Shown: one piece after another, positions 1-64,000 of the stretch
How positions within the stretch are numbered: position 1 is the stretch's first letter
Layout of the letters: every line of letters starts with the position of its first letter
From: Nitrospirales bacterium
GTDB lineage: Bacteria; Nitrospirota; Nitrospiria; Nitrospirales; UBA8639
NCBI GenBank assembly: GCA_963422365.1
Contig: OY729426.1
Location: forward strand, 2,431,696 to 2,495,695
Reading direction: 5' to 3'
DNA: 64,000 nucleotides
Translations under genes and position numbers: made by a program
Notes under the pieces: model-generated
Told to the model about the DNA's origin: nothing
What the model saw: only the letters and a program-made list of their open reading frames with translations
Database searches by the model: none

Positions 1-145
1 AATCCATACACCGTCCGCCCTGAGCGCGCAGCTTCTCTTCGGGAAACGGTTCATACATTTCCTTCCAATCCAACACCCGTAGCTCGACCGAACGCCGGGG
101 CGGCATTTCCCTCGAAACGTTCAAAAACCCGCGTGGATCACCCAT
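1..145 (-). CDS. gltD: Glutamate synthase small subunit, 5' part (runs off window edge)
   Basis: Manual translation from ATG at 145 gives MGDPRGFLNVSREMPPRRSVELRVLDWKEMYEPF...AQGGRCMD, a typical GltD N-terminus; overlaps the gltB stop. Confidence 0.9.
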   Translation of the reverse strand, partial: MGDPRGFLNVSREMPPRRSVELRVLDWKEMYEPFPEEKLRAQGGRCMD

Positions 146-3100
146 GAGCATGTACCTCTTTCTCTTGGATGCTTTTTTTCGCCGCTGCTTTGCGTTCCGC
201 CAACACCCGCTTGTAATCCAAGGGCATAACCTTGACAAACTTGGGAAGCATGATTGACCAGGAGTCCAACATCATCCGGGCCTTGCGGCTTCCCGTCTCG
301 CGGGCATGATTGCCAATCATGGTTTTTAAGGTTTGAATGTCTTCAGCCTCCACAACCTTTTCTAATTCCACCATCCCGAGATTACACCGAGATTCAAACT
401 TTCCGTCTTCATTCCAGACATAGGCTTCACCACCCGACATCCCGGCAGCAAAATTCCGACCGGTTTTGCCCAACACGACGACCACTCCTCCCGTCATATA
501 CTCACACCCGTGATCTCCTGTTCCCTCAATCACCGTGCGGACGCCGCTGTTTCTCACCGCAAACCGTTCACCGGCCGTCCCATAAAAATAACACTCTCCG
601 CGAGTGGCACCGTAGAGTGACGTATTGCCGATCAGAATCGTGTGTTCGGGTTGAAACATCGCACCTTGAGGTGGGGTCACGATGATCTTGCCGCCGGAGA
701 GTCCCTTGCCCAGATAGTCGTTCGACTCGCCTTCGAGATAGAGGGTGATGCCTTTGCTCAAAAAGGCACCAAACGATTGGCCAGCGGATCCCTTGAAGTT
801 GATGGTAATGGTATCGGTGGGCAATCCTTCTTCACCGTATTGCCGTGCGATACGACTGGACAGGATCGTCCCGGTCGTTCGATCGGTGTTATGGATCGGC
901 AAATCCAGCGTCACCTTTTCCTGCCGTTGAATCGCCGGCTCACACAGTTGCACCAACGTCACGTCCAACACCTTATCCAACCCGTGATCTTGTGGTTGGA
1001 CGTTGGACGTCGCCACCTCAGGCCCGATGTCTGGGCTCCACAGTAAAGGCGAGAGATCCAAGCCACTCGCCTTCCAATGGTCGATGGCTGTTTTCACTTT
1101 TAATTTGTCATTGCGGCCAATCATCTCTGGAAACGTTCTAAACCCAAGTTGCGCCATCAACTGTCGAACGTCTTCCGCCACGAAGAAAAAGAAATTCACC
1201 ACGTGATCCGGTTGGCCCGCAAACCGTTTCCGAAGTTCAGGATCTTGTGTCGCGATTCCAACCGGACAGGTGTTGAGATGACATTTCCGCATCATGATAC
1301 AGCCTTCGACAATTAACGGCGCGGTGGAAAATCCAAATTCCTCAGCACCGAGCAACGCAGCCACGACGACGTCGCGACCGGTTTTCATTTGTCCGTCGGT
1401 TTCAACCTTGATGCGTCCCCGAAGGTCATTGAGGACGAGGGTTTGATGGGTCTCTGCCAAGCCCAACTCCCAAGGAATCCCTGCCGACTTAATCGACGAC
1501 AAGGGAGACGCCCCCGTGCCACCGGAATCACCACTGATCAACACTTTGTCGGCATGCGCTTTCGAAACGCCTGCGGCCACCGTGCCCACGCCGACTTCAG
1601 ACACCAACTTCACGGATACGTCTGCGGCGGGACTCGAGTTTTTTAAATCAAAAATGAGTTGGGCCAAATCTTCGATCGAATAAATATCATGATGGGGTGG
1701 CGGTGAAATGAGCCCCACACCAGGCATTGAAAACCGGAGCCTGGCAATGACTTCGTCGACTTTATGACCGGGAAGTTGGCCTCCTTCCCCAGGCTTTGCC
1801 CCTTGCGCCATTTTGATTTGCAGTTCTTTCGCATTGACCAAATAATTCGCCGTGACCCCAAATCGACCTGAAGCCACTTGTTTGATAGACGAATTTTTCG
1901 AATCGCCGTTCGGCAGAGGAATAAATCGTTCCGAATCTTCCCCGCCCTCACCCGTGTTACTCTTGGCTCCGATCCGATTCATCGCGATCGCAAGGGTTTC
2001 ATGGGCCTCTTTACTGATTGCCCCATACGACATCGCGCCGGTGGTAAACCGTTTCACGATTTCCTTGGCGGGTTCCACTTCTTCTAATGCCAAAGGGCTC
2101 GGCACAAATTTGAACTCAAACAAACCGCGCAAATTCGATCGGTCCTGGGTTTCATCATTCACCAGTTGAGCATAGGCTTTGTACGTCTTGGCATCGTTGG
2201 TTTGGGTCGCATGCTGCAGGGTGGAGATGGTCTCCGGATTCCAATTATGATGTTCGCCCTGCATGCGATAGTGAATCTCACTGCCGAAGTCCAACTGCCG
2301 AATGGGAACCGGTTCGTACGCGACCAGATGGCGTCGTAGGGTCTCTTCGGCAATTTCCCGCATGCCCATGCCCTGAATGCGTGAAGGGGTCCCCGTGAAA
2401 TATCGATTCACAAGTTCTTCATTCAGTCCAACGGCTTCGAAGATTTGCGCGCCGCAATAGGACTGCACCGTCGAGATTCCCATTTTCGAAAAGATTTTGA
2501 GCAGGCCCTTGTTGATGGCTTTGATAAATTTCCCCGACGCGGTTTCTGCATCAATACCTTCCGGCAAATAGCCTTCGCGTTCCAAATCCTTATAGGTTTC
2601 AAACACCAGATACGGATTGACCACACCGGCGCCGTATCCAAGCAAACACGCAAAATGATGCGTATCCCGCGGCTCGCCAGTCTCAAGAATCAATCCAACT
2701 TCCGTTCGCGTGGCCTCACGCACCAGATGATGATGGACCGCGGAAATCCCCAACAAACTGGAGATCGACGCCCATTCCTCATCCACGCCGCGATCACTCA
2801 AGATCAAAAACTTAAAGCCCTCTTTAATGGCCTTGGACGCTTCCTGACACAGTTGGTCGACAGCCATCCCCAATCCCTCAGGACCGTCGGCCACACGAAA
2901 CAACAAGGGCAACGTCTTGCTCACAAAATGGGGGTCTTCGATCTCTCGGATTTTTTGCAACTGCGCATTGGTCAGAATCGGCTGCTGGACTTTGATTCTG
3001 CGACAGGCCTCTGGGATCTCAGCCGTCAGATTGGGCTTCGGTCCAATATTCGTGACCAACGACATGACCAACTGTTCCCGAATGGGATCAATAGGGGGAT

Positions 3101-4727
3101 TCGTGACCTGTGCGAAAAGTTGTTTGAAATATTTTGGCAACAGTTGCGGACGATTGGAAAGCACCGCCAAGGGAGTATCCGTTCCCATAGACGAAACGGG
3201 CTCTTCGCCATTGATCCCCATCGGCGACAACACCATTTTGATTTCCTCAATGGTATAGCCGAACACTTGTTGTCGTTGACGGAGGGTCGGGTGATCCGGT
3301 TGAGGCACATTCAACGGCTCAGGCAGCTCATCCAACGACACGCGATACTGGGTCAGCCAGGAGCGGTAGGGCTTACGCCCGACCATTTCCGCTTTGATCT
3401 CTTCGTCGTCGATAATTCGACCTTGAACCGTATCAACCAGAAACATGCGGCCCGGTTGGAGACGTCCTTTTTCACGAATGGTGTTCACATCGGCAGGCAA
3501 AACCCCGGCCTCAGAAGCCAGGACGACTAAATCATCCGTCGTCACCTGATACCGGCAGGGCCGTAACCCATTTCGATCCAATGTGGCCCCGATAAGTTTG
3601 CCGTCCGTAAACGCGACAGCCGCCGGGCCGTCCCAGGGTTCCATCATTGAGGCGTGATATTCATAAAATCCTCGTCGGCTCAAATCCATGTGAGGATTCC
3701 CCACCCACGGTTCAGGAATCAACATCATCATGGCATGAGGCAGAGACCGGCCGGCCATCACGAGAAATTCCACCGCATTATCGAGACATGCAGAATCGCT
3801 TTGTTCTTCATAGACAATGGGGTAGAGTTTTTCGAGATCATCACCAAACAGATCAGACGCCAAGCGCCCTTGGCGAGCTCGCATCCAATTGACGTTGCCT
3901 CGCAACGTATTAATTTCGCCGTTATGCACGACATACCGATAGGGGTGCGCTAACGACCACGTGGGGAAGGTATTTGTACTAAAACGGGAATGAACAAGCG
4001 CTAAGGCCGATACCATGCTGGAATCGGCTAAGTCAGGGAAGAAGCATTCAAGCTGTTCAGGCAACAGCATGCCTTTATAGACGATGGTGTTGGAAGACAA
4101 ACTGCAGACGTAGACTCGGCCTCGTTCCACCAACGCGGACTCACGAATCGCTCGGGCGATACGTTTCCGAACGACATACAACTTCCGTTCAAACTGAGCC
4201 TCATTCAGAATATCGCGCGCAATAAAAAACTGTCGAATAGAGGGAAGGGTCTTTTGTGCAAGCGCGCCAACATATTCGAGCTTCACCGGAACATCGCGCC
4301 ATCCCAAAAATCTCAGCCCTTCTTCGCGAAGAATCGATTCAAAGAGGCCTTCGCATTGCCTGCGAAGCGGTTCATCTTGGGGCAGGAATACCATTCCCAC
4401 CCCATAGCCACCCGATTCGGGCAATTGTAGACCGACGTTTTCGCAAGCACGCCTAAAAAATTCATGGGAGACTTGGAGAAGAATCCCTGCGCCATCACCG
4501 GTACACGGATCACAACCTTGTGCCCCGCGATGGTACAAGTTTCTCAAAACTGTCAACGACTTTTCGACGATATCGTGTGACTTATGGCCTTTAATGTTGA
4601 CGACAAATCCAATGCCACACCCATCCTTCTCAAACCGCGGGTCATAGAGTCCCTGTTTGAGCGGCAGCCCATCTAGTGGTCGTTGATGATTCATAAAAAA
4701 TTCGTGGCCCATCTCACACACATCCAC
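138..4727 (-). CDS. gltB: Glutamate synthase large subunit
   Basis: 1529-aa ORF with DGCGIGF (N-terminal Cys), HNGEINT, QGAKPGEGGQLPG, CHLNTCPVG and GXGXG domains; true start may be ATG at 4694. Confidence 0.97.
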   Translation of the reverse strand: MDVCEMGHEFFMNHQRPLDGLPLKQGLYDPRFEKDGCGIGFVVNIKGHKSHDIVEKSLTVLRNLYHRGAQGCDPCTGDGAGILLQVSHEFFRRACENVGLQLPESGGYGVGMVFLPQDEPLRRQCEGLFESILREEGLRFLGWRDVPVKLEYVGALAQKTLPSIRQFFIARDILNEAQFERKLYVVRKRIARAIRESALVERGRVYVCSLSSNTIVYKGMLLPEQLECFFPDLADSSMVSALALVHSRFSTNTFPTWSLAHPYRYVVHNGEINTLRGNVNWMRARQGRLASDLFGDDLEKLYPIVYEEQSDSACLDNAVEFLVMAGRSLPHAMMMLIPEPWVGNPHMDLSRRGFYEYHASMMEPWDGPAAVAFTDGKLIGATLDRNGLRPCRYQVTTDDLVVLASEAGVLPADVNTIREKGRLQPGRMFLVDTVQGRIIDDEEIKAEMVGRKPYRSWLTQYRVSLDELPEPLNVPQPDHPTLRQRQQVFGYTIEEIKMVLSPMGINGEEPVSSMGTDTPLAVLSNRPQLLPKYFKQLFAQVTNPPIDPIREQLVMSLVTNIGPKPNLTAEIPEACRRIKVQQPILTNAQLQKIREIEDPHFVSKTLPLLFRVADGPEGLGMAVDQLCQEASKAIKEGFKFLILSDRGVDEEWASISSLLGISAVHHHLVREATRTEVGLILETGEPRDTHHFACLLGYGAGVVNPYLVFETYKDLEREGYLPEGIDAETASGKFIKAINKGLLKIFSKMGISTVQSYCGAQIFEAVGLNEELVNRYFTGTPSRIQGMGMREIAEETLRRHLVAYEPVPIRQLDFGSEIHYRMQGEHHNWNPETISTLQHATQTNDAKTYKAYAQLVNDETQDRSNLRGLFEFKFVPSPLALEEVEPAKEIVKRFTTGAMSYGAISKEAHETLAIAMNRIGAKSNTGEGGEDSERFIPLPNGDSKNSSIKQVASGRFGVTANYLVNAKELQIKMAQGAKPGEGGQLPGHKVDEVIARLRFSMPGVGLISPPPHHDIYSIEDLAQLIFDLKNSSPAADVSVKLVSEVGVGTVAAGVSKAHADKVLISGDSGGTGASPLSSIKSAGIPWELGLAETHQTLVLNDLRGRIKVETDGQMKTGRDVVVAALLGAEEFGFSTAPLIVEGCIMMRKCHLNTCPVGIATQDPELRKRFAGQPDHVVNFFFFVAEDVRQLMAQLGFRTFPEMIGRNDKLKVKTAIDHWKASGLDLSPLLWSPDIGPEVATSNVQPQDHGLDKVLDVTLVQLCEPAIQRQEKVTLDLPIHNTDRTTGTILSSRIARQYGEEGLPTDTITINFKGSAGQSFGAFLSKGITLYLEGESNDYLGKGLSGGKIIVTPPQGAMFQPEHTILIGNTSLYGATRGECYFYGTAGERFAVRNSGVRTVIEGTGDHGCEYMTGGVVVVLGKTGRNFAAGMSGGEAYVWNEDGKFESRCNLGMVELEKVVEAEDIQTLKTMIGNHARETGSRKARMMLDSWSIMLPKFVKVMPLDYKRVLAERKAAAKKSIQEKEVHAHG

Positions 4728-4952
4728 GAGGAAAACATTTCAGGCCCCCTGACCGGTCATTTCGCCTCACGCAAGAAAAGCATGAGGAAATCCAAGGAGA
4801 AGCAGAGGCATGACGGAAATCTACTGGATACGAAAAAATGGTGTCAAGGCAGACCCCGGAAAACCCCGCACCCCTTCTTGCGATATCCGGGGTTCAAGCA
4901 TTGATGGACACGTACCTTGACAAACACCAGACCCTCCCCTAGGATCGCCGAA

Positions 4953-5960
4953 ATGGCCAATGGGCAACCAGTCATTCAGCGTTCCCTCACGATGGATGAG
5001 GTATGGGAGCATTATCGCCATGACCTCGAAGAAATCGAATCGCAAATTCGGCATCACCTCAATTCCGAAGCACCCCTCATTAACGAAATTGCCGCCCACA
5101 TTCTCGATGGTGGCGGCAAACGCATTCGCCCCCTCCTGTTGAGTCTCTGTGCTCGACTCACGGGCTATGACCCCAAAAACGACTTGGTCCTTGGCAGTCT
5201 CATTGAATTCATCCATACGGCGACTCTGCTCCATGACGATGTATTGGATGAAGCGACGCTTCGCCGAGGTCAACCCACTGCTCGATGCATTTGGGGAAAT
5301 CGGGCCAGTATTTTGGTGGGAGACTATCTCTACTCACGAGCGATGCAGCATATTGCCGCATTTAAGAACCACGGTATTAATAATACCATGGCCGTGGCCT
5401 GCCGGAAAATGGCGGAAGGAGAAATTCTTCAGCTGTGTGCCAACCAGCACCCACTGTTACCTGAATCGGATTATTTACGGATCGTCGAGTACAAAACCGG
5501 AGCCTTAGTGGCGGCCGCGTGCAAAGTAGGGGGCCTGCTGGGAGACACCTTCCTCCTTCAACAGGAAGCGTTATATCAATTCGGTTTAAACTTGGGCATT
5601 GCCTTTCAACTAGCTGATGATTGGCTCGATTATACGGCCAATGACAAAAGCCTGGGAAAGACCCTTGGCCAAGATTTGATGCAAGGAATGGTCACCCTGC
5701 CCCTTATCCATTTATTGCCGTGTTTGCCGGATGAAGACCAACAAATCCTGGTCTCCAAAATTGGAAACGACGCCATTGAAGAGGATGATTTACTCCAGAT
5801 CACGGCACGCATGCATCAGCATGGATCGTTGCGATACACCAAGGCCCGTTCCCAGGAATACATCGATGCCGCGCTTGTGAATCTCACCGCCTTTGAAGAT
5901 TCCACGGCCAAACGTGCCCTCATCGTCGTAGCCGATTACATGGTCAACCGCGACTGCTAA
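4953..5960 (+). CDS. Polyprenyl (octaprenyl-type) diphosphate synthase
   Basis: GGKRIRP, HDDVLD..RRG and FQLADDWLD aspartate-rich motifs; start uncertain (4917-4992). Confidence 0.9.
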   Translation: MANGQPVIQRSLTMDEVWEHYRHDLEEIESQIRHHLNSEAPLINEIAAHILDGGGKRIRPLLLSLCARLTGYDPKNDLVLGSLIEFIHTATLLHDDVLDEATLRRGQPTARCIWGNRASILVGDYLYSRAMQHIAAFKNHGINNTMAVACRKMAEGEILQLCANQHPLLPESDYLRIVEYKTGALVAAACKVGGLLGDTFLLQQEALYQFGLNLGIAFQLADDWLDYTANDKSLGKTLGQDLMQGMVTLPLIHLLPCLPDEDQQILVSKIGNDAIEEDDLLQITARMHQHGSLRYTKARSQEYIDAALVNLTAFEDSTAKRALIVVADYMVNRDC

Positions 5961-5966
5961 GGCTTT

Positions 5967-6944
5967 TCAAGTCGTAAGCGTCATTTTTTCTCGTCGTGCG
6001 GCTAGAAAGACGAGCCCTATGAGAATCCACATGATTTCGCGAATCCGACGGATTACGGCAAAGGTGATCCCTGTCACCTCGCTGTACCCTAATGCCGTCA
6101 ATAAAAAAAGATAGCCTCCTTCTTGCGCCCCCAGTCCACCGGGAACAAACGACACACTTCCCTTGATCAATACCGCAATCGCGGCGATAGACAAAGACGA
6201 CAACCACCCGACCTCCGCGCCCAGGAAATATAGAATCGCATACACTTCAAACAACTCCGTCAACCATGCGACAAAGTATACCCCCATTGACAACAAAAAC
6301 GTCTGGCGGCGCTGTTGATAAAAATTTCGAATCGTCCGATCCAACTCCAATAACTGCGACCGATGGTTCTCCAGCCACTGCGACCGAATCCTGCACGTTT
6401 CGGCAACCGTTAACAGCCCTGCTCCGATTCCATAGTGCTGGACGACGAGAAACAAGAAGACTCCAAACCCAAGCATGCCCACGCCGACGAAAGCGATCAA
6501 GGCGCTGTACGGTCCTCCCCCTACGAGCCACAACATCAGGACTAACCCCAACAACATAAACAGGATCTGTGCAATGGACATGATTGTCTTGGCTGTCACC
6601 ACAGAGGCTAACCCTTCGACCATGGGGACCTCATACCGTGTGAGCAGATAGGCCTTCATGGGTTCACCGCCAAGCATAGCCGTCGGGGTTGTCACGTTAA
6701 TGGCTTCGCCCGCCATTCTCACCATAAACAACCGGACAAACCCCACTCGACTCGCCCACTGACCCAAGGTCAGGAACCATCCATAGGTCTCGAGAAGATA
6801 CACCACCAGAAGCGGGGTGAGAATAATGCAGAAAGAGACAACCCCAACGTGTTCAACCGTCTCCCATACTCGAGAGGGGCCGATATGCCAGATCAACCCA
6901 CCCAGAACACCAAGACCCACGGCAAGGAGGACACACCGAATCAT
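5967..6944 (-). CDS. Lysylphosphatidylglycerol-synthase TM / flippase-like membrane protein (UPF0104/HpnL-like)
   Basis: Multi-pass hydrophobic 325-aa ORF with GGEPMKAYLL and PGGLGAQEGG motifs. Confidence 0.75.
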   Translation of the reverse strand: MIRCVLLAVGLGVLGGLIWHIGPSRVWETVEHVGVVSFCIILTPLLVVYLLETYGWFLTLGQWASRVGFVRLFMVRMAGEAINVTTPTAMLGGEPMKAYLLTRYEVPMVEGLASVVTAKTIMSIAQILFMLLGLVLMLWLVGGGPYSALIAFVGVGMLGFGVFLFLVVQHYGIGAGLLTVAETCRIRSQWLENHRSQLLELDRTIRNFYQQRRQTFLLSMGVYFVAWLTELFEVYAILYFLGAEVGWLSSLSIAAIAVLIKGSVSFVPGGLGAQEGGYLFLLTALGYSEVTGITFAVIRRIREIMWILIGLVFLAARREKMTLTT

Positions 6945-7052
6945 GGGATTAACTTAGCATGAAAAGCGAAGAGGGAAGGCATGATGCGTAAAGAAATTTG
7001 TTGAACCTTACGCCCCATGTCACTGTGTTCGGGATAACGCTTAAAGAGCGCG

Positions 7053-8537
7053 TCAGGATTGATGAGGGGGAAAAGCTCGACGAAGGCTCCACGCCATCAT
7101 GACGGCAAAAAAACTTGCCCCCACTGCGCCGAGCCAGAGAAACCAAGGCAGCACTCCCAAACAGGCCGACACCGCCACTACAATCGAAAAATCGCGATTG
7201 GCCACATGGTCGAGAATAAAATCAAAACGGGTTCGACAGGCTCGACTCAGACGTCGCCAATTCAAGGCTTTGGCTTTTAGGGACCTTATCCGATTGACAC
7301 CCCATAGAGAAAACCCTGTAGAGACAACGGCAAGGGCTCCTAATAGCAGTGGGAGGGAGGGAAAGTCCCAAGGATTTTCTAGATACGTGCCCCAGGCAAT
7401 TCCCGCAAACACCGCCATATGCACAATATTGTCTGACACAAGATCTAATGCTTGGCCCAACCGAGATTCTGCAAAGGTGAGGCGCGCCACTTCTCCATCA
7501 CAACAATCGATAAGCACTGCGAATTGAAACAGGAGGGCCCCAATCATGCCCAGATGATACGAGCCTCTGGCAAAACACGCCGCACCAATGAGGCCAATCA
7601 CCAACGACAAAAGAGTAATGGCATTTGGCGAAAATCCCAGTTTGATAAAGAATCGGCTCAAAAGCCGGGAGAACTTCCGATTCACATAGCGGTCGATGAA
7701 CCCATCCATGGAACCTTTCACGTCTTGCAACGAACGAAACAAGATGTGTTCCGCTTTAGAGAGCCCACCGGGCTCTCTGACGTCTTGATATCCATGGGAC
7801 GAGGCAGACAGGGTTTGCAGGACTTCTTCCGCAGCTGCCTGCTCCAACGCCAACCGAACCGGACTCGTTTCCAGGGTGCTCCATGCACTAGATATCCCTA
7901 ATAACCGAGCCGGCAAGACAACCAGGTCCTCCACAGGAGCAAGCCCCGTGCCTGCAACCTCAACAGGGTCCACCTTGGAGCTCTGCTGGTCACAAAATAC
8001 GACTCGAGGCCTGTGTCCGCTCGTGTGAGAATCAGTTCGCATCACCACACGAGGATTCGCGCTCCACCCGGGTTCACCCGGCCGACCGACCGCCACCACG
8101 GCTCGTCCCTCTTTCCCTTCTTCTCTGAAAGATTCGAGCAACGACGGAGGAAACACCATATGACAACTGAGAATGAAACATGATCCCTTCATCTCACTCG
8201 CCAAGGCTTCCCACGTCTGAGGATCCGACGGAGGAAATTCACGAATAGGAAGCCAGCGGATCGCCGCTTGGATACGATCATCGCCATCAATCAACGAGCG
8301 AAGCCGTTGTTCCTCCTGACCCACTAATGTCAGAATTTGTGAGATCCCTGCATCCTGAAGGGTGAAAACGGTTCGTTGAAAGAGCGTAAGCCCACCAACG
8401 TGGGTCAAGGCCCCAACAGCAGATTGATCAGACGCCCCAACTAAATCAAATACACCTGACGAGGCTAAAACGATGGCCGTGTCGATCATGCCGATTTCAG
8501 GTTTATTGAGTGTTCCGTCCATAGGTGCGGGGTTCAC
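7053..8537 (-). CDS. CDP-alcohol phosphatidyltransferase with N-terminal NTP-transferase-like domain
   Basis: C-terminal DCCDGEVAR...GQALDLVSD signature and PNAITLLS; N-terminal TAIVLA...VGGLTLFQRTV resembles a degenerate nucleotidyltransferase. Confidence 0.85.
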   Translation of the reverse strand: MNPAPMDGTLNKPEIGMIDTAIVLASSGVFDLVGASDQSAVGALTHVGGLTLFQRTVFTLQDAGISQILTLVGQEEQRLRSLIDGDDRIQAAIRWLPIREFPPSDPQTWEALASEMKGSCFILSCHMVFPPSLLESFREEGKEGRAVVAVGRPGEPGWSANPRVVMRTDSHTSGHRPRVVFCDQQSSKVDPVEVAGTGLAPVEDLVVLPARLLGISSAWSTLETSPVRLALEQAAAEEVLQTLSASSHGYQDVREPGGLSKAEHILFRSLQDVKGSMDGFIDRYVNRKFSRLLSRFFIKLGFSPNAITLLSLVIGLIGAACFARGSYHLGMIGALLFQFAVLIDCCDGEVARLTFAESRLGQALDLVSDNIVHMAVFAGIAWGTYLENPWDFPSLPLLLGALAVVSTGFSLWGVNRIRSLKAKALNWRRLSRACRTRFDFILDHVANRDFSIVVAVSACLGVLPWFLWLGAVGASFFAVMMAWSLRRAFPPHQS

Positions 8538-8570
8538 CTTCGCACGACTATGCTTGGCAAGAAATGGGCC

Positions 8571-9305
8571 TTACCCTCTAACATGTTCTCCCAACCGGGG
8601 CAAAATGTCTTTTCGTGCCCGTTCCAGATCTTCAGGGAAGTCAATCTCAATCCAAGGCAGGCCCCCAATTTTCTCAACCCCGACCGGGATGTCGCGAAAA
8701 AAGTCTTCCAACGCATCTTCATATTCTATATCCAGCAGCCCCTGATTCACACGCATCTCTACCGATCGGAGCAAACGAGGCACGGCAGCATGCTCCACGC
8801 GTAAAAATCCCACGCCTTCGCCCACCAGGTCATACTCTCCCTGCACGTACTTGGACAACATCACCACCCGTCCCTCCCGTACCACGACCATGCATTCCTC
8901 TGTTTGTTGCGTCACCGTTTCATCCATCAACAGGGAATTGGCATACGGAGAAGTGAACAATCGCTCAAGGATAGCGGGATGAAACAGGACGTCGGCATCC
9001 ATGATCACCACATCATCATCCAATGCTTGTCGGGCCACCCACAAAGAGCCAAGGCTTCCACGTTCAAATTGGCTATTGACCAAGAACCTCACATCCAATG
9101 GGGAGGGGTATGAAGCCACCGCCTCACGAATGAATTCTTGTTTGTACCCGACCACCAGACAGATTTGGGTCACGCTCAGATCAAGCAGCGCATCGAAATA
9201 GCGATACAGAAGGGGCCGCTTTCCAATCTCAATCAAACATTTAGGGTGATGGGTCAGAATATGAAGCCGACTCCCACGCCCTGCAGCCAAAATGACCGCT
9301 TTCAT
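8571..9305 (-). CDS. Phosphocholine/phosphonate cytidylyltransferase family protein
   Basis: MKAVILAAGRGSRL...PKCL nucleotidyltransferase motif and C-terminal WIEIDFPEDL (LicC-like). Confidence 0.85.
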   Translation of the reverse strand: MKAVILAAGRGSRLHILTHHPKCLIEIGKRPLLYRYFDALLDLSVTQICLVVGYKQEFIREAVASYPSPLDVRFLVNSQFERGSLGSLWVARQALDDDVVIMDADVLFHPAILERLFTSPYANSLLMDETVTQQTEECMVVVREGRVVMLSKYVQGEYDLVGEGVGFLRVEHAAVPRLLRSVEMRVNQGLLDIEYEDALEDFFRDIPVGVEKIGGLPWIEIDFPEDLERARKDILPRLGEHVRG

Positions 9306-10396
9306 GTCCCCCTGTTCTCCTGCTGCAAGACTTCCTCAAACGCCCCCAGGAAATCTTCGATGTGTTGTGCCTGTAAAGCGCCCATATTCGCCACGCGGAA
9401 AATCTTCGACTCTAAATGTCCTTGGCCGGCATAGATAACATAGCCGCGCTCTTTCAGACGGTCATGGAGGACGGGATACGTCAGTCCTTCCGGCAAATAA
9501 AAGGCTGTCAACGAATTCGACTGATGCTCCGCAGGAAGCACGGCTTGCACCCCAAGGGTTTCCATCCGTTCCCGAATCAGAGAGGCCATCCGTCCATATC
9601 GCTTGATCCGATTGCCAACTCCTTCTTCCAAGAGTTCCGATAAGGCTTCACCGAATGCGGCATACAACTGAATAGCCGGCGTAAAGGGAAGACGGCTTTT
9701 TTCTTGTGTCTCGTAATAATTGCCCAGGTTCAAATACCACGAGCGCTTGGGGTACTTCACCACATTTTCCATAAAGCCTTTTCGAACCAGAACAAACGAA
9801 ACTCCTGGGAATCCCTGAATACACTTTCCCGCGGTCCCAGCCACCATATACATATGACGACCGGCAATATCCAAGGATTCCCCTCCTAACCCACTGACAG
9901 AATCCAGTACAAAGACCCCCCCACGGCTATCGACGTGTTCTGCAATTTCGTGAACGGGATTGAGAAGCCCCAGAGTCGTTTCATGATGAACCATGACCAC
10001 CGCATGAGCCGACGGCTGTTGCTTCAGAGATTTAAGAATTGTTTCCGGATCGGGCTGGGTATCCCACTTACATTTGATTTCAGCAATCCCAAGGCGTTGT
10101 GTCGCAACGATTGAAGAAATCCGTTCTCCATACACCCCGTTATTGACATGAACCAGGCGCTTCCCTGCCGGCAAACACGACATGATGGAGGCCTCTACCG
10201 CAGCCGTACCCGAGCCAGTCAGAAGAATCGCGGTGTAATCCGATTCCGCACCCGGAACAAAGGCTTCCAGAAGTTTCCGACGAATCTTGCCAATCAATTC
10301 CGCGCATTCGGATTCCCGATGACAGAGATCCGGACCTATCAAGGCATTTCGGACGCGATCTGAGACATTGACCGGACCTGGATTGAGCAGTATCAT
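9302..10396 (-). CDS. 2-aminoethylphosphonate aminotransferase-like PLP class V enzyme
   Basis: LLNPGP, GSGTAAVE, VHHETTLGLLNP, GKCIQGFPG (PLP lysine) and YVIYAGQG motifs of the PhnW/AepZ family. Confidence 0.85.
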   Translation of the reverse strand: MILLNPGPVNVSDRVRNALIGPDLCHRESECAELIGKIRRKLLEAFVPGAESDYTAILLTGSGTAAVEASIMSCLPAGKRLVHVNNGVYGERISSIVATQRLGIAEIKCKWDTQPDPETILKSLKQQPSAHAVVMVHHETTLGLLNPVHEIAEHVDSRGGVFVLDSVSGLGGESLDIAGRHMYMVAGTAGKCIQGFPGVSFVLVRKGFMENVVKYPKRSWYLNLGNYYETQEKSRLPFTPAIQLYAAFGEALSELLEEGVGNRIKRYGRMASLIRERMETLGVQAVLPAEHQSNSLTAFYLPEGLTYPVLHDRLKERGYVIYAGQGHLESKIFRVANMGALQAQHIEDFLGAFEEVLQQENRGT

Positions 10397-10452
10397 GAGC
10401 TTGACGTTATCCTTTTTTCCTTAGTTATGACATCCATTGAGACCCAAATGAG

Positions 10453-11043
10453 CTAGCCGTGACCCACGGCTGCACGAAAACGTTTTGTCATATCAGGGGG
10501 ATCGAGGGCCACTCGATCGGCATCTTCAATCTGCTCGTTGACTTTAATCAGCAAAAAATTCGGGCCCTCGCTGTTCAGCATGTCTTTAAATTCATAGACA
10601 ATATCCTCTCGTTCCCAAACCCGTTCGACAGTGGCGTAGCCGGCAGCCTTGGCTACGTGGTCCAGCCGAACGAACCGCGAATAGGAAGGCTGATTGCCGG
10701 TTGTCCCGTACACCTCGTTATCAAAGACCACATGAGTCAGGTTTTTCGGGTGTAATGCTCCGATAGTGGCCAATGTACCCATCCCCATGAGCACGTTCCC
10801 ATCACCATCGAACACGACGACTGGCTGTTCCGGTTTGGCCAAAGCAAGACCCAATCCAATTGAGGCAGCGACCCCCATCGACCCAATCATATAAAAATTG
10901 CCTGCCCGGTCCTGGATTTTTTGGGCTTCCCGTGAGGGGAACCCATTACAAATGATCACAGGTTGGTCAGACAGAACCTCAAAGAGCGCTTGAATCGCCT
11001 GGGCTCTGCTCTGCATCACGCCTTCTTCAGGTCGCAAACTCAC
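10453..11043 (-). CDS. Phosphonopyruvate/sulfopyruvate decarboxylase beta subunit (ThDP-binding)
   Basis: NFYMIGSMG and DGDGNVLM...DNEVYGTTGNQ ThDP motif. Confidence 0.85.
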   Translation of the reverse strand: MSLRPEEGVMQSRAQAIQALFEVLSDQPVIICNGFPSREAQKIQDRAGNFYMIGSMGVAASIGLGLALAKPEQPVVVFDGDGNVLMGMGTLATIGALHPKNLTHVVFDNEVYGTTGNQPSYSRFVRLDHVAKAAGYATVERVWEREDIVYEFKDMLNSEGPNFLLIKVNEQIEDADRVALDPPDMTKRFRAAVGHG

Positions 11044-11059
11044 TGACTCTCGCCCTTTC

Positions 11060-11563
11060 TTAAGGTTGGATGGTTTTCACCACACCCTTTTTCAAAAACA
11101 ACGCAACAGGGATTCGTTGCTCCATAAAGGTTTGCGCGGTCCATTGAAGATCATCCGCCAGGGTTTCCTGGGATAACGTTCGATGAGGAATCCGAATCGT
11201 CTCCATCAACTGCGGCATGGTTTGCCCCATCACCACGTGTTCCGGGGCATCTTTCCCTTCAAAACCTCTCCAAGAAATAATCAGCAAGCAAGGGATCCTG
11301 TAGATCAAATGAAGTGACATCAGCACATTCAAGGCATTCCCCAGCCCTGAATTCTGCATAAGAACGACAGGGATTTTTCCACCCAAAAACGCCCCTGCGG
11401 CCATGGCAACCGCCTCATCTTCACGCACCGACGGTGTATAGAGCCGGCGTTCACTTAACACTTCAATGATCCCGCCTAAAATCGTATCTGGCACACCGGT
11501 AAAAAAATCAAATCCAATATCCCTGAGTGCTTTCACAAAATCATCACTGTCGATCACGGCCAT
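11060..11563 (-). CDS. Phosphonopyruvate/sulfopyruvate decarboxylase alpha subunit
   Basis: FFTGVPD, REDEAVAMAAG, MQNSGLGN and WRG...DAPEH motifs; ATG at 11563 chosen as start. Confidence 0.85.
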   Translation of the reverse strand: MAVIDSDDFVKALRDIGFDFFTGVPDTILGGIIEVLSERRLYTPSVREDEAVAMAAGAFLGGKIPVVLMQNSGLGNALNVLMSLHLIYRIPCLLIISWRGFEGKDAPEHVVMGQTMPQLMETIRIPHRTLSQETLADDLQWTAQTFMEQRIPVALFLKKGVVKTIQP

Positions 11564-11865
11564 GACATCGTTCCTGAATGTGTTTAAAAAACATGCCTTC
11601 CTGGAAAAAGAATGTCTTTCCAAAAGTAGAGGGATTGGGGAAGCAAGAAGATCCACTCCGTGTCAAAACAAAAAACGGCACGGAATCATCTCTTTCTCCT
11701 AGCGAAAGAGATTATAACGAAGGGGTCGCATGCTTCTCAACAAACAGAACTGATTTCTTTTGAAACCGCCTCTCACAATTGCGGAGATTTGGTCCAGCAA
11801 TGTACACTCTCAGGCGTTACGCACAGAGTGTTGAGAGATAACCCGTTACAAGGAGCGTGGAGTGT

Positions 11866-12291
11866 ATGAAACGTGGACAGACAGGAGAGGCGCTAGATAC
11901 GAAACGACATGCCAAAAGCGGTATTACCACACCACTCCCCCCTTTGGAAACCTGGCCTAACCAATTTCCCGGGACTGAGATCACGATCGAGATACCGGAA
12001 TATACCGCCATGTGTCCGAAAACCCAACTCCCGGACTTTGGTACAATCACAATTCGTTACATGCCGCAAAAATCCTGCGTCGAGCTCAAGTCGCTCAAGC
12101 TCTACATCCATGCCTATCGCAACGTCGGCATCTTTTACGAAAACGCCGTCAACCGCATCCTTCAAGATTTCGTGAAAGCCTGCCGACCCGAATGGGCCAT
12201 CGTGACCGGAATGTTTACGGCTCGCGGCGGTCTCAGCAGCACCATTCAAGCGAACTACCCGAAAGACGGATCACGACTTCGCAAAGGTTGA
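11866..12291 (+). CDS. queF: NADPH-dependent 7-cyano-7-deazaguanine reductase
   Basis: EYTAMCPKTQLPDFG and VELKSLKLY QueF motifs. Confidence 0.95.
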   Translation: MKRGQTGEALDTKRHAKSGITTPLPPLETWPNQFPGTEITIEIPEYTAMCPKTQLPDFGTITIRYMPQKSCVELKSLKLYIHAYRNVGIFYENAVNRILQDFVKACRPEWAIVTGMFTARGGLSSTIQANYPKDGSRLRKG

Positions 12292-12343
12292 CCGCTTCTG
12301 ACACCCTGAGTAAGTCTGCAATCCAGACTCTGTTGAGCAAGCA

Positions 12344-12741
12344 ATGGGCCTAACCTTCATCAAAGCAAGTATTATCAATCCCGCGAGTCCACGAAGGAAG
12401 ACCCGCCTAGCTTTTTTAGTGGATTCGGGAACGGTCTACTCTGTTGTCCCCAAACAACACTTAAAGCGAATCGGCATCCAACCGCACAGCACTCGGATCT
12501 TCACACTCACCGACGGCACCCAAATTACCAGGGAAATCGGTGACGCGATCTTGCCATTAACGGAGATCGAGCAGCATCCCCCGTCATTTTCGGTGAGGCT
12601 GGGGATAGCCTGCTTTTTGGCACGGTTTCCCTCGAAGCTCTAGGGCTGATCCTCGACCCGATCCGGCGTGAGCTCCGTCCTCTCCCCATGGTCCTTGGTC
12701 AAAGGCGACCGAACGTACAGGAATGTCGGATACGGCTTTAA
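12344..12741 (+). CDS. Retropepsin-like aspartyl protease family protein, frameshifted near 12551
   Basis: FLVDSG motif; after a frame change reads ASPVIFGEAGDSLLFGTVSLEALGLILDP, the typical C-terminus of this family. Confidence 0.75.
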
Positions 12742-13880
12742 TGGCTATGGTAGAACTCGCCGATACGCTGAACAACCAATTCCATCTGCGAGTCAGTGAG
12801 TTCAGGATAAATCGGCAGGGACAACACTTCTCGAGCCATTCGCTCCGAGACTGGAAGATCACCTTTCTGGTACCCAAGGTGTTGGTAACATTCCTGAAGA
12901 TGAAGGGGGACAGGGTAATACACTTTATGACCAATTTCATGTTCCTTCAAATAGGCCATCAACTCGTCGCGCCGTTGGGCACGAATGGTATATTGGTTAA
13001 AGACATGGACGTTGCTTGGATCCGTCGTTGGCAGCGTGATGCGCTCCAATAAACCCACTTCAGCAAAAAGCCGATCATAGTTCGCCGCGTTCCAAGCCCG
13101 TTTTTCATTCCAGCCGCCCAGGCGGTGCAGCTTGACGTGCAGCACCGCCGCCTCAAGCGCATCAAGCCGACTGTTGAGCCCAATATGGTCGTGATGGTAG
13201 TCTGACCGGCTTCCATGGACTCGCAACGAGAGGAGCCGTTCACGAAGGTTTCGATCATTCGTCACGATTAACCCTCCATCACCCACGCCTCCAAGATTTT
13301 TAGACGGGAAAAAGCTGAAGCACCCCGAATACCCGAAAGTCCCGGCTTTTCGGCCACGTCGACTGGCCCCTATGGATTGGCAGGCATCTTCGATGACCTT
13401 GACGCCATGTCGATCAGCCACTTCCATGATATGCTCCATATCGGAACATTGACCGAAGAGATGCACAGGGATGATGGCTTTCGTGCGAGGCGTGATGGCT
13501 TTGTCAAGCTGGTCGGGATCCATCGTAAAGGTGTCGGCCCGGATATCGACAAAGACCGGCACGCCGTGTAACAGGGAGACCACCCCTGCCGTGGAAAAAA
13601 AGGTAAACGGCACGGTAATCACTTCATCGCCAGGCTCCACTCCTACCGTCATTAAGGACAACCATAACGCATCGCTTCCCGAGGCCACGCCAACGGCATA
13701 CCGACACTCAAGATAGTCGGCGATGGCTGCTTCAAAGGCCTCAACCCGTTGACCGAGGATAAAGCTTTGATCCTCGCAGACCCCTTGGATCGCTGACAGG
13801 ACATCCGAACGAATCTGCTGAAACTGCGCTTTCAAATCCAATAAGGGGATCTTCACGGACGGTCTCGCTCCTGTTACCAT
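12738..13880 (-). CDS. DegT/DnrJ/EryC1/StrS family aminotransferase
   Basis: IPLLDL, SGSDAL, IEDACQSIG, FSFFPSKNLG and NSRLD motifs; start could be GTG at 13856. Confidence 0.92.
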   Translation of the reverse strand: MVTGARPSVKIPLLDLKAQFQQIRSDVLSAIQGVCEDQSFILGQRVEAFEAAIADYLECRYAVGVASGSDALWLSLMTVGVEPGDEVITVPFTFFSTAGVVSLLHGVPVFVDIRADTFTMDPDQLDKAITPRTKAIIPVHLFGQCSDMEHIMEVADRHGVKVIEDACQSIGASRRGRKAGTFGYSGCFSFFPSKNLGGVGDGGLIVTNDRNLRERLLSLRVHGSRSDYHHDHIGLNSRLDALEAAVLHVKLHRLGGWNEKRAWNAANYDRLFAEVGLLERITLPTTDPSNVHVFNQYTIRAQRRDELMAYLKEHEIGHKVYYPVPLHLQECYQHLGYQKGDLPVSERMAREVLSLPIYPELTDSQMELVVQRIGEFYHSH

Positions 13881-13997
13881 AGGTGAATCGAGGATAGCGT
13901 ATTCAAGCATACCCGAAAGGAACGAGCAAGTCAGAAGCGCCACCCTTTTTCCTCTTGATGCTCCAGCCCCATTGTCTCCATACTATTGGTGAATGTC

Positions 13998-14534
13998 ATG
14001 AACTATTGCAGCAACTGTGGAGCACGACTCATCATGAAAATCCCCGTTGGGGATACGTTGCTCCGATTCGTCTGTAAGCATTGCCAGACCATTCATTATG
14101 AAAATCCAAAAATTGTGGTGGGCTGTCTTCCTGAATGGGAAGACCAGATCCTCCTGTGCAAACGAGCCATTGAGCCACGTTATGGACTCTGGACGTTTCC
14201 CGCAGGGTTTATGGAAAAGCACGAAACCCTTGAAGACGCTGCCGCTCGTGAGACCTTAGAAGAAGCCGAAGCCTGGGTGGAGATCTCCCAGCTTTACGCG
14301 ATTTTCAGCATTCCGCACGTGAACCAAGTGTATATCGTTTTTCGCGGAACCATGAAACATGCAACATTCGGCGCAGGGAGGGAAAGTCTGGAAGTCGCTC
14401 TTTTTAAACGAGAAGAGATTCCATGGTCGAAGCTGGCCTTTCGAGTGATTCATGAAATATTAGAGCGCTATTGCAAAGACAGCAATCATGTTCCGGTTCA
14501 CCTGGGAACCATCCTTGACACTCCTCAACCATAA
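13998..14534 (+). CDS. Nudix hydrolase with N-terminal zinc ribbon
   Basis: CSNCG...CKHC followed by Nudix box GFMEKHETLEDAAARETLEE. Confidence 0.9.
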   Translation: MNYCSNCGARLIMKIPVGDTLLRFVCKHCQTIHYENPKIVVGCLPEWEDQILLCKRAIEPRYGLWTFPAGFMEKHETLEDAAARETLEEAEAWVEISQLYAIFSIPHVNQVYIVFRGTMKHATFGAGRESLEVALFKREEIPWSKLAFRVIHEILERYCKDSNHVPVHLGTILDTPQP

Positions 14535-14579
14535 CTCGTCGATTGCTGCTTTTCCACGCTACAAGTTCCGAACAACGGC

Positions 14580-15008
14580 TCACGAGGCCGCATAGACAAT
14601 CACTCCATACCGCGTTGCTTTACCAATGGCTATCCACAACAAGGCCTGAAGCCAATGAAGGCGGAGCCACCCACCGACCAAACACAGCGAATCCCCCACG
14701 ACAGGCACCCAAGACAAGATCAAGGCTGGGCTCCCCCATTGCCGCACCCATTGAAGAGGTCGGTGATACTTGGGTTGAGTGAAATGGTTGGCCGGATACC
14801 ACCAACCGAAAAAACATCCGACGCCCCACAGGCTCATCCCGCCCAACGTATTCCCTGCCGAGGCAACGCCCAAAAGGATCCATGGATCATACTCATCCTG
14901 GACGGCCAAGATCGCCAACACGGCCTCAGATCCACCAGGGAGAAGAGTCGAAGCAAGAAAGGCACTCAGAAACAAGACCCACAGGCCTGAACCGTCAATC
15001 GTCGTCAC
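14580..15008 (-). CDS. YqaA-family (DedA/VTT) membrane protein
   Basis: LFLSAFLASTLLPGGSE, GNTLG and SWVPVVGD motifs. Confidence 0.88.
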   Translation of the reverse strand: MTTIDGSGLWVLFLSAFLASTLLPGGSEAVLAILAVQDEYDPWILLGVASAGNTLGGMSLWGVGCFFGWWYPANHFTQPKYHRPLQWVRQWGSPALILSWVPVVGDSLCLVGGWLRLHWLQALLWIAIGKATRYGVIVYAAS

Positions 15009-15227
15009 ACCCTGTCATCATAGGATTGTGCAAAAGCCTGTGGATGGCAAGAGAGTCAGGGTGAGTGCCCGTTCATTGCGCCAACAAACCCGGCACCAGG
15101 ACGAGGATCTCGCCATCGTCACAAGACCTCGCTACACGCTCCACCAGCCTGGGAGTGCGCCTTGGCTTCTTGAAGACTTTGGAGAATCATTCGAGACATC
15201 CCAGCGCACGAGTAGTGTCAATACAAC

Positions 15228-15926
15228 CTAAAACAAGCCTTTTTCGATCCTGAAAATATCCGGATCCTTGGTATTTTCAATATAGGAGAGCCATAGTGAA
15301 GCAACCCGGTCCTGCGATTCGTCATTCTCGTCTCCTTCTCCCTCTGCAGCAGGCACCTTTCTACTGATAAGTTGCAGCAGCACCATTCGTTCCCGTTCGT
15401 CGGTTGCGCGAAAAACGACAAAAACGCTGTCGTCAAGGCGCGTGTTTATCAACGTCCTATCAGGAGCAAAGCCTAATGCACTGAAGTATTTTCGAATGAC
15501 GTTGGCGGTCGTTACCAACGCTTGTGGGTCCGGATCCTCGGTCACGGGCAATCCCCACAAAATATTAATCTGAATCAGTTTTTCTTGCTTGTAACCGTGA
15601 ATATAAACGACGCGAGCCGGTCCGCTGCCAGGGAAGAGGCCCGTCACAGTCGCCACCAGACTGGAAGTCCTGTCTTCGTCATTCGGCTGCACCACGATAT
15701 CTTCTTGCCCAAGCTGAAAATCGCGTTGTATGGCCTCCAGAGTTTTCGACTGCGACATCCCGAAGAGAGCCGAACGAAACCCCGTTATTTGGGGACCGAC
15801 GGCTTCTTTGATAGTCGTATTCTCTAGCGCCGCAAAACTCTCCGCATCAACGCATAAAATAGGCACTCCAGCCAAGACAGCAAGGGCAGCGACAATAAAC
15901 GCAGAGGTCCTAACCGTATCCATCAT
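15228..15926 (-). CDS. Hypothetical exported protein, third gene of TPS operon (copy 1)
   Basis: 232-aa ORF 18 bp after the tpsA stop, with an AGGGGG RBS-like run and hydrophobic N-terminal signal-like segment. Confidence 0.75.
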   Translation of the reverse strand: MMDTVRTSAFIVAALAVLAGVPILCVDAESFAALENTTIKEAVGPQITGFRSALFGMSQSKTLEAIQRDFQLGQEDIVVQPNDEDRTSSLVATVTGLFPGSGPARVVYIHGYKQEKLIQINILWGLPVTEDPDPQALVTTANVIRKYFSALGFAPDRTLINTRLDDSVFVVFRATDERERMVLLQLISRKVPAAEGEGDENDESQDRVASLWLSYIENTKDPDIFRIEKGLF

Positions 15927-15944
15927 AACCTGATTTCCCCCTAA

Positions 15945-18900
15945 CTATCGCTTATAGTGGTCTTCATCATTCCCACCATGCGTATTCATCATGGCATCCG
16001 TTCCGAGGTGCCTCCACACGTCTCGCATGCCACCGGGCAACGTATCGTAGATCGACTCCATTCCGGTTTGCGGTTTCAACAACGCAAATGGCATCTCAAA
16101 GACATTGACTGGATACGAACGATCCATTGCACCCATAACAGAAGCCCTCAATATCGGGGAGAACGGCAGAAAAACGACATCGCCTGGTGCCCCTCCCCAG
16201 CGCCATGTTGTATTCGGAAGCGGCAAAGCAGCCAGTTCTGCATATTGTCGTATCTCTGGTCCGATGCCGAGACTGGTGAAGTCATTCAATTTGTACATGC
16301 CTGGGACCTTGTTGCGGATTATAGTCTTACTGGCAGCACCCTGTCCGGCTTCACCGCCAACCGTACCCTTGATATCTACACTTTTTGCCTCAATCGTCAA
16401 AGAGTCAACTTCCACGGTCACGCCAATATGATTACTACTCTTTAACGTAACATCTTTCGCAATGATCCTTCCCTTGATATCTTTCGTGCTGACGTTGACA
16501 AAGGTATCGGAATAAAGGGTGCTGAATCCGAAATCACTTGTTCCGGTCCCCGCAAGCTGTTGGAAAGAAGTCACTCTCATCGAAGTGCCTACTGTGACGT
16601 CATGGGCCTTGGTGATCGTCATCGCCCCCAGTTTGGCAGTGGAGCCGACATCTCCCTCGAAATGTATAGTCCCGGTATCCGCGTCCAGGCTCAGCGCATA
16701 CCCGCCGTCGATCGTCGACGTGAACCGGATGTCGCCGTCCGTGCCGTCAGCGTTGGCGTCACTGTTGACCGTCACGGCCCCGGCTAACGTCACCGGGCCG
16801 GTGAAGGTCACGTGGCCGTCGTCACTGCGGTACGCCCCGGCCAGCGTGAGGCCCGTGGTGCCCGTCACATCCATGTCGCCCGTCGCCGTCACTGCAGCCA
16901 GCGCCACCGCGCCACCCGTCACCGTGAGGCTCGTTACCGCGGTCGTGCCACCCACCGCCCCGACCAGCGTGATCGCGCCGGTATCCGCGTCCAGGCTCAA
17001 CGCCTGCCCCCCGTCAATGGTCGACGTGAACCGGATGGCGCCAGCCGTGCTGTCAGCGTTGGCGTCACTGTTGACCGTCACGGCCCCGGCTAACGTCACC
17101 GGGCCGGTGAAGGTCACGTTACCATCGTCACTGCGGTACACCCCCGCCAGCGTGAGGCCCGTGGTGCCCGTCACATCCATGTCGCCCGTCGCCGTCACCG
17201 CAGCCAGCGCCACCGCGCCACCCGCCACCGTGAGGCTCGCCACCGCGGTGGTGCCACCCACCGCCCCGACCAGCGTGATCGCGCCGGTATCCGCATCCAG
17301 CACCAGCGCCTGCCCGCCGTCAATGGTCGACGTGAACCGGATGGCCCCGTCCGTGCCGTCGCCGTTGGCGTCACTGTTGACCGTCACGGCCCCGGCTAAC
17401 GTCACCGGGCCGGTGAAGGTCACGTCGCCGTCGTTACTGCGGTACGCCCCGGCCAGCGTGAGGCCCGTGCCCGTCACATCAATGTCGCCCGTCGCCGTCA
17501 CCGCAGCCAGCGCCACCGCGCCACCCCTCACCGTGAGGCTCGTTACCTTTACCGCCCCGGCCAGCGTGAGGCCCGCGATCCCCCTCACATCAACAGCCCC
17601 CGTCGCCGTCACCGCAGCCAGCAACACCGCGCCACCCGCCACCGTGAGGCTCGCCACCGGGGTGGTGCCACCCACCGCCCCGGCCAGCGTGATCGCGCCG
17701 GTATCCGCATCCAGCACCAGCGCCTGCCCGCCGTCAATGGTCGACGTGAACTCAATGGCCCCGTCCGTGCCGTCGCCGTTGGCGTCACTGTTGACCGTCA
17801 CGTCCCCGGCTAACGTCACCGGGCCGGTGAAGATCATGTTACCGTCGTCACTGCGGTACACCCCGGCCAGGGTGAGGCCCGTCCCCGTCACATCAATGTC
17901 GCCCGTCGCCGTCACCGCAGCCAACGCCACCGCGCCACCCGCCACCGTGAGGCTCGCCACCGCGGTGGTGCCACCCACCGCCCCGGCCAGCGTGATCGCG
18001 CCGGTATCCGCGTCCAGCGTCAGCGCATACCCCCCGTCGATCGTCGACGTGAACTCAATGTCGCCGGCTGTGCCGTCGCCGTCGGCGTCACTGTTGACCG
18101 TCACGTCCCCGGCTAACGTCACCGGGCCGGTGAAGGTAATAGTGCCGTCGTCACTGCTGTACTCCCCAGCCAGCGTGATGCCCGTCGTAGCCGTCACCAC
18201 CATGTTGCCCGTACCGGCTTCACCGCCAACCGTACCCTTGATATCTACACTTTTTGCCTCAATCGTCAAAGAGTCAACTTCCACGGTCACGCCAATATGA
18301 TTACTACTCTTTAACGTAACATCTTTCGCAATGATCCTTCCCTTGATATCTTTCGTGCTGACGTTGACAAAGGTATCGGAATAAAGGGTGCTGAATCCGA
18401 AATCACTTGTTCCGGTCCCCGCAAGCTGTTGGAAAGAAGTCACTCTCATCGAAGTGCCTACTGTGACGTCATGGGCCTTGGTGATCGTCATCGCCCCCAG
18501 TTTGGCAGTGGAGCCGACATCTCCCTCGAAATGTATAGTCCCGGTATCCGCGTCCAGGCTCAGCGCATACCCCCCGTCGATCGTCGACGTGAACCGGATG
18601 TCGCCGTCCGTGCCGTCAGCGTTGGCGTCACTGTTGACCGTCACGGCCCCGGCTAACGTCACCGGGCCGGTGAAGGTCACGTTACCATCGTCACTGCGGT
18701 ACGCCCCCGCCAGCGTGAGGCCCGTGCCCGTCACATCAATGTCGCCCGTCGCCGTCACTGCGGCCAGCGCCACCGCGCCACCCGTCACCGTGAGGCTCGT
18801 TACCGCGGTGGTGCCACCCACCGCCCCGGCCAATGTGATCGCGCCGGTATCCGCATCCAGGCTCAGCGCCTGCCCCCCGTCGATGGTCGACGTGAACTCA

Positions 18901-21900
18901 ATGGCGCCAGCCGTGCCGTCGCCGTTGGCGTCACTATTGACCGTCACGGCCCCGGCTAACGTCACCGGGCCGGTGAAGGTCACGTCGCCATCGTCACTGC
19001 GGTACGCCCCGGCCAGCGTGAGGCCCGTGCCCGTCACATCCATGTCGCCCGTCGCCGTCACCGCAGCCAGCGCCACCGCGCCACCCGTCACCGTGAGGCT
19101 CGCCACCGCGGTGGTGCCACCCACCGCCCCGACCAGCTGGATCGCGCCGGTATCCGCGTCCAGGCTCAGCGCCTGCCCCCCGTCGATGGTCGACGTGAAC
19201 CGGATGGCGCCGGCCGTGCCGTCAGCGTTGGCGTCACTGTTGACCGTCACGGCCCCGGCTAACGTCACCGGGCCGGTGAAGGTCACGTTACCATCGTCAC
19301 TGCGGTACACCCCCGCCAGCGTGAGGCCCGTGGTGCCCGTCACCGCCATGTCGCCCGTCGCCGTCACCGCAGCCAGCGCCACCGCGCCACCCCTCACCGT
19401 GAGGCTCGCCACCGGGGTCGTGCCACCCACCGCCCCGGCCAATGTGATCGCGCCGGTATCCGCATCCAGGCCAAGCGCATACCCCCCGTCGATCGTCGAC
19501 GTGAACTCAATGTCGCCGTCCGTGCCGTCAGTGTTGGCGTCACTGTTGACCCACACGAAGTCGGCTAACGTCACCGGGCCGGTGAAGGTCACGTGGCCGT
19601 CGTCACTGCGGTACGCCCCCGCCAGCGTGAGGCCCGTGCCCGTCACATCAATGTCGCCCGTCGCCGTCACCGCGGGCAGCGCCACCACCGCACCCGAGGT
19701 CGTCACCGTGAGGCTCGCCACCGCGGTGGTGCCACCCACCGCCCCGGCCAGCGTGATTGCACCGGTATCCGCGTCCAGCGTCAGCGCATACCCCCCGTCG
19801 ATCGTCGACGTAAACTCAATGCCGCCGTCCGTGCCGTCAGCGTTGGCGTCACTGTCGACCGTCACAGCCCCGGCTAACGTCACCGGGCCGGTGAAGGTCA
19901 CGTTACCATCGTCACTGCGGTACACCCCCGCCAGCGTGAGGCCCGTGCCCGTCACCGCCACGGCCCCCGTCGCCGTCACCCCAACCAGCGCCACCGCGCC
20001 ACCCGTCACCGTGAGGCTCGTTACCGCGGTCGTGCCACCCACCGCCCCGACCAGCGTGATCGCGCCGGTATCCGCGTCCAACTCCAGCACCTGCCCGCCG
20101 TCGATGGTCGACGTGAACTCAATGTCGCCGCCCGTGCCGTCAGCGTCGGCGTCACTGTTGACCCACACGAAGTTGGCTAACGTCACCGGGCCGGTGAAGG
20201 TCACGTTACCGTCATTCGAGAGCACGTTTCCCGCCAGCGTGAGGCCCGTCGCCGTCACATCAATGTCGCCCGTCGCCGTCACCGCAGCCAGCGCCACCGC
20301 GCCACCCCTCACCGTGAGGCTCGCCACCGGGGTCGTGCCACCCACCGCCCCAGCCAGCGTGATCGCGCCGGTATCCGCGTCCAGGCTCAACGCATACCCC
20401 CCGTCAATCGTCGACGTGAACTCAATGGCCCCAGCCGTGCCGTCGCCGTCGGCGTCACTGTTGACCGTCACGGCCCCGGCTAACGTCACCGGGCCGGTGA
20501 AGGTGATGTGGCCGTCGCTCGAGAGCACGTTTCCCGCCAGCGTGAGGCCTGTGCCCCTCACCGCCACAGCCCCCGTCGCCGTCACCGCGGGCAGCGCCAC
20601 CGCGCCCGAGGTCATCACCGTGAGGCTCGCCACCGCGGTGCTGCCACCCACCACCCCGGCCAGCCGGATCGCGCCGGTATCCGCGTCCAGGCTCAGCGCA
20701 TACCCCCCGTCAATCGTCGACGTGAACTCAATGGCGCCGTCCGTGCCGTCGTAGTCGGCGTCACTGTTGACCGTCACGGCCCCGGCTAACGTCACCGGGC
20801 CGGTGAAGGTGATGTGGCCGTCGCTCGAGAGCACGTTTCCCGCCAGCGTGAGGCCCATGCCCGTCACCGCCACAGCCCCCGTCGCCGTCACCGCAGCCAG
20901 CGCCACCGCGCCCGAGGTCGTCACCGTGAGGCTCGCCACCGCGGTGCTGCCACCCACCGCCCCGACCAGCCGGATCGCGCCGGTATCCGCGTCCAGGCTC
21001 AGCGCATACCCCCCGTCAATCGTCGACGTGAACCGGATGACCCCGTCCGTGCCGTCGTCGTTGGCGTCACTGTTGACCGTCACGGCCCCGGCTAACGTCA
21101 CCGGGCCGGTGAAGATCACGTTACCGTCATTCGAGAGCACGTTTCCCGCCAGCGTGAGGCCCGTCCCCGTCACCGCCACGGCCCCCGTCACCGTCACCGC
21201 AGCCAGCGACACCGCGCCACCCGTCACCGTGAGGCTCGTCACCGTGGTGGTGCCACCCACCGCCCCGGCCAGCGTGATCGTGCCGCTGCCAGCGGCCAGC
21301 GTCAGCGCATACCCCCCGTCGATGGTCGACGTGAACCGGATGTCGCCGTCCGTGCTGTCGTCGTTGGCGTCACTGTTGACCGTCACGGCCCCGGCTAACG
21401 TCACCGGGCCGGTGAAGATCACGTGGCCGTCGCTCGAGAGCACGTTTCCCGCCAGCGTGAGGCCTGTCGCCGTCACCGCTATGTTGCCCGTCGCCGTCAC
21501 CGCAGCCAGCGACACCGCGCCACCCGTCACCGTGAGGCTCGTTACCGCGGTGGCGCCACCCACCGCCCCGACCAGCGTGATCGCGCCGGTATCCGCGTCC
21601 AGGCTCAGCGCCTGCCCCCCGTCAATCGTCGACGTGAACCGGATGACCCCGTCCGTGCCGTCGTCGTCGGCGTCACTGTTGACCGTCACAGCCCCGGCTA
21701 ACGTCACCGGGCCGGTGAAGGTCACGTTACCATCGTCACTGCGGTACGCCCCCGCCAGCGTGATCCTCGTGGTGCCCGTCACCGCTATGTTCCCCGTCGC
21801 CGTCACCGCGGCCAGCGACACCGCGCCACCCGTCACCGTGAGGCTCGTTACCTCTACCACCCCGGCCAGCGTGAGGCCCGTGCCCGTCACCGCCACAGCC

Positions 21901-24900
21901 CCCGTCGCCCTCACCGCAGCCAGCGACACCGCGCCACCCGCCACCGTGAGGCTCGTTACCGCGGTGGTGCCACCCACCGCCCCGACCAGCGTGATCGCGC
22001 CGGTATCCGCGTCCAGCGTCAGCGCATACCCCCCGTCAATCGTCGACGTGAACCGGATGACCCCGTCCGTGCCGTCGTCGTTGGCGTCACTGTCCACTCG
22101 CACGGCCCCGGCTAACGTCACCGGGCCGGTGAAGATCACGTTACCATCGTCACTGCGGTACACCCCGGCCAGCGTGAGGCTCGTGGTGCCCGTCACCGCT
22201 ATGTTCCCCGTCGCCGTCACCGCGGCCAGCGACACCGCGCCACCCGTCACCGTGAGGCTCGTTACCTCTACCGCCCCGGCCAGCGTGAGGCCCGTGCCCG
22301 TCACCGCCACAGCCCCCGTCGCCGTCACCGCAGCCAGCGACACCGCGCCACCCGCCACCGTGAGGCTCGTTACCGCGGTGGTGCCACCCACCGCCCCGAC
22401 CAGCGTGATCGCGCCGGTATCCGCGTCCAGCGTCAGCGCATACCCCCCGTCAATCGTCGACGTGAACCGGATGACCCCGGCCGTGCCGTCGTCGTTGGCG
22501 TCACTGTCCACTCGCACGGCCCCGGCTAACGTCACCGGGCCGGTGAAGATCATGTTACCATCGTCACTCCGGTACACCCCCGCCAGCGTGAGGCCCGTGC
22601 CCCTCACATCAATGTCGCCCGTCGCCCTCACCCCGGCCAGCGCCACCGCGCCCGCGGTCACCACCGTGAGGCTCGTTACCGCGGTGGTGCCACCCACCGC
22701 CCCGACCAGCGTGATCGTGCCGGTATCCGCATCCAGCACCAGCGCCTGCCCCCCGTCAATCGTCGACGTGAACCGGATGGCCCCGTCCGTGCTGTCGCCG
22801 TTGGCGTCACTGTCCACTCGCACGGCCCCGGCTAACGTCACCGGGCCGGTGAAGGTCATGTTACCATCGTCACTCCGGTACGCCCCCGCCAGCGTGAGGC
22901 CCGTCCCCGTCACCGCCACGGCCCCCGTCGCCCTCACCCCGGCCAGCGCCACCGCTCCCCTGGTCGCCACCGTGAGGCTCGCCACCGCGGTCCTGCCACC
23001 CACCGCCCCGACCAGCGTGATCGCGCCGGTATCTGCATCCAGGCTCAGCGCATACCCCCCGTCAATGGTCGACGTGAACCGGATGGCCCCGTCCGTGCCG
23101 TCGTCGTTGGCGTCACTGTTGACCGTCACAGCCCCGGCTAACGTCACCGGGCCGGTGAAGGTCACGTGGCCGTCATTCGAGAGCACGTTTCCCGCCAGCG
23201 TGATGCCCGTGCCCGTCACCGCCACGGCCCCCGTCGCCGTCACCGCGGCCAGCGACACCGCTCTCCTGGTCGCCACCGTCAGGCTCGTTACCTCTACCGC
23301 CCCGGCCAGCGTGATGCCCGCGATCCCCCTCACATCAACAGCCCCCGTCGCCGTCACCGCAGCCAGCGACACCGCGCCACCCGTCACCGTGAGGCTCGCT
23401 ACCGGGGTCGTGCCACCCACCGCCCCGACCAGCGTGATCGCGTCGGTATCCGCGTCCAGGCTCAGCGCATACCCCCCGTCAATCGTCGACGTGAACCGGA
23501 CCCCGTCCGTACTGTCGTCGTCGGCGTCACTGTTGACCGTCACGGCCCCGGCTAACGTCACCGGGCCGGTGAAGGTCACCTTGCCGTCGTCACTCCGGTA
23601 CGCCCCCGCCAGCCTGAGGCCCGTGCCCGTCACCGCCACGTCGCCCGTCGCCGTCACCGCAGCCAGCGACACCGCGCCACTGGTCACCACCGTGAGGCTC
23701 GCCACCGCGGTCCTGCCACCCACCGCCCCAACCAGCGTGATCGCGCCGGTATCTGCATCCAGGCTCAGCGCCTGCCCCCCGTCAATCGTCGACGTGAACC
23801 GGATGGCGCCGTCCGTGCCGTCGTCGTCGGCGTCACTGTTGACCGTCACGGCCCCGGCTAACGTCACCGGGCCGGTGAAGATCATGTTACCATCGTCACT
23901 GCGGTACGCCCCCGCCAGCCTGAGGCCCGTGCCCGTCACCGCCACGGCCCCCGTCGCCGTCACCGCAGCCAGCGACACCGCGCCACCCGTCACCGTGAGG
24001 CTCGCCACCGCGGTGCTGCCACCCACCGCCCCGACCAGCCGGATCGCGCCGGTATCCGCGTCCAGCGTCAGCGCCTGCCCCCCGTTAATCGTCGACGTGA
24101 ACCGGATGACCCCGTCCGTGCCGTCGTCGTCGGCGTCGCTGTTGACCGTCACAGCCCCGGTTAACGTCACCGGGCCGGTGAAGGTGATGTTGCCGTCGCT
24201 CGAGAGTACGTTCCCCGCCAGCGTGATGCCCCTAGCCGTCACATCAATGTCGCCCGTCGCCGTCACCGCGAGCAGCGCCACCGCGCCCGAGGTCGTCACC
24301 GTGAGGCTCGCCACCGGGGTGCTGCCACCCACCCCGGCCAGCGTGATCGTGCCGGTATCCGCATCCAGCACCAGCGCCTGCCCCCCGTCGATGGTCGACG
24401 TGAACCGGATGGCCCCGTCCGTACTGTCGTCGTCAGCGTCACTGTCCACCGTCACGGCCCCGGTTAACGTCACCGGGCCGGTGAAGGTCATGTTACCATC
24501 GTCACTCCGGTACTCCCCCGCCAGCGTGAGGCCCGTCCCCGTCACCGCCACGGCCCCCGTCGCCGTCACCGCAGCCAGCGACACCGCGCCACCCGCCACC
24601 GTCAGGCTCGCTACCGCGGTGGTGCCACCCACCGCCCCGACCAGCGTGATCGCGCCGGTATCCGCGTCCAGGCTCAACGCCTGCCCGCCGTTGATGGTCG
24701 ACGTGAACTCAATGGCCCCGTCCGTACTGTCGTCGTTGGCGTCACTGTCCACCGTCACGGCCCCGGTTAACGTCACCGGGCCGGTGAAGGTGACGTGGCC
24801 GTCATCACTGCGGTACGCCCCTGCCAGCCTGATGCCCGTGCCCGTCACATCAATGTCGCCCGTCGCCGTCACCGCAGCCAGCGACACCGCGCCACCCGTC

Positions 24901-27900
24901 ACCGTCAGGCTCGCCACCGCGGTCGTGCCACCCACCGCCCCGGCCAGGGTGATCGCGCCGGTATCCGCATCCAGGCTCAGCGCATACCCGCCGTCAATGG
25001 TCGACGTGAACGCAATGGCCCCGTCCGTGCCGGCGCCGTCGGCGTCACTGTTGACCCGCACGCCCCTGGCTAACGTCACCGGGCCGGTGAAGGTGATGTT
25101 ACCGTCGCTCGAGAACACGTTTCCTGCCAGCGTGAGGCCCGTGCCCGTCACCGCCATGTTGCCCGTCGCCAACACCGTGGCCAGCGACACCGCGCCACCC
25201 GTCACCGTCAGGCTCGTTACCGCGGTGGCGCCACCTACCGTCCCGGCCAGCGTGATCGCGCCGGTATCCGCATCCAGGCTCAACGCATACCCGCCGTCAA
25301 TGGTCGACGTGAACCGGATGGCGCCGTCCGTGCCGTCGTCGTCGGCGTCACTGTTGACCGTCACGGCCCCGGCTAACGTCACCGGGCCGGTGAAGGTGAT
25401 GTGGCCGTCATTCGAGAGCACGTTTCCCGCCAGCGTGAGGCCCCTAGCCGTCACCTCAATGTCGCCCGTCGCCGTCACCGCAGCCAGCGACACCGCGCCA
25501 CCCCTCACCTTCAGGCTCGTCACCCTGGTGGTACCACCCACCGTCCCGGCCAGCGTGATCGCGCCGGTCTCCGCGTCCAGGCCCAGCACCTGCCCGCCGT
25601 CAATGGTCGACGTGAACTCAATGGCGCCGGCCGTGTCGTCGTTGTCGGCGTTACTGTCCACCCACACGAAGTTGGCTAACGTCACCGGGCCGGTGAAGGT
25701 GATGTTACCGTCGCTCGTTGCAATGTCTGCGGCCAATGTGATCCTCGTGGTGCCCGTCACCGCCACGGCCCCCGTCGCCGTCACCGCAGCCAGCTCCACC
25801 GCGCCACCCGTCACCGTCAGGCTCGCCACCGCGGTGGTGCCACCCACCGCCCCGACCAGCCGGATCGCGCCGGTATCCGCGTCCAGGCTCAACGCCTGCC
25901 CGCCGTTGATGGTCGACGTGAACCGGATGGCGCCGTCCGTGCCGCTGTTGTTTTGGTCACTGTTGACCGTCACGTCCCCGGCTAACGTCACCGGGCCGGT
26001 GAAGGTGATGTTGCCGTCGTTACTGCGGTACGCCCCCGCCAGCGTGATACCCCTAGCCGTCACCGCCACGGCCCCCGTCGCCGTCACCGCGGGCAGCACC
26101 ACCACCGCGCCACTCCTCACCTTCAGGCTCGCCACCGGGGTCCTGCCACCCACCGCCCCGGCCAGCCGGATCACGCCGGTATCCGCGTCCAGGCTCAGCG
26201 CATACCCGCCGTCGATGGTCGACGTGAACGCAATGGCCCCGTCCGTGCTGTCATCGTCGGCGTCACTGTCCACCCGCACAGCCCCGGCTAACGTCACCGG
26301 GCCGGTGAAGGTGATGTTACCGTCGTTACTCTGGTACTGCCCGTCCAGCCGGATCGTGCCGCCCGTCACCGCCACGGCCCCCGTCGCCTTCACCGCAGCC
26401 AGCGACACCGTGCCACTGGTCACCACCGTGAGGCTCTTCACCATGGTCCCGCCACCCACCGCCCTGACCAGCCGGATCGCGCCGGTATCCGCGTCCAGCG
26501 TCAGCGCATACCAGCCGTTGATGTTCAAACTAAACGCAATGTTGCCGTCCCTGCCGTCGTTGTCGGCGTCACTGTTGACCGTCACCGCCCCGGTTAACAC
26601 CACCGAGCCGGTGAAGGTGATATTGCCGTCGTCACTCCGGTACGCCCCGGCCAGCCGGATCGTGCCGCCCGTCGTCACCGCCACGGCCCCCGTCGCCCTC
26701 ACCGCGGCCAGCGACACCGAGCCAGCCGTCACCGTCAGGCTCGCCACCGGGGTCCTGCCACCCACCGCCGCAGCCAGCCGGATCACGCCGGTATCCGCGT
26801 CCAGCGTCAGCGCATACCCGCCGTTGATGGTCGACGCGAACCGGATGGCGCCGTCCGTGCCGTCGTTGTCGGCGTCACTGTCCACCGTCACGTCCCCGGT
26901 TAACGCCACCGTGCCGACGGCGAAGGTAATATTGCCGTCGTCACTCCGGTACGCCCCGGCCAGCCGGCCCGTGCCGCCCTTCACATCAATCTTGCCCGTC
27001 GCCCTCACCCCGGCCATCAACACCTCGACACCCGACACCGTGAGGCTCGCCACCGGGGTGGTGCCACCCACCGCCCCGCCCAGTGTGGTCGTGCCGCTGC
27101 CCGAGTCCACCTCCAGCGCCTGCCCGCCGTCGATGGTCGACGTGAACTGAATGTCGCCGTCCGTGCTGTCGTCGTCGGCGTCACTGTTGACCGTCACGGC
27201 CCAGCCTAACGTCACCGGGCCGGTGAAGGTCACGTGGCCGTCGTCACTGCGGTACGCCCCCGCCAGCCGGATCGTGCCGCCCGTCACATGAATGTTGCCC
27301 GTCGCCGTCACCGCAGCCAGCGACACCGCGCCCGAGGTCGTCACCGTGAAGCTCGTCACCGGGGTCCTGCCACCCACCGCCCCGCCCAGCGTGATCGCGC
27401 CGCTGCCCGCGTCCAGATCCAGATCCTGCCCGCTACTCGTCTTCTTGCTGTTGATGGTCAACGTGAACCGGATGGCGCCGGCCGTGCCGTCGGCGTTGGC
27501 GTCACTGTCCACCCGCACGGCCCCGGCTAACGTCACCGGGCCGGTGAAGGTCACGTCGCCGTCGTTACTCTGGTATTCCCCCACCAGCCGGATGATCGTG
27601 CCGCCCGTCACATCAATGTTACCCGTCGCCGTCACCGCCCGCAGCGACACCGCGCCACCCGTCACCGTGAGGCTCGCCACCGCGGTGGTGCCACCCACCG
27701 CCCCGACCAGCTGGATCGCGCCGGTATCCGCGTCCAGGCTCAGCGCCTGCCCCCCGTCGATGGTCGACGTGAACCGGATGGCGCCGGCCGTGCCGTCAGC
27801 GTTGGCGTCACTGTTGACCGTCACGTCCCCGGTTAACGTCACCGGGCCGGTGAAGGTGATGTTACCGTCGTTCGTTCGAATGTCTGCGGCCAGCGTGATT

Positions 27901-29924
27901 GTGCCGCTGGACCTCACAACAAGTGATGCACTGCCGCCAATGCTCAGCGATTCGCCTACTGTGATAGCGGACGCCACAATCGAACTGCCGGCCTGGCCGG
28001 TACCGGTCGGGCCTGTGGTCGCTGTGCCGATGATGATGGACCCGGAAGTGACAAACCTCCCTATTTCCGCATTGCTGAGATTGCCAGCCCCAGCAGAAAT
28101 TGTCATCAGGACGGATTGGGACGGCGCCACATGTATGTCTCCCGTTCCGGCGTCTATGCTACTGGCGAGGTCAATCGCGAACCCGGCGCCAATCAGCGTG
28201 ACGTCGCCGTTGTTGGAGGTAATGGAACCACTGCTGCCAATCGTCAGTGTTCCGATGCCGTCGTTATTACCTGACCTCGGCGAGTCCGCTTCAAATATAA
28301 AATTGTGTGCGCCGTTGGTGCCGGTAATGGCAGCATTGATTGTCAGATGACGCCCTGCCTGCAGGCTCAGGGTGCTGCTTGAACTACCGCTCCTGTCGAT
28401 AGGAGAACTGACTGTCATGTCCCGCTGCGCTTGAAGGGTGACATCTCCATCGATGGCTTCGAATGCCACAGGCTGAATGTTATAATCGTTGCTATCGGAG
28501 CCGAAACTGATCTCGCCGTCGGCGGACACCTCATTGTTATTGGTTCCATCCCCATCGGAAATGGTGATATCCCTCGGGTCCAGGAGCAACTCGCCGGCTG
28601 AGCCGCCTGGCGCACGCAGATCGACCGCGGCTGCGGCAAATTGCAGATGACGCTTGCCCGATACTTCCGCAAAACCGCCATCGCCGGAATGGGTGCCACC
28701 GCGAGCGGAAATGCTCCCCAAAAAGCGAGTTACCCGTTCCGACCAAACGATGACTTTGCCCCCGTTGCCGGTGCCGGTGGCGTCGGCCCGGATTGTCACG
28801 TCGCCGCCAACCGTGGCGTATTCGGCGTTGCGCTCCGGTCCCTTGCCCTGGAAATTGCCGCCAATCAGGGTCGTGCCGCCGCCAGAATGCCCGGACGCAT
28901 CGATCTTGGCCTGCTCAACGACGCCGACTTTCTCGCCCAGCACTTTCACGCTGCCACCGGTCTCACCTCGCCCCTTGCCGGAAGCGTCCAGCTTGCCGGC
29001 GACCCGGACGATGCCCTCGCCATTGCCCAGCAGTTGAATGTGGCCGTTGCGCATTCCCACTGAGCGCGCTTCGACGATGCCGTCCATGTTGATGACGCGG
29101 TCAACCACGTCCTTCGCCGCACTGGCTGCCAGCCACACGGCTCCGCCGTCGGCATTGATCGTGCCGCTGTTGTCAACCAGCGCTGCCAGAGGGGCTCCAT
29201 CGGGGGCCGTCAGGCGCTCGGCCACGCGGTCATCAACCCTGAGCCGGATCAAGCTGTCGCCGTGGAGATCAAACGTGAAGGCATTGCCCGAAGCCAGCGC
29301 AACACGACCGAGCCGGGCGCGAATCACCCCGCTGTTCTCGACGCCGGGTGCCACCAGCGCTACCAAGCCGCCTTCGGCTGCGGTGATCCTGCCGCGGTTG
29401 ACGACCGTCCCGCCAGGATTATGGTTGATAGCAAAGTTGAAACGACCGGCCATGAAGTCTTCATTGCGGATATCGATCGTTGTCGCGACCAGGCCGGCGA
29501 CGTCCACCACGGCGGTTTTGCCGAACAGGATGCCATTCGGGTTGAGCAGCATGACCCGGCCGTTGGCGGTCAGCTTCCCGAGAAGATTGGAGTACGAATC
29601 GCCCCTGACCCGGTTCAGCGTCATCGAAGAAGCGGACGGCTGCCGAAAGTGGGTATGCTCGTCCACGTCAATCGAGAACGAACGCCAATCGATGACGGCG
29701 TTGGCGGAGCGCTGGTTGATATCAAGACGATTGGGCGTGGACTGTACGATGTCAGCCCCGCCGGCAATCACCTTGCCGTCCTTCGGCATTGCCTGCACCA
29801 GCCCGCCGGCCGTCAGCACCCCGCAAGACAGGGCCAACAGCAGTACGAGAAATGTCAATCGCCGACCAGAGATTCCATGATGGGCCTCGCTGATTCGCTC
29901 CGCAACATTAGGGAAAGCCGTCAT
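15945..29924 (-). CDS. Giant filamentous haemagglutinin-like TpsA exoprotein (copy 1), 4659 aa
   Basis: Signal peptide ending LVQA/MP; TPS domain (IDWRSFSI, LLNPNGILFG, GGFAEVSG, LLLDPRDI); about 35 repeats of ~101 aa; directly downstream of tpsB. Confidence 0.93.
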   Translation of the reverse strand: MTAFPNVAERISEAHHGISGRRLTFLVLLLALSCGVLTAGGLVQAMPKDGKVIAGGADIVQSTPNRLDINQRSANAVIDWRSFSIDVDEHTHFRQPSASSMTLNRVRGDSYSNLLGKLTANGRVMLLNPNGILFGKTAVVDVAGLVATTIDIRNEDFMAGRFNFAINHNPGGTVVNRGRITAAEGGLVALVAPGVENSGVIRARLGRVALASGNAFTFDLHGDSLIRLRVDDRVAERLTAPDGAPLAALVDNSGTINADGGAVWLAASAAKDVVDRVINMDGIVEARSVGMRNGHIQLLGNGEGIVRVAGKLDASGKGRGETGGSVKVLGEKVGVVEQAKIDASGHSGGGTTLIGGNFQGKGPERNAEYATVGGDVTIRADATGTGNGGKVIVWSERVTRFLGSISARGGTHSGDGGFAEVSGKRHLQFAAAAVDLRAPGGSAGELLLDPRDITISDGDGTNNNEVSADGEISFGSDSNDYNIQPVAFEAIDGDVTLQAQRDMTVSSPIDRSGSSSSTLSLQAGRHLTINAAITGTNGAHNFIFEADSPRSGNNDGIGTLTIGSSGSITSNNGDVTLIGAGFAIDLASSIDAGTGDIHVAPSQSVLMTISAGAGNLSNAEIGRFVTSGSIIIGTATTGPTGTGQAGSSIVASAITVGESLSIGGSASLVVRSSGTITLAADIRTNDGNITFTGPVTLTGDVTVNSDANADGTAGAIRFTSTIDGGQALSLDADTGAIQLVGAVGGTTAVASLTVTGGAVSLRAVTATGNIDVTGGTIIRLVGEYQSNDGDVTFTGPVTLAGAVRVDSDANADGTAGAIRFTLTINSKKTSSGQDLDLDAGSGAITLGGAVGGRTPVTSFTVTTSGAVSLAAVTATGNIHVTGGTIRLAGAYRSDDGHVTFTGPVTLGWAVTVNSDADDDSTDGDIQFTSTIDGGQALEVDSGSGTTTLGGAVGGTTPVASLTVSGVEVLMAGVRATGKIDVKGGTGRLAGAYRSDDGNITFAVGTVALTGDVTVDSDADNDGTDGAIRFASTINGGYALTLDADTGVIRLAAAVGGRTPVASLTVTAGSVSLAAVRATGAVAVTTGGTIRLAGAYRSDDGNITFTGSVVLTGAVTVNSDADNDGRDGNIAFSLNINGWYALTLDADTGAIRLVRAVGGGTMVKSLTVVTSGTVSLAAVKATGAVAVTGGTIRLDGQYQSNDGNITFTGPVTLAGAVRVDSDADDDSTDGAIAFTSTIDGGYALSLDADTGVIRLAGAVGGRTPVASLKVRSGAVVVLPAVTATGAVAVTARGITLAGAYRSNDGNITFTGPVTLAGDVTVNSDQNNSGTDGAIRFTSTINGGQALSLDADTGAIRLVGAVGGTTAVASLTVTGGAVELAAVTATGAVAVTGTTRITLAADIATSDGNITFTGPVTLANFVWVDSNADNDDTAGAIEFTSTIDGGQVLGLDAETGAITLAGTVGGTTRVTSLKVRGGAVSLAAVTATGDIEVTARGLTLAGNVLSNDGHITFTGPVTLAGAVTVNSDADDDGTDGAIRFTSTIDGGYALSLDADTGAITLAGTVGGATAVTSLTVTGGAVSLATVLATGNMAVTGTGLTLAGNVFSSDGNITFTGPVTLARGVRVNSDADGAGTDGAIAFTSTIDGGYALSLDADTGAITLAGAVGGTTAVASLTVTGGAVSLAAVTATGDIDVTGTGIRLAGAYRSDDGHVTFTGPVTLTGAVTVDSDANDDSTDGAIEFTSTINGGQALSLDADTGAITLVGAVGGTTAVASLTVAGGAVSLAAVTATGAVAVTGTGLTLAGEYRSDDGNMTFTGPVTLTGAVTVDSDADDDSTDGAIRFTSTIDGGQALVLDADTGTITLAGVGGSTPVASLTVTTSGAVALLAVTATGDIDVTARGITLAGNVLSSDGNITFTGPVTLTGAVTVNSDADDDGTDGVIRFTSTINGGQALTLDADTGAIRLVGAVGGSTAVASLTVTGGAVSLAAVTATGAVAVTGTGLRLAGAYRSDDGNMIFTGPVTLAGAVTVNSDADDDGTDGAIRFTSTIDGGQALSLDADTGAITLVGAVGGRTAVASLTVVTSGAVSLAAVTATGDVAVTGTGLRLAGAYRSDDGKVTFTGPVTLAGAVTVNSDADDDSTDGVRFTSTIDGGYALSLDADTDAITLVGAVGGTTPVASLTVTGGAVSLAAVTATGAVDVRGIAGITLAGAVEVTSLTVATRRAVSLAAVTATGAVAVTGTGITLAGNVLSNDGHVTFTGPVTLAGAVTVNSDANDDGTDGAIRFTSTIDGGYALSLDADTGAITLVGAVGGRTAVASLTVATRGAVALAGVRATGAVAVTGTGLTLAGAYRSDDGNMTFTGPVTLAGAVRVDSDANGDSTDGAIRFTSTIDGGQALVLDADTGTITLVGAVGGTTAVTSLTVVTAGAVALAGVRATGDIDVRGTGLTLAGVYRSDDGNMIFTGPVTLAGAVRVDSDANDDGTAGVIRFTSTIDGGYALTLDADTGAITLVGAVGGTTAVTSLTVAGGAVSLAAVTATGAVAVTGTGLTLAGAVEVTSLTVTGGAVSLAAVTATGNIAVTGTTSLTLAGVYRSDDGNVIFTGPVTLAGAVRVDSDANDDGTDGVIRFTSTIDGGYALTLDADTGAITLVGAVGGTTAVTSLTVAGGAVSLAAVRATGAVAVTGTGLTLAGVVEVTSLTVTGGAVSLAAVTATGNIAVTGTTRITLAGAYRSDDGNVTFTGPVTLAGAVTVNSDADDDGTDGVIRFTSTIDGGQALSLDADTGAITLVGAVGGATAVTSLTVTGGAVSLAAVTATGNIAVTATGLTLAGNVLSSDGHVIFTGPVTLAGAVTVNSDANDDSTDGDIRFTSTIDGGYALTLAAGSGTITLAGAVGGTTTVTSLTVTGGAVSLAAVTVTGAVAVTGTGLTLAGNVLSNDGNVIFTGPVTLAGAVTVNSDANDDGTDGVIRFTSTIDGGYALSLDADTGAIRLVGAVGGSTAVASLTVTTSGAVALAAVTATGAVAVTGMGLTLAGNVLSSDGHITFTGPVTLAGAVTVNSDADYDGTDGAIEFTSTIDGGYALSLDADTGAIRLAGVVGGSTAVASLTVMTSGAVALPAVTATGAVAVRGTGLTLAGNVLSSDGHITFTGPVTLAGAVTVNSDADGDGTAGAIEFTSTIDGGYALSLDADTGAITLAGAVGGTTPVASLTVRGGAVALAAVTATGDIDVTATGLTLAGNVLSNDGNVTFTGPVTLANFVWVNSDADADGTGGDIEFTSTIDGGQVLELDADTGAITLVGAVGGTTAVTSLTVTGGAVALVGVTATGAVAVTGTGLTLAGVYRSDDGNVTFTGPVTLAGAVTVDSDANADGTDGGIEFTSTIDGGYALTLDADTGAITLAGAVGGTTAVASLTVTTSGAVVALPAVTATGDIDVTGTGLTLAGAYRSDDGHVTFTGPVTLADFVWVNSDANTDGTDGDIEFTSTIDGGYALGLDADTGAITLAGAVGGTTPVASLTVRGGAVALAAVTATGDMAVTGTTGLTLAGVYRSDDGNVTFTGPVTLAGAVTVNSDANADGTAGAIRFTSTIDGGQALSLDADTGAIQLVGAVGGTTAVASLTVTGGAVALAAVTATGDMDVTGTGLTLAGAYRSDDGDVTFTGPVTLAGAVTVNSDANGDGTAGAIEFTSTIDGGQALSLDADTGAITLAGAVGGTTAVTSLTVTGGAVALAAVTATGDIDVTGTGLTLAGAYRSDDGNVTFTGPVTLAGAVTVNSDANADGTDGDIRFTSTIDGGYALSLDADTGTIHFEGDVGSTAKLGAMTITKAHDVTVGTSMRVTSFQQLAGTGTSDFGFSTLYSDTFVNVSTKDIKGRIIAKDVTLKSSNHIGVTVEVDSLTIEAKSVDIKGTVGGEAGTGNMVVTATTGITLAGEYSSDDGTITFTGPVTLAGDVTVNSDADGDGTAGDIEFTSTIDGGYALTLDADTGAITLAGAVGGTTAVASLTVAGGAVALAAVTATGDIDVTGTGLTLAGVYRSDDGNMIFTGPVTLAGDVTVNSDANGDGTDGAIEFTSTIDGGQALVLDADTGAITLAGAVGGTTPVASLTVAGGAVLLAAVTATGAVDVRGIAGLTLAGAVKVTSLTVRGGAVALAAVTATGDIDVTGTGLTLAGAYRSNDGDVTFTGPVTLAGAVTVNSDANGDGTDGAIRFTSTIDGGQALVLDADTGAITLVGAVGGTTAVASLTVAGGAVALAAVTATGDMDVTGTTGLTLAGVYRSDDGNVTFTGPVTLAGAVTVNSDANADSTAGAIRFTSTIDGGQALSLDADTGAITLVGAVGGTTAVTSLTVTGGAVALAAVTATGDMDVTGTTGLTLAGAYRSDDGHVTFTGPVTLAGAVTVNSDANADGTDGDIRFTSTIDGGYALSLDADTGTIHFEGDVGSTAKLGAMTITKAHDVTVGTSMRVTSFQQLAGTGTSDFGFSTLYSDTFVNVSTKDIKGRIIAKDVTLKSSNHIGVTVEVDSLTIEAKSVDIKGTVGGEAGQGAASKTIIRNKVPGMYKLNDFTSLGIGPEIRQYAELAALPLPNTTWRWGGAPGDVVFLPFSPILRASVMGAMDRSYPVNVFEMPFALLKPQTGMESIYDTLPGGMRDVWRHLGTDAMMNTHGGNDEDHYKR
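16670..27900 (-). repeat. Array of about 35 imperfect ~303-bp coding repeats in tpsA copy 1
   Basis: Anchor gggccggtgaag (FTGP) recurs mostly every 303-309 bp, occasionally 414 bp. Confidence 0.95.
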
Positions 29925-29944
29925 AGACCAATCTCCCTCTTCAG

Positions 29945-31700
<1,756 letters not shown>

Positions 31701-31758
31701 ACCCAGTTGTGTCTTATTGGAAGGCTTCCGCCCGTGTACACCATGTCCACCTTACAAT

Positions 31759-31792
31759 AGTTTAGGGGGGGGGGGTACTCAGGATATGTCAA
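31759..31792 (-). promoter_or_regulatory. Putative sigma70 promoter TTGACA-N22-TAAACT with a C11 tract in the spacer
   Basis: Minus strand reads TTGACA tatcctgagta CCCCCCCCCCC TAAACT, about 60 nt upstream of the tpsB ATG. Confidence 0.7.
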
Positions 31793-31842
31793 GTGTTCAC
31801 TCATAATTCAAACCCGCGCGCTTGTACGTCTCCCCCCATATG

Positions 31843-31951
31843 GGACGGCCAAGATCGCCAACACGGCCTCAGATCCACCAGGGAGAAGAGTCGAAGCAAG
31901 AAAGGCACTCAGAAACAAGACCCACAGGCCTGAACCGTCAATCGTCGTCAC
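31843..31951 (-). pseudogene. Truncated 5' fragment of the yqaA-family gene at the duplication junction
   Basis: Matches 14900-15008 (first ~36 codons), then runs into unrelated sequence and stops at 31808. Confidence 0.9.
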
Positions 31952-32170
31952 ACCCTGTCATCATAGGATTGTACAAAAGCCTGTGGATGACAAGAGAGTC
32001 AGGGTGAGTAGCCCGTTCATTGCGCCCAAAAAAAGGCACTAGGACGAGGATCTCGCCATCGTCACAGAACTCGCTAAACGCTCCACCAGCCTGGGAGTGC
32101 GCCTTGGCTTCTTGAAGACTTTTTGAGAATCATTCGAGACATCCCATCGCGCGAGTAGTGTCAATACAAC

Positions 32171-32869
32171 CTAAAACAAGCCTTTTTCGATCCTGAAAAT
32201 ATCCGGATCCTTGGTATTTTCAATATAGGAGAGCCATAGTGAAACAACCCGGTCCTGCGATTCGTCATTCTCGTCTCCTTCTCCCTCTGCGGCAGGCACC
32301 TTTCTACTGATAAGTTGCAGCAGCACCATTCGTTCCCGTTCATCGGTTGCGCGAAAAACGACAAAAACGCTGTCGTCAAGGCGCGTGTTTATCAACGTCC
32401 TATCAGGAGCAAAGCCTAATGCACTGAAGTATTTTCGAATGACGTTGGCGGTCGTTACCAGCGCTTGTGGGTCCGGATCCTCGGTCACGGGCAATCCCCA
32501 CAAAATATTAATCTGAATCAGTTTTTCTTGCTTGTAACCGTGAATATAAACGACTCGAGCCGGTCCGCTGCCAGGGAAGAGGCCCGTCACAGTCGCCACC
32601 AGACTGGAAGTCCTGTCTTCGTCATTCGGCTGCACCACGATATCTTCTTGTCCAAGCTGAAAATCGCGTTGTATGGCATCCAGAGTTTTCGACTGCGACA
32701 TCCCGAAGAGAGCCGAACGAAACCCCGTTATTTGGGGACCGACGGCTTCTTTGATAGTCGTATTCTCTAGCGCCGCAAAACTCTCCGCATCAACGCATAA
32801 AATAGGCACTCCAGCCAAGACAGCAAGGGCAGTGACAAGAAACGCAGAGGTCCTAACCGTATTCATCAT
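32171..32869 (-). CDS. Hypothetical exported protein, third gene of TPS operon (copy 2)
   Basis: 232 aa; five amino-acid differences from 15228-15926. Confidence 0.75.
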   Translation of the reverse strand: MMNTVRTSAFLVTALAVLAGVPILCVDAESFAALENTTIKEAVGPQITGFRSALFGMSQSKTLDAIQRDFQLGQEDIVVQPNDEDRTSSLVATVTGLFPGSGPARVVYIHGYKQEKLIQINILWGLPVTEDPDPQALVTTANVIRKYFSALGFAPDRTLINTRLDDSVFVVFRATDERERMVLLQLISRKVPAAEGEGDENDESQDRVVSLWLSYIENTKDPDIFRIEKGLF

Positions 32870-32887
32870 AACCTGATTTCCCCCTAA

Positions 32888-35800
32888 CTATCGCTTATAG
32901 TGGTCTTCATCATTCCCATCATGCGTATTCATCATGGCATCCGTTCCAAGGCGCCACCACACGTCTCGAATGCCACCGGGCAACGTATCGTAGATCGACT
33001 CCATTCCGGTTTGCGGTTTCAACAACGCAAATGGCATCTCAAAGACATTGACTGGATACGAACGATCCATTGCACCCATAACAGAAGCCCTCAATATCGT
33101 GGAGAACGGCAGAAAAACGACATCGCCTGGTGCCCCTCCCCAGCGCCATGTTGTATTCGGAAGCGGCAAAGCAGCCAGTTCTGCATATTGTCGCATCTCT
33201 GGTCCGATGCCGAGACTGGTGAAGTCATTCAATTTGTACATGCCTGGGACCTTGTTGCGGATTATAGTCTTACTGGCAGCACCCTGTCCTGTTTCACCGC
33301 CAACCGTACCCTTGATATCTGCACTTTTTGCCTCAATCGTCAAGGAGTCAACTTCTACGGTCACGCCAATATGATTACTACTCTTTAACGTAACATCTTT
33401 CGCAATGATCCTTCCCTTTATATCTTTCGTGCTGACGTTGACAAAGGTATCGGAATAAAGGGTGCTGAATCCGAAATCACTTGTTCCGGTCCCCGCAAGC
33501 TGTTGGAAAGAAGTCACTCTCATCGAAGTGCCTACTGTGACGTCATGGGCCTTGGTGATCGTCATCGCCCCCAGTTTGGCAGTGGAGCCGACATCTCCCT
33601 CGAAATGTATATTCCCGGTATCCGCATTCAGGCCAAGCGCATACCCGCCGTCGATGGTCGACGTGAACCGGATGTCGCCGTCCGTGCCGTCAGCGTCGGC
33701 GTCACTGTTGACCGTCACGGCCCCGGCTAACGTCACCGGGCCAGTGAAGGTGACGTTGCCATCATCACTGCGGTACGCCCCCGCCAGCGTGAGGCCCGTG
33801 CCCGTCACCTCCACGTCGCCCGTCGCCGTCACCGCGGCCAGCGACACCGCGCCACCCGCCACCGTGAGGCTCGCCACCGGGGTGCCACCACCCACCGCCC
33901 CAGCCAGCGTGATCGCGCCGGTATTCGCGTCCAGGCCAAGCGCATACCCGCCGTCGATCGTCGACGTAAACTCAATGGCCCCGTCCATACCGTCGCCGTC
34001 GGCGTCACTGTTGACCGTCACGGCCCCGGCTAACGTCACCGGGCCGGTGAAGGTGACGTTGCCATCATCACTGCGGTACGCCCCCGCCAGCGTGAGGCCC
34101 GTGCCCGTCACATCAATGTTGCCCGTCGCCGTCACCGCGACCAGCGACACCGCGCCACCCGCCACCGTGAGGCTCGCCACCAGGGCGGTACTACCCACCG
34201 CCCCGGCCAGCGTGATCGCGCCGGTATCCGCGTCCAGGCCAAGCGCATACCCGCCGTCGATCGTCGACGTAAACTCAATGGCCCCGTCCATACCGTCGCC
34301 GTCGGCGTCACTGTTGACCGTCACGGCCCCGGCTAACGTCACCGGGCCGGTGAAGGTGACGTTGCCATCATCACTGCGGTACGCCCCTTCCAGCGTGAGG
34401 CCCGTGCCCGTCACATCAATATCGCCCGTCGCCGTCACCGCGACCAGCGACACCGCGCCACCCGCCACCGTGAGGCTCGTCACCGGGGTGGTGCCACCCA
34501 CCGCCCCGGCCAGCGTGATCGCGCCGGTATTCGCGTCCAGGCCAAGCGCATACCCGCCGTCGATGGTCGACGTAAACTCAATGGCCCCGTCCATACCGTC
34601 GCCGTCGGCGTCACTGTTGACCGTCACGGCCCCGGCTAACGTCACCGGGCCGGTGAAGGTCACGTTGCCATCATCACTGCGGTACGCCCCTTCCAGCGTG
34701 AGGCCCGTGCCCCTCACATCAATATCTCCCGTCGCCGTCACCGCGGCCAGCGCCACCGCGCCACCCGTCACCGTGAGGCTCGTCACCGCGGTAGTGCCAC
34801 CCACCGCCCCAGCCAGTGTGATCGCGCCGGTATTTGCGTCCAGGCTTAGCGCATACCCCCCGTCGATCGTCGACGTGAACCGGATGTCGCCGGCTGTGCC
34901 GTCGCCGTCGGCGTCACTGTTGACCGTCACGGCCCCGGCTAACGTCACCGGGCCGGTGAAGGTGACGTTGCCATCATCACTGCGGTACGCCCCCGCCAGC
35001 GTGAGGCCCGTGCCCGTCACATCAATGTTGCCCGTCGCCGTCACCGCGACCAGCGACACCGCGCCACCCGCCACCGTGAGGCTCGCCACCAGGGCGGTAC
35101 TACCCACCGCCCCGGCCAGCGTGATCGCGCCGGTATCCGCGTCCAGGCCAAGCGCATACCCGCCGTCGATCGTCGACGTAAACTCAATGGCCCCGTCCAT
35201 ACCGTCGCCGTCGGCGTCACTGTTGACCGTCACGGCCCCGGCTAACGTCACCGGGCCGGTGAAGGTGACGTTGCCATCATCACTGCGGTACGCCCCTTCC
35301 AGCGTGAGGCCCGTGCCCGTCACATCAATATCGCCCGTCGCCGTCACCGCGACCAGCGACACCGCGCCACCCGCCACCGTGAGGCTCGCCACCAGGGCGG
35401 TACTACCCACCGCCCCGGCCAGCGTGATCGCGCCGGTATCCGCGTCCAGGCCAAGCGCATACCCGCCGTCGATCGTCGACGTAAACTCAATGGCCCCGTC
35501 CATACCGTCGCCGTCGGCGTCACTGTTGACCGTCACGGCCCCGGCTAACGTCACCGGGCCGGTGAAGGTGACGTTGCCATCATCACTGCGGTACGCCCCT
35601 TCCAGCGTGAGGCCCGTGCCCGTCACATCAATATCGCCCGTCGCCGTCACCGCGACCAGCGACACCGCGCCACCCGCCACCGTGAGGCTCGTCACCGGGG
35701 TGGTGCCACCCACCGCCCCGGCCAGCGTGATCGCGCCGGTATTCGCGTCCAGGCCAAGCGCATACCCGCCGTCGATGGTCGACGTAAACTCAATGGCCCC

Positions 35801-38800
35801 GTCCATACCGTCGCCGTCGGCGTCACTGTTGACCGTCACGGCCCCGGCTAACGTCACCGGGCCGGTGAAGGTCACGTTGCCATCATCACTGCGGTACGCC
35901 CCTTCCAGCGTGAGGCCCGTGCCCCTCACATCAATATCTCCCGTCGCCGTCACCGCGGCCAGCGCCACCGCGCCACCCGTCACCGTGAGGCTCGTCACCG
36001 CGGTAGTGCCACCCACCGCCCCAGCCAGTGTGATCGCGCCGGTATTTGCGTCCAGGCTTAGCGCATACCCCCCGTCGATCGTCGACGTGAACCGGATGTC
36101 GCCGGCTGTGCCGTCGCCGTCGGCGTCACTGTTGACCGTCACGTCCCCGGCTAAGGTCACCGGGCCGGTGAAGGTAATGTTGCCGTCGTCACTGCGGTAC
36201 ACCCCCGCCAGCGTGATGCCCGTCGTAGTCGTCACCACCATGTTGCCCGTACCTGTTTCACCGCCAACCGTACCCTTGATATCTGCACTTTTTGCCTCAA
36301 TCGTCAAGGAGTCAACTTCTACGGTCACGCCAATATGATTACTACTCTTTAACGTAACATCTTTCGCAATGATCCTTCCCTTTATATCTTTCGTGCTGAC
36401 GTTGACAAAGGTATCGGAATAAAGGGTGCTGAATCCGAAATCACTTGTTCCGGTCCCCGCAAGCTGTTGGAAAGAAGTCACTCTCATCGAAGTGCCTACT
36501 GTGACGTCATGGGCCTTGGTGATCGTCATCGCCCCCAGTTTGGCAGTGGAGCCGACATCTCCCTCGAAATGTATATTCCCGGTATCCGCATTCAGGCTCA
36601 ACGCATACCCGCCGTCGATGGTCGACGTGAACCGGATGTCGCCGTCCGTGCCGTCGCCGTTGGCGTCACTGTTGACCGTCACGGCCCCGGCTAAGGTCAC
36701 CGGGCCGGTGAAGGTCACGTTGCCGTCGTCACTGCGGTACGCCCCTGCCAGCGTGAGGCCCGTGCCCGTCACCTCCACGTCGCCCGTCGCCGTCACCGCG
36801 GCCAGCGACACCGCGCCACCCGTCACCGTGAGGCTCGTTACCGGGGTCGTGCCACCCACCGCCCCGGCCAGCGTGATCGCGCCGGTATCCGCGTCCAGGC
36901 TTAGCGCATACCCCCCGTCGATCGTCGACGTAAACTCAATGGCCCCGTCCGTGCCGTCGCCGTTGGCGTCACTGTTGACCGTCACGGCCCCGGCTAAGGT
37001 CACCGGGCCGGTGAAGGTCACGTTGCCGTCGTTCGAGAGCACGTTTCCTGCCAGCGTGATGCCCGTGCCCGTCACCGCCACGGCACCCGTCGCCGTCACC
37101 GCGGCCAGCTCCACCGCGCCACCCTTCACCGTGAGGCTCACCACCGGGGTCGTGCCACCCACTGCCCCGGCCAATGTGATCGCGCCGGTATCCGCATCCA
37201 GGCCAAGCGCATACCCGCCGTCGATGGTCGACGTAAACTCAATGTCGCCGGCCGTGCCGTCGGCGTTGGCGTCACTGTTGACCCACACGAAGTTGGCTAA
37301 CGTCACCGGGCCGGTGAAGGTCACGTTGCCGTCGTCACTGCGGTACGCCCCTGCCAGCGTGATGCCCGTGGTGCCCGTCACATCAATGTTGCCCGTCGCC
37401 GTCACCTCGGGCAGCGCCACCACCGCGCCCGAGGTCGTCACCGTGAGGCTCGCCACCGGGGTGGTGCCACCCACCGCCCCGGCCAGCGTGATCGCGCCGG
37501 TATCCGCATCCAGGCTCAACGCATACCCACCGTCGATCGTCGACGTGAACTCAATGGCCCCGTCCGTGCCGTCGGCGTTGGCGTCACTGTTGACCGTCAC
37601 GGCCCCGGCTAACGTCACCGGCCCGGTGAAGGTCACGTTGCCGTCGTTACTGCGGTACGCCCCGGCCAGGGTGAGGCCCGTGCCCGTCACATCAATGTTA
37701 CCCGTGGCCGTCACCGCGGCCAGCGACACCGCGCCACCCGTCACCGTGAGGCTCGCCACCGCGGTGGTGCCACCCACTGCCCCGGCCAGTGTGATCGTGC
37801 CGGTATCCGCATCCAGCACCAGCACCTGCCCGCCGTCGATCGTCGACGTGAACCGGATGTCGCCATCCGTGCCGTCGGCGTTGGCGTCACTGTTGACCCA
37901 CACGAAGTAGGCTAACGTCACCGGGCCGGTGAAGGTGATGTTGCCGTCGTCACTGCGGTACGCCCCTGCCAGCGTGATGCCCGCGATACCCCTCACATCA
38001 ACAGCCCCAGTCGCCGTCACCGCGGCCAGCTCCACCGCGCCACCCCTCACCGTGAGGCTCGCCACCGCGGTGGTGCCACCCACCGCCCCGGCCAGCGTGA
38101 TCGCGCCGGTATCCGCATCCAGCACCAGCGCATACCCGCCGTCGATCGTCGACGTGAACCGGATGTCGCCATCCGTGCCGTCGGCGTTGGCGTCACTGTT
38201 GACCGTCACGGCCCCGGCTAACGTCACCGGGCCGGTGAAGGTCACGTTGCCGTCGCTCGAGAGCACGTTTCCCGCCAGCGTGATGCCCGTGCCCGTCACC
38301 GCAATGTCGCCCGTCGCCGTCACCGCGGCCAGCGCCACCGCGCCCGAGGTCGTCACCGTGAGGCTCGCCACCTGGGTGGTGCCACCCACCGCCCCGGCCA
38401 GCGTGATCGCGCCGGTATCCGCGTCCAGGCTTAGCGCATACCCACCGTCGATGGTCGACGTGAACCGGATGTCGCCGTCCGTGCCGTCGTAGTTGGCGTC
38501 ACTGTTGACCGTCACGGCCCCGGCTAACGTCACCGGGCCGGTGAAGGTCACGTTGCCGTCGTTCGAGAGCACGTTTCCCGCCAGCGTGATGCCCGTGCCC
38601 GTCACCGCCACGGCACCCGTCGCCGTCACCGCGGCCAGCGCCACCGCGCCCGAGGTCGTCACCGTGAGGCTCGCCACCGCGGTGGTGCCACCCACCACCC
38701 CGGCCAGCGTGATCGCGCCGGTATCCGCATCCAGGCTCAACGCATACCCGCCGTCGATCGTCGACGTGAACCGGATGTCGCCGTCCGTGCCGTCGGCGTT

Positions 38801-41800
38801 GGCGTCACTGTTGACCGTCACGGCCCCGGCTAACGTCACCGGGCCGGTGAAGATGACGTTACCATCGTCACTGCGGTACGCCCCCGCCAGCGTGATGCCC
38901 GTGGTGCCCGTCACATCAATGTTGCCCGTCGCCGTCACCGCGGCCAGCGACACCGCGCCACCCGCCACCGTGAGGCTCGCCACCGGGGTAGTGCCACCCG
39001 CCGCCCCAGCCAGCGTGACCGCGCCGGTATCCGCGTCCAGCGTCAGCGCCTGCCCACCGTCGATCGTCGACGCAAACCGGATGTCGCCGTCCGTGCCGTC
39101 GCCGTTGGCGTCACTGTTGACCGTCACGGCCCCGGCTAACGTCACCGGGCCGGTGAAGATGACGTTGCCTTCGTCACTGCGGTACACCCCGGCCAGCGTG
39201 ATGCCCGTGCCCGTCACCGCCACGGCGCCCGTCGCCGTCACCGCGGCCAGCGACACCGCGCCACCCGTCACCGTGAGGCTCGCCACCGGGGTGGTGCCAC
39301 CCACCGCCCCGGCCAGCGTGATCGCGCCGGTATCCGCATCCAGCCTCAACGCATACCCACCGTCGATGGTCGACGTAAACTCAATGTCGCCGTCCGTGCT
39401 GTCGTCGTCGGCGTCACTGTTGACCGTCACGGCCCCGGCTAACGTCACCGGGCCGGTGAAGGTGATATTGCCGTCGTCACTGCGGTACGCCCCCGCCAGC
39501 GTGATGCCCGTGGTGCCCGTCACATCAATGTTGCCCGTCGCCGTCACCTCGGCCAGCGACACCGCGCCACCCGCCACCGTGAGGCTCGTCACCTCTACCG
39601 CCCCGGCCAGCGTGATGCCCGTGCCCGTCACCTCCACGTCGCCCGTCGCCGTCACCGCGGCCAGCGACACCGCGCCACCCGCCACCGTGAGGCTCGTCAC
39701 CGGGGTGGTGCCACCCACCGCCCCAGCCAATGTGATCGCGCCGGTATCCGCATCCAGGCTCAACGCATACCCCCCGTCGATGGTCGACGTGAACTCAATG
39801 TCGCCGTCCGTGCCGTCGTCGTTGGCGTCACTGTTGACCGTCACGGCCCCGGCTAACGTCACCGGGCCAGTGAAGGTGATAGTGCCGTCGTCACTGCGGT
39901 ACATCCCCGCCAGCGTGATGCCCGTGGTGCCCGTCACCGCAATATCGCCCGTCGCTGTCACCGCGGCCAGCGACACCGCGCCACCCGTCACCGTGAGGCT
40001 CGTTACCTCTACCGCCCCGGCCAGCGTGATGCCCGTGCCCGTCACCTCCATGTCGCCCGTCGCCGTCACCGCGGCCAGCGACACCGCGCCACCCGCCACC
40101 GTGAGGCTCGTCACCGGGGTAGTGTCACCCACCGCCCCGGCCAGCCGGATCGGGTAGTGTGCCGGTATCCGCATCCAGCGTCAGCGCCTGCCCGCCATTG
40201 ATCGACGACGTGAACTCAATGTCGCCGTCCGTGCCGTCGTCGTTGGCGTCACTGTTGACCGTCACGGCCCCGGCTAACGTCACCGGGCCGGTGAAGGTGA
40301 TATTGCCGTCGTCACTGCGGTACGCCCCTTCCAGCGTGATGCCCGTGCCCGTCACATCAATGCTGCCCGTCGCCGTCACCGCGGCCAGCGACACCGCGCC
40401 ACCCGTCACCGTGAGGCTCACCACCGGGATGGTGCCACCCACCGCCCCGGCCAGCGTGATCTCACCGGTATCCGCATCCAGCGTCAGCGCCTGCCCGCCA
40501 TTGATCGACGACGTAAACTCAATGTCGCCGTCCGTGCCGTCGTCGTCGGCGTCACTGTCCACCTGCACGGCCCCGGCTAACGTCACCGGGCCAGTGAAGG
40601 TGATATTGCCATCGTCACTGTTGTACTGCCCTGCCAGCCGGATCGTGCTGCCCGTCACCGCCACGGCGCCCGTCGCCCTCACCCTGGCCAGCGACACCGC
40701 GCCACCCCTCACCGTGAGGCTCGTCACCGGGGTAGCGCCACCCACCGCCCCGGCCAGCGTGATCGCGCCGGTATCCGCGTCCAGCGTCAGCGCCTGCCCG
40801 CCTTCAATGGTCGACGTGAACCGGATGGCCCCGTCCGCACCGCTGTTGTTTTGGTCACTGTTGACCGTCACGGCCCCGGCTAACGTCACCGGGCCGTCGA
40901 AGGTGATGTTGCCGTCGTTCGAGAGCACGTCTCCTGCCAGCCTGATGCCCGCGATCCCCCTCACATCAACAGCCCCAGTCGCCGTCACCGCGGCCAGCGA
41001 CACCGCGCGACCCGTCACCGTGAGGCTCGCCACCGCGGTAATGCCACCCACCGCCCCGGCCAGTGCGATCTCGCCGGTATCCGCGTCCAGCGTCAGCGCA
41101 TACCCCCCGTCGATCGTCGACGTGAACCGGACCCCGTCCGTGCTGTCCGGGGCGGCGGCGTCACTGTTGACCGTCACGGCCCCGGCTAACGTCACCGGGC
41201 CGGTGAAGGTGATATTGCCGTCGTCACTGCGGTACGCCCCCGCCAGCGTGAGGCCCGTGCCCGTCACCGCCATGTCGCCCGTCGCCGTCACCGCAGCCAG
41301 CGACACCGCGCCACCCGTCACCGTGAGGCTCACCACCGGGGTGGTGCCACCCACCGCCCCGCCCAGCGTGATCGCGCCGGTATCCGCGTCCAGCGTCAGC
41401 GCATACCCACCGTCGATCGTCGACGTGAACTCAATATCGCCGGCTGTGCCGTCGCCGTCGTCGTCACTGTTGACCGTCACGTCCCCGGCTAAGGTCACCG
41501 GGCCGGTGAAGGTCACGTTGCCGTCGTCACTGCGGTACGCCCCGGCCAGCCTGATACCCGTGCCCGTCACATCAATGTCGCCCGTCGCCGTCACCGCGGC
41601 CAGCGACACCGCGCCACCCGCCACCGTGAGGCTCGTCACCGGGGTAGTGCCACCCACCGCCCCGGCCAGCCGGATCGCGCCGGTATCCGAGTCCAGGCCA
41701 AGCGCATACCCACCGTCGATCGTCGACGTGAACCGGATGACCCCGGCCGTGCTGTCGTCGTTGGCGTCACTGTTGACCGTCACGTCCCCGGCTAACGTCA

Positions 41801-44800
41801 CCGGGCCGGTGAAGGTGATGTTGCCGTCGTTACTCTGGTACACACCCGCCAGGGTGATGCCTGTAGCCGTCACCGCCACGTCGCCCATCGCCGTCACCGC
41901 GGGCAGCACCACCACCGCGCCAGAGGTCGTCACCGTGAGGCTCGCCACCGCGGTAATGCCACCCACCGCCCCGCCCAGCGTGATCGCGCCGGTATCCGCA
42001 TCCAAGCTCAGCGCATGCCCGCCGTTGATCGACGACGTGAACTCAATGTCGCCGTCCGTGCCGTCGGCGTCGGCGTCACTGTTGACCCGCACAGCCCCGG
42101 CTAACGTCACCATGAAGTAGCCGGTGAAGGTAATATTGCCGTCGTCACTCTGGTACACCCCCGCCAGCCTGATGCTCGTCCCCGTCACATCAATGTCGCC
42201 CGTCGCCGCCACCGCGGCCAGCGCCACCGTTTCCCTGGTCACCACTGTGAGGCTCGCCACCGCGGTGGTGCCACCCACCGCCCCGGCCAGCGTGATCGCG
42301 CCGGTATCCGCGTCCAGCGTCAGCGCATACCCACCGTCGATGGTCGATGTAAACTCAATGGCCCCGTCCGTGCTGTCGTCATTGGCGTCACTGTTGACCG
42401 TCACAGCCCCGGCTAACGTCACCGGGCCGGTGAAGGTGATATTGCCATCGTTCGAGAGCACGTCTCCCGCCAGCGTGATGCCCGTCCCCGTCACCGCAAT
42501 GTTGCCCGTCGCCGTCACCGCGACCAGCGACACCGCGCCACCCGCCAGCGTGAGGCTCGTCACAGGGGTAGTGCTACCCACCGCCCCGGCCAGCGTGATC
42601 GCGCCGGTATCCGCATCCAGGCTCAGCACATACCCACCGTCGATGGTCGATGTAAACTCAATGTCGCCGTCCGTACTGTCGTCATTGGCGTCACTGTTGA
42701 CCCGCACGGCCCCGGCTAACGTCACCGGGCCGGTGAAGGTAATAGTGCCGTCGCTCGAGAACACGTTTCCCGCCAGCGTGATGCCCGTGCCCGTCACCGC
42801 AATGTCGCCCGTCGCCGCCACCGCGGCCAGCGACACCGCACCACCCGTCACCGTGAGGCTCGTTACCGGGGTAGTGCCACCCACCGCCCTGGCCAGCGTG
42901 ATCGCGCCGGTATCCGCGTCCAGCGTCAGCGCATACCCACCGTCGATGGTCGACGTAAACTCAATGTCGCCGTCCGTGCTGTCGTCATTGGCGTCACTGT
43001 TGACCGTCACGGCCCCGGCTAACGTCACCGGGCCAGTGAAGGTGATGTGGCCGTCGTTCGAGAGCACGTCTCCCGCCAGCGTGATGCCCATGCCCCTCAC
43101 ATCAATGTTGCGCGTCGCCCTCACCGCCGCCAGCGACACCGCACCACCCCTCACCACCTTCAGGCTCGTCACCGGGGTCGTACCACCCACCGTCCCGGCC
43201 AGCGTGATCGCGCCGTCATCCGCGTCCAGGCCCAGCACATACCCGCCGTTGATGGTCGACGTGAACTCAATATCGCCGTCCGTGTCGTCGTTGTCGGCGT
43301 TACTGTCCACCCACACGAAGTTGGCTAACGTCACCGGGCCGGTGAAGGTGATGTTGCCGTCGTTCGAGAACACGTTTCCCGCCAGCGTGATGCCCGTGCC
43401 CGTCACCGCAATGTCGCCCGTCGCCGACACCGCGGGCAGCGACACCGCGCCCCGGGTCGCCACCTTCAGGCTCGTCACCGGGGTGGTGCCACCCACCGCG
43501 CCGACCAGCGTGATCGCGCCGGTATCCGCGTCCAGGCTTAGCGCATACCCGCCGTCGATGGTCGACGTGAACTCAATATCGCCGTCCGTGCCGTCGTCGT
43601 CGGCGTCACTGTCCACCCGCACGTCCCCGGCTAACGTCACCGGGCCGGTGAAGGTGATGTCGTCGCCGTCGTCACTCTGGTACGCCCCCGCCAGCGTGAT
43701 CGTGCCGCCCCTCACATCAATGTTGCCTATCACCGTCACCGCGGGCAGCGACACCGCGCCCCGGGTCGCCACCTTCAGGCTCGTCACCGGGGTGGTGCCA
43801 CCCACCGCGCCGACCAGCGTGATCGCGCCGGTATCCGCATCCAAGCTCAGCGCATGCCCGCCGTTGATCGACGACGTGAACTCAATGGCCCCGTCCGTGC
43901 CGTCGTTGTCGGCGTCACTGTCCACCCGCACGGCCCAGTCTAACGTCACCGGGCCGGTGAAGGTCACGTTGCCGTCATCACTGCGGTAATTCCTGCCCAG
44001 CGTGATGCCCCTGCCCCTCACATCAATGTTGCCCGTCGCCTTCACCGAGGAGGACAGCGCCACCGCGCCACCTGTCACCGTGAGGCTCGTCACCGCGGTG
44101 GTGCCACCCACCGTCCTGTCCAGCGTGATCGCGCCGGTATCCGCATCCAGCGTCAGCGCCTGCCCGCCGTCAATGGTCGACGTGAACCGGATGGCCCCGT
44201 CCGCACCGCTGTTGTTTTGGTCACTGTTGACCGTCACGGCCCCGGCTAACGTCACCGGGCCAGTGAAGGTGATGTTGCCGTCGTTCGAGAGCACGTTTCC
44301 TGCCAGCGTGATGCCCGTGCCGCCCTTCACCTCAATGTTGCCCGTGGCCGTCACCGCGGCCAGCGACACCGAGACACCCCTCACCGCCACGCCCCCCGTG
44401 GCCGTCACCGCGGCCAGCGACACCGAGACACCCCTCACCGTGAGGCTCGTCACCGGGGTGGTGCCACCCACCGCCCCGGCCAGTGTGATCGTGCCGTCAT
44501 CCGCCTCCAGCGTCAGATCGCGCCCGCCGTCGATGGTCGACGTGAACCGGATGTTACCATCCGTGACGTCGTTGTCGGCGTCACTGTTCACCCACACGGA
44601 CCAGTCTAACGTCACCGGGCCGGTGAAGGTGATAGTGCCGTCGTTACTGCGGTACACCCCTTCCAGCGTGATGCCCGTGGTGCCCGTCACATCAATGTTG
44701 CCCGTCGCCCTCACCGCGACCAGCGACACCACACCACCCCTCACCGTGAGGCTCGCCACCAGGGCGGTACTACCCACCACCTCGTCCAGCGTGATCGCGC

Positions 44801-47800
44801 CGGTATCCGCGTCCAGCGTCAGCGCATACGCACCGTCGATGGTCGACGTGAACTCAATGTCGCCGGCCGTGCCGTCGGCGTCGGCGTCACTGTCCACCCG
44901 CACGGCCCCGGCTAACGTCACCGGGCCGGTAAAGGTGATGTTGCCGTCGTCACTGCGGTACGCCCCCGCCAGCGTGATGCCCGTGCCCGTCACCGCCACG
45001 GCCCCCGTCGCCGACACCGCGGCCAGCGCCACCGCGCCCGAGGTCGTCACCGTGAGGCTCGCCACCGGGGTGCCACCCACCGCCCCGGCCAGTGTGATCG
45101 CGCCGGTATCCGCGTCCAGGCTCAGCGCATACGCACCGTTGATGGTCGACGTGAACCGGATGTTACCATCCGCACCGCTGTCGTTTTGGTCACTGTTGAC
45201 CGTCACGGCCCCGGCTAACGTCACCGGGCCGGTAAAGGTGATGTTGCCGTCGTCACTGCGGTACGCCCCCGCCAGCGTGATGCCCGTGCCCGTCACCGCA
45301 ATGTCGCCCGTCGCCGTCACCGCGGCCAGCGACACCGCGCCACCCGTCACCGTGAGGCTCGCCACCGGGGTGCCACCCACCGCCCCGGCCAGTGTGATCG
45401 CGCCGGTATCCGCGTCCAGGCTCAGCGCATACGCACCGTTGATGGTCGACGTGAACCGGATGGCCCCGGCTGTGCCGCTGTCGTTTTGGTCACTGTTGAC
45501 CGTCACGGCCCCGGCTAACGTCACCGGGCCGGTAAAGGTGATGTTGCCGTCGTCACTGCGGTACGCCCCCGCCAGCGTGATGCCCGCGCTAGCCGTCACC
45601 GCCACGGCCCCCGTCGCCGACACCTCGGGCAGCACCACCCCCGCCGAGCCCGAGGTCGTCACCGTGAGGCTCGCCACCGGGGTGCCACCCACCGCCCCGG
45701 CCAGTGTGATCGCGCCGGTATCCGCGTCCAGGCTCAGCGCATACGCACCGTTGATGGTCGACGTGAACCGGATGGCCCCGTCCGCACCGCTGTCGTTTTG
45801 GTCACTGTTGACCGTCACGGCCCCGGCTAACGTCACCGGGCCGGTAAAGGTGATGTTGCCGTCGTCACTGCGGTACGCCCCCGCCAGCGTGATGCCCGTG
45901 CCCGTCACCGCAATGTTGCCCGTCGCCGTCACCGCGGCCAGCGACACCGCGCCCGAGGTCGTCACCGTGAGGCTCGCCACCGGGGTGCCACCCACCGCCC
46001 CGGCCAGTGTGATCGCGCCGGTATCCGCGTCCAGGCTCAGCGCATACGCACCGTTGATGGTCGACGTGAACCGGATGGCCCCGTCCGCACCGCTGTCGTT
46101 TTGGTCACTGTTGACCGTCACGGCCCCGGCTAACGTCACCGGGCCGGTAAAGGTGATGTTGCCGTCGTCACTGCGGTACGCCCCCGCCAGCGTGATGCCC
46201 GTGCCCGTCACCGCAATGTTGCCCGTCGCCGTCACCGCGGCCAGCGACACCGCGCCCGAGGTCGTCACCGTGAGGCTCGCCACCGGGGTGCCACCCACCG
46301 CCCCGGCCAGTGTGATCGCGCCGGTATCCGCGTCCAGGCTCAGCGCATACGCACCGTTGATGGTCGACGTGAACCGGATGTTACCATCCGCACCGCTGTC
46401 GTTTTGGTCACTGTTGACCGTCACGGCCCCGGCTAACGTCACCGGGCCGGTAAAGGTGATGTTGCCGTCGTCACTGCGGTACGCCCCCGCCAGCGTGATG
46501 CCCGTGCCCGTCACCGCAATGTCGCCCGTCGCCGTCACCGCGGCCAGCGACACCGCGCCACCCGTCACCGTGAGGCTCGCCACCGGGGTGCCACCCACCG
46601 CCCCGGCCAGTGTGATCGCGCCGGTATCCGCGTCCAGGCTCAGCGCATACGCACCGTTGATGGTCGACGTGAACCGGATGGCCCCGGCTGTGCCGCTGTC
46701 GTTTTGGTCACTGTTGACCGTCACGGCCCCGGCTAACGTCACCGGGCCGGTAAAGGTGATGTTGCCGTCGTCACTGCGGTACGCCCCCGCCAGCGTGATG
46801 CCCGTGCCCGTCACCGCAATGTTGCCCGTCGCCGTCACCGCGGCCAGCGACACCGCGCCCGAGGTCGTCACCGTGAGGCTCGCCACCGGGGTACCACCCA
46901 CCGCCCCGGCCAGTGTGATCGCGCCGGTATCCGCGTCCAGGCTCAGCGCATACGCACCGTTGATGGTCGACGTGAACCGGATGTTACCATCCGCACCGCT
47001 GTCGTTTTGGTCACTGTTGACCGTCACGGCCCCGGCTAACGTCACCGGGCCGGTAAAGGTGATGTTGCCGTCGTCACTGCGGTACGCCCCCGCCAGCGTG
47101 ATGCCCGTGCCCGTCACCGCAATGTCGCCCGTCGCCGTCACCGCGGCCAGCGACACCGCGCCACCCGTCACCGTGAGGCTCGCCACCGGGGTGCCACCCA
47201 CCGCCCCGGCCAGTGTGATCGCGCCGGTATCCGCGTCCAGGCTCAGCGCATACGCACCGTTGATGGTCGACGTGAACCGGATGGCCCCGGCTGTGCCGCT
47301 GTCGTTTTGGTCACTGTTGACCGTCACGGCCCCGGCTAACGTCACCGGGCCGGTAAAGGTGACCGGGCCGGTAAAGGTGATGTTGCCGTCGTCACTGCGG
47401 TACGCCCCCGCCAGCGTGATGCCCGTGCCCGTCACCGCAATGTTGCCCGTCGCCGTCACCGCGGCCAGCGACACCGCGCCACCCGTCACCGTGAGGCTCG
47501 CCACCGGGGTACCACCCACCGCCCCGGCCAGTGTGATCGCGCCGGTATCCGCGTCCAGGCTCAGCGCATACGCACCGTTGATGGTCGACGTGAACCGGAT
47601 GTTACCATCCGCACCGCTGTCGTTTTGGTCACTGTTGACCGTCACGGCCCCGGCTAACGTCACCGGGCCGGTAAAGGTGATGTTGCCGTCGTCACTGCGG
47701 TACGCCCCCGCCAGCGTGATGCCCGTGCCCGTCACCGCAATGTCGCCCGTCGCCGTCACCGCGGCCAGCGACACCGCGCCACCCGTCACCGTGAGGCTCG

Positions 47801-50800
47801 CCACCGGGGTGCCACCCACCGCCCCGGCCAGTGTGATCGCGCCGGTATCCGCGTCCAGGCTCAGCGTCTGCCCGCCGTCAATGGTCGACGTGAACCGGAT
47901 GGCCCCGGCTGTGCCGCTGTCGTTTTGGTCACTGTTGACCGTCACGGCCCCGGCTAACGTCACCGGGCCGGTAAAGGTGATGTTGCCGTCGTCACTGCGG
48001 TACGCCCCCGCCAGCGTGATGCCCGTGCCCGTCACCGCAATGTTGCCCGTCGCCGTCACCGCGGCCAGCGACACCGCGCCACCCGTCACCGTGAGGCTCG
48101 CCACCGGGGTACCACCCACCGCCCCGGCCAGTGTGATCGCGCCGGTATCCGCGTCCAGGCTCAGCGCATACGCACCGTTGATGGTCGACGTGAACCGGAT
48201 GTTACCATCCGCACCGCTGTCGTTTTGGTCACTGTTGACCGTCACGGCCCCGGCTAACGTCACCGGGCCGGTAAAGGTGATGTTGCCGTCGTCACTGCGG
48301 TACGCCCCCGCCAGCGTGATGCCCGTGCCCGTCACCGCAATGTCGCCCGTCGCCGTCACCGCGGCCAGCGACACCGCGCCACCCGTCACCGTGAGGCTCG
48401 CCACCGGGGTGCCACCCACCGCCCCGGCCAGTGTGATCGCGCCGGTATCCGCGTCCAGGCTCAGCGTCTGCCCGCCGTCAATGGTCGACGTGAACCGGAT
48501 GGCCCCGGCTGTGCCGCTGTCGTTTTGGTCACTGTTGACCGTCACGGCCCCGGCTAACGTCACCGGGCCGGTAAAGGTGATGTTGCCGTCGTTCGAGAGC
48601 ACGTTTCCCGCCAGGGTGATGCCCGTGCCCCTCACATCAATGTTGCCCGTCGCCGCCACTGCGACCAGCGACACCGCGCCACCCAACACCGTGAGGCTCG
48701 TCACCGGGGTAGTGTCACCCACCGCCCCGTCCAGCGTGATCGCGCCGGTATCCGCGTCCAGGCTCAGCGCCTGCCCGCCGTCGATGGTCGACGTGAACTC
48801 AATGTCGCCGGCCGTGCCGTCGCCGTCGTCGTCACTACTGACGTACACTTCCCCAGCTAACGTCACCGGGCCGGTGAAGGTGATGTTACCATCGTCACTG
48901 CTGTATGCCCCTGCCAGCGTGATACCCCTAGCCGTCACCGCCACGGCCCCCGTCGCCGACACCGCGGGCAGCACCACCACCGCGCCCGAGGTTGTCACCG
49001 TGAGGCTCGCCACCGGGGTGGTGCCACCCACCTCCCCGCCCAGCGTGATCGCGCCGGTATCCGCGTCCAACTCCAGCGCCTGCCCGCCGTCGATGGTCGA
49101 CGTGAACTCAATGGCCCCGTCCGTGTTGTCGTCGTCGGCGTCACTGTCCACCCGCACGTCCCAGCGTAACGTCACCGGGCCGGTGAAGGTCACGTTGCCG
49201 TCGTTCGAGAGCACGTCCCCTGCCAGCGTGATGCCCGTGCCCGTCACCGCCACGGCCCCCGTCGCCGACACCGCGACCAGCGACACCGCGCCACCCGTCA
49301 CCGTGAGGCTCGTCACCTCTGTCGTCCTGACACCCACCGCCCCGTCCAGCGTGATCGCGCCGGTATCCGCGTCCAGCGTCAGCGCCTGCCCGCCGTCGAT
49401 GGTCGACGTGAACTCAATGGCCCCGTCCGTGTTGTCGTCGTCGGCGTCACTGTCCACCCGCACGTCCCCGGTTAACGTCACCGGGCCGGTGAAGGTGATG
49501 TTGCCGTCGCTCGTTGCAATGTCTGCGGCCAGCGTGATTGTGCCGCTGGAATTCACAACAAGTGATGCACTGCCGCCAATGCTCAGCGATTCGCCTACTG
49601 TGATAGCGGACGCCACAATCGAACTGCCGGCCTGGCCGGTACCGGTCGGGCCTGTGGTCGCTGTGCCGATGATGATGGACCCGGAAGTGACAAACCTCCC
49701 TATTTCCGCATTGCTGAGATTGCCAGCCCCAGCAGAAATTGTCATCAGGACGGATTGGGACGGCGCCACATGTATGTCTCCCGTTCCGGCGTCTATGCTA
49801 CTGGCGAGGTCAATCGCGAACCCGGCGCCAATCAGCGTGACGTCGCCGTTGTTGGAGGTAATGGAACCACTGCTGCCAATCGTCAGTGTTCCGATGCCGT
49901 CGTTATTACCTGACCTCGGCGAGTCCGCTTCAAATATAAAATTGTGTGCGCCGTTGGTGCCGGTAATGGCAGCATTGATTGTCAGATGACGCCCTGCCTG
50001 CAGGCTCAGGGTGCTGCTTGAACTACCGCTCCTGTCGATAGGAGAACTGACTGTCATGTCCCGCTGCGCTTGAAGGGTGACATCTCCATCGATGGCTTCG
50101 AATGCCACAGGCTGAATGTTATAATCGTTGCTATCGGAGCCGAAACTGATCTCGCCGTCGGCGGACACCTCATTGTTATTGGTTCCATCCCCATCGGAAA
50201 TGGTGATATCCCTCGGGTCCAGGAGCAACTCGCCGGCTGAGCCGCCTGGCGCACGCAGATCGACCGCGGCTGCGGCAAATTGCAGATGACGCTTGCCCGA
50301 TACTTCCGCAAAACCGCCATCGCCGGAATGGGTGCCACCGCGAGCGGAAATGCTCCCCAAAAAGCGAGTTACCCGTTCCGACCAAACGATGACTTTGCCC
50401 CCGTTGCCGGTGCCGGTGGCGTCGGCCCGGATTGTCACGTCGCCGCCAACCGTGGCGTATTCGGCGTTGCGCTCCGGTCCCTTGCCCTGGAAATTGCCGC
50501 CAATCAGGGTCGTGCCGCCGCCAGAATGCCCGGACGCATCGATCTTGGCCTGCTCAACGACGCCGACTTTCTCGCCCAGCACTTTCACGCTGCCACCGGT
50601 CTCACCTCGCCCCTTGCCGGAAGCGTCCAGCTTGCCGGCGACCCGGACGATGCCCTCGCCATTGCCCAGCAGTTGAATGTGGCCGTTGCGCATTCCCACT
50701 GAGCGCGCTTCGACGATGCCGTCCATGTTGATGACGCGGTCAACCACGTCCTTCGCCGCACTGGCTGCCAGCCACACGGCTCCGCCGTCGGCATTGATCG

Positions 50801-51563
50801 TGCCGCTGTTGTCAACCAGCGCTGCCAGAGGGGCTCCATCGGGGGCCGTCAGGCGCTCGGCCACGCGGTCATCAACCCTGAGCCGGATCAAGCTGTCGCC
50901 GTGGAGATCAAACGTGAAGGCATTGCCCGAAGCCAGCGCAACACGACCGAGCCGGGCGCGAATCACCCCGCTGTTCTCGACGCCGGGTGCCACCAGCGCT
51001 ACCAAGCCGCCTTCGGCTGCGGTGATCCTGCCGCGGTTGACGACCGTCCCGCCAGGATTATGGTTGATAGCAAAGTTGAAACGACCGGCCATGAAGTCTT
51101 CATTGCGGATATCGATCGTTGTCGCGACCAGGCCGGCGACGTCCACCACGGCGGTTTTGCCGAACAGGATGCCATTCGGGTTGAGCAGCATGACCCGGCC
51201 GTTGGCGGTCAGCTTCCCGAGAAGATTGGAGTACGAATCGCCCCTGACCCGGTTCAGCGTCATCGAAGAAGCGGACGGCTGCCGAAAGTGGGTATGCTCG
51301 TCCACGTCAATCGAGAACGAACGCCAATCGATGACGGCGTTGGCGGAGCGCTGGTTGATATCAAGACGATTGGGCGTGGACTGTACGATGTCAGCCCCGC
51401 CGGCAATCACCTTGCCGTCCTTCGGCATTGCCTGCACCAGCCCGCCGGCCGTCAGCACCCCGCAAGACAGGGCCAACAGCAGTACGAGAAATGTCAATCG
51501 CCGACCAGAGATTCCATGATGGGCCTCGCTGATTCGCTCCGCAACATTAGGGAAAGCCGTCAT
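32888..51563 (-). CDS. Giant TpsA exoprotein (copy 2), about 6222 aa if repaired; split by a 7-nt insertion at 40152-40158
   Basis: ORFs 40125-51563 and 32888-40174 join in frame once gggtagt is removed; first ~670 aa are identical to copy 1 and the C-terminus is nearly identical. Confidence 0.9.
33613..49540 (-). repeat. Array of roughly 50 ~300-303-bp coding repeats in tpsA copy 2
   Basis: Same FTGPVTL/FTSTIDGG unit; includes near-exact higher-order duplications; count estimated from length. Confidence 0.93.
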
Positions 51564-51583
51564 AGACCAATCTCCCTCTTCAG

Positions 51584-53321
51584 CTAAAAGCGCGCCGTGA
51601 AGGTGAAGAATACGCGCCGCGAGTCGACATCAATCGTTCGCGAGTCAGTTTTTTTGATCAGCGGCCAGGCGATCTCAAATGACCCTGACAGGTGATCAGT
51701 GAAATTCAAACGAACGCCACCGCCTGCCGACGCCAGCTGCGTGTTTTCATCCAGCACCAGCGCACCAGGGTCCTTCCGCCACACTCCGCCGATATCGGAG
51801 AAGCCGTATAGCTGATACCCCTCCACCAGAGCCGAGGCGCCGAGATTGTGCCCGTAGCGCAGTTCCCCGAGAAGGCAGCCCCCCTGGTCGCCTGTCACTT
51901 CCGAGGGGTCGTACGCTCGGCCACAGCGCTCGCCCCCAATCCCGAATTCCTCCGACGCCAGCAGCTTGGACAACGCATACTGGGACGTGAAATTGGCAAA
52001 CAGTGACCAGTGGCTGCTGATCCGTTGCAGGCGCGATAGAGTCAACTGGAACTTGGTGAAGTTTGTACGCCCTTTCTGGCGCGACAGTTCCGTCGAGCCG
52101 TTACTCGATGCACCCAAAATGCTCATCCCCTGGTTGAGGTCCAGCCCAAGCCGATTCACGCCGCCGAAACGGTCCACGGAATCATACAGCACGCCTACCC
52201 TGATAAAGCGCAGATGATCTCTTGACAGCCGCGCGCCGAAAATGGTGGTCTCGCTGTTGCGAGCCACAAATTCGGCATACAGCGAGACATTCTTTGCGCG
52301 CGAGCGGATGACAGGGGTGGTGCCCCCCACCCGAAAGGCGTGGGACTTGCTTTCGATGTGCAGCTTCTTCAGCGTATACCCAGGCTCCGACTCCGTGCGG
52401 GTCACTTGAAGGTACAGCTTCTCGCCGTCAGTGCCGATTTGACGCTCATGCCCGACCTCATAATACCTCAACTCATCCGGCTGCTGGGCGACGACGACTC
52501 TTCCCGTTATTCGATCATAATAGCCGGACAGCGAGTTGACCCCCGCCCCCAGCCACGCCTGATAGGGACCGTTGAATTTGCTGCCACGGTTGTCAACGCG
52601 CATAAAGCCATCCGCCAGAGTGTCCTTGATATCAATGATCAGTTCCGAGGCACCCGGCGTCTCCTTGGCCGCGCCTATCACTGCCTGCGACGTGACGCCG
52701 GGCAGATCGTTGAAAAGCAGCAGATAGCGCTCCAGTACATCGATAGTCAGCGGACGTGCACTCTTGATCTTATTGGCGTAGGCATCGAGTAGCAAACGCC
52801 GGCCACCATGTACCTCGCCTTCAATCCGTACCGCATTGATGTACCCTTCCACAACCCGGATCCGAACGACCCCCTCGGTAATCGTCTGCGGCGGCAACAG
52901 CGCCCGTGACAGGACATAGCCGTCGTTTCGGTACTTGGCCGTGATCGCCTCGGCAATATCGAACACGGAAGCGAGCGAAATTTCCTGGCCAAGCTGCTCT
53001 TCGTACAGAGATACTAACTCTGCTTCTGAATAAACAGTCGAGCCTTCCACAACCACCTCTGTCAGATCTACAGTGATCTCTCCCTCTTCCTCTGCCGATC
53101 TCCTGCGCTCGGCCTCGGGGATTAAGAACTCGGGAGTCGACCTTGGCACCGCAGGCATCTGCAAGTACTGCTCGATCTGACCGGGGGCTGTTTTAGGGGG
53201 GGGGGGGGGGGGGGGATTGTGCCTTCACTTTGCCTGCCGGAGATATCACGGCACAAAGCGCAACAGCGAAAAACGTAGACAGCCAGATGTAGAAACGATG
53301 GGAGAGAACTAGAAAACCCAT
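51584..53321 (-). CDS. ShlB/FhaC/HecB-family TpsB transporter (copy 2), out of frame at a C20 tract
   Basis: 526-aa body identical to copy 1; signal peptide MGFLVLSHRFYIWLSTFFAVALCAVISPAGKVKA starts at ATG 53321 and is one base out of frame. Confidence 0.9.
53196..53215 (-). repeat. G20 (C20 on coding strand) homopolymer inside tpsB copy 2
   Basis: Direct count of 20 G in the same flanking context as copy 1. Confidence 0.9.
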
Positions 53322-53364
53322 AAGATCTTGACGGACACGTGTCGTACGACTACTCAATCAGATA

Positions 53365-53404
53365 ATTATAAAAAAATATAAACGAAAAAGGAATGAATAG
53401 TCAA
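53365..53404 (-). promoter_or_regulatory. Putative sigma70 promoter for tpsB copy 2 (TTGACT-N18-TATATT, with a further TATAAT downstream)
   Basis: AT-rich upstream region; hexamers at 53399-53404, 53375-53380 and 53365-53370. Confidence 0.5.
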
Positions 53405-53589
53405 TCGTTTTGTAGACAATGGATGAGTCCCCTTTTTATGCAGGATGCGCTTTCTGGAATGATGCAAGCTGAAGCCACTGATTCATAAGTCAGCCTTCCG
53501 GTCCTGCTACCCGTATTTTCTTCGACAAGGCCCTCCCCCGATCACGGTTTTTTTTGACTCTCCTGATGCCGACGTTTTATAGTCAATGA

Positions 53590-54169
53590 ATGGTTTCTCA
53601 GAATAGCCTACGCCAACTCAACATCCAAACGGCCAAAACGAGGGACTGTTTTGTGCGGCCCCACCTCCTCCTTCTCGTGCTGGGAGGAAGCCTTTGTGGC
53701 CTTTGGTCCGGACAGGCAATGGCCGAGCATCCCTCCACGACTCCCATGCCGTTTGAACGGGTCAAAAAATTAGTGGAACCTGGCAGGGGCACAAGCAAGC
53801 ACTCAATGGGCAGGAAGTCATCACCGTCGACTATTCATTAACGGCAAACGGCACGGCAGTGGTCGAACGAGTCTTCCCCGACACTCCTAAAGAAATGGTG
53901 TCGATTTATACACAAGACGGGCACGAAATGGTCATGACACATTATTGCCTGTTGGGCAACCAGCCACGCATGCGAACCAGCAGCCCGATGAATGAACGTT
54001 CCATGACCCTGTCCTATATGGATGGACGGGCATGCGTTCCTCTCGCGACATCCATATGCACGAGCTCACCGTTACCTTTGTCGACGACCGCCATATGACG
54101 CATGAATGGACGTTATTCGAGAACGGCCAGAAAAAAGTCACCCATATGTTTGCCTTTGCTCGACAATAA
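53590..54169 (+). CDS. Hypothetical exported protein, frameshifted twice
   Basis: Signal-like LLLLVLGG...AMA; fragments in successive frames join (FERVKKLV / TWQG...MTHYCLLGNQPRM / HMHEL...HEWTLFENG). Confidence 0.6.
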
Positions 54170-54447
54170 CTCAAGAACGACCATTACGTCTTTTTCTCGT
54201 CTCATCGCAAGACTCTCTTCCTTCGCCTTTCCCGGAGACCCCGTTGGGCCGAAGGTATCCCCCTTGATTCCCTCCCGATACGCTACGCTGCAGGCATAGG
54301 TCTTTGTCGCGGCACCATCTCATGGTGCCTTCTTCCAGGCCGCATGCGGTGCGGCTCCTGCAACTACAATAGCACGAGGCCCTGGCCGGGCCGTGACCCA
54401 AGATATGGCTTGACCATGAATTTCGCCGGATCGTGAAACGGGCACGT

Positions 54448-54954
54448 TCAAATGTCCAGAATCTCCACAGCCTGCCAGTCCTGCGAGTTCGTTGAATCGG
54501 CTCGAATGAGTTGGAGTTGTGAGACAAGAAAGGTGCGAGGAAGGTCCGTCGGCAAGGATTTGATAATATCTTGCTTCATTCTTGCGGGAAACAGCCCGTA
54601 CAAGAGACTGACGTGCGGGTCAAAGAATCTCGTCGATTTTCTGCCGAAAATCTGCAGGGCCTGTTGATGAGCCTCTAGTATGGGCAGAGATGGCTTGACC
54701 GGAAGAAAGAGGCATCGAAAATATTGCGATTCATAACCCGGCTCCTTGATCTGAGCCTCAAAAGGACAAAGCACATGCGCTAATTGTTTCGTGAGGTCGG
54801 CAAGGGGTTCCTCTTCTCCTTCGAGTTTTCCAAGCAGGGTGAGATGGGGGTCGAACTTGGGGCCACGATACAGCGCACTCAACCCAGAGATAACGCCGGC
54901 AAGTCGGTTGTAAGCCTCGCCTGTCGGGACAAGCCAGAGATGGAACGTACTCAC
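54448..54954 (-). CDS. 2H phosphoesterase (cyclic phosphodiesterase-like)
   Basis: Two HxT/S motifs: PHLTL and PHVSL. Confidence 0.85.
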   Translation of the reverse strand: MSTFHLWLVPTGEAYNRLAGVISGLSALYRGPKFDPHLTLLGKLEGEEEPLADLTKQLAHVLCPFEAQIKEPGYESQYFRCLFLPVKPSLPILEAHQQALQIFGRKSTRFFDPHVSLLYGLFPARMKQDIIKSLPTDLPRTFLVSQLQLIRADSTNSQDWQAVEILDI

Positions 54955-54979
54955 AAACGGGGCTCGATGATCCGCGCGG

Positions 54980-56803
54980 TTACTCCACGGTCACGCTTTT
55001 CGCCAGATTGCGCGGGTGGTCGACATCGATATTTCGGAGTATCGCAATATGATACGCGAATAATTGAAGCGCGACCGTAAAGGGAATCGGTGAGAGCAAG
55101 GCAGGGGCGTTGGGAATCCTGAAGACACAGTCGGCTAAGGCTTCAAGGTCTCGTTCCCCCTCACTCACAAACGCAATGACCGGTGCGTTGCGCGCTTTGA
55201 CTTCCATAAGATTGCTCACGGTTTTTTCGTACAACCGGTCCCGCGGGGCCAGCACCACCACCGGCATGTCTTCGTCGATCAGAGCAATGGGGCCATGCTT
55301 CATTTCTCCCGCCGCATACCCTTCCGCGTGAATGTAGGAAATTTCTTTGAGCTTCAGTGCTCCTTCCAAAGCAATCGGATAATTGATCCCACGTCCAAGA
55401 TAGAAAAAGTTGTTCTTTTGGTAAAACCGTTTCGCCAGTGACACGAATTCGGCTTCTCGTTTGATGACGTGTTCCACGTGCTTGGCCAGGGCCATAAATT
55501 GATCCAGCCACCATTGACCATCTTCTACACTCAAGATTTGGCGAACTCTCCTATGTGCAAGGCTAAGAGATACACGACCATGACCTGACCGATGAAGGCC
55601 TTGGTCGATGCCACACTGATCTCCGGCCACAACGGGTATAAATCACGCCGTCGGATTCCCTGGCCAGCGTGCTGCCGGACGACGTTCACAATCGACAGGA
55701 CGTGCGCGCCAATCGTTTGGCCTCTCTGGCAGCAGCCAGTGTATCCGCGGTTTCTCCTGATTGAGAAAGGGCAATAAAGACGTCCCCTTCCTGAACCATC
55801 GGGTTGCGATACCGGAATTCGGAGCCGATATCGACTTGACCGGGTGGCGAACGAGTTTCCTCGAATAAATATTTCCCGACCAGGCCGGAGTGCCAAGACG
55901 TTCCACACGCGACAATCCACATCGACCGGGCATTCCTCAGTTGATCCGGCGTTATCGCCAAATCCGGCAAATCCGCTTCACCCGAGTCATAACTGAATCG
56001 ACCCCGCAGCGTATCGAGAATGGCCTGTGGTTGCTCATGAATTTCTTTGAGCATAAAGTGAGGGTACCCGCCTTTTTCCACGGCTTCCGCATTCCAGTCG
56101 ATTTGGACCATTTCCCTGTGGGCGGGTTGTCCCTCCGCACCGGTCACCGTCATGCTAAGTGGCGTTAGCGTCCCGATATCCCCGTCTTCTAAAAATATCA
56201 CATTGCGGGTATGGGCGAGTAACGGCGTCACGTCGGAGGCCAGAAAGAAGGCCTTTTACTTTGCCCGAGAACCAAAGGACACCCCGATTTGGTCACGACC
56301 AGGGTATCGGGGTCGCTCACACACATACCGGCAATTGCGTAACTCCCATGTAATTGCCAAATCGTTGTTTGAAACGCCTGTTGGAGGGATTGCCCCTCTT
56401 CCATATGAAATGCCAATAAATGGGCGATCACTTCGGTATCCGTCTCGGATTCGAAATGATACCCGCGTTTTCCAGTCGCTGTTTGTGGGCCAGATAATTT
56501 TCAATAATGCCGTTGTGAACGATGATGACGTTCCCTGAACGATGGGGATGGGCGTTTTGTTCGGAGGTCTGCCATGCGTGGCCCATCGCGTATGCCCGAT
56601 CCCTGCCGTTCCAAAGAGGTGTTCTTGTTTCAGCGCTGCTTCCAAATGAAGTAATTTGCCGACGCTTCGGCGGATCTCAATCCGGCCGTGCTGCAACACG
56701 GCAATCCCTGCCGAATCGTATCTCGATACTCCAGACGCTTCAGGCCCTCCAGGAGCACATTGGCGGCATTGTCATTCCCGATATATCCTATAATTCCACA
56801 CAT
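54980..56803 (-). CDS. glmS: Glutamine-fructose-6-phosphate transaminase, multiple frameshifts (likely assembly errors)
   Basis: MCGIIGY start, [45 protein letters not shown] and [11 protein letters not shown] spread over several frames. Confidence 0.92.
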
Positions 56804-56932
56804 AAGTTGTCAGTCTGAGCCCTTCTCAAAAATGGCATGCGCCCAAGCCCCACAGAACCAGCCAGCAAGGCTAATCATCCGGGGGGGTCTTCCCGGTACG
56901 AGAATGAGGTTTGGACTTTTTGACTGGTGACT

Positions 56933-58341
56933 TTACGTCTTGATAGAGGCTCGTCGTCGGGACGCCCACTCTTCATGGGTGACCTGTTGGCTTCTTGATA
57001 ACGCAAGCGCATTGGCAGGCACATCTTGCGTAATCGTCGATCCTGCCCCCACAACGGCCCCCTTCCCCATTTTGACGGGAGCGATCAGTTGCGTATCACT
57101 CCCAATGAACACCTCATCCTCGATAATCGTCCGTTCTTTTCGGTATCCGTCATAATTGCACGTGATCGTCCCCGCCCGATATTGACCTGTTTCCCCACGG
57201 AGGTATCACCCAAATACGTCAAATGATTCGCTTTGGATCGGGACCCAGTTCCGTATTTTTTAATTCAACGAAATTCCCGACTTTAGCCTTTTTTCTCAGA
57301 ATCGAGCCAGGACGAAGGTGCGCAAACGGCCCGACCGTGGCATGGTCCTCTATGACCGCACCGTCTACCAAAGAATTATCCGCAATGGTGACGGCATTCC
57401 CAAGCACGCTATTCGTCACCCGAGAAGAGGATCGAATCAGGCATTCGGTCCCGATTTCGTTTGACCTTCTAATGTCACCCCAGGGTATAACACGGTATCC
57501 GGACCAATCCTGACCCCATCATCGATAAACGTCGTCCGAGGATCGAGCATGGTCACGCCCTCCTCCAACCATCGCGTCCGAATGCGTTGCCGCATCGCCT
57601 GTTCGACGAGAGCCAGATGCTCTCGGGTATTGACCCCAACACATTCCGAGGGATCAGCGATCTTCATGCCCACAACCCGACACCCCTCGGTCACGGCCAG
57701 GCCCACGATATCGGTCAGATAATACTCTCCTTGAGCATTATGAGCGTGAATCACGGCCAACGTCTTAAATAAAAACTGCGTTTCAACCACATAGGTTCCG
57801 ACGTTCACTTCGTGGATGGCGCACTCAGCTCGAGTGGCATCCTGATCCTCTACCACTTTGAGGACGTGCCCTTTTTTCCCTCTGACGACACGGCCATAGC
57901 CTCGGGGATCAGGCAAATCAGCACTCAAATGGTCAAGGTGGCTTTTTCGTTTGCATGATGGTCCAATAACTGTTCGATGGTCTCTCGCCTCAGCAAAGGC
58001 GTATCCGCATTGACAATGAGGCAATGCTTGCACGCAGCCTTCCCGTTGGGCATCAAGGCTGCTTTGGCTTGTTGCACCGCATGGCCAGTCCCCAACTGAT
58101 CAGGTTGAAGGACTATATCGAAAGGATCGAGTGCTGATTTGGATTGTTCGAGAAAAGCCCGCACCCGTTCAGCTTGATGGCCAATGATCACCACCACGTG
58201 CGCATCCACGACTTGTCTGGCTAACGAGACCATATACCAGACCAGAGGTCTCCCTGCGACGGGGTGCAGAACTTTAGCCTTTTGGGACCGCATGCGTTTT
58301 CCTTGGCCCGCGGCGATGATAATCGCAGAACATTTCTTCAT
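56933..58341 (-). CDS. glmU: Bifunctional UDP-GlcNAc pyrophosphorylase/acetyltransferase, frameshifted
   Basis: [39 protein letters not shown] and [16 protein letters not shown] fragments; stop position approximate. Confidence 0.92.
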
Positions 58342-58951
58342 CGATTGTTCTTCATAGTCTTACCGGAAGAATAGAGGCCCCTGATACAATCAATTTCATG
58401 GCTTCTTCCACGCTCATGTCCACGGAGACCACTTCCCCTTCCGGGACCAACAAAAAGTACCCGGAAGTGGGATTGGGCGAGGTCGGGACATAAACATGGA
58501 CCAAGGGTTCCGGCGCTAAGGTTTGAACCTCTTCTCTGGTCTCCCGGTCACAAAGGCCAAGCAGTAGTTCCCGTCTTTCGGGAATTGAATCATCACCACT
58601 TTGTTGTATTTTTCCCGTTGTTTAAACGACAGGATATCCATCATCGATTTCAGGGTCGCATAAATCCACGGACAAGAGGCACTCGTTCCAAAAATTCTTC
58701 CCATCGTTGAACCAAGCGACCTCCAATATAATTCGTCCCCATAAACCCTGCGAATACAATCAGAAAGAGGAGCGTCAAGATCCCTAACCCCGGCACATAG
58801 TAGTCTTCGGTCACGACTTCGGCCAGCATATTCCTAAAATACTGTCCACGGTGACAAAAAGGGTTTTGAGGATGAGGACCGTTCCCCAAATAGGAGTGAC
58901 CACTAACAGGCCCGTGAGAAAATATCGTTTCAATGCCGTGCTTGATATCAT
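58338..58951 (-). CDS. DUF502 membrane protein, frameshifted
   Basis: KRYFLTGLLVVTPI, VPGLGIL and HVYVPTSPNPTSGY motifs; the repaired stop would overlap the glmU ATG. Confidence 0.8.
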
Positions 58952-59069
58952 AGTGCGTAAAAGTTCAGACGGCGAACAGACCCAACTGACGAGCGTTTCA
59001 ACGGATTCAGGCTGAATGTTACAAACATGGGGGCTTTACTTCAACTCCTTTTCTTGCGAATATCAATAG

Positions 59070-59811
<742 letters not shown>

Positions 59812-59828
59812 CACGTTCGACTGCCCCT

Positions 59829-60840
59829 ATGCCATTTGCAGACGTCATCGGTCAGGAAGGACCGAAAAGGAAAATTCGGACGGCGCTGGCTCAGCAGACC
59901 ATCGGCCACGCCTACCTCTTTTCAGGAGATGAAGGAATCGGCAAACGCCTCATGGCCTTGAGGTTTGCCCAAGCCCTCTCCTGCGAAACGCCTTCGTCAT
60001 CGTCTCAACCGGATTCCTGCGGTCAGTGTCGAGCCTGTCAGCAAATTGCCGCTGCCACCTATCCCGATGTATTGGGCATCCAACCCGAGCAGGAGAAAGC
60101 CAACCCACAAATCAAAATCGAACAGGTCCGCGAGATCGAACGCCACATGATGTACCGGCCGCTGTTGAGCGCACGTAAAATCTGCGTCATTGACGATGCC
60201 GATCGGCTCACCGCCAATGCCGCCAATGCGTTTTTGAAAACGCTCGAAGATCCTCCTGAACACAGCCTCTTTATTTTGGTGACCAGTCAGCCCTTACGGC
60301 TGTTGGCCACCGTGCGGTCTCGCTGTTTGACGCTACGGTTTTGCCCGCGACTGCTGAGCAATTCGAAGGGCTCTTGCCCTGAAACAGGCCCTGGCGACTG
60401 AGGACTCCCGATTTCTTTCTCAGCTTTGTGGAAACCGTATTGGTGTGGCCCTGCGCACGGACCTTCCCAACTTCGTCGGCAGCACGACCAGTTTTTTCAA
60501 TTATGCCGAGACCAGACCCTCGCCCCTCTCACGGCCATTCTCCAACAGGCGAAGAACTCTCGAAAACCCAACAATTCTCAGACGTGATCGACTGGCTCTC
60601 CCATGGACTTCGTGACGTCCTGCTGATGACCTGGGGGCTGAGAAAGACCTCCTCTTACACCAGTCTCAACTCTCTTTGCTTCAACAAGTTGCCGAATCGC
60701 TGACCCCAACGGGGGTTGTCGATCTCCTGGACTTCTTGCAAACCCTGGAGCAGGCGCCCACACAAAATTTGAATCTCCAACTCTGCCTGGAAAATTTCCT
60801 GTTTCGCTTTCATCACGTGATCCACCGTGACGCCACCTGA
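59829..60840 (+). CDS. holB: DNA polymerase III delta' subunit, frameshifted
   Basis: HAYLFSG..GIGK, CGQCRAC, AANAFLKTLEDPP and TVRSRC; follows tmk. Confidence 0.9.
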
Positions 60841-60857
60841 ACAAAATGATAAGTCTG

Positions 60858-60879
60858 AGAGCCGTGGGAACACGGCTCT
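60858..60879. terminator. Perfect 9-bp hairpin after holB (possible terminator or stabiliser)
   Basis: AGAGCCGTG-GGAA-CACGGCTCT; no clear U-tract. Confidence 0.35.
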
Positions 60880-61228
60880 GGGATAGAAACGTGCCGTATC
60901 GCACCGCTTCTCGTCATTCCCGCATGGGTTCACTCATTCGTTGACAGAATACGAGGCTGGCTCCCTTCTCTTTCTACTTGTAACGGCGCCATCTATCTCA
61001 TGGCGCTCTTTCCGGGTAGGTTTATGACGCCTGTTCTGTTTGATTGTAACGACGAGACTCCTGTGCAGGGGCAAAGACCTTGCCTTATCACGCCTTTCTC
61101 TTTATTGTCGCCCTTTTCCGGTTCACATGAAGAAAGCGCCATAGGATGGCGCGACGACAAAGAAAAATGACCGGTTTTATTTGAGTGTAGCGGTGCGATC
61201 TCCTCGCGGCTCAGAACATTGAATCAAC

Positions 61229-63167
61229 ATGCTTACCCCTTTCTATATCACCACCCCCATTTATTACGTGAACGATGTTCCACACGTCGCCATGCGTATA
61301 CCACTATAGCGGCAGATGTTCTTGCACGATGGCATCGCCTGCTTGGGCAAGAGGTCTTTTTCTGACCGGCCTCGATGAACACGGCCAAAAAGTCCAGCAG
61401 GCCGCGGCAAAGCCGGGATTGCTCCGCAAGATCATTGCAATCGATTAACGACACAATTCGAAACCTTTGGCAGAGACTCACGGTTTCCAACGATGGATTC
61501 ATTCGCACGACCGACACCGCGCATCAAGTCATTGTCCAACGATTTTTGCAAAAATTGTATGACACGCAACTGATTTATCGTGCGGAATATACCGGCTGGT
61601 ATTGCACATTCGATGAACGGTTTTGGACGGAGAAGGATGTCGAGAATGGGGTCTGCCCGGACTGTCAACGGCCGGTTGAGCAACTCAGCGAAAGCAATTA
61701 CTTCTTTCGCATGAGCCAATTTCAACAACGACTGCTGGATCATCTTGATGCCAATCCGACCTTCATTCGTCCGGAGTCCCGTCGCAACGAAGTGCTAGGG
61801 TTTTTACAAAAACCACTGGAAGATCTTTCGATTTCCCGTCCCAAATCCCGCTTGTCGTGGGGCATTGACCTGCCCTTTGATCGTGACTATGTGACCTATG
61901 TGTGGTTCGACGCGCTGGTGAATTACATCTCGGGGCTGGAATACCTGCCTCCCCAGCCATCGGTTGATCGTATTTGGCCGGCAACCGTTCATCTGGTCGG
62001 CAAAGATATTCTGACGACCCATGCGGTGTATTGGTCGACCATGCTGATGGCGTTGGAGATTCCTTTACCTCACACCATTTTTGCGCATGGGTGGTGGACG
62101 GTGGATGGAGAAAAAATGTCCAAAAGTCGGGCCAACGTGCTTGACCCGTATGCCATGATCGACCAATTTGGCACGGATGCATTTCGCTACTTTCTTCTCC
62201 GCGAAGTTCCCTTTGGCCAGGATGGGGATTTTACCGTGAATCATTCATCGGACGTATCAATAGCGACCTGGCCAATGGCCTAGGCAATTTACTCAGCCGG
62301 ACAGTCACACTTATTCAGCGATTTTCAGACGGAAAAGTTCCTGAGCCCGTTGCGATAGCGTCAACTGAGCTAGACACAGAACTTCAATCCACGGCGAAAG
62401 CGTTGCTTCACGATCACCTTCCCAAGCACTTGAGTTCAGATCGAATAGAATTCAATCGTGCGCTCGAAGCTATTTGGGGATTCGTTCAACTCGGCAATCA
62501 ATACATCGACAAAACCGCCCCCTTGGTTTCTGGCCAAAAACCCCGCACACTCGGAACGACTCCATACTGTGCTCTTTCATGCTGCAGAAACCCTCGATTT
62601 CTCTGCCTGGCCACGTACCCCTTTATGCCGAATACGGCACACGAAATGGTTCGACAACTGGGGTTGCCCTATGATTTTTCCCAAGCGCTCCTTCAAAACC
62701 CAATCGCCTGGGCCGACGAGGGATCAGGAACCACCGTGGTCAAAGGCAAAGCCTTATTCCCGAGGATCGACGCGTCCGTCGCGCAATCCGCTGCAAAGCC
62801 TCACCCTGAGGCATCCGATTCTTCCTCGAAAGATGAAGGCAACCTGATCAGCATACAAGACTTTCAAAAAGTTGAGTTGAAAGTCGCACAAATCCTCACG
62901 GCCGAACGCATACCCAAATCAAGCAAACTCCTGAAACTCCAAGTCGACCTTGGCACCGAACAAAGACAGATCGTCGCGGGAATCGGGAAAAAATACAGCC
63001 CGGAGGACATTACTGGAAAGACCATTGTGGTCGTGGCGAATTTACAGCCGGCGAAACTGATGGGCGTGGAATCTCAAGGAATGGTCTTAGCAGCGGGGGA
63101 TCGAGACGTTCAAGGGTTAGTCACGTTGGAGGATAGTGACATTCCTTCAGGCACGACGGTTCAATAA
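61229..63167 (+). CDS. metG: Methionyl-tRNA synthetase with C-terminal tRNA-binding domain, frameshifted
   Basis: FYITTPIYYVN, YVWFDAL, GKDIL, KMSKS and NLQPAKLMGVESQGM motifs. Confidence 0.95.
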
Positions 63168-63207
63168 TCATCAAACCGTCGACGCTCCAAGAGGAAACAA
63201 TTCTATC

Positions 63208-63340
63208 ATGAAGAGCTCGAAAGGATTTCCTGTTTGGTTGACCAGCTTGCCAAGCACAGGGAAAAGCACGCTCGCCAAACTTCCAGAGACCAATCTCAGC
63301 GCAACTACAGGAGTCCCTGCAGGTATTGTCTTGGACTCCT
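63208..63340 (+). pseudogene. Short remnant resembling an adenylyl-sulfate kinase N-terminus
   Basis: MKSSKGFPVWLTSLPSTGKSTLA P-loop, then similarity is lost. Confidence 0.4.
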
Positions 63341-63344
63341 GTCC

Positions 63345-64000
63345 CTACAGGCCGCGGGCTACGAGGTCGTGGAGGTGAACTATCCCGACGACTTCTTTTT
63401 GACGATTCAAGACCGGCAACACTGAAATCGGTTTCGCTCGTTTTTTCCATTTTTTCCAAGGCCGAGTACGCATTTTCATCCTCAAGCACACACTCCGGAG
63501 TCGCATTCATGATTTCCTGAATCGTCAACCCGAACAAGTCTTTTTGTGTCTCCAACACTCGACGAATATCATAATCCGTCACCAAGCCCAGCAACCGTTG
63601 TTCATCATCAATGATAGAGACGGCTCCTGCCCGTTGTCGTGTCATCTCCATCAACATGAACCGCACGTCTCTTGCTCCATGCACGACCGGATTGGCCTCA
63701 CCGGATCGCATGAGATCACCAACCGTCAGCAGCAACCGCTTCCCCAGTTGTCCTCCAGGATGATTGATGGCAAAATCATCGGGTTGAAAATTGCGTAATT
63801 TCATGAGCGCCATGGCCAAGGCGTCGCCAACGACTAACGCCGCCGTCGTGCTGCACGTCGGTGCCATATTGAGCGGACACGCTTCTTCCTCTATCGGCGT
63901 ATGCAGGATCAAATCGGAATGCCGGGCCATAGTCGAATTCGGTTGGGCGGTCATCGAAATGACCTTGGCGCCGACTTTTCTGGCGACGGGGAGAATCCCG
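63345..64000 (-). CDS. kdsD: KpsF/GutQ-family arabinose-5-phosphate isomerase (3' part; frameshift near the end)
   Basis: EEACPLNMAPTCSTT..GDALA, HPGGQLG, CBS domains, and C-terminal VGIVHLHDLVARGL* in another frame. Confidence 0.88.

What the first reader, a model, noticed from the sequence alone, without database searches (positions are those of the whole stretch)
14900..53404. Twin giant two-partner-secretion loci forming a candidate multi-layer phase-variable surface-protein system
Seen: two tandem tpsB-tpsA-orf232 operons (~38 kb) with identical secretion machinery and TPS domains but different repeat stalks (4659 vs ~6222 aa). Each has a coding poly-C tract in tpsB, and copy 1 has a promoter-spacer poly-C tract. 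Known: homopolymer slippage switches surface genes in pathogens (Neisseria porA/opc promoters, Bordetella fim promoters). Inference: this organism could stochastically display a short filament, a long filament, both or neither. Because the TPS domains are identical, either TpsB should export either TpsA, so the switches would combine. I do not know of this architecture in a Nitrospirota-like environmental organism.
Basis: partly seen in the sequence, partly recalled or inferred. Interest (0 to 1): 0.85.

Follow-up and report, generated by a model that had tools for sequence, protein, structure and literature searches.

The report
Twin giant adhesins with slippery transporter
A nitrite-oxidising bacterium carries two side-by-side copies of a borrowed export system for giant thread-like surface proteins, and a long run of C's at the start of each transporter gene likely switches export on and off at random, a trick well known from pathogens but here in a probable animal symbiont.

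Summary
The two tpsB-tpsA-orf232 units are real. Short-read contigs bridge the junction, and the shared part has 1.8-2.0 times the depth of unique DNA. The tpsA2 frameshift is an assembly error (TpsA1 4,659 aa; TpsA2 about 6,220 aa). The 38-kb block is an insertion, absent from 24 of 24 congeners searched, whose named close relatives are in Proteobacteria. One of those already has three tandem tpsA-orf232 pairs behind a single tpsB, so twin filaments sharing a transporter are not new. Special here is the poly-C tract at codon 36 of tpsB, found in 0 of 80 related loci. It is one of eight runs of 15 or more C, all in envelope genes. The assembly reads C38/41 and C20 (out of frame); two short-read runs read C19 (in frame), and a third lists C19 and C18. 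Slippage switching is likely, but sequencing error is not excluded. The C11 'promoter switch' has a 22-nt spacer and did not vary. Identical transporters give OR logic (both or neither); 'short only' or 'long only' needs untested polarity or recombination. Closest known: HMW1/HMW2 and EtpBAC. The scan noted similar poly-G/C sets before, in sponge archaea.

The parts
15176..53487 (.). Inserted block holding both TPS units; replaces about 320 bp of the empty site in the closest congener
   Evidence: Congener G001 matches window 13798-15175 and 53488-54232 with a 322-nt gap; nudix and glmS lie 2.3-3.5 kb apart in 5 of 5 congeners against about 40 kb here
14580..15008 (-). Host VTT/YqaA-type gene downstream of unit 1
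   Evidence: Pfam PF09335 weak hit, E 5e-5; region conserved in congeners
15228..15926 (-). orf232 copy 1: uncharacterised protein with a hydrophobic N-terminus and an alpha/beta domain; follows every tpsA of this family that was examined
   Evidence: No Pfam; 68 hits, own included; one copy after each tpsA C-terminus in G041, G043, G044, G045; model pLDDT 80.6, best structural match Z 8.0
15945..29924 (-). tpsA1, 4,659 aa: signal peptide, TPS domain, about 35 repeats of ~101 aa, a twice-present cap segment, conserved 170-aa tail
   Evidence: Pfam TPS E 2e-35; best solved relative EtpA E 1e-74; repeats; tail conserved across homologues
29945..31700 (-). tpsB1 (578 aa if the tract is C19); split by the tract as assembled
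   Evidence: Pfam POTRA_2 and ShlB; frames; homologues mostly 550-600 aa with a signal peptide
31557..31594 (-). Coding poly-C tract of tpsB1: C38 here, C41 in the overlap copy, C19 in run X1 (inferred from 19 gaps)
31702..31842 (.). Unique 141-nt junction between the units, with no other match in the genome and no likeness to the unit-2 upstream region
   Evidence: bridged by contigs in X1 and X2
31759..31792 (-). TTGACA - 22 nt including C11 (31765-31775) - TAAACT; would need C5-C7 for a 16-18 nt spacer
   Evidence: sequence; not called by the promoter scan; C11 unchanged in X1, X2 and the overlap copy
31843..32117 (-). Duplicated host DNA (copy of 14900-15175): upstream region, promoter-like site TCCACA-16-TATGAT (31987-31960) and truncated 5' end of the VTT/YqaA gene; shows that the duplication took place in this lineage
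32171..32869 (-). orf232 copy 2 (97.8% identical protein)
32888..51563 (-). tpsA2, about 6,216-6,222 aa, about 51 repeats; the split at 40152-40158 is a consensus error
51584..53321 (-). tpsB2 (578 aa if the tract is C19)
53196..53215 (-). Coding poly-C tract of tpsB2: C20 in both assembly versions; C19 in X3; C19 and C18 listed in X4
53375..53404 (-). Sigma-70-like promoter of unit 2 (TTGACT-18-TATATT), no tract
   Evidence: a consensus match only (2 found, 1.0 expected)

Best explanation
This is a tandemly duplicated two-partner secretion module (transporter, giant repeat protein, small partner gene), most likely acquired sideways, whose transporter gene carries a poly-C tract that likely works as a slipped-strand on/off switch. 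At 3n+1 C's (C19) the signal peptide is joined to the transporter; at other lengths translation stops within a few codons. Because the two transporters and the two secretion domains are identical, one in-frame tpsB would export both filaments (predicted), so the two tracts most likely act as an OR gate on display of both filaments, not as four independent states. The filaments are predicted beta-helical adhesins or spacers about 100 and 140 nm long (inferred from repeat number and a recalled rise of 4.8 A per ~20 residues). The tract appears to be the host lineage's habit laid on a foreign gene: relatives of the module lack it, and the host has six other long coding C-runs in envelope genes.
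For: Shown: gene anatomy and frames; junction contigs and about 2:1 depth in runs of two studies (the tool warns that contig depth is no copy number); empty site in congeners; TpsB not found in 24 of 24 congeners with this query, orf232 in 1 of 400 other genomes of the phylum; TpsB nests with Rhodospirillales, Alphaproteobacteria and Arenicellales sequences at SH-like support 99, far from same-order TpsBs. Tract: longest C/G run at most 8 in 80 of 80 related tpsB loci; C19 gives 7 residues between Q and K, the same as the closest homologue P0002; lengths seen are 18, 19, 20, 38 and 41, and the two paralogous tracts differ by 18-21 bases inside 808 nt and about 85 nt of identical flank; 8 of 8 runs of 15 or more are C on the coding strand of envelope genes, 7 near my chosen start codons, 5 out of frame as assembled, with two fibronectin-III-protein paralogues in opposite frames; runs of 14 or more in 15 of 24 congeners against 2 of 16 genomes of other families. 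Shared transporter: G044 has one tpsB and three tandem tpsA-orf232 pairs (5,038, 7,993 and 1,217 codons). G exceeds C in 11 of 16 windows of the tpsB message after the stop, which is poor ground for Rho.
Against: No raw reads cover the locus (0 reads laid from X12 and X13), so there is no within-population length distribution. The two runs that span the tract in a single contig both read C19, in frame, and show no long allele; one of them may be the sample the assembly came from, in which case C20 is a one-base consensus error and C38/41 is either unreadable by short reads or wrong (38 is exactly 2 x 19). The C18 depth in X4 (82.1) equals the sum of two records that lack the left flank, so it may be an alignment effect; polymerase stutter also gives such ladders. 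The assembly is error-prone here (about 40 one-base indels at 53.7-64 kb), which also weakens the genome-wide frame count. The junction piece has only about half the single-copy depth in X3 and X4 (34.6 vs 71.5; 133.9 vs 258.8), which I cannot explain firmly. Only 5 of 20 tract loci fetched from related genomes lay at or just before the start of a recognisable surface-type gene; 6 lay at contig ends or gaps. Rho is present, so polarity is possible. Adhesin function, expression and host association were not tested.
Confidence: 0.55

Rival explanations
1. Four-state display: an out-of-frame tpsB leaves 1.6 kb of untranslated message, Rho cuts off the downstream tpsA, and each tract switches its own unit, giving short, long, both or neither. 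Recombination between the identical 5' parts or the similar 3' parts could also delete one unit.
For: Tract is in the first gene of each operon; Rho is intact; each unit has its own promoter-like sites; 3.6 kb of near-perfect direct repeat.
Against: G-rich message after the stop; an in-frame ATG 35 nt after the stop could restart translation; tpsA has its own ribosome-binding-like site; shared depth of 1.8-2.0 leaves little room for collapsed chromosomes.
Confidence: 0.2
2. The tracts are constant, in-frame proline linkers (C19, SPPPPPP) in nature; the out-of-frame lengths are long-read consensus errors, and both filaments are made constitutively.
For: C19 in X1 and X3 as one unbranched contig; homologues have short Pro-rich linkers at this place; many indel errors in this assembly; 38 = 2 x 19.
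Against: Unit 1 is about twice as long as unit 2 in both assembly versions despite identical flanks; a proline linker need not use only CCC codons; MutS is present but 19-base runs are highly mutable even with mismatch repair (established knowledge, recalled); placement of long runs only in envelope genes.
Confidence: 0.15
3. The runs are products of a lineage-wide mutational drift towards C/G runs in weakly constrained accessory genes; slippage happens but is decay, not an adapted switch.
For: Genus-wide excess of runs, some in an IS integrase, a radical-SAM gene or intergenic DNA; an earlier unchecked note reports G-flooding in a gene-converted stretch of this genome.
Against: 8 of 8 longest runs here sit in envelope genes on one strand, 7 near the 5' end; tpsB is otherwise intact and C19 is the common allele in the runs.
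Confidence: 0.08
4. The out-of-frame state is leaky: at 3n+2 the stop sits in CCC-UAA, a context recalled as a +1 ribosomal frameshift site, so a little TpsB is made and the tract tunes rather than switches.
For: All four assembled lengths (38, 41, 20, 20) put the stop in CCC-UAA with the transporter in the +1 frame.
Against: Short-read contigs give the in-frame length, so no recoding is needed; the motif is recalled, not checked.
Confidence: 0.02

Closest known systems
HMW1/HMW2 (hmw1ABC, hmw2ABC) of non-typeable Haemophilus influenzae (PMC10127715 and bioRxiv 10.1101/744037, passages read)
   Same: Two three-gene TPS loci in one genome, transporters 97-99% identical, different passengers, expression varied by slipped-strand changes in simple repeats; HMW1 secretion domain is among the solved relatives (2odl, E 9e-36).
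   Different: HMW loci lie about 400 kb apart, use 7-bp promoter repeats giving graded expression, have 120-125 kDa adhesins and a cytoplasmic glycosyltransferase as third gene. Here the loci are tandem, the repeat is a homopolymer in the transporter's coding sequence, the passengers are 4,659 and about 6,220 aa, and the third gene is unrelated.
EtpBAC of enterotoxigenic E. coli (PDB 8vba; PMC5422565, passages read)
   Same: Best solved relative of the TpsA N-terminal 600 residues (E 1e-74); operon named in the order B-A-third gene.
   Different: Single copy, 1,564-residue construct in PDB, reported as iron-regulated; EtpC as a glycosyltransferase is recalled, not checked; no tract known to me.
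One TpsB serving several TpsAs, e.g. LspB with LspA1/LspA2 of Haemophilus ducreyi (PMC5422565, passages read)
   Same: The review states that some TpsBs secrete more than one TpsA; two large passengers in one genome.
   Different: That LspB exports both LspAs is recalled; control there is by CpxRA and Fis, not by a homopolymer.
Poly-G/C contingency loci of Campylobacter, Neisseria and Helicobacter (search listings and abstract starts)
   Same: Long G/C runs near the 5' end of surface and glycan genes that shift the frame.
   Different: Those are pathogens with runs mostly of 8-15 (recalled); here runs of 15-40 in a nitrite oxidiser.
Unnamed tpsB-giant tpsA-orf232 family of Arenicellales and Rhodospirillales MAGs (found here)
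   Same: Same gene order, same ~101-aa repeat, same tail and third gene; passengers of 2,800-8,000 aa; tandem multi-copy arrays.
   Different: No homopolymer tracts; arrays repeat tpsA-orf232 only, whereas here tpsB is duplicated too.

Membership tests
Two-partner secretion (type Vb) | TpsB with POTRA and ShlB/FhaC barrel domains | tested here: met
   PF08479 E 1e-21, PF03865 E 3e-21
Two-partner secretion (type Vb) | TpsA with signal peptide and N-terminal TPS domain, encoded next to tpsB | tested here: met
   PF05860 E 2e-35 at residues 57-303; 20 nt after tpsB; signal peptide judged by eye
Two-partner secretion (type Vb) | Beta-helical passenger | tested here: inconclusive
   Single-sequence model of the last 518 residues shows strands every 6-7 residues but mean pLDDT 49.9; no Foldseek match at E 0.001
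Two-partner secretion (type Vb) | Export of TpsA through TpsB | not testable with these tools
   needs experiment
HMW/Etp-type glycosylated adhesin loci | HMW1/HxuA/EtpA-like secretion domain | tested here: met
   The 5 PDB sequences matched are EtpA, HMW1 and HxuA
HMW/Etp-type glycosylated adhesin loci | Third gene encodes an HMW1C-type glycosyltransferase | tested here: not met
   orf232 is 232 aa with no Pfam family and a small alpha/beta model
CDI (cdiBAI) toxin systems | Polymorphic C-terminal toxin domain with a polymorphic immunity gene | tested here: not met
   Tail is 35-58% identical across homologues and 96% between copies; orf232 is conserved at 30-79%; no toxin family in the last 518 residues
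CDI (cdiBAI) toxin systems | Third gene folds like a known immunity protein | tested here: inconclusive
   Best rows YdcD Z 8.0 (rmsd 3.7, 117 aligned), DUF4309 Z 7.8, RhsI1 Z 6.9 (rmsd 4.8, 126 aligned); within background
Homopolymer contingency loci (translational phase variation) | Long G/C run near the 5' end of a surface gene whose length sets the frame | tested here: met
   codon 36 of both tpsB genes; 3n+1 in frame
Homopolymer contingency loci (translational phase variation) | Length differs between copies, samples or cells | tested here: inconclusive
   18, 19, 20, 38, 41 seen, but from consensus and contig data only
Homopolymer contingency loci (translational phase variation) | Reversible, high-frequency change of the protein's presence | not testable with these tools
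   needs reporter or population data
Promoter-spacer homopolymer switches (porA, fim; recalled) | Run lies in a spacer within one or two bases of 16-18 nt, and its length varies | tested here: not met
   22-nt spacer; C11 in both assembly versions, X1 and X2; X3 junction contig has the same length, 217

The most novel reading that the evidence does not exclude
A probable animal-symbiotic nitrite oxidiser has a genus-wide poly-C switch set and has placed it on a newly acquired, undescribed family of giant TPS filaments. Each tract shuts its whole operon by polarity, so single cells show a 100-nm filament, a 140-nm filament, both or none, with orf232 as a dedicated one-per-filament partner.
Probability: 0.2. 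Interest if true: 0.72.

Novelty: new variant of a known kind. Interest (0 to 1): 0.5.

Why it matters
If the switch is real, pathogen-style phase variation extends to a chemolithoautotrophic nitrifier that probably lives in an animal, and acts on the transporter rather than the adhesin, which none of my searches found described. It also shows a foreign gene gaining the switch type of its new host. The family of giant TpsA proteins with a conserved unknown third gene, shared by unrelated bacteria, is a concrete lead for how such symbionts attach or keep their distance. The architecture itself (twin TPS loci, shared transporter, repeat-driven variation) has clear precedents, which limits the surprise.

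Tried and rejected
Raw-read runs X12 and X13 laid no read on the locus: no test. No RNA holder was listed. X7 does not cover the tract; in X2 the contig stops inside it. Single-protein scans of genome contigs and metagenome contigs found no relative; the alignment scan did. Complex prediction of the TpsA tail with orf232 gave no answer (score 0.00), which is no evidence either way. Foldseek found nothing at E 0.001 for orf232 or the tail; the Atlas gave only unnamed clusters. The cluster look-up could not be made, so the taxon rests on NxrB and on an earlier unchecked note. Haplotype co-assembly rejected. A real frameshift in tpsA2 rejected. Loss of MutS as cause of the runs rejected (945-codon open frame; MutL not checked). 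CDI toxin reading rejected. The control is the same string as the pattern and says nothing. The first tree did not finish and was redone by FastTree with 46 rows. Literature: no paper held 'sponge, Nitrospira, two-partner secretion, symbiont'; the 2 papers with 'two-partner secretion, phase variation, homopolymeric tract, TpsB' were one read in passages without a tract in tpsB (PMC4202330) and one seen only as a listing (PMC6211672); searches listed nothing on tract switching in Nitrospirales or in a tpsB by title or abstract start; PMC3848433 passages did not concern a tpsB tract; PMC11812461 has no 'secretion', 'adhes' or 'phase vari' in its main text. No supplements were read; they may bear on the last claim.
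Full report
Anatomy. The minus strand holds two units, each tpsB - tpsA - orf232. TpsB has POTRA_2 and ShlB domains. TpsA has a TPS domain whose best solved relatives are EtpA, HMW1 and HxuA, then about 35 (unit 1) or about 51 (unit 2) repeats of ~101 residues rich in T, G, A and V, a cap segment present twice, and a 170-residue tail. The first 670 residues of the two TpsAs are identical; repeat units are on average 77-79% identical within and between copies, with no identical pair between copies among 26 and 45 standard-length units. About 3.65 kb covering tpsB and the TPS domain differ by one base apart from the tract, while the 3' parts differ by 2-4%. This suggests an older duplication with later homogenisation of the 5' part (inference).

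Assembly quality. The genome is one 2.50-Mb contig with an untrimmed 58-kb terminal overlap, so the locus exists in two consensus versions. The 7-nt insertion that splits tpsA2 in the window is absent from the other version, which has a 2-nt insertion elsewhere and lacks an 18-nt duplication. TpsA2 is therefore most likely one protein of 6,216-6,222 aa. About 40 one-base indels at 53.7-64 kb break glmS, glmU and other housekeeping genes in the window; glmS and glmU are whole in the other version, and short-read contigs confirm two of these as window errors.

The duplication is real. In runs X1 and X2 a 217-nt contig crosses 31656-31872 without a difference, and the alternative joins at both ends are also present. 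Depth of the shared tpsB part over unique upstream DNA is 33.1/17.9, 128.6/71.5 and 513.4/258.8 in X2, X3 and X4; the tool warns that contig depth is no copy number. The junction piece itself has only about half the single-copy depth in X3 and X4; loss of reads after G-runs is a possible reason, not shown. X1, X3 and X4 are one study and X2 another; any one may be the source sample. The differences listed for X2 are all alleles of the other unit (compare), not strain differences.

Origin. In 5 of 5 congeners the nudix and glmS genes that flank the locus lie 2.3-3.5 kb apart; the closest one places the insertion at 15176-53487. This TpsB was not found in 24 of 24 congeners, and orf232 in only 1 of 400 other genomes of the phylum, again beside a tpsA. 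The TpsB tree puts the window's protein among Rhodospirillales, Alphaproteobacteria and Arenicellales MAG sequences, far from same-order TpsBs (46 rows, FastTree, midpoint root, so no donor is named). The duplicated stretch includes 275 nt of host DNA with the 5' end of the VTT/YqaA gene, so the doubling happened after arrival. The genome encodes a nitrite-oxidoreductase beta subunit (E 1.6e-176 to PDB 7b04). Family UBA8639 comes from an earlier unchecked note. Life in a sponge or other animal is my inference, from that family, the genome size (lineage IVb averages 2.44 Mb; PMC11812461, passages) and a very large Hi-C library from the same sample as X2.

The family. Nineteen proteins of 2,810-7,993 aa, two from this genome, share the N-terminus and repeat at 55% identity or more. 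In four named MAGs every tpsA tail examined (8 of 8) is followed by orf232; G044 has one tpsB and three tandem tpsA-orf232 pairs, plus a further pair elsewhere. Tandem filaments of different length behind a shared transporter are thus a family trait. The tail and orf232 are conserved, not polymorphic, which argues against a CDI toxin-immunity pair. orf232 has no known family; its model is confident but matches nothing above background.

The coding tracts. Each follows the signal peptide at codon 36. A length of 3n+1 is in frame; C19 gives a 578-aa TpsB with the same local spacing as the closest homologue. The assembly reads C38 and C41 for unit 1 and C20 twice for unit 2, all out of frame. X1 (19 gaps against C38) and X3 read C19 in one unbranched contig; X4 lists C19 at depth 68 and C18 at 82, the latter doubtful; X2 is unresolved. 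So the commonest allele in the short-read data is ON. C20 may be a one-base consensus error. The roughly doubled tract of unit 1, inside identical flanks and in both versions, is harder to blame on error but is not confirmed by short reads. No related locus has such a run (longest C/G run 8 in 80 of 80). In the host, 8 runs of 15 or more occur against 0.008 expected; all are C on the coding strand of envelope genes: tpsB twice, three fibronectin-III or Ig surface proteins, a GT2 glycosyltransferase, a UbiA/HAD prenyltransferase and a YidC-sulfatase fusion; 7 are near my chosen start codons and 5 are out of frame as assembled. Runs of 14 or more occur in 15 of 24 congeners and 2 of 16 genomes of other families, but of 20 such loci fetched from related genomes only 5 sat at or just before the start of a recognisable surface-type gene and 6 lay at contig ends or gaps. 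MutS is intact.

The promoter tract. TTGACA and TAAACT are 22 nt apart; four to six C's would have to go. C11 is unchanged wherever it could be read. A copied host promoter-like site lies about 260 nt upstream of tpsB1. I find no support for this layer.

How it most likely works. Shown: frames, identity of the export parts, duplication, foreign affinity. Inferred: slippage at the tract turns TpsB on or off; either TpsB exports either TpsA; the result is an OR gate, with the second copy raising the share of displaying cells. Single-filament states need polarity (Rho is present, but G exceeds C in 11 of 16 windows after the stop) or deletion by recombination. Poly-proline length may also tune in-frame output (recalled EF-P dependence). 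Filament lengths of about 100 and 140 nm rest on a recalled helical rise and a low-confidence model.

Comparison and verdict. HMW1/HMW2 already combine twin three-gene TPS loci, 97-99% identical transporters and repeat-driven variation (passages); a review notes that some TpsBs export several TpsAs (passages). Neisseria porA and Bordetella fim are recalled, not checked. The searches named under Tried and rejected found no homopolymer switch in a tpsB and none in Nitrospirales; supplements were not read. Earlier notes of this scan describe poly-G/C sets in sponge archaea and other genomes. It is a TPS system; it works like a contingency locus; it is not an HMW/Etp glycosylated locus or a CDI system. 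New variant of a known kind, interest 0.5.

Noticed in passing
G000:C1:1-58333 and window 5648-64000: Untrimmed 58-kb terminal overlap of a circular contig; genes in it are counted twice, and the window's last 10 kb carry about 40 one-base indels that break glmS, glmU, tmk and metG.
   Followed up: yes
G000:C1:891249, 940703, 1396855, 1666590, 1777124, 1964137 (L112-L117): Six further coding poly-C runs of 15-28 in fibronectin-III/Ig surface proteins, a GT2, a UbiA/HAD protein and a YidC-sulfatase fusion; two surface-protein paralogues share a 5' end but carry C19-T-C12 (in frame) and C17-T-C10 (out of frame).
   Followed up: partly
L136:1909-1922 and L140:1985-1998 (G020, G006): The same lipoprotein-like gene carries a C14 run right after its probable start in two congeners, out of frame in both.
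   Followed up: no
L096-L098 (G044:C1:3091224-3140900): One tpsB followed by three tandem tpsA-orf232 pairs of 5,038, 7,993 and 1,217 codons in an Arenicellales MAG; six family members sit on contigs of one length, 9,228,841.
   Followed up: partly
window 15228-15926; L034:1254-1787; G303:C2:1689546-1690160: orf232 is an unnamed family tied to TPS loci even in distant forms (upstream of tpsB in a Nitrospina MAG, tail to tail with tpsA in G303).
   Followed up: partly
window 5967-11656: Gene run for an aminotransferase, a nucleotidyltransferase, two TPP-enzyme halves, a CDP-alcohol phosphotransferase and an LPG-synthase-type membrane protein; by recall this looks like a phosphonate or phospholipid surface-modification cluster next to the insertion.
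   Followed up: no
whole genome: No A/T run exceeds 9 while C/G runs reach 38; most long C-runs are preceded by TA or AT.
   Followed up: no
window 53500-54170, + strand: A 193-codon host gene, conserved at the empty site in congeners, is broken in the window by two one-base errors and whole in the overlap copy.
   Followed up: partly
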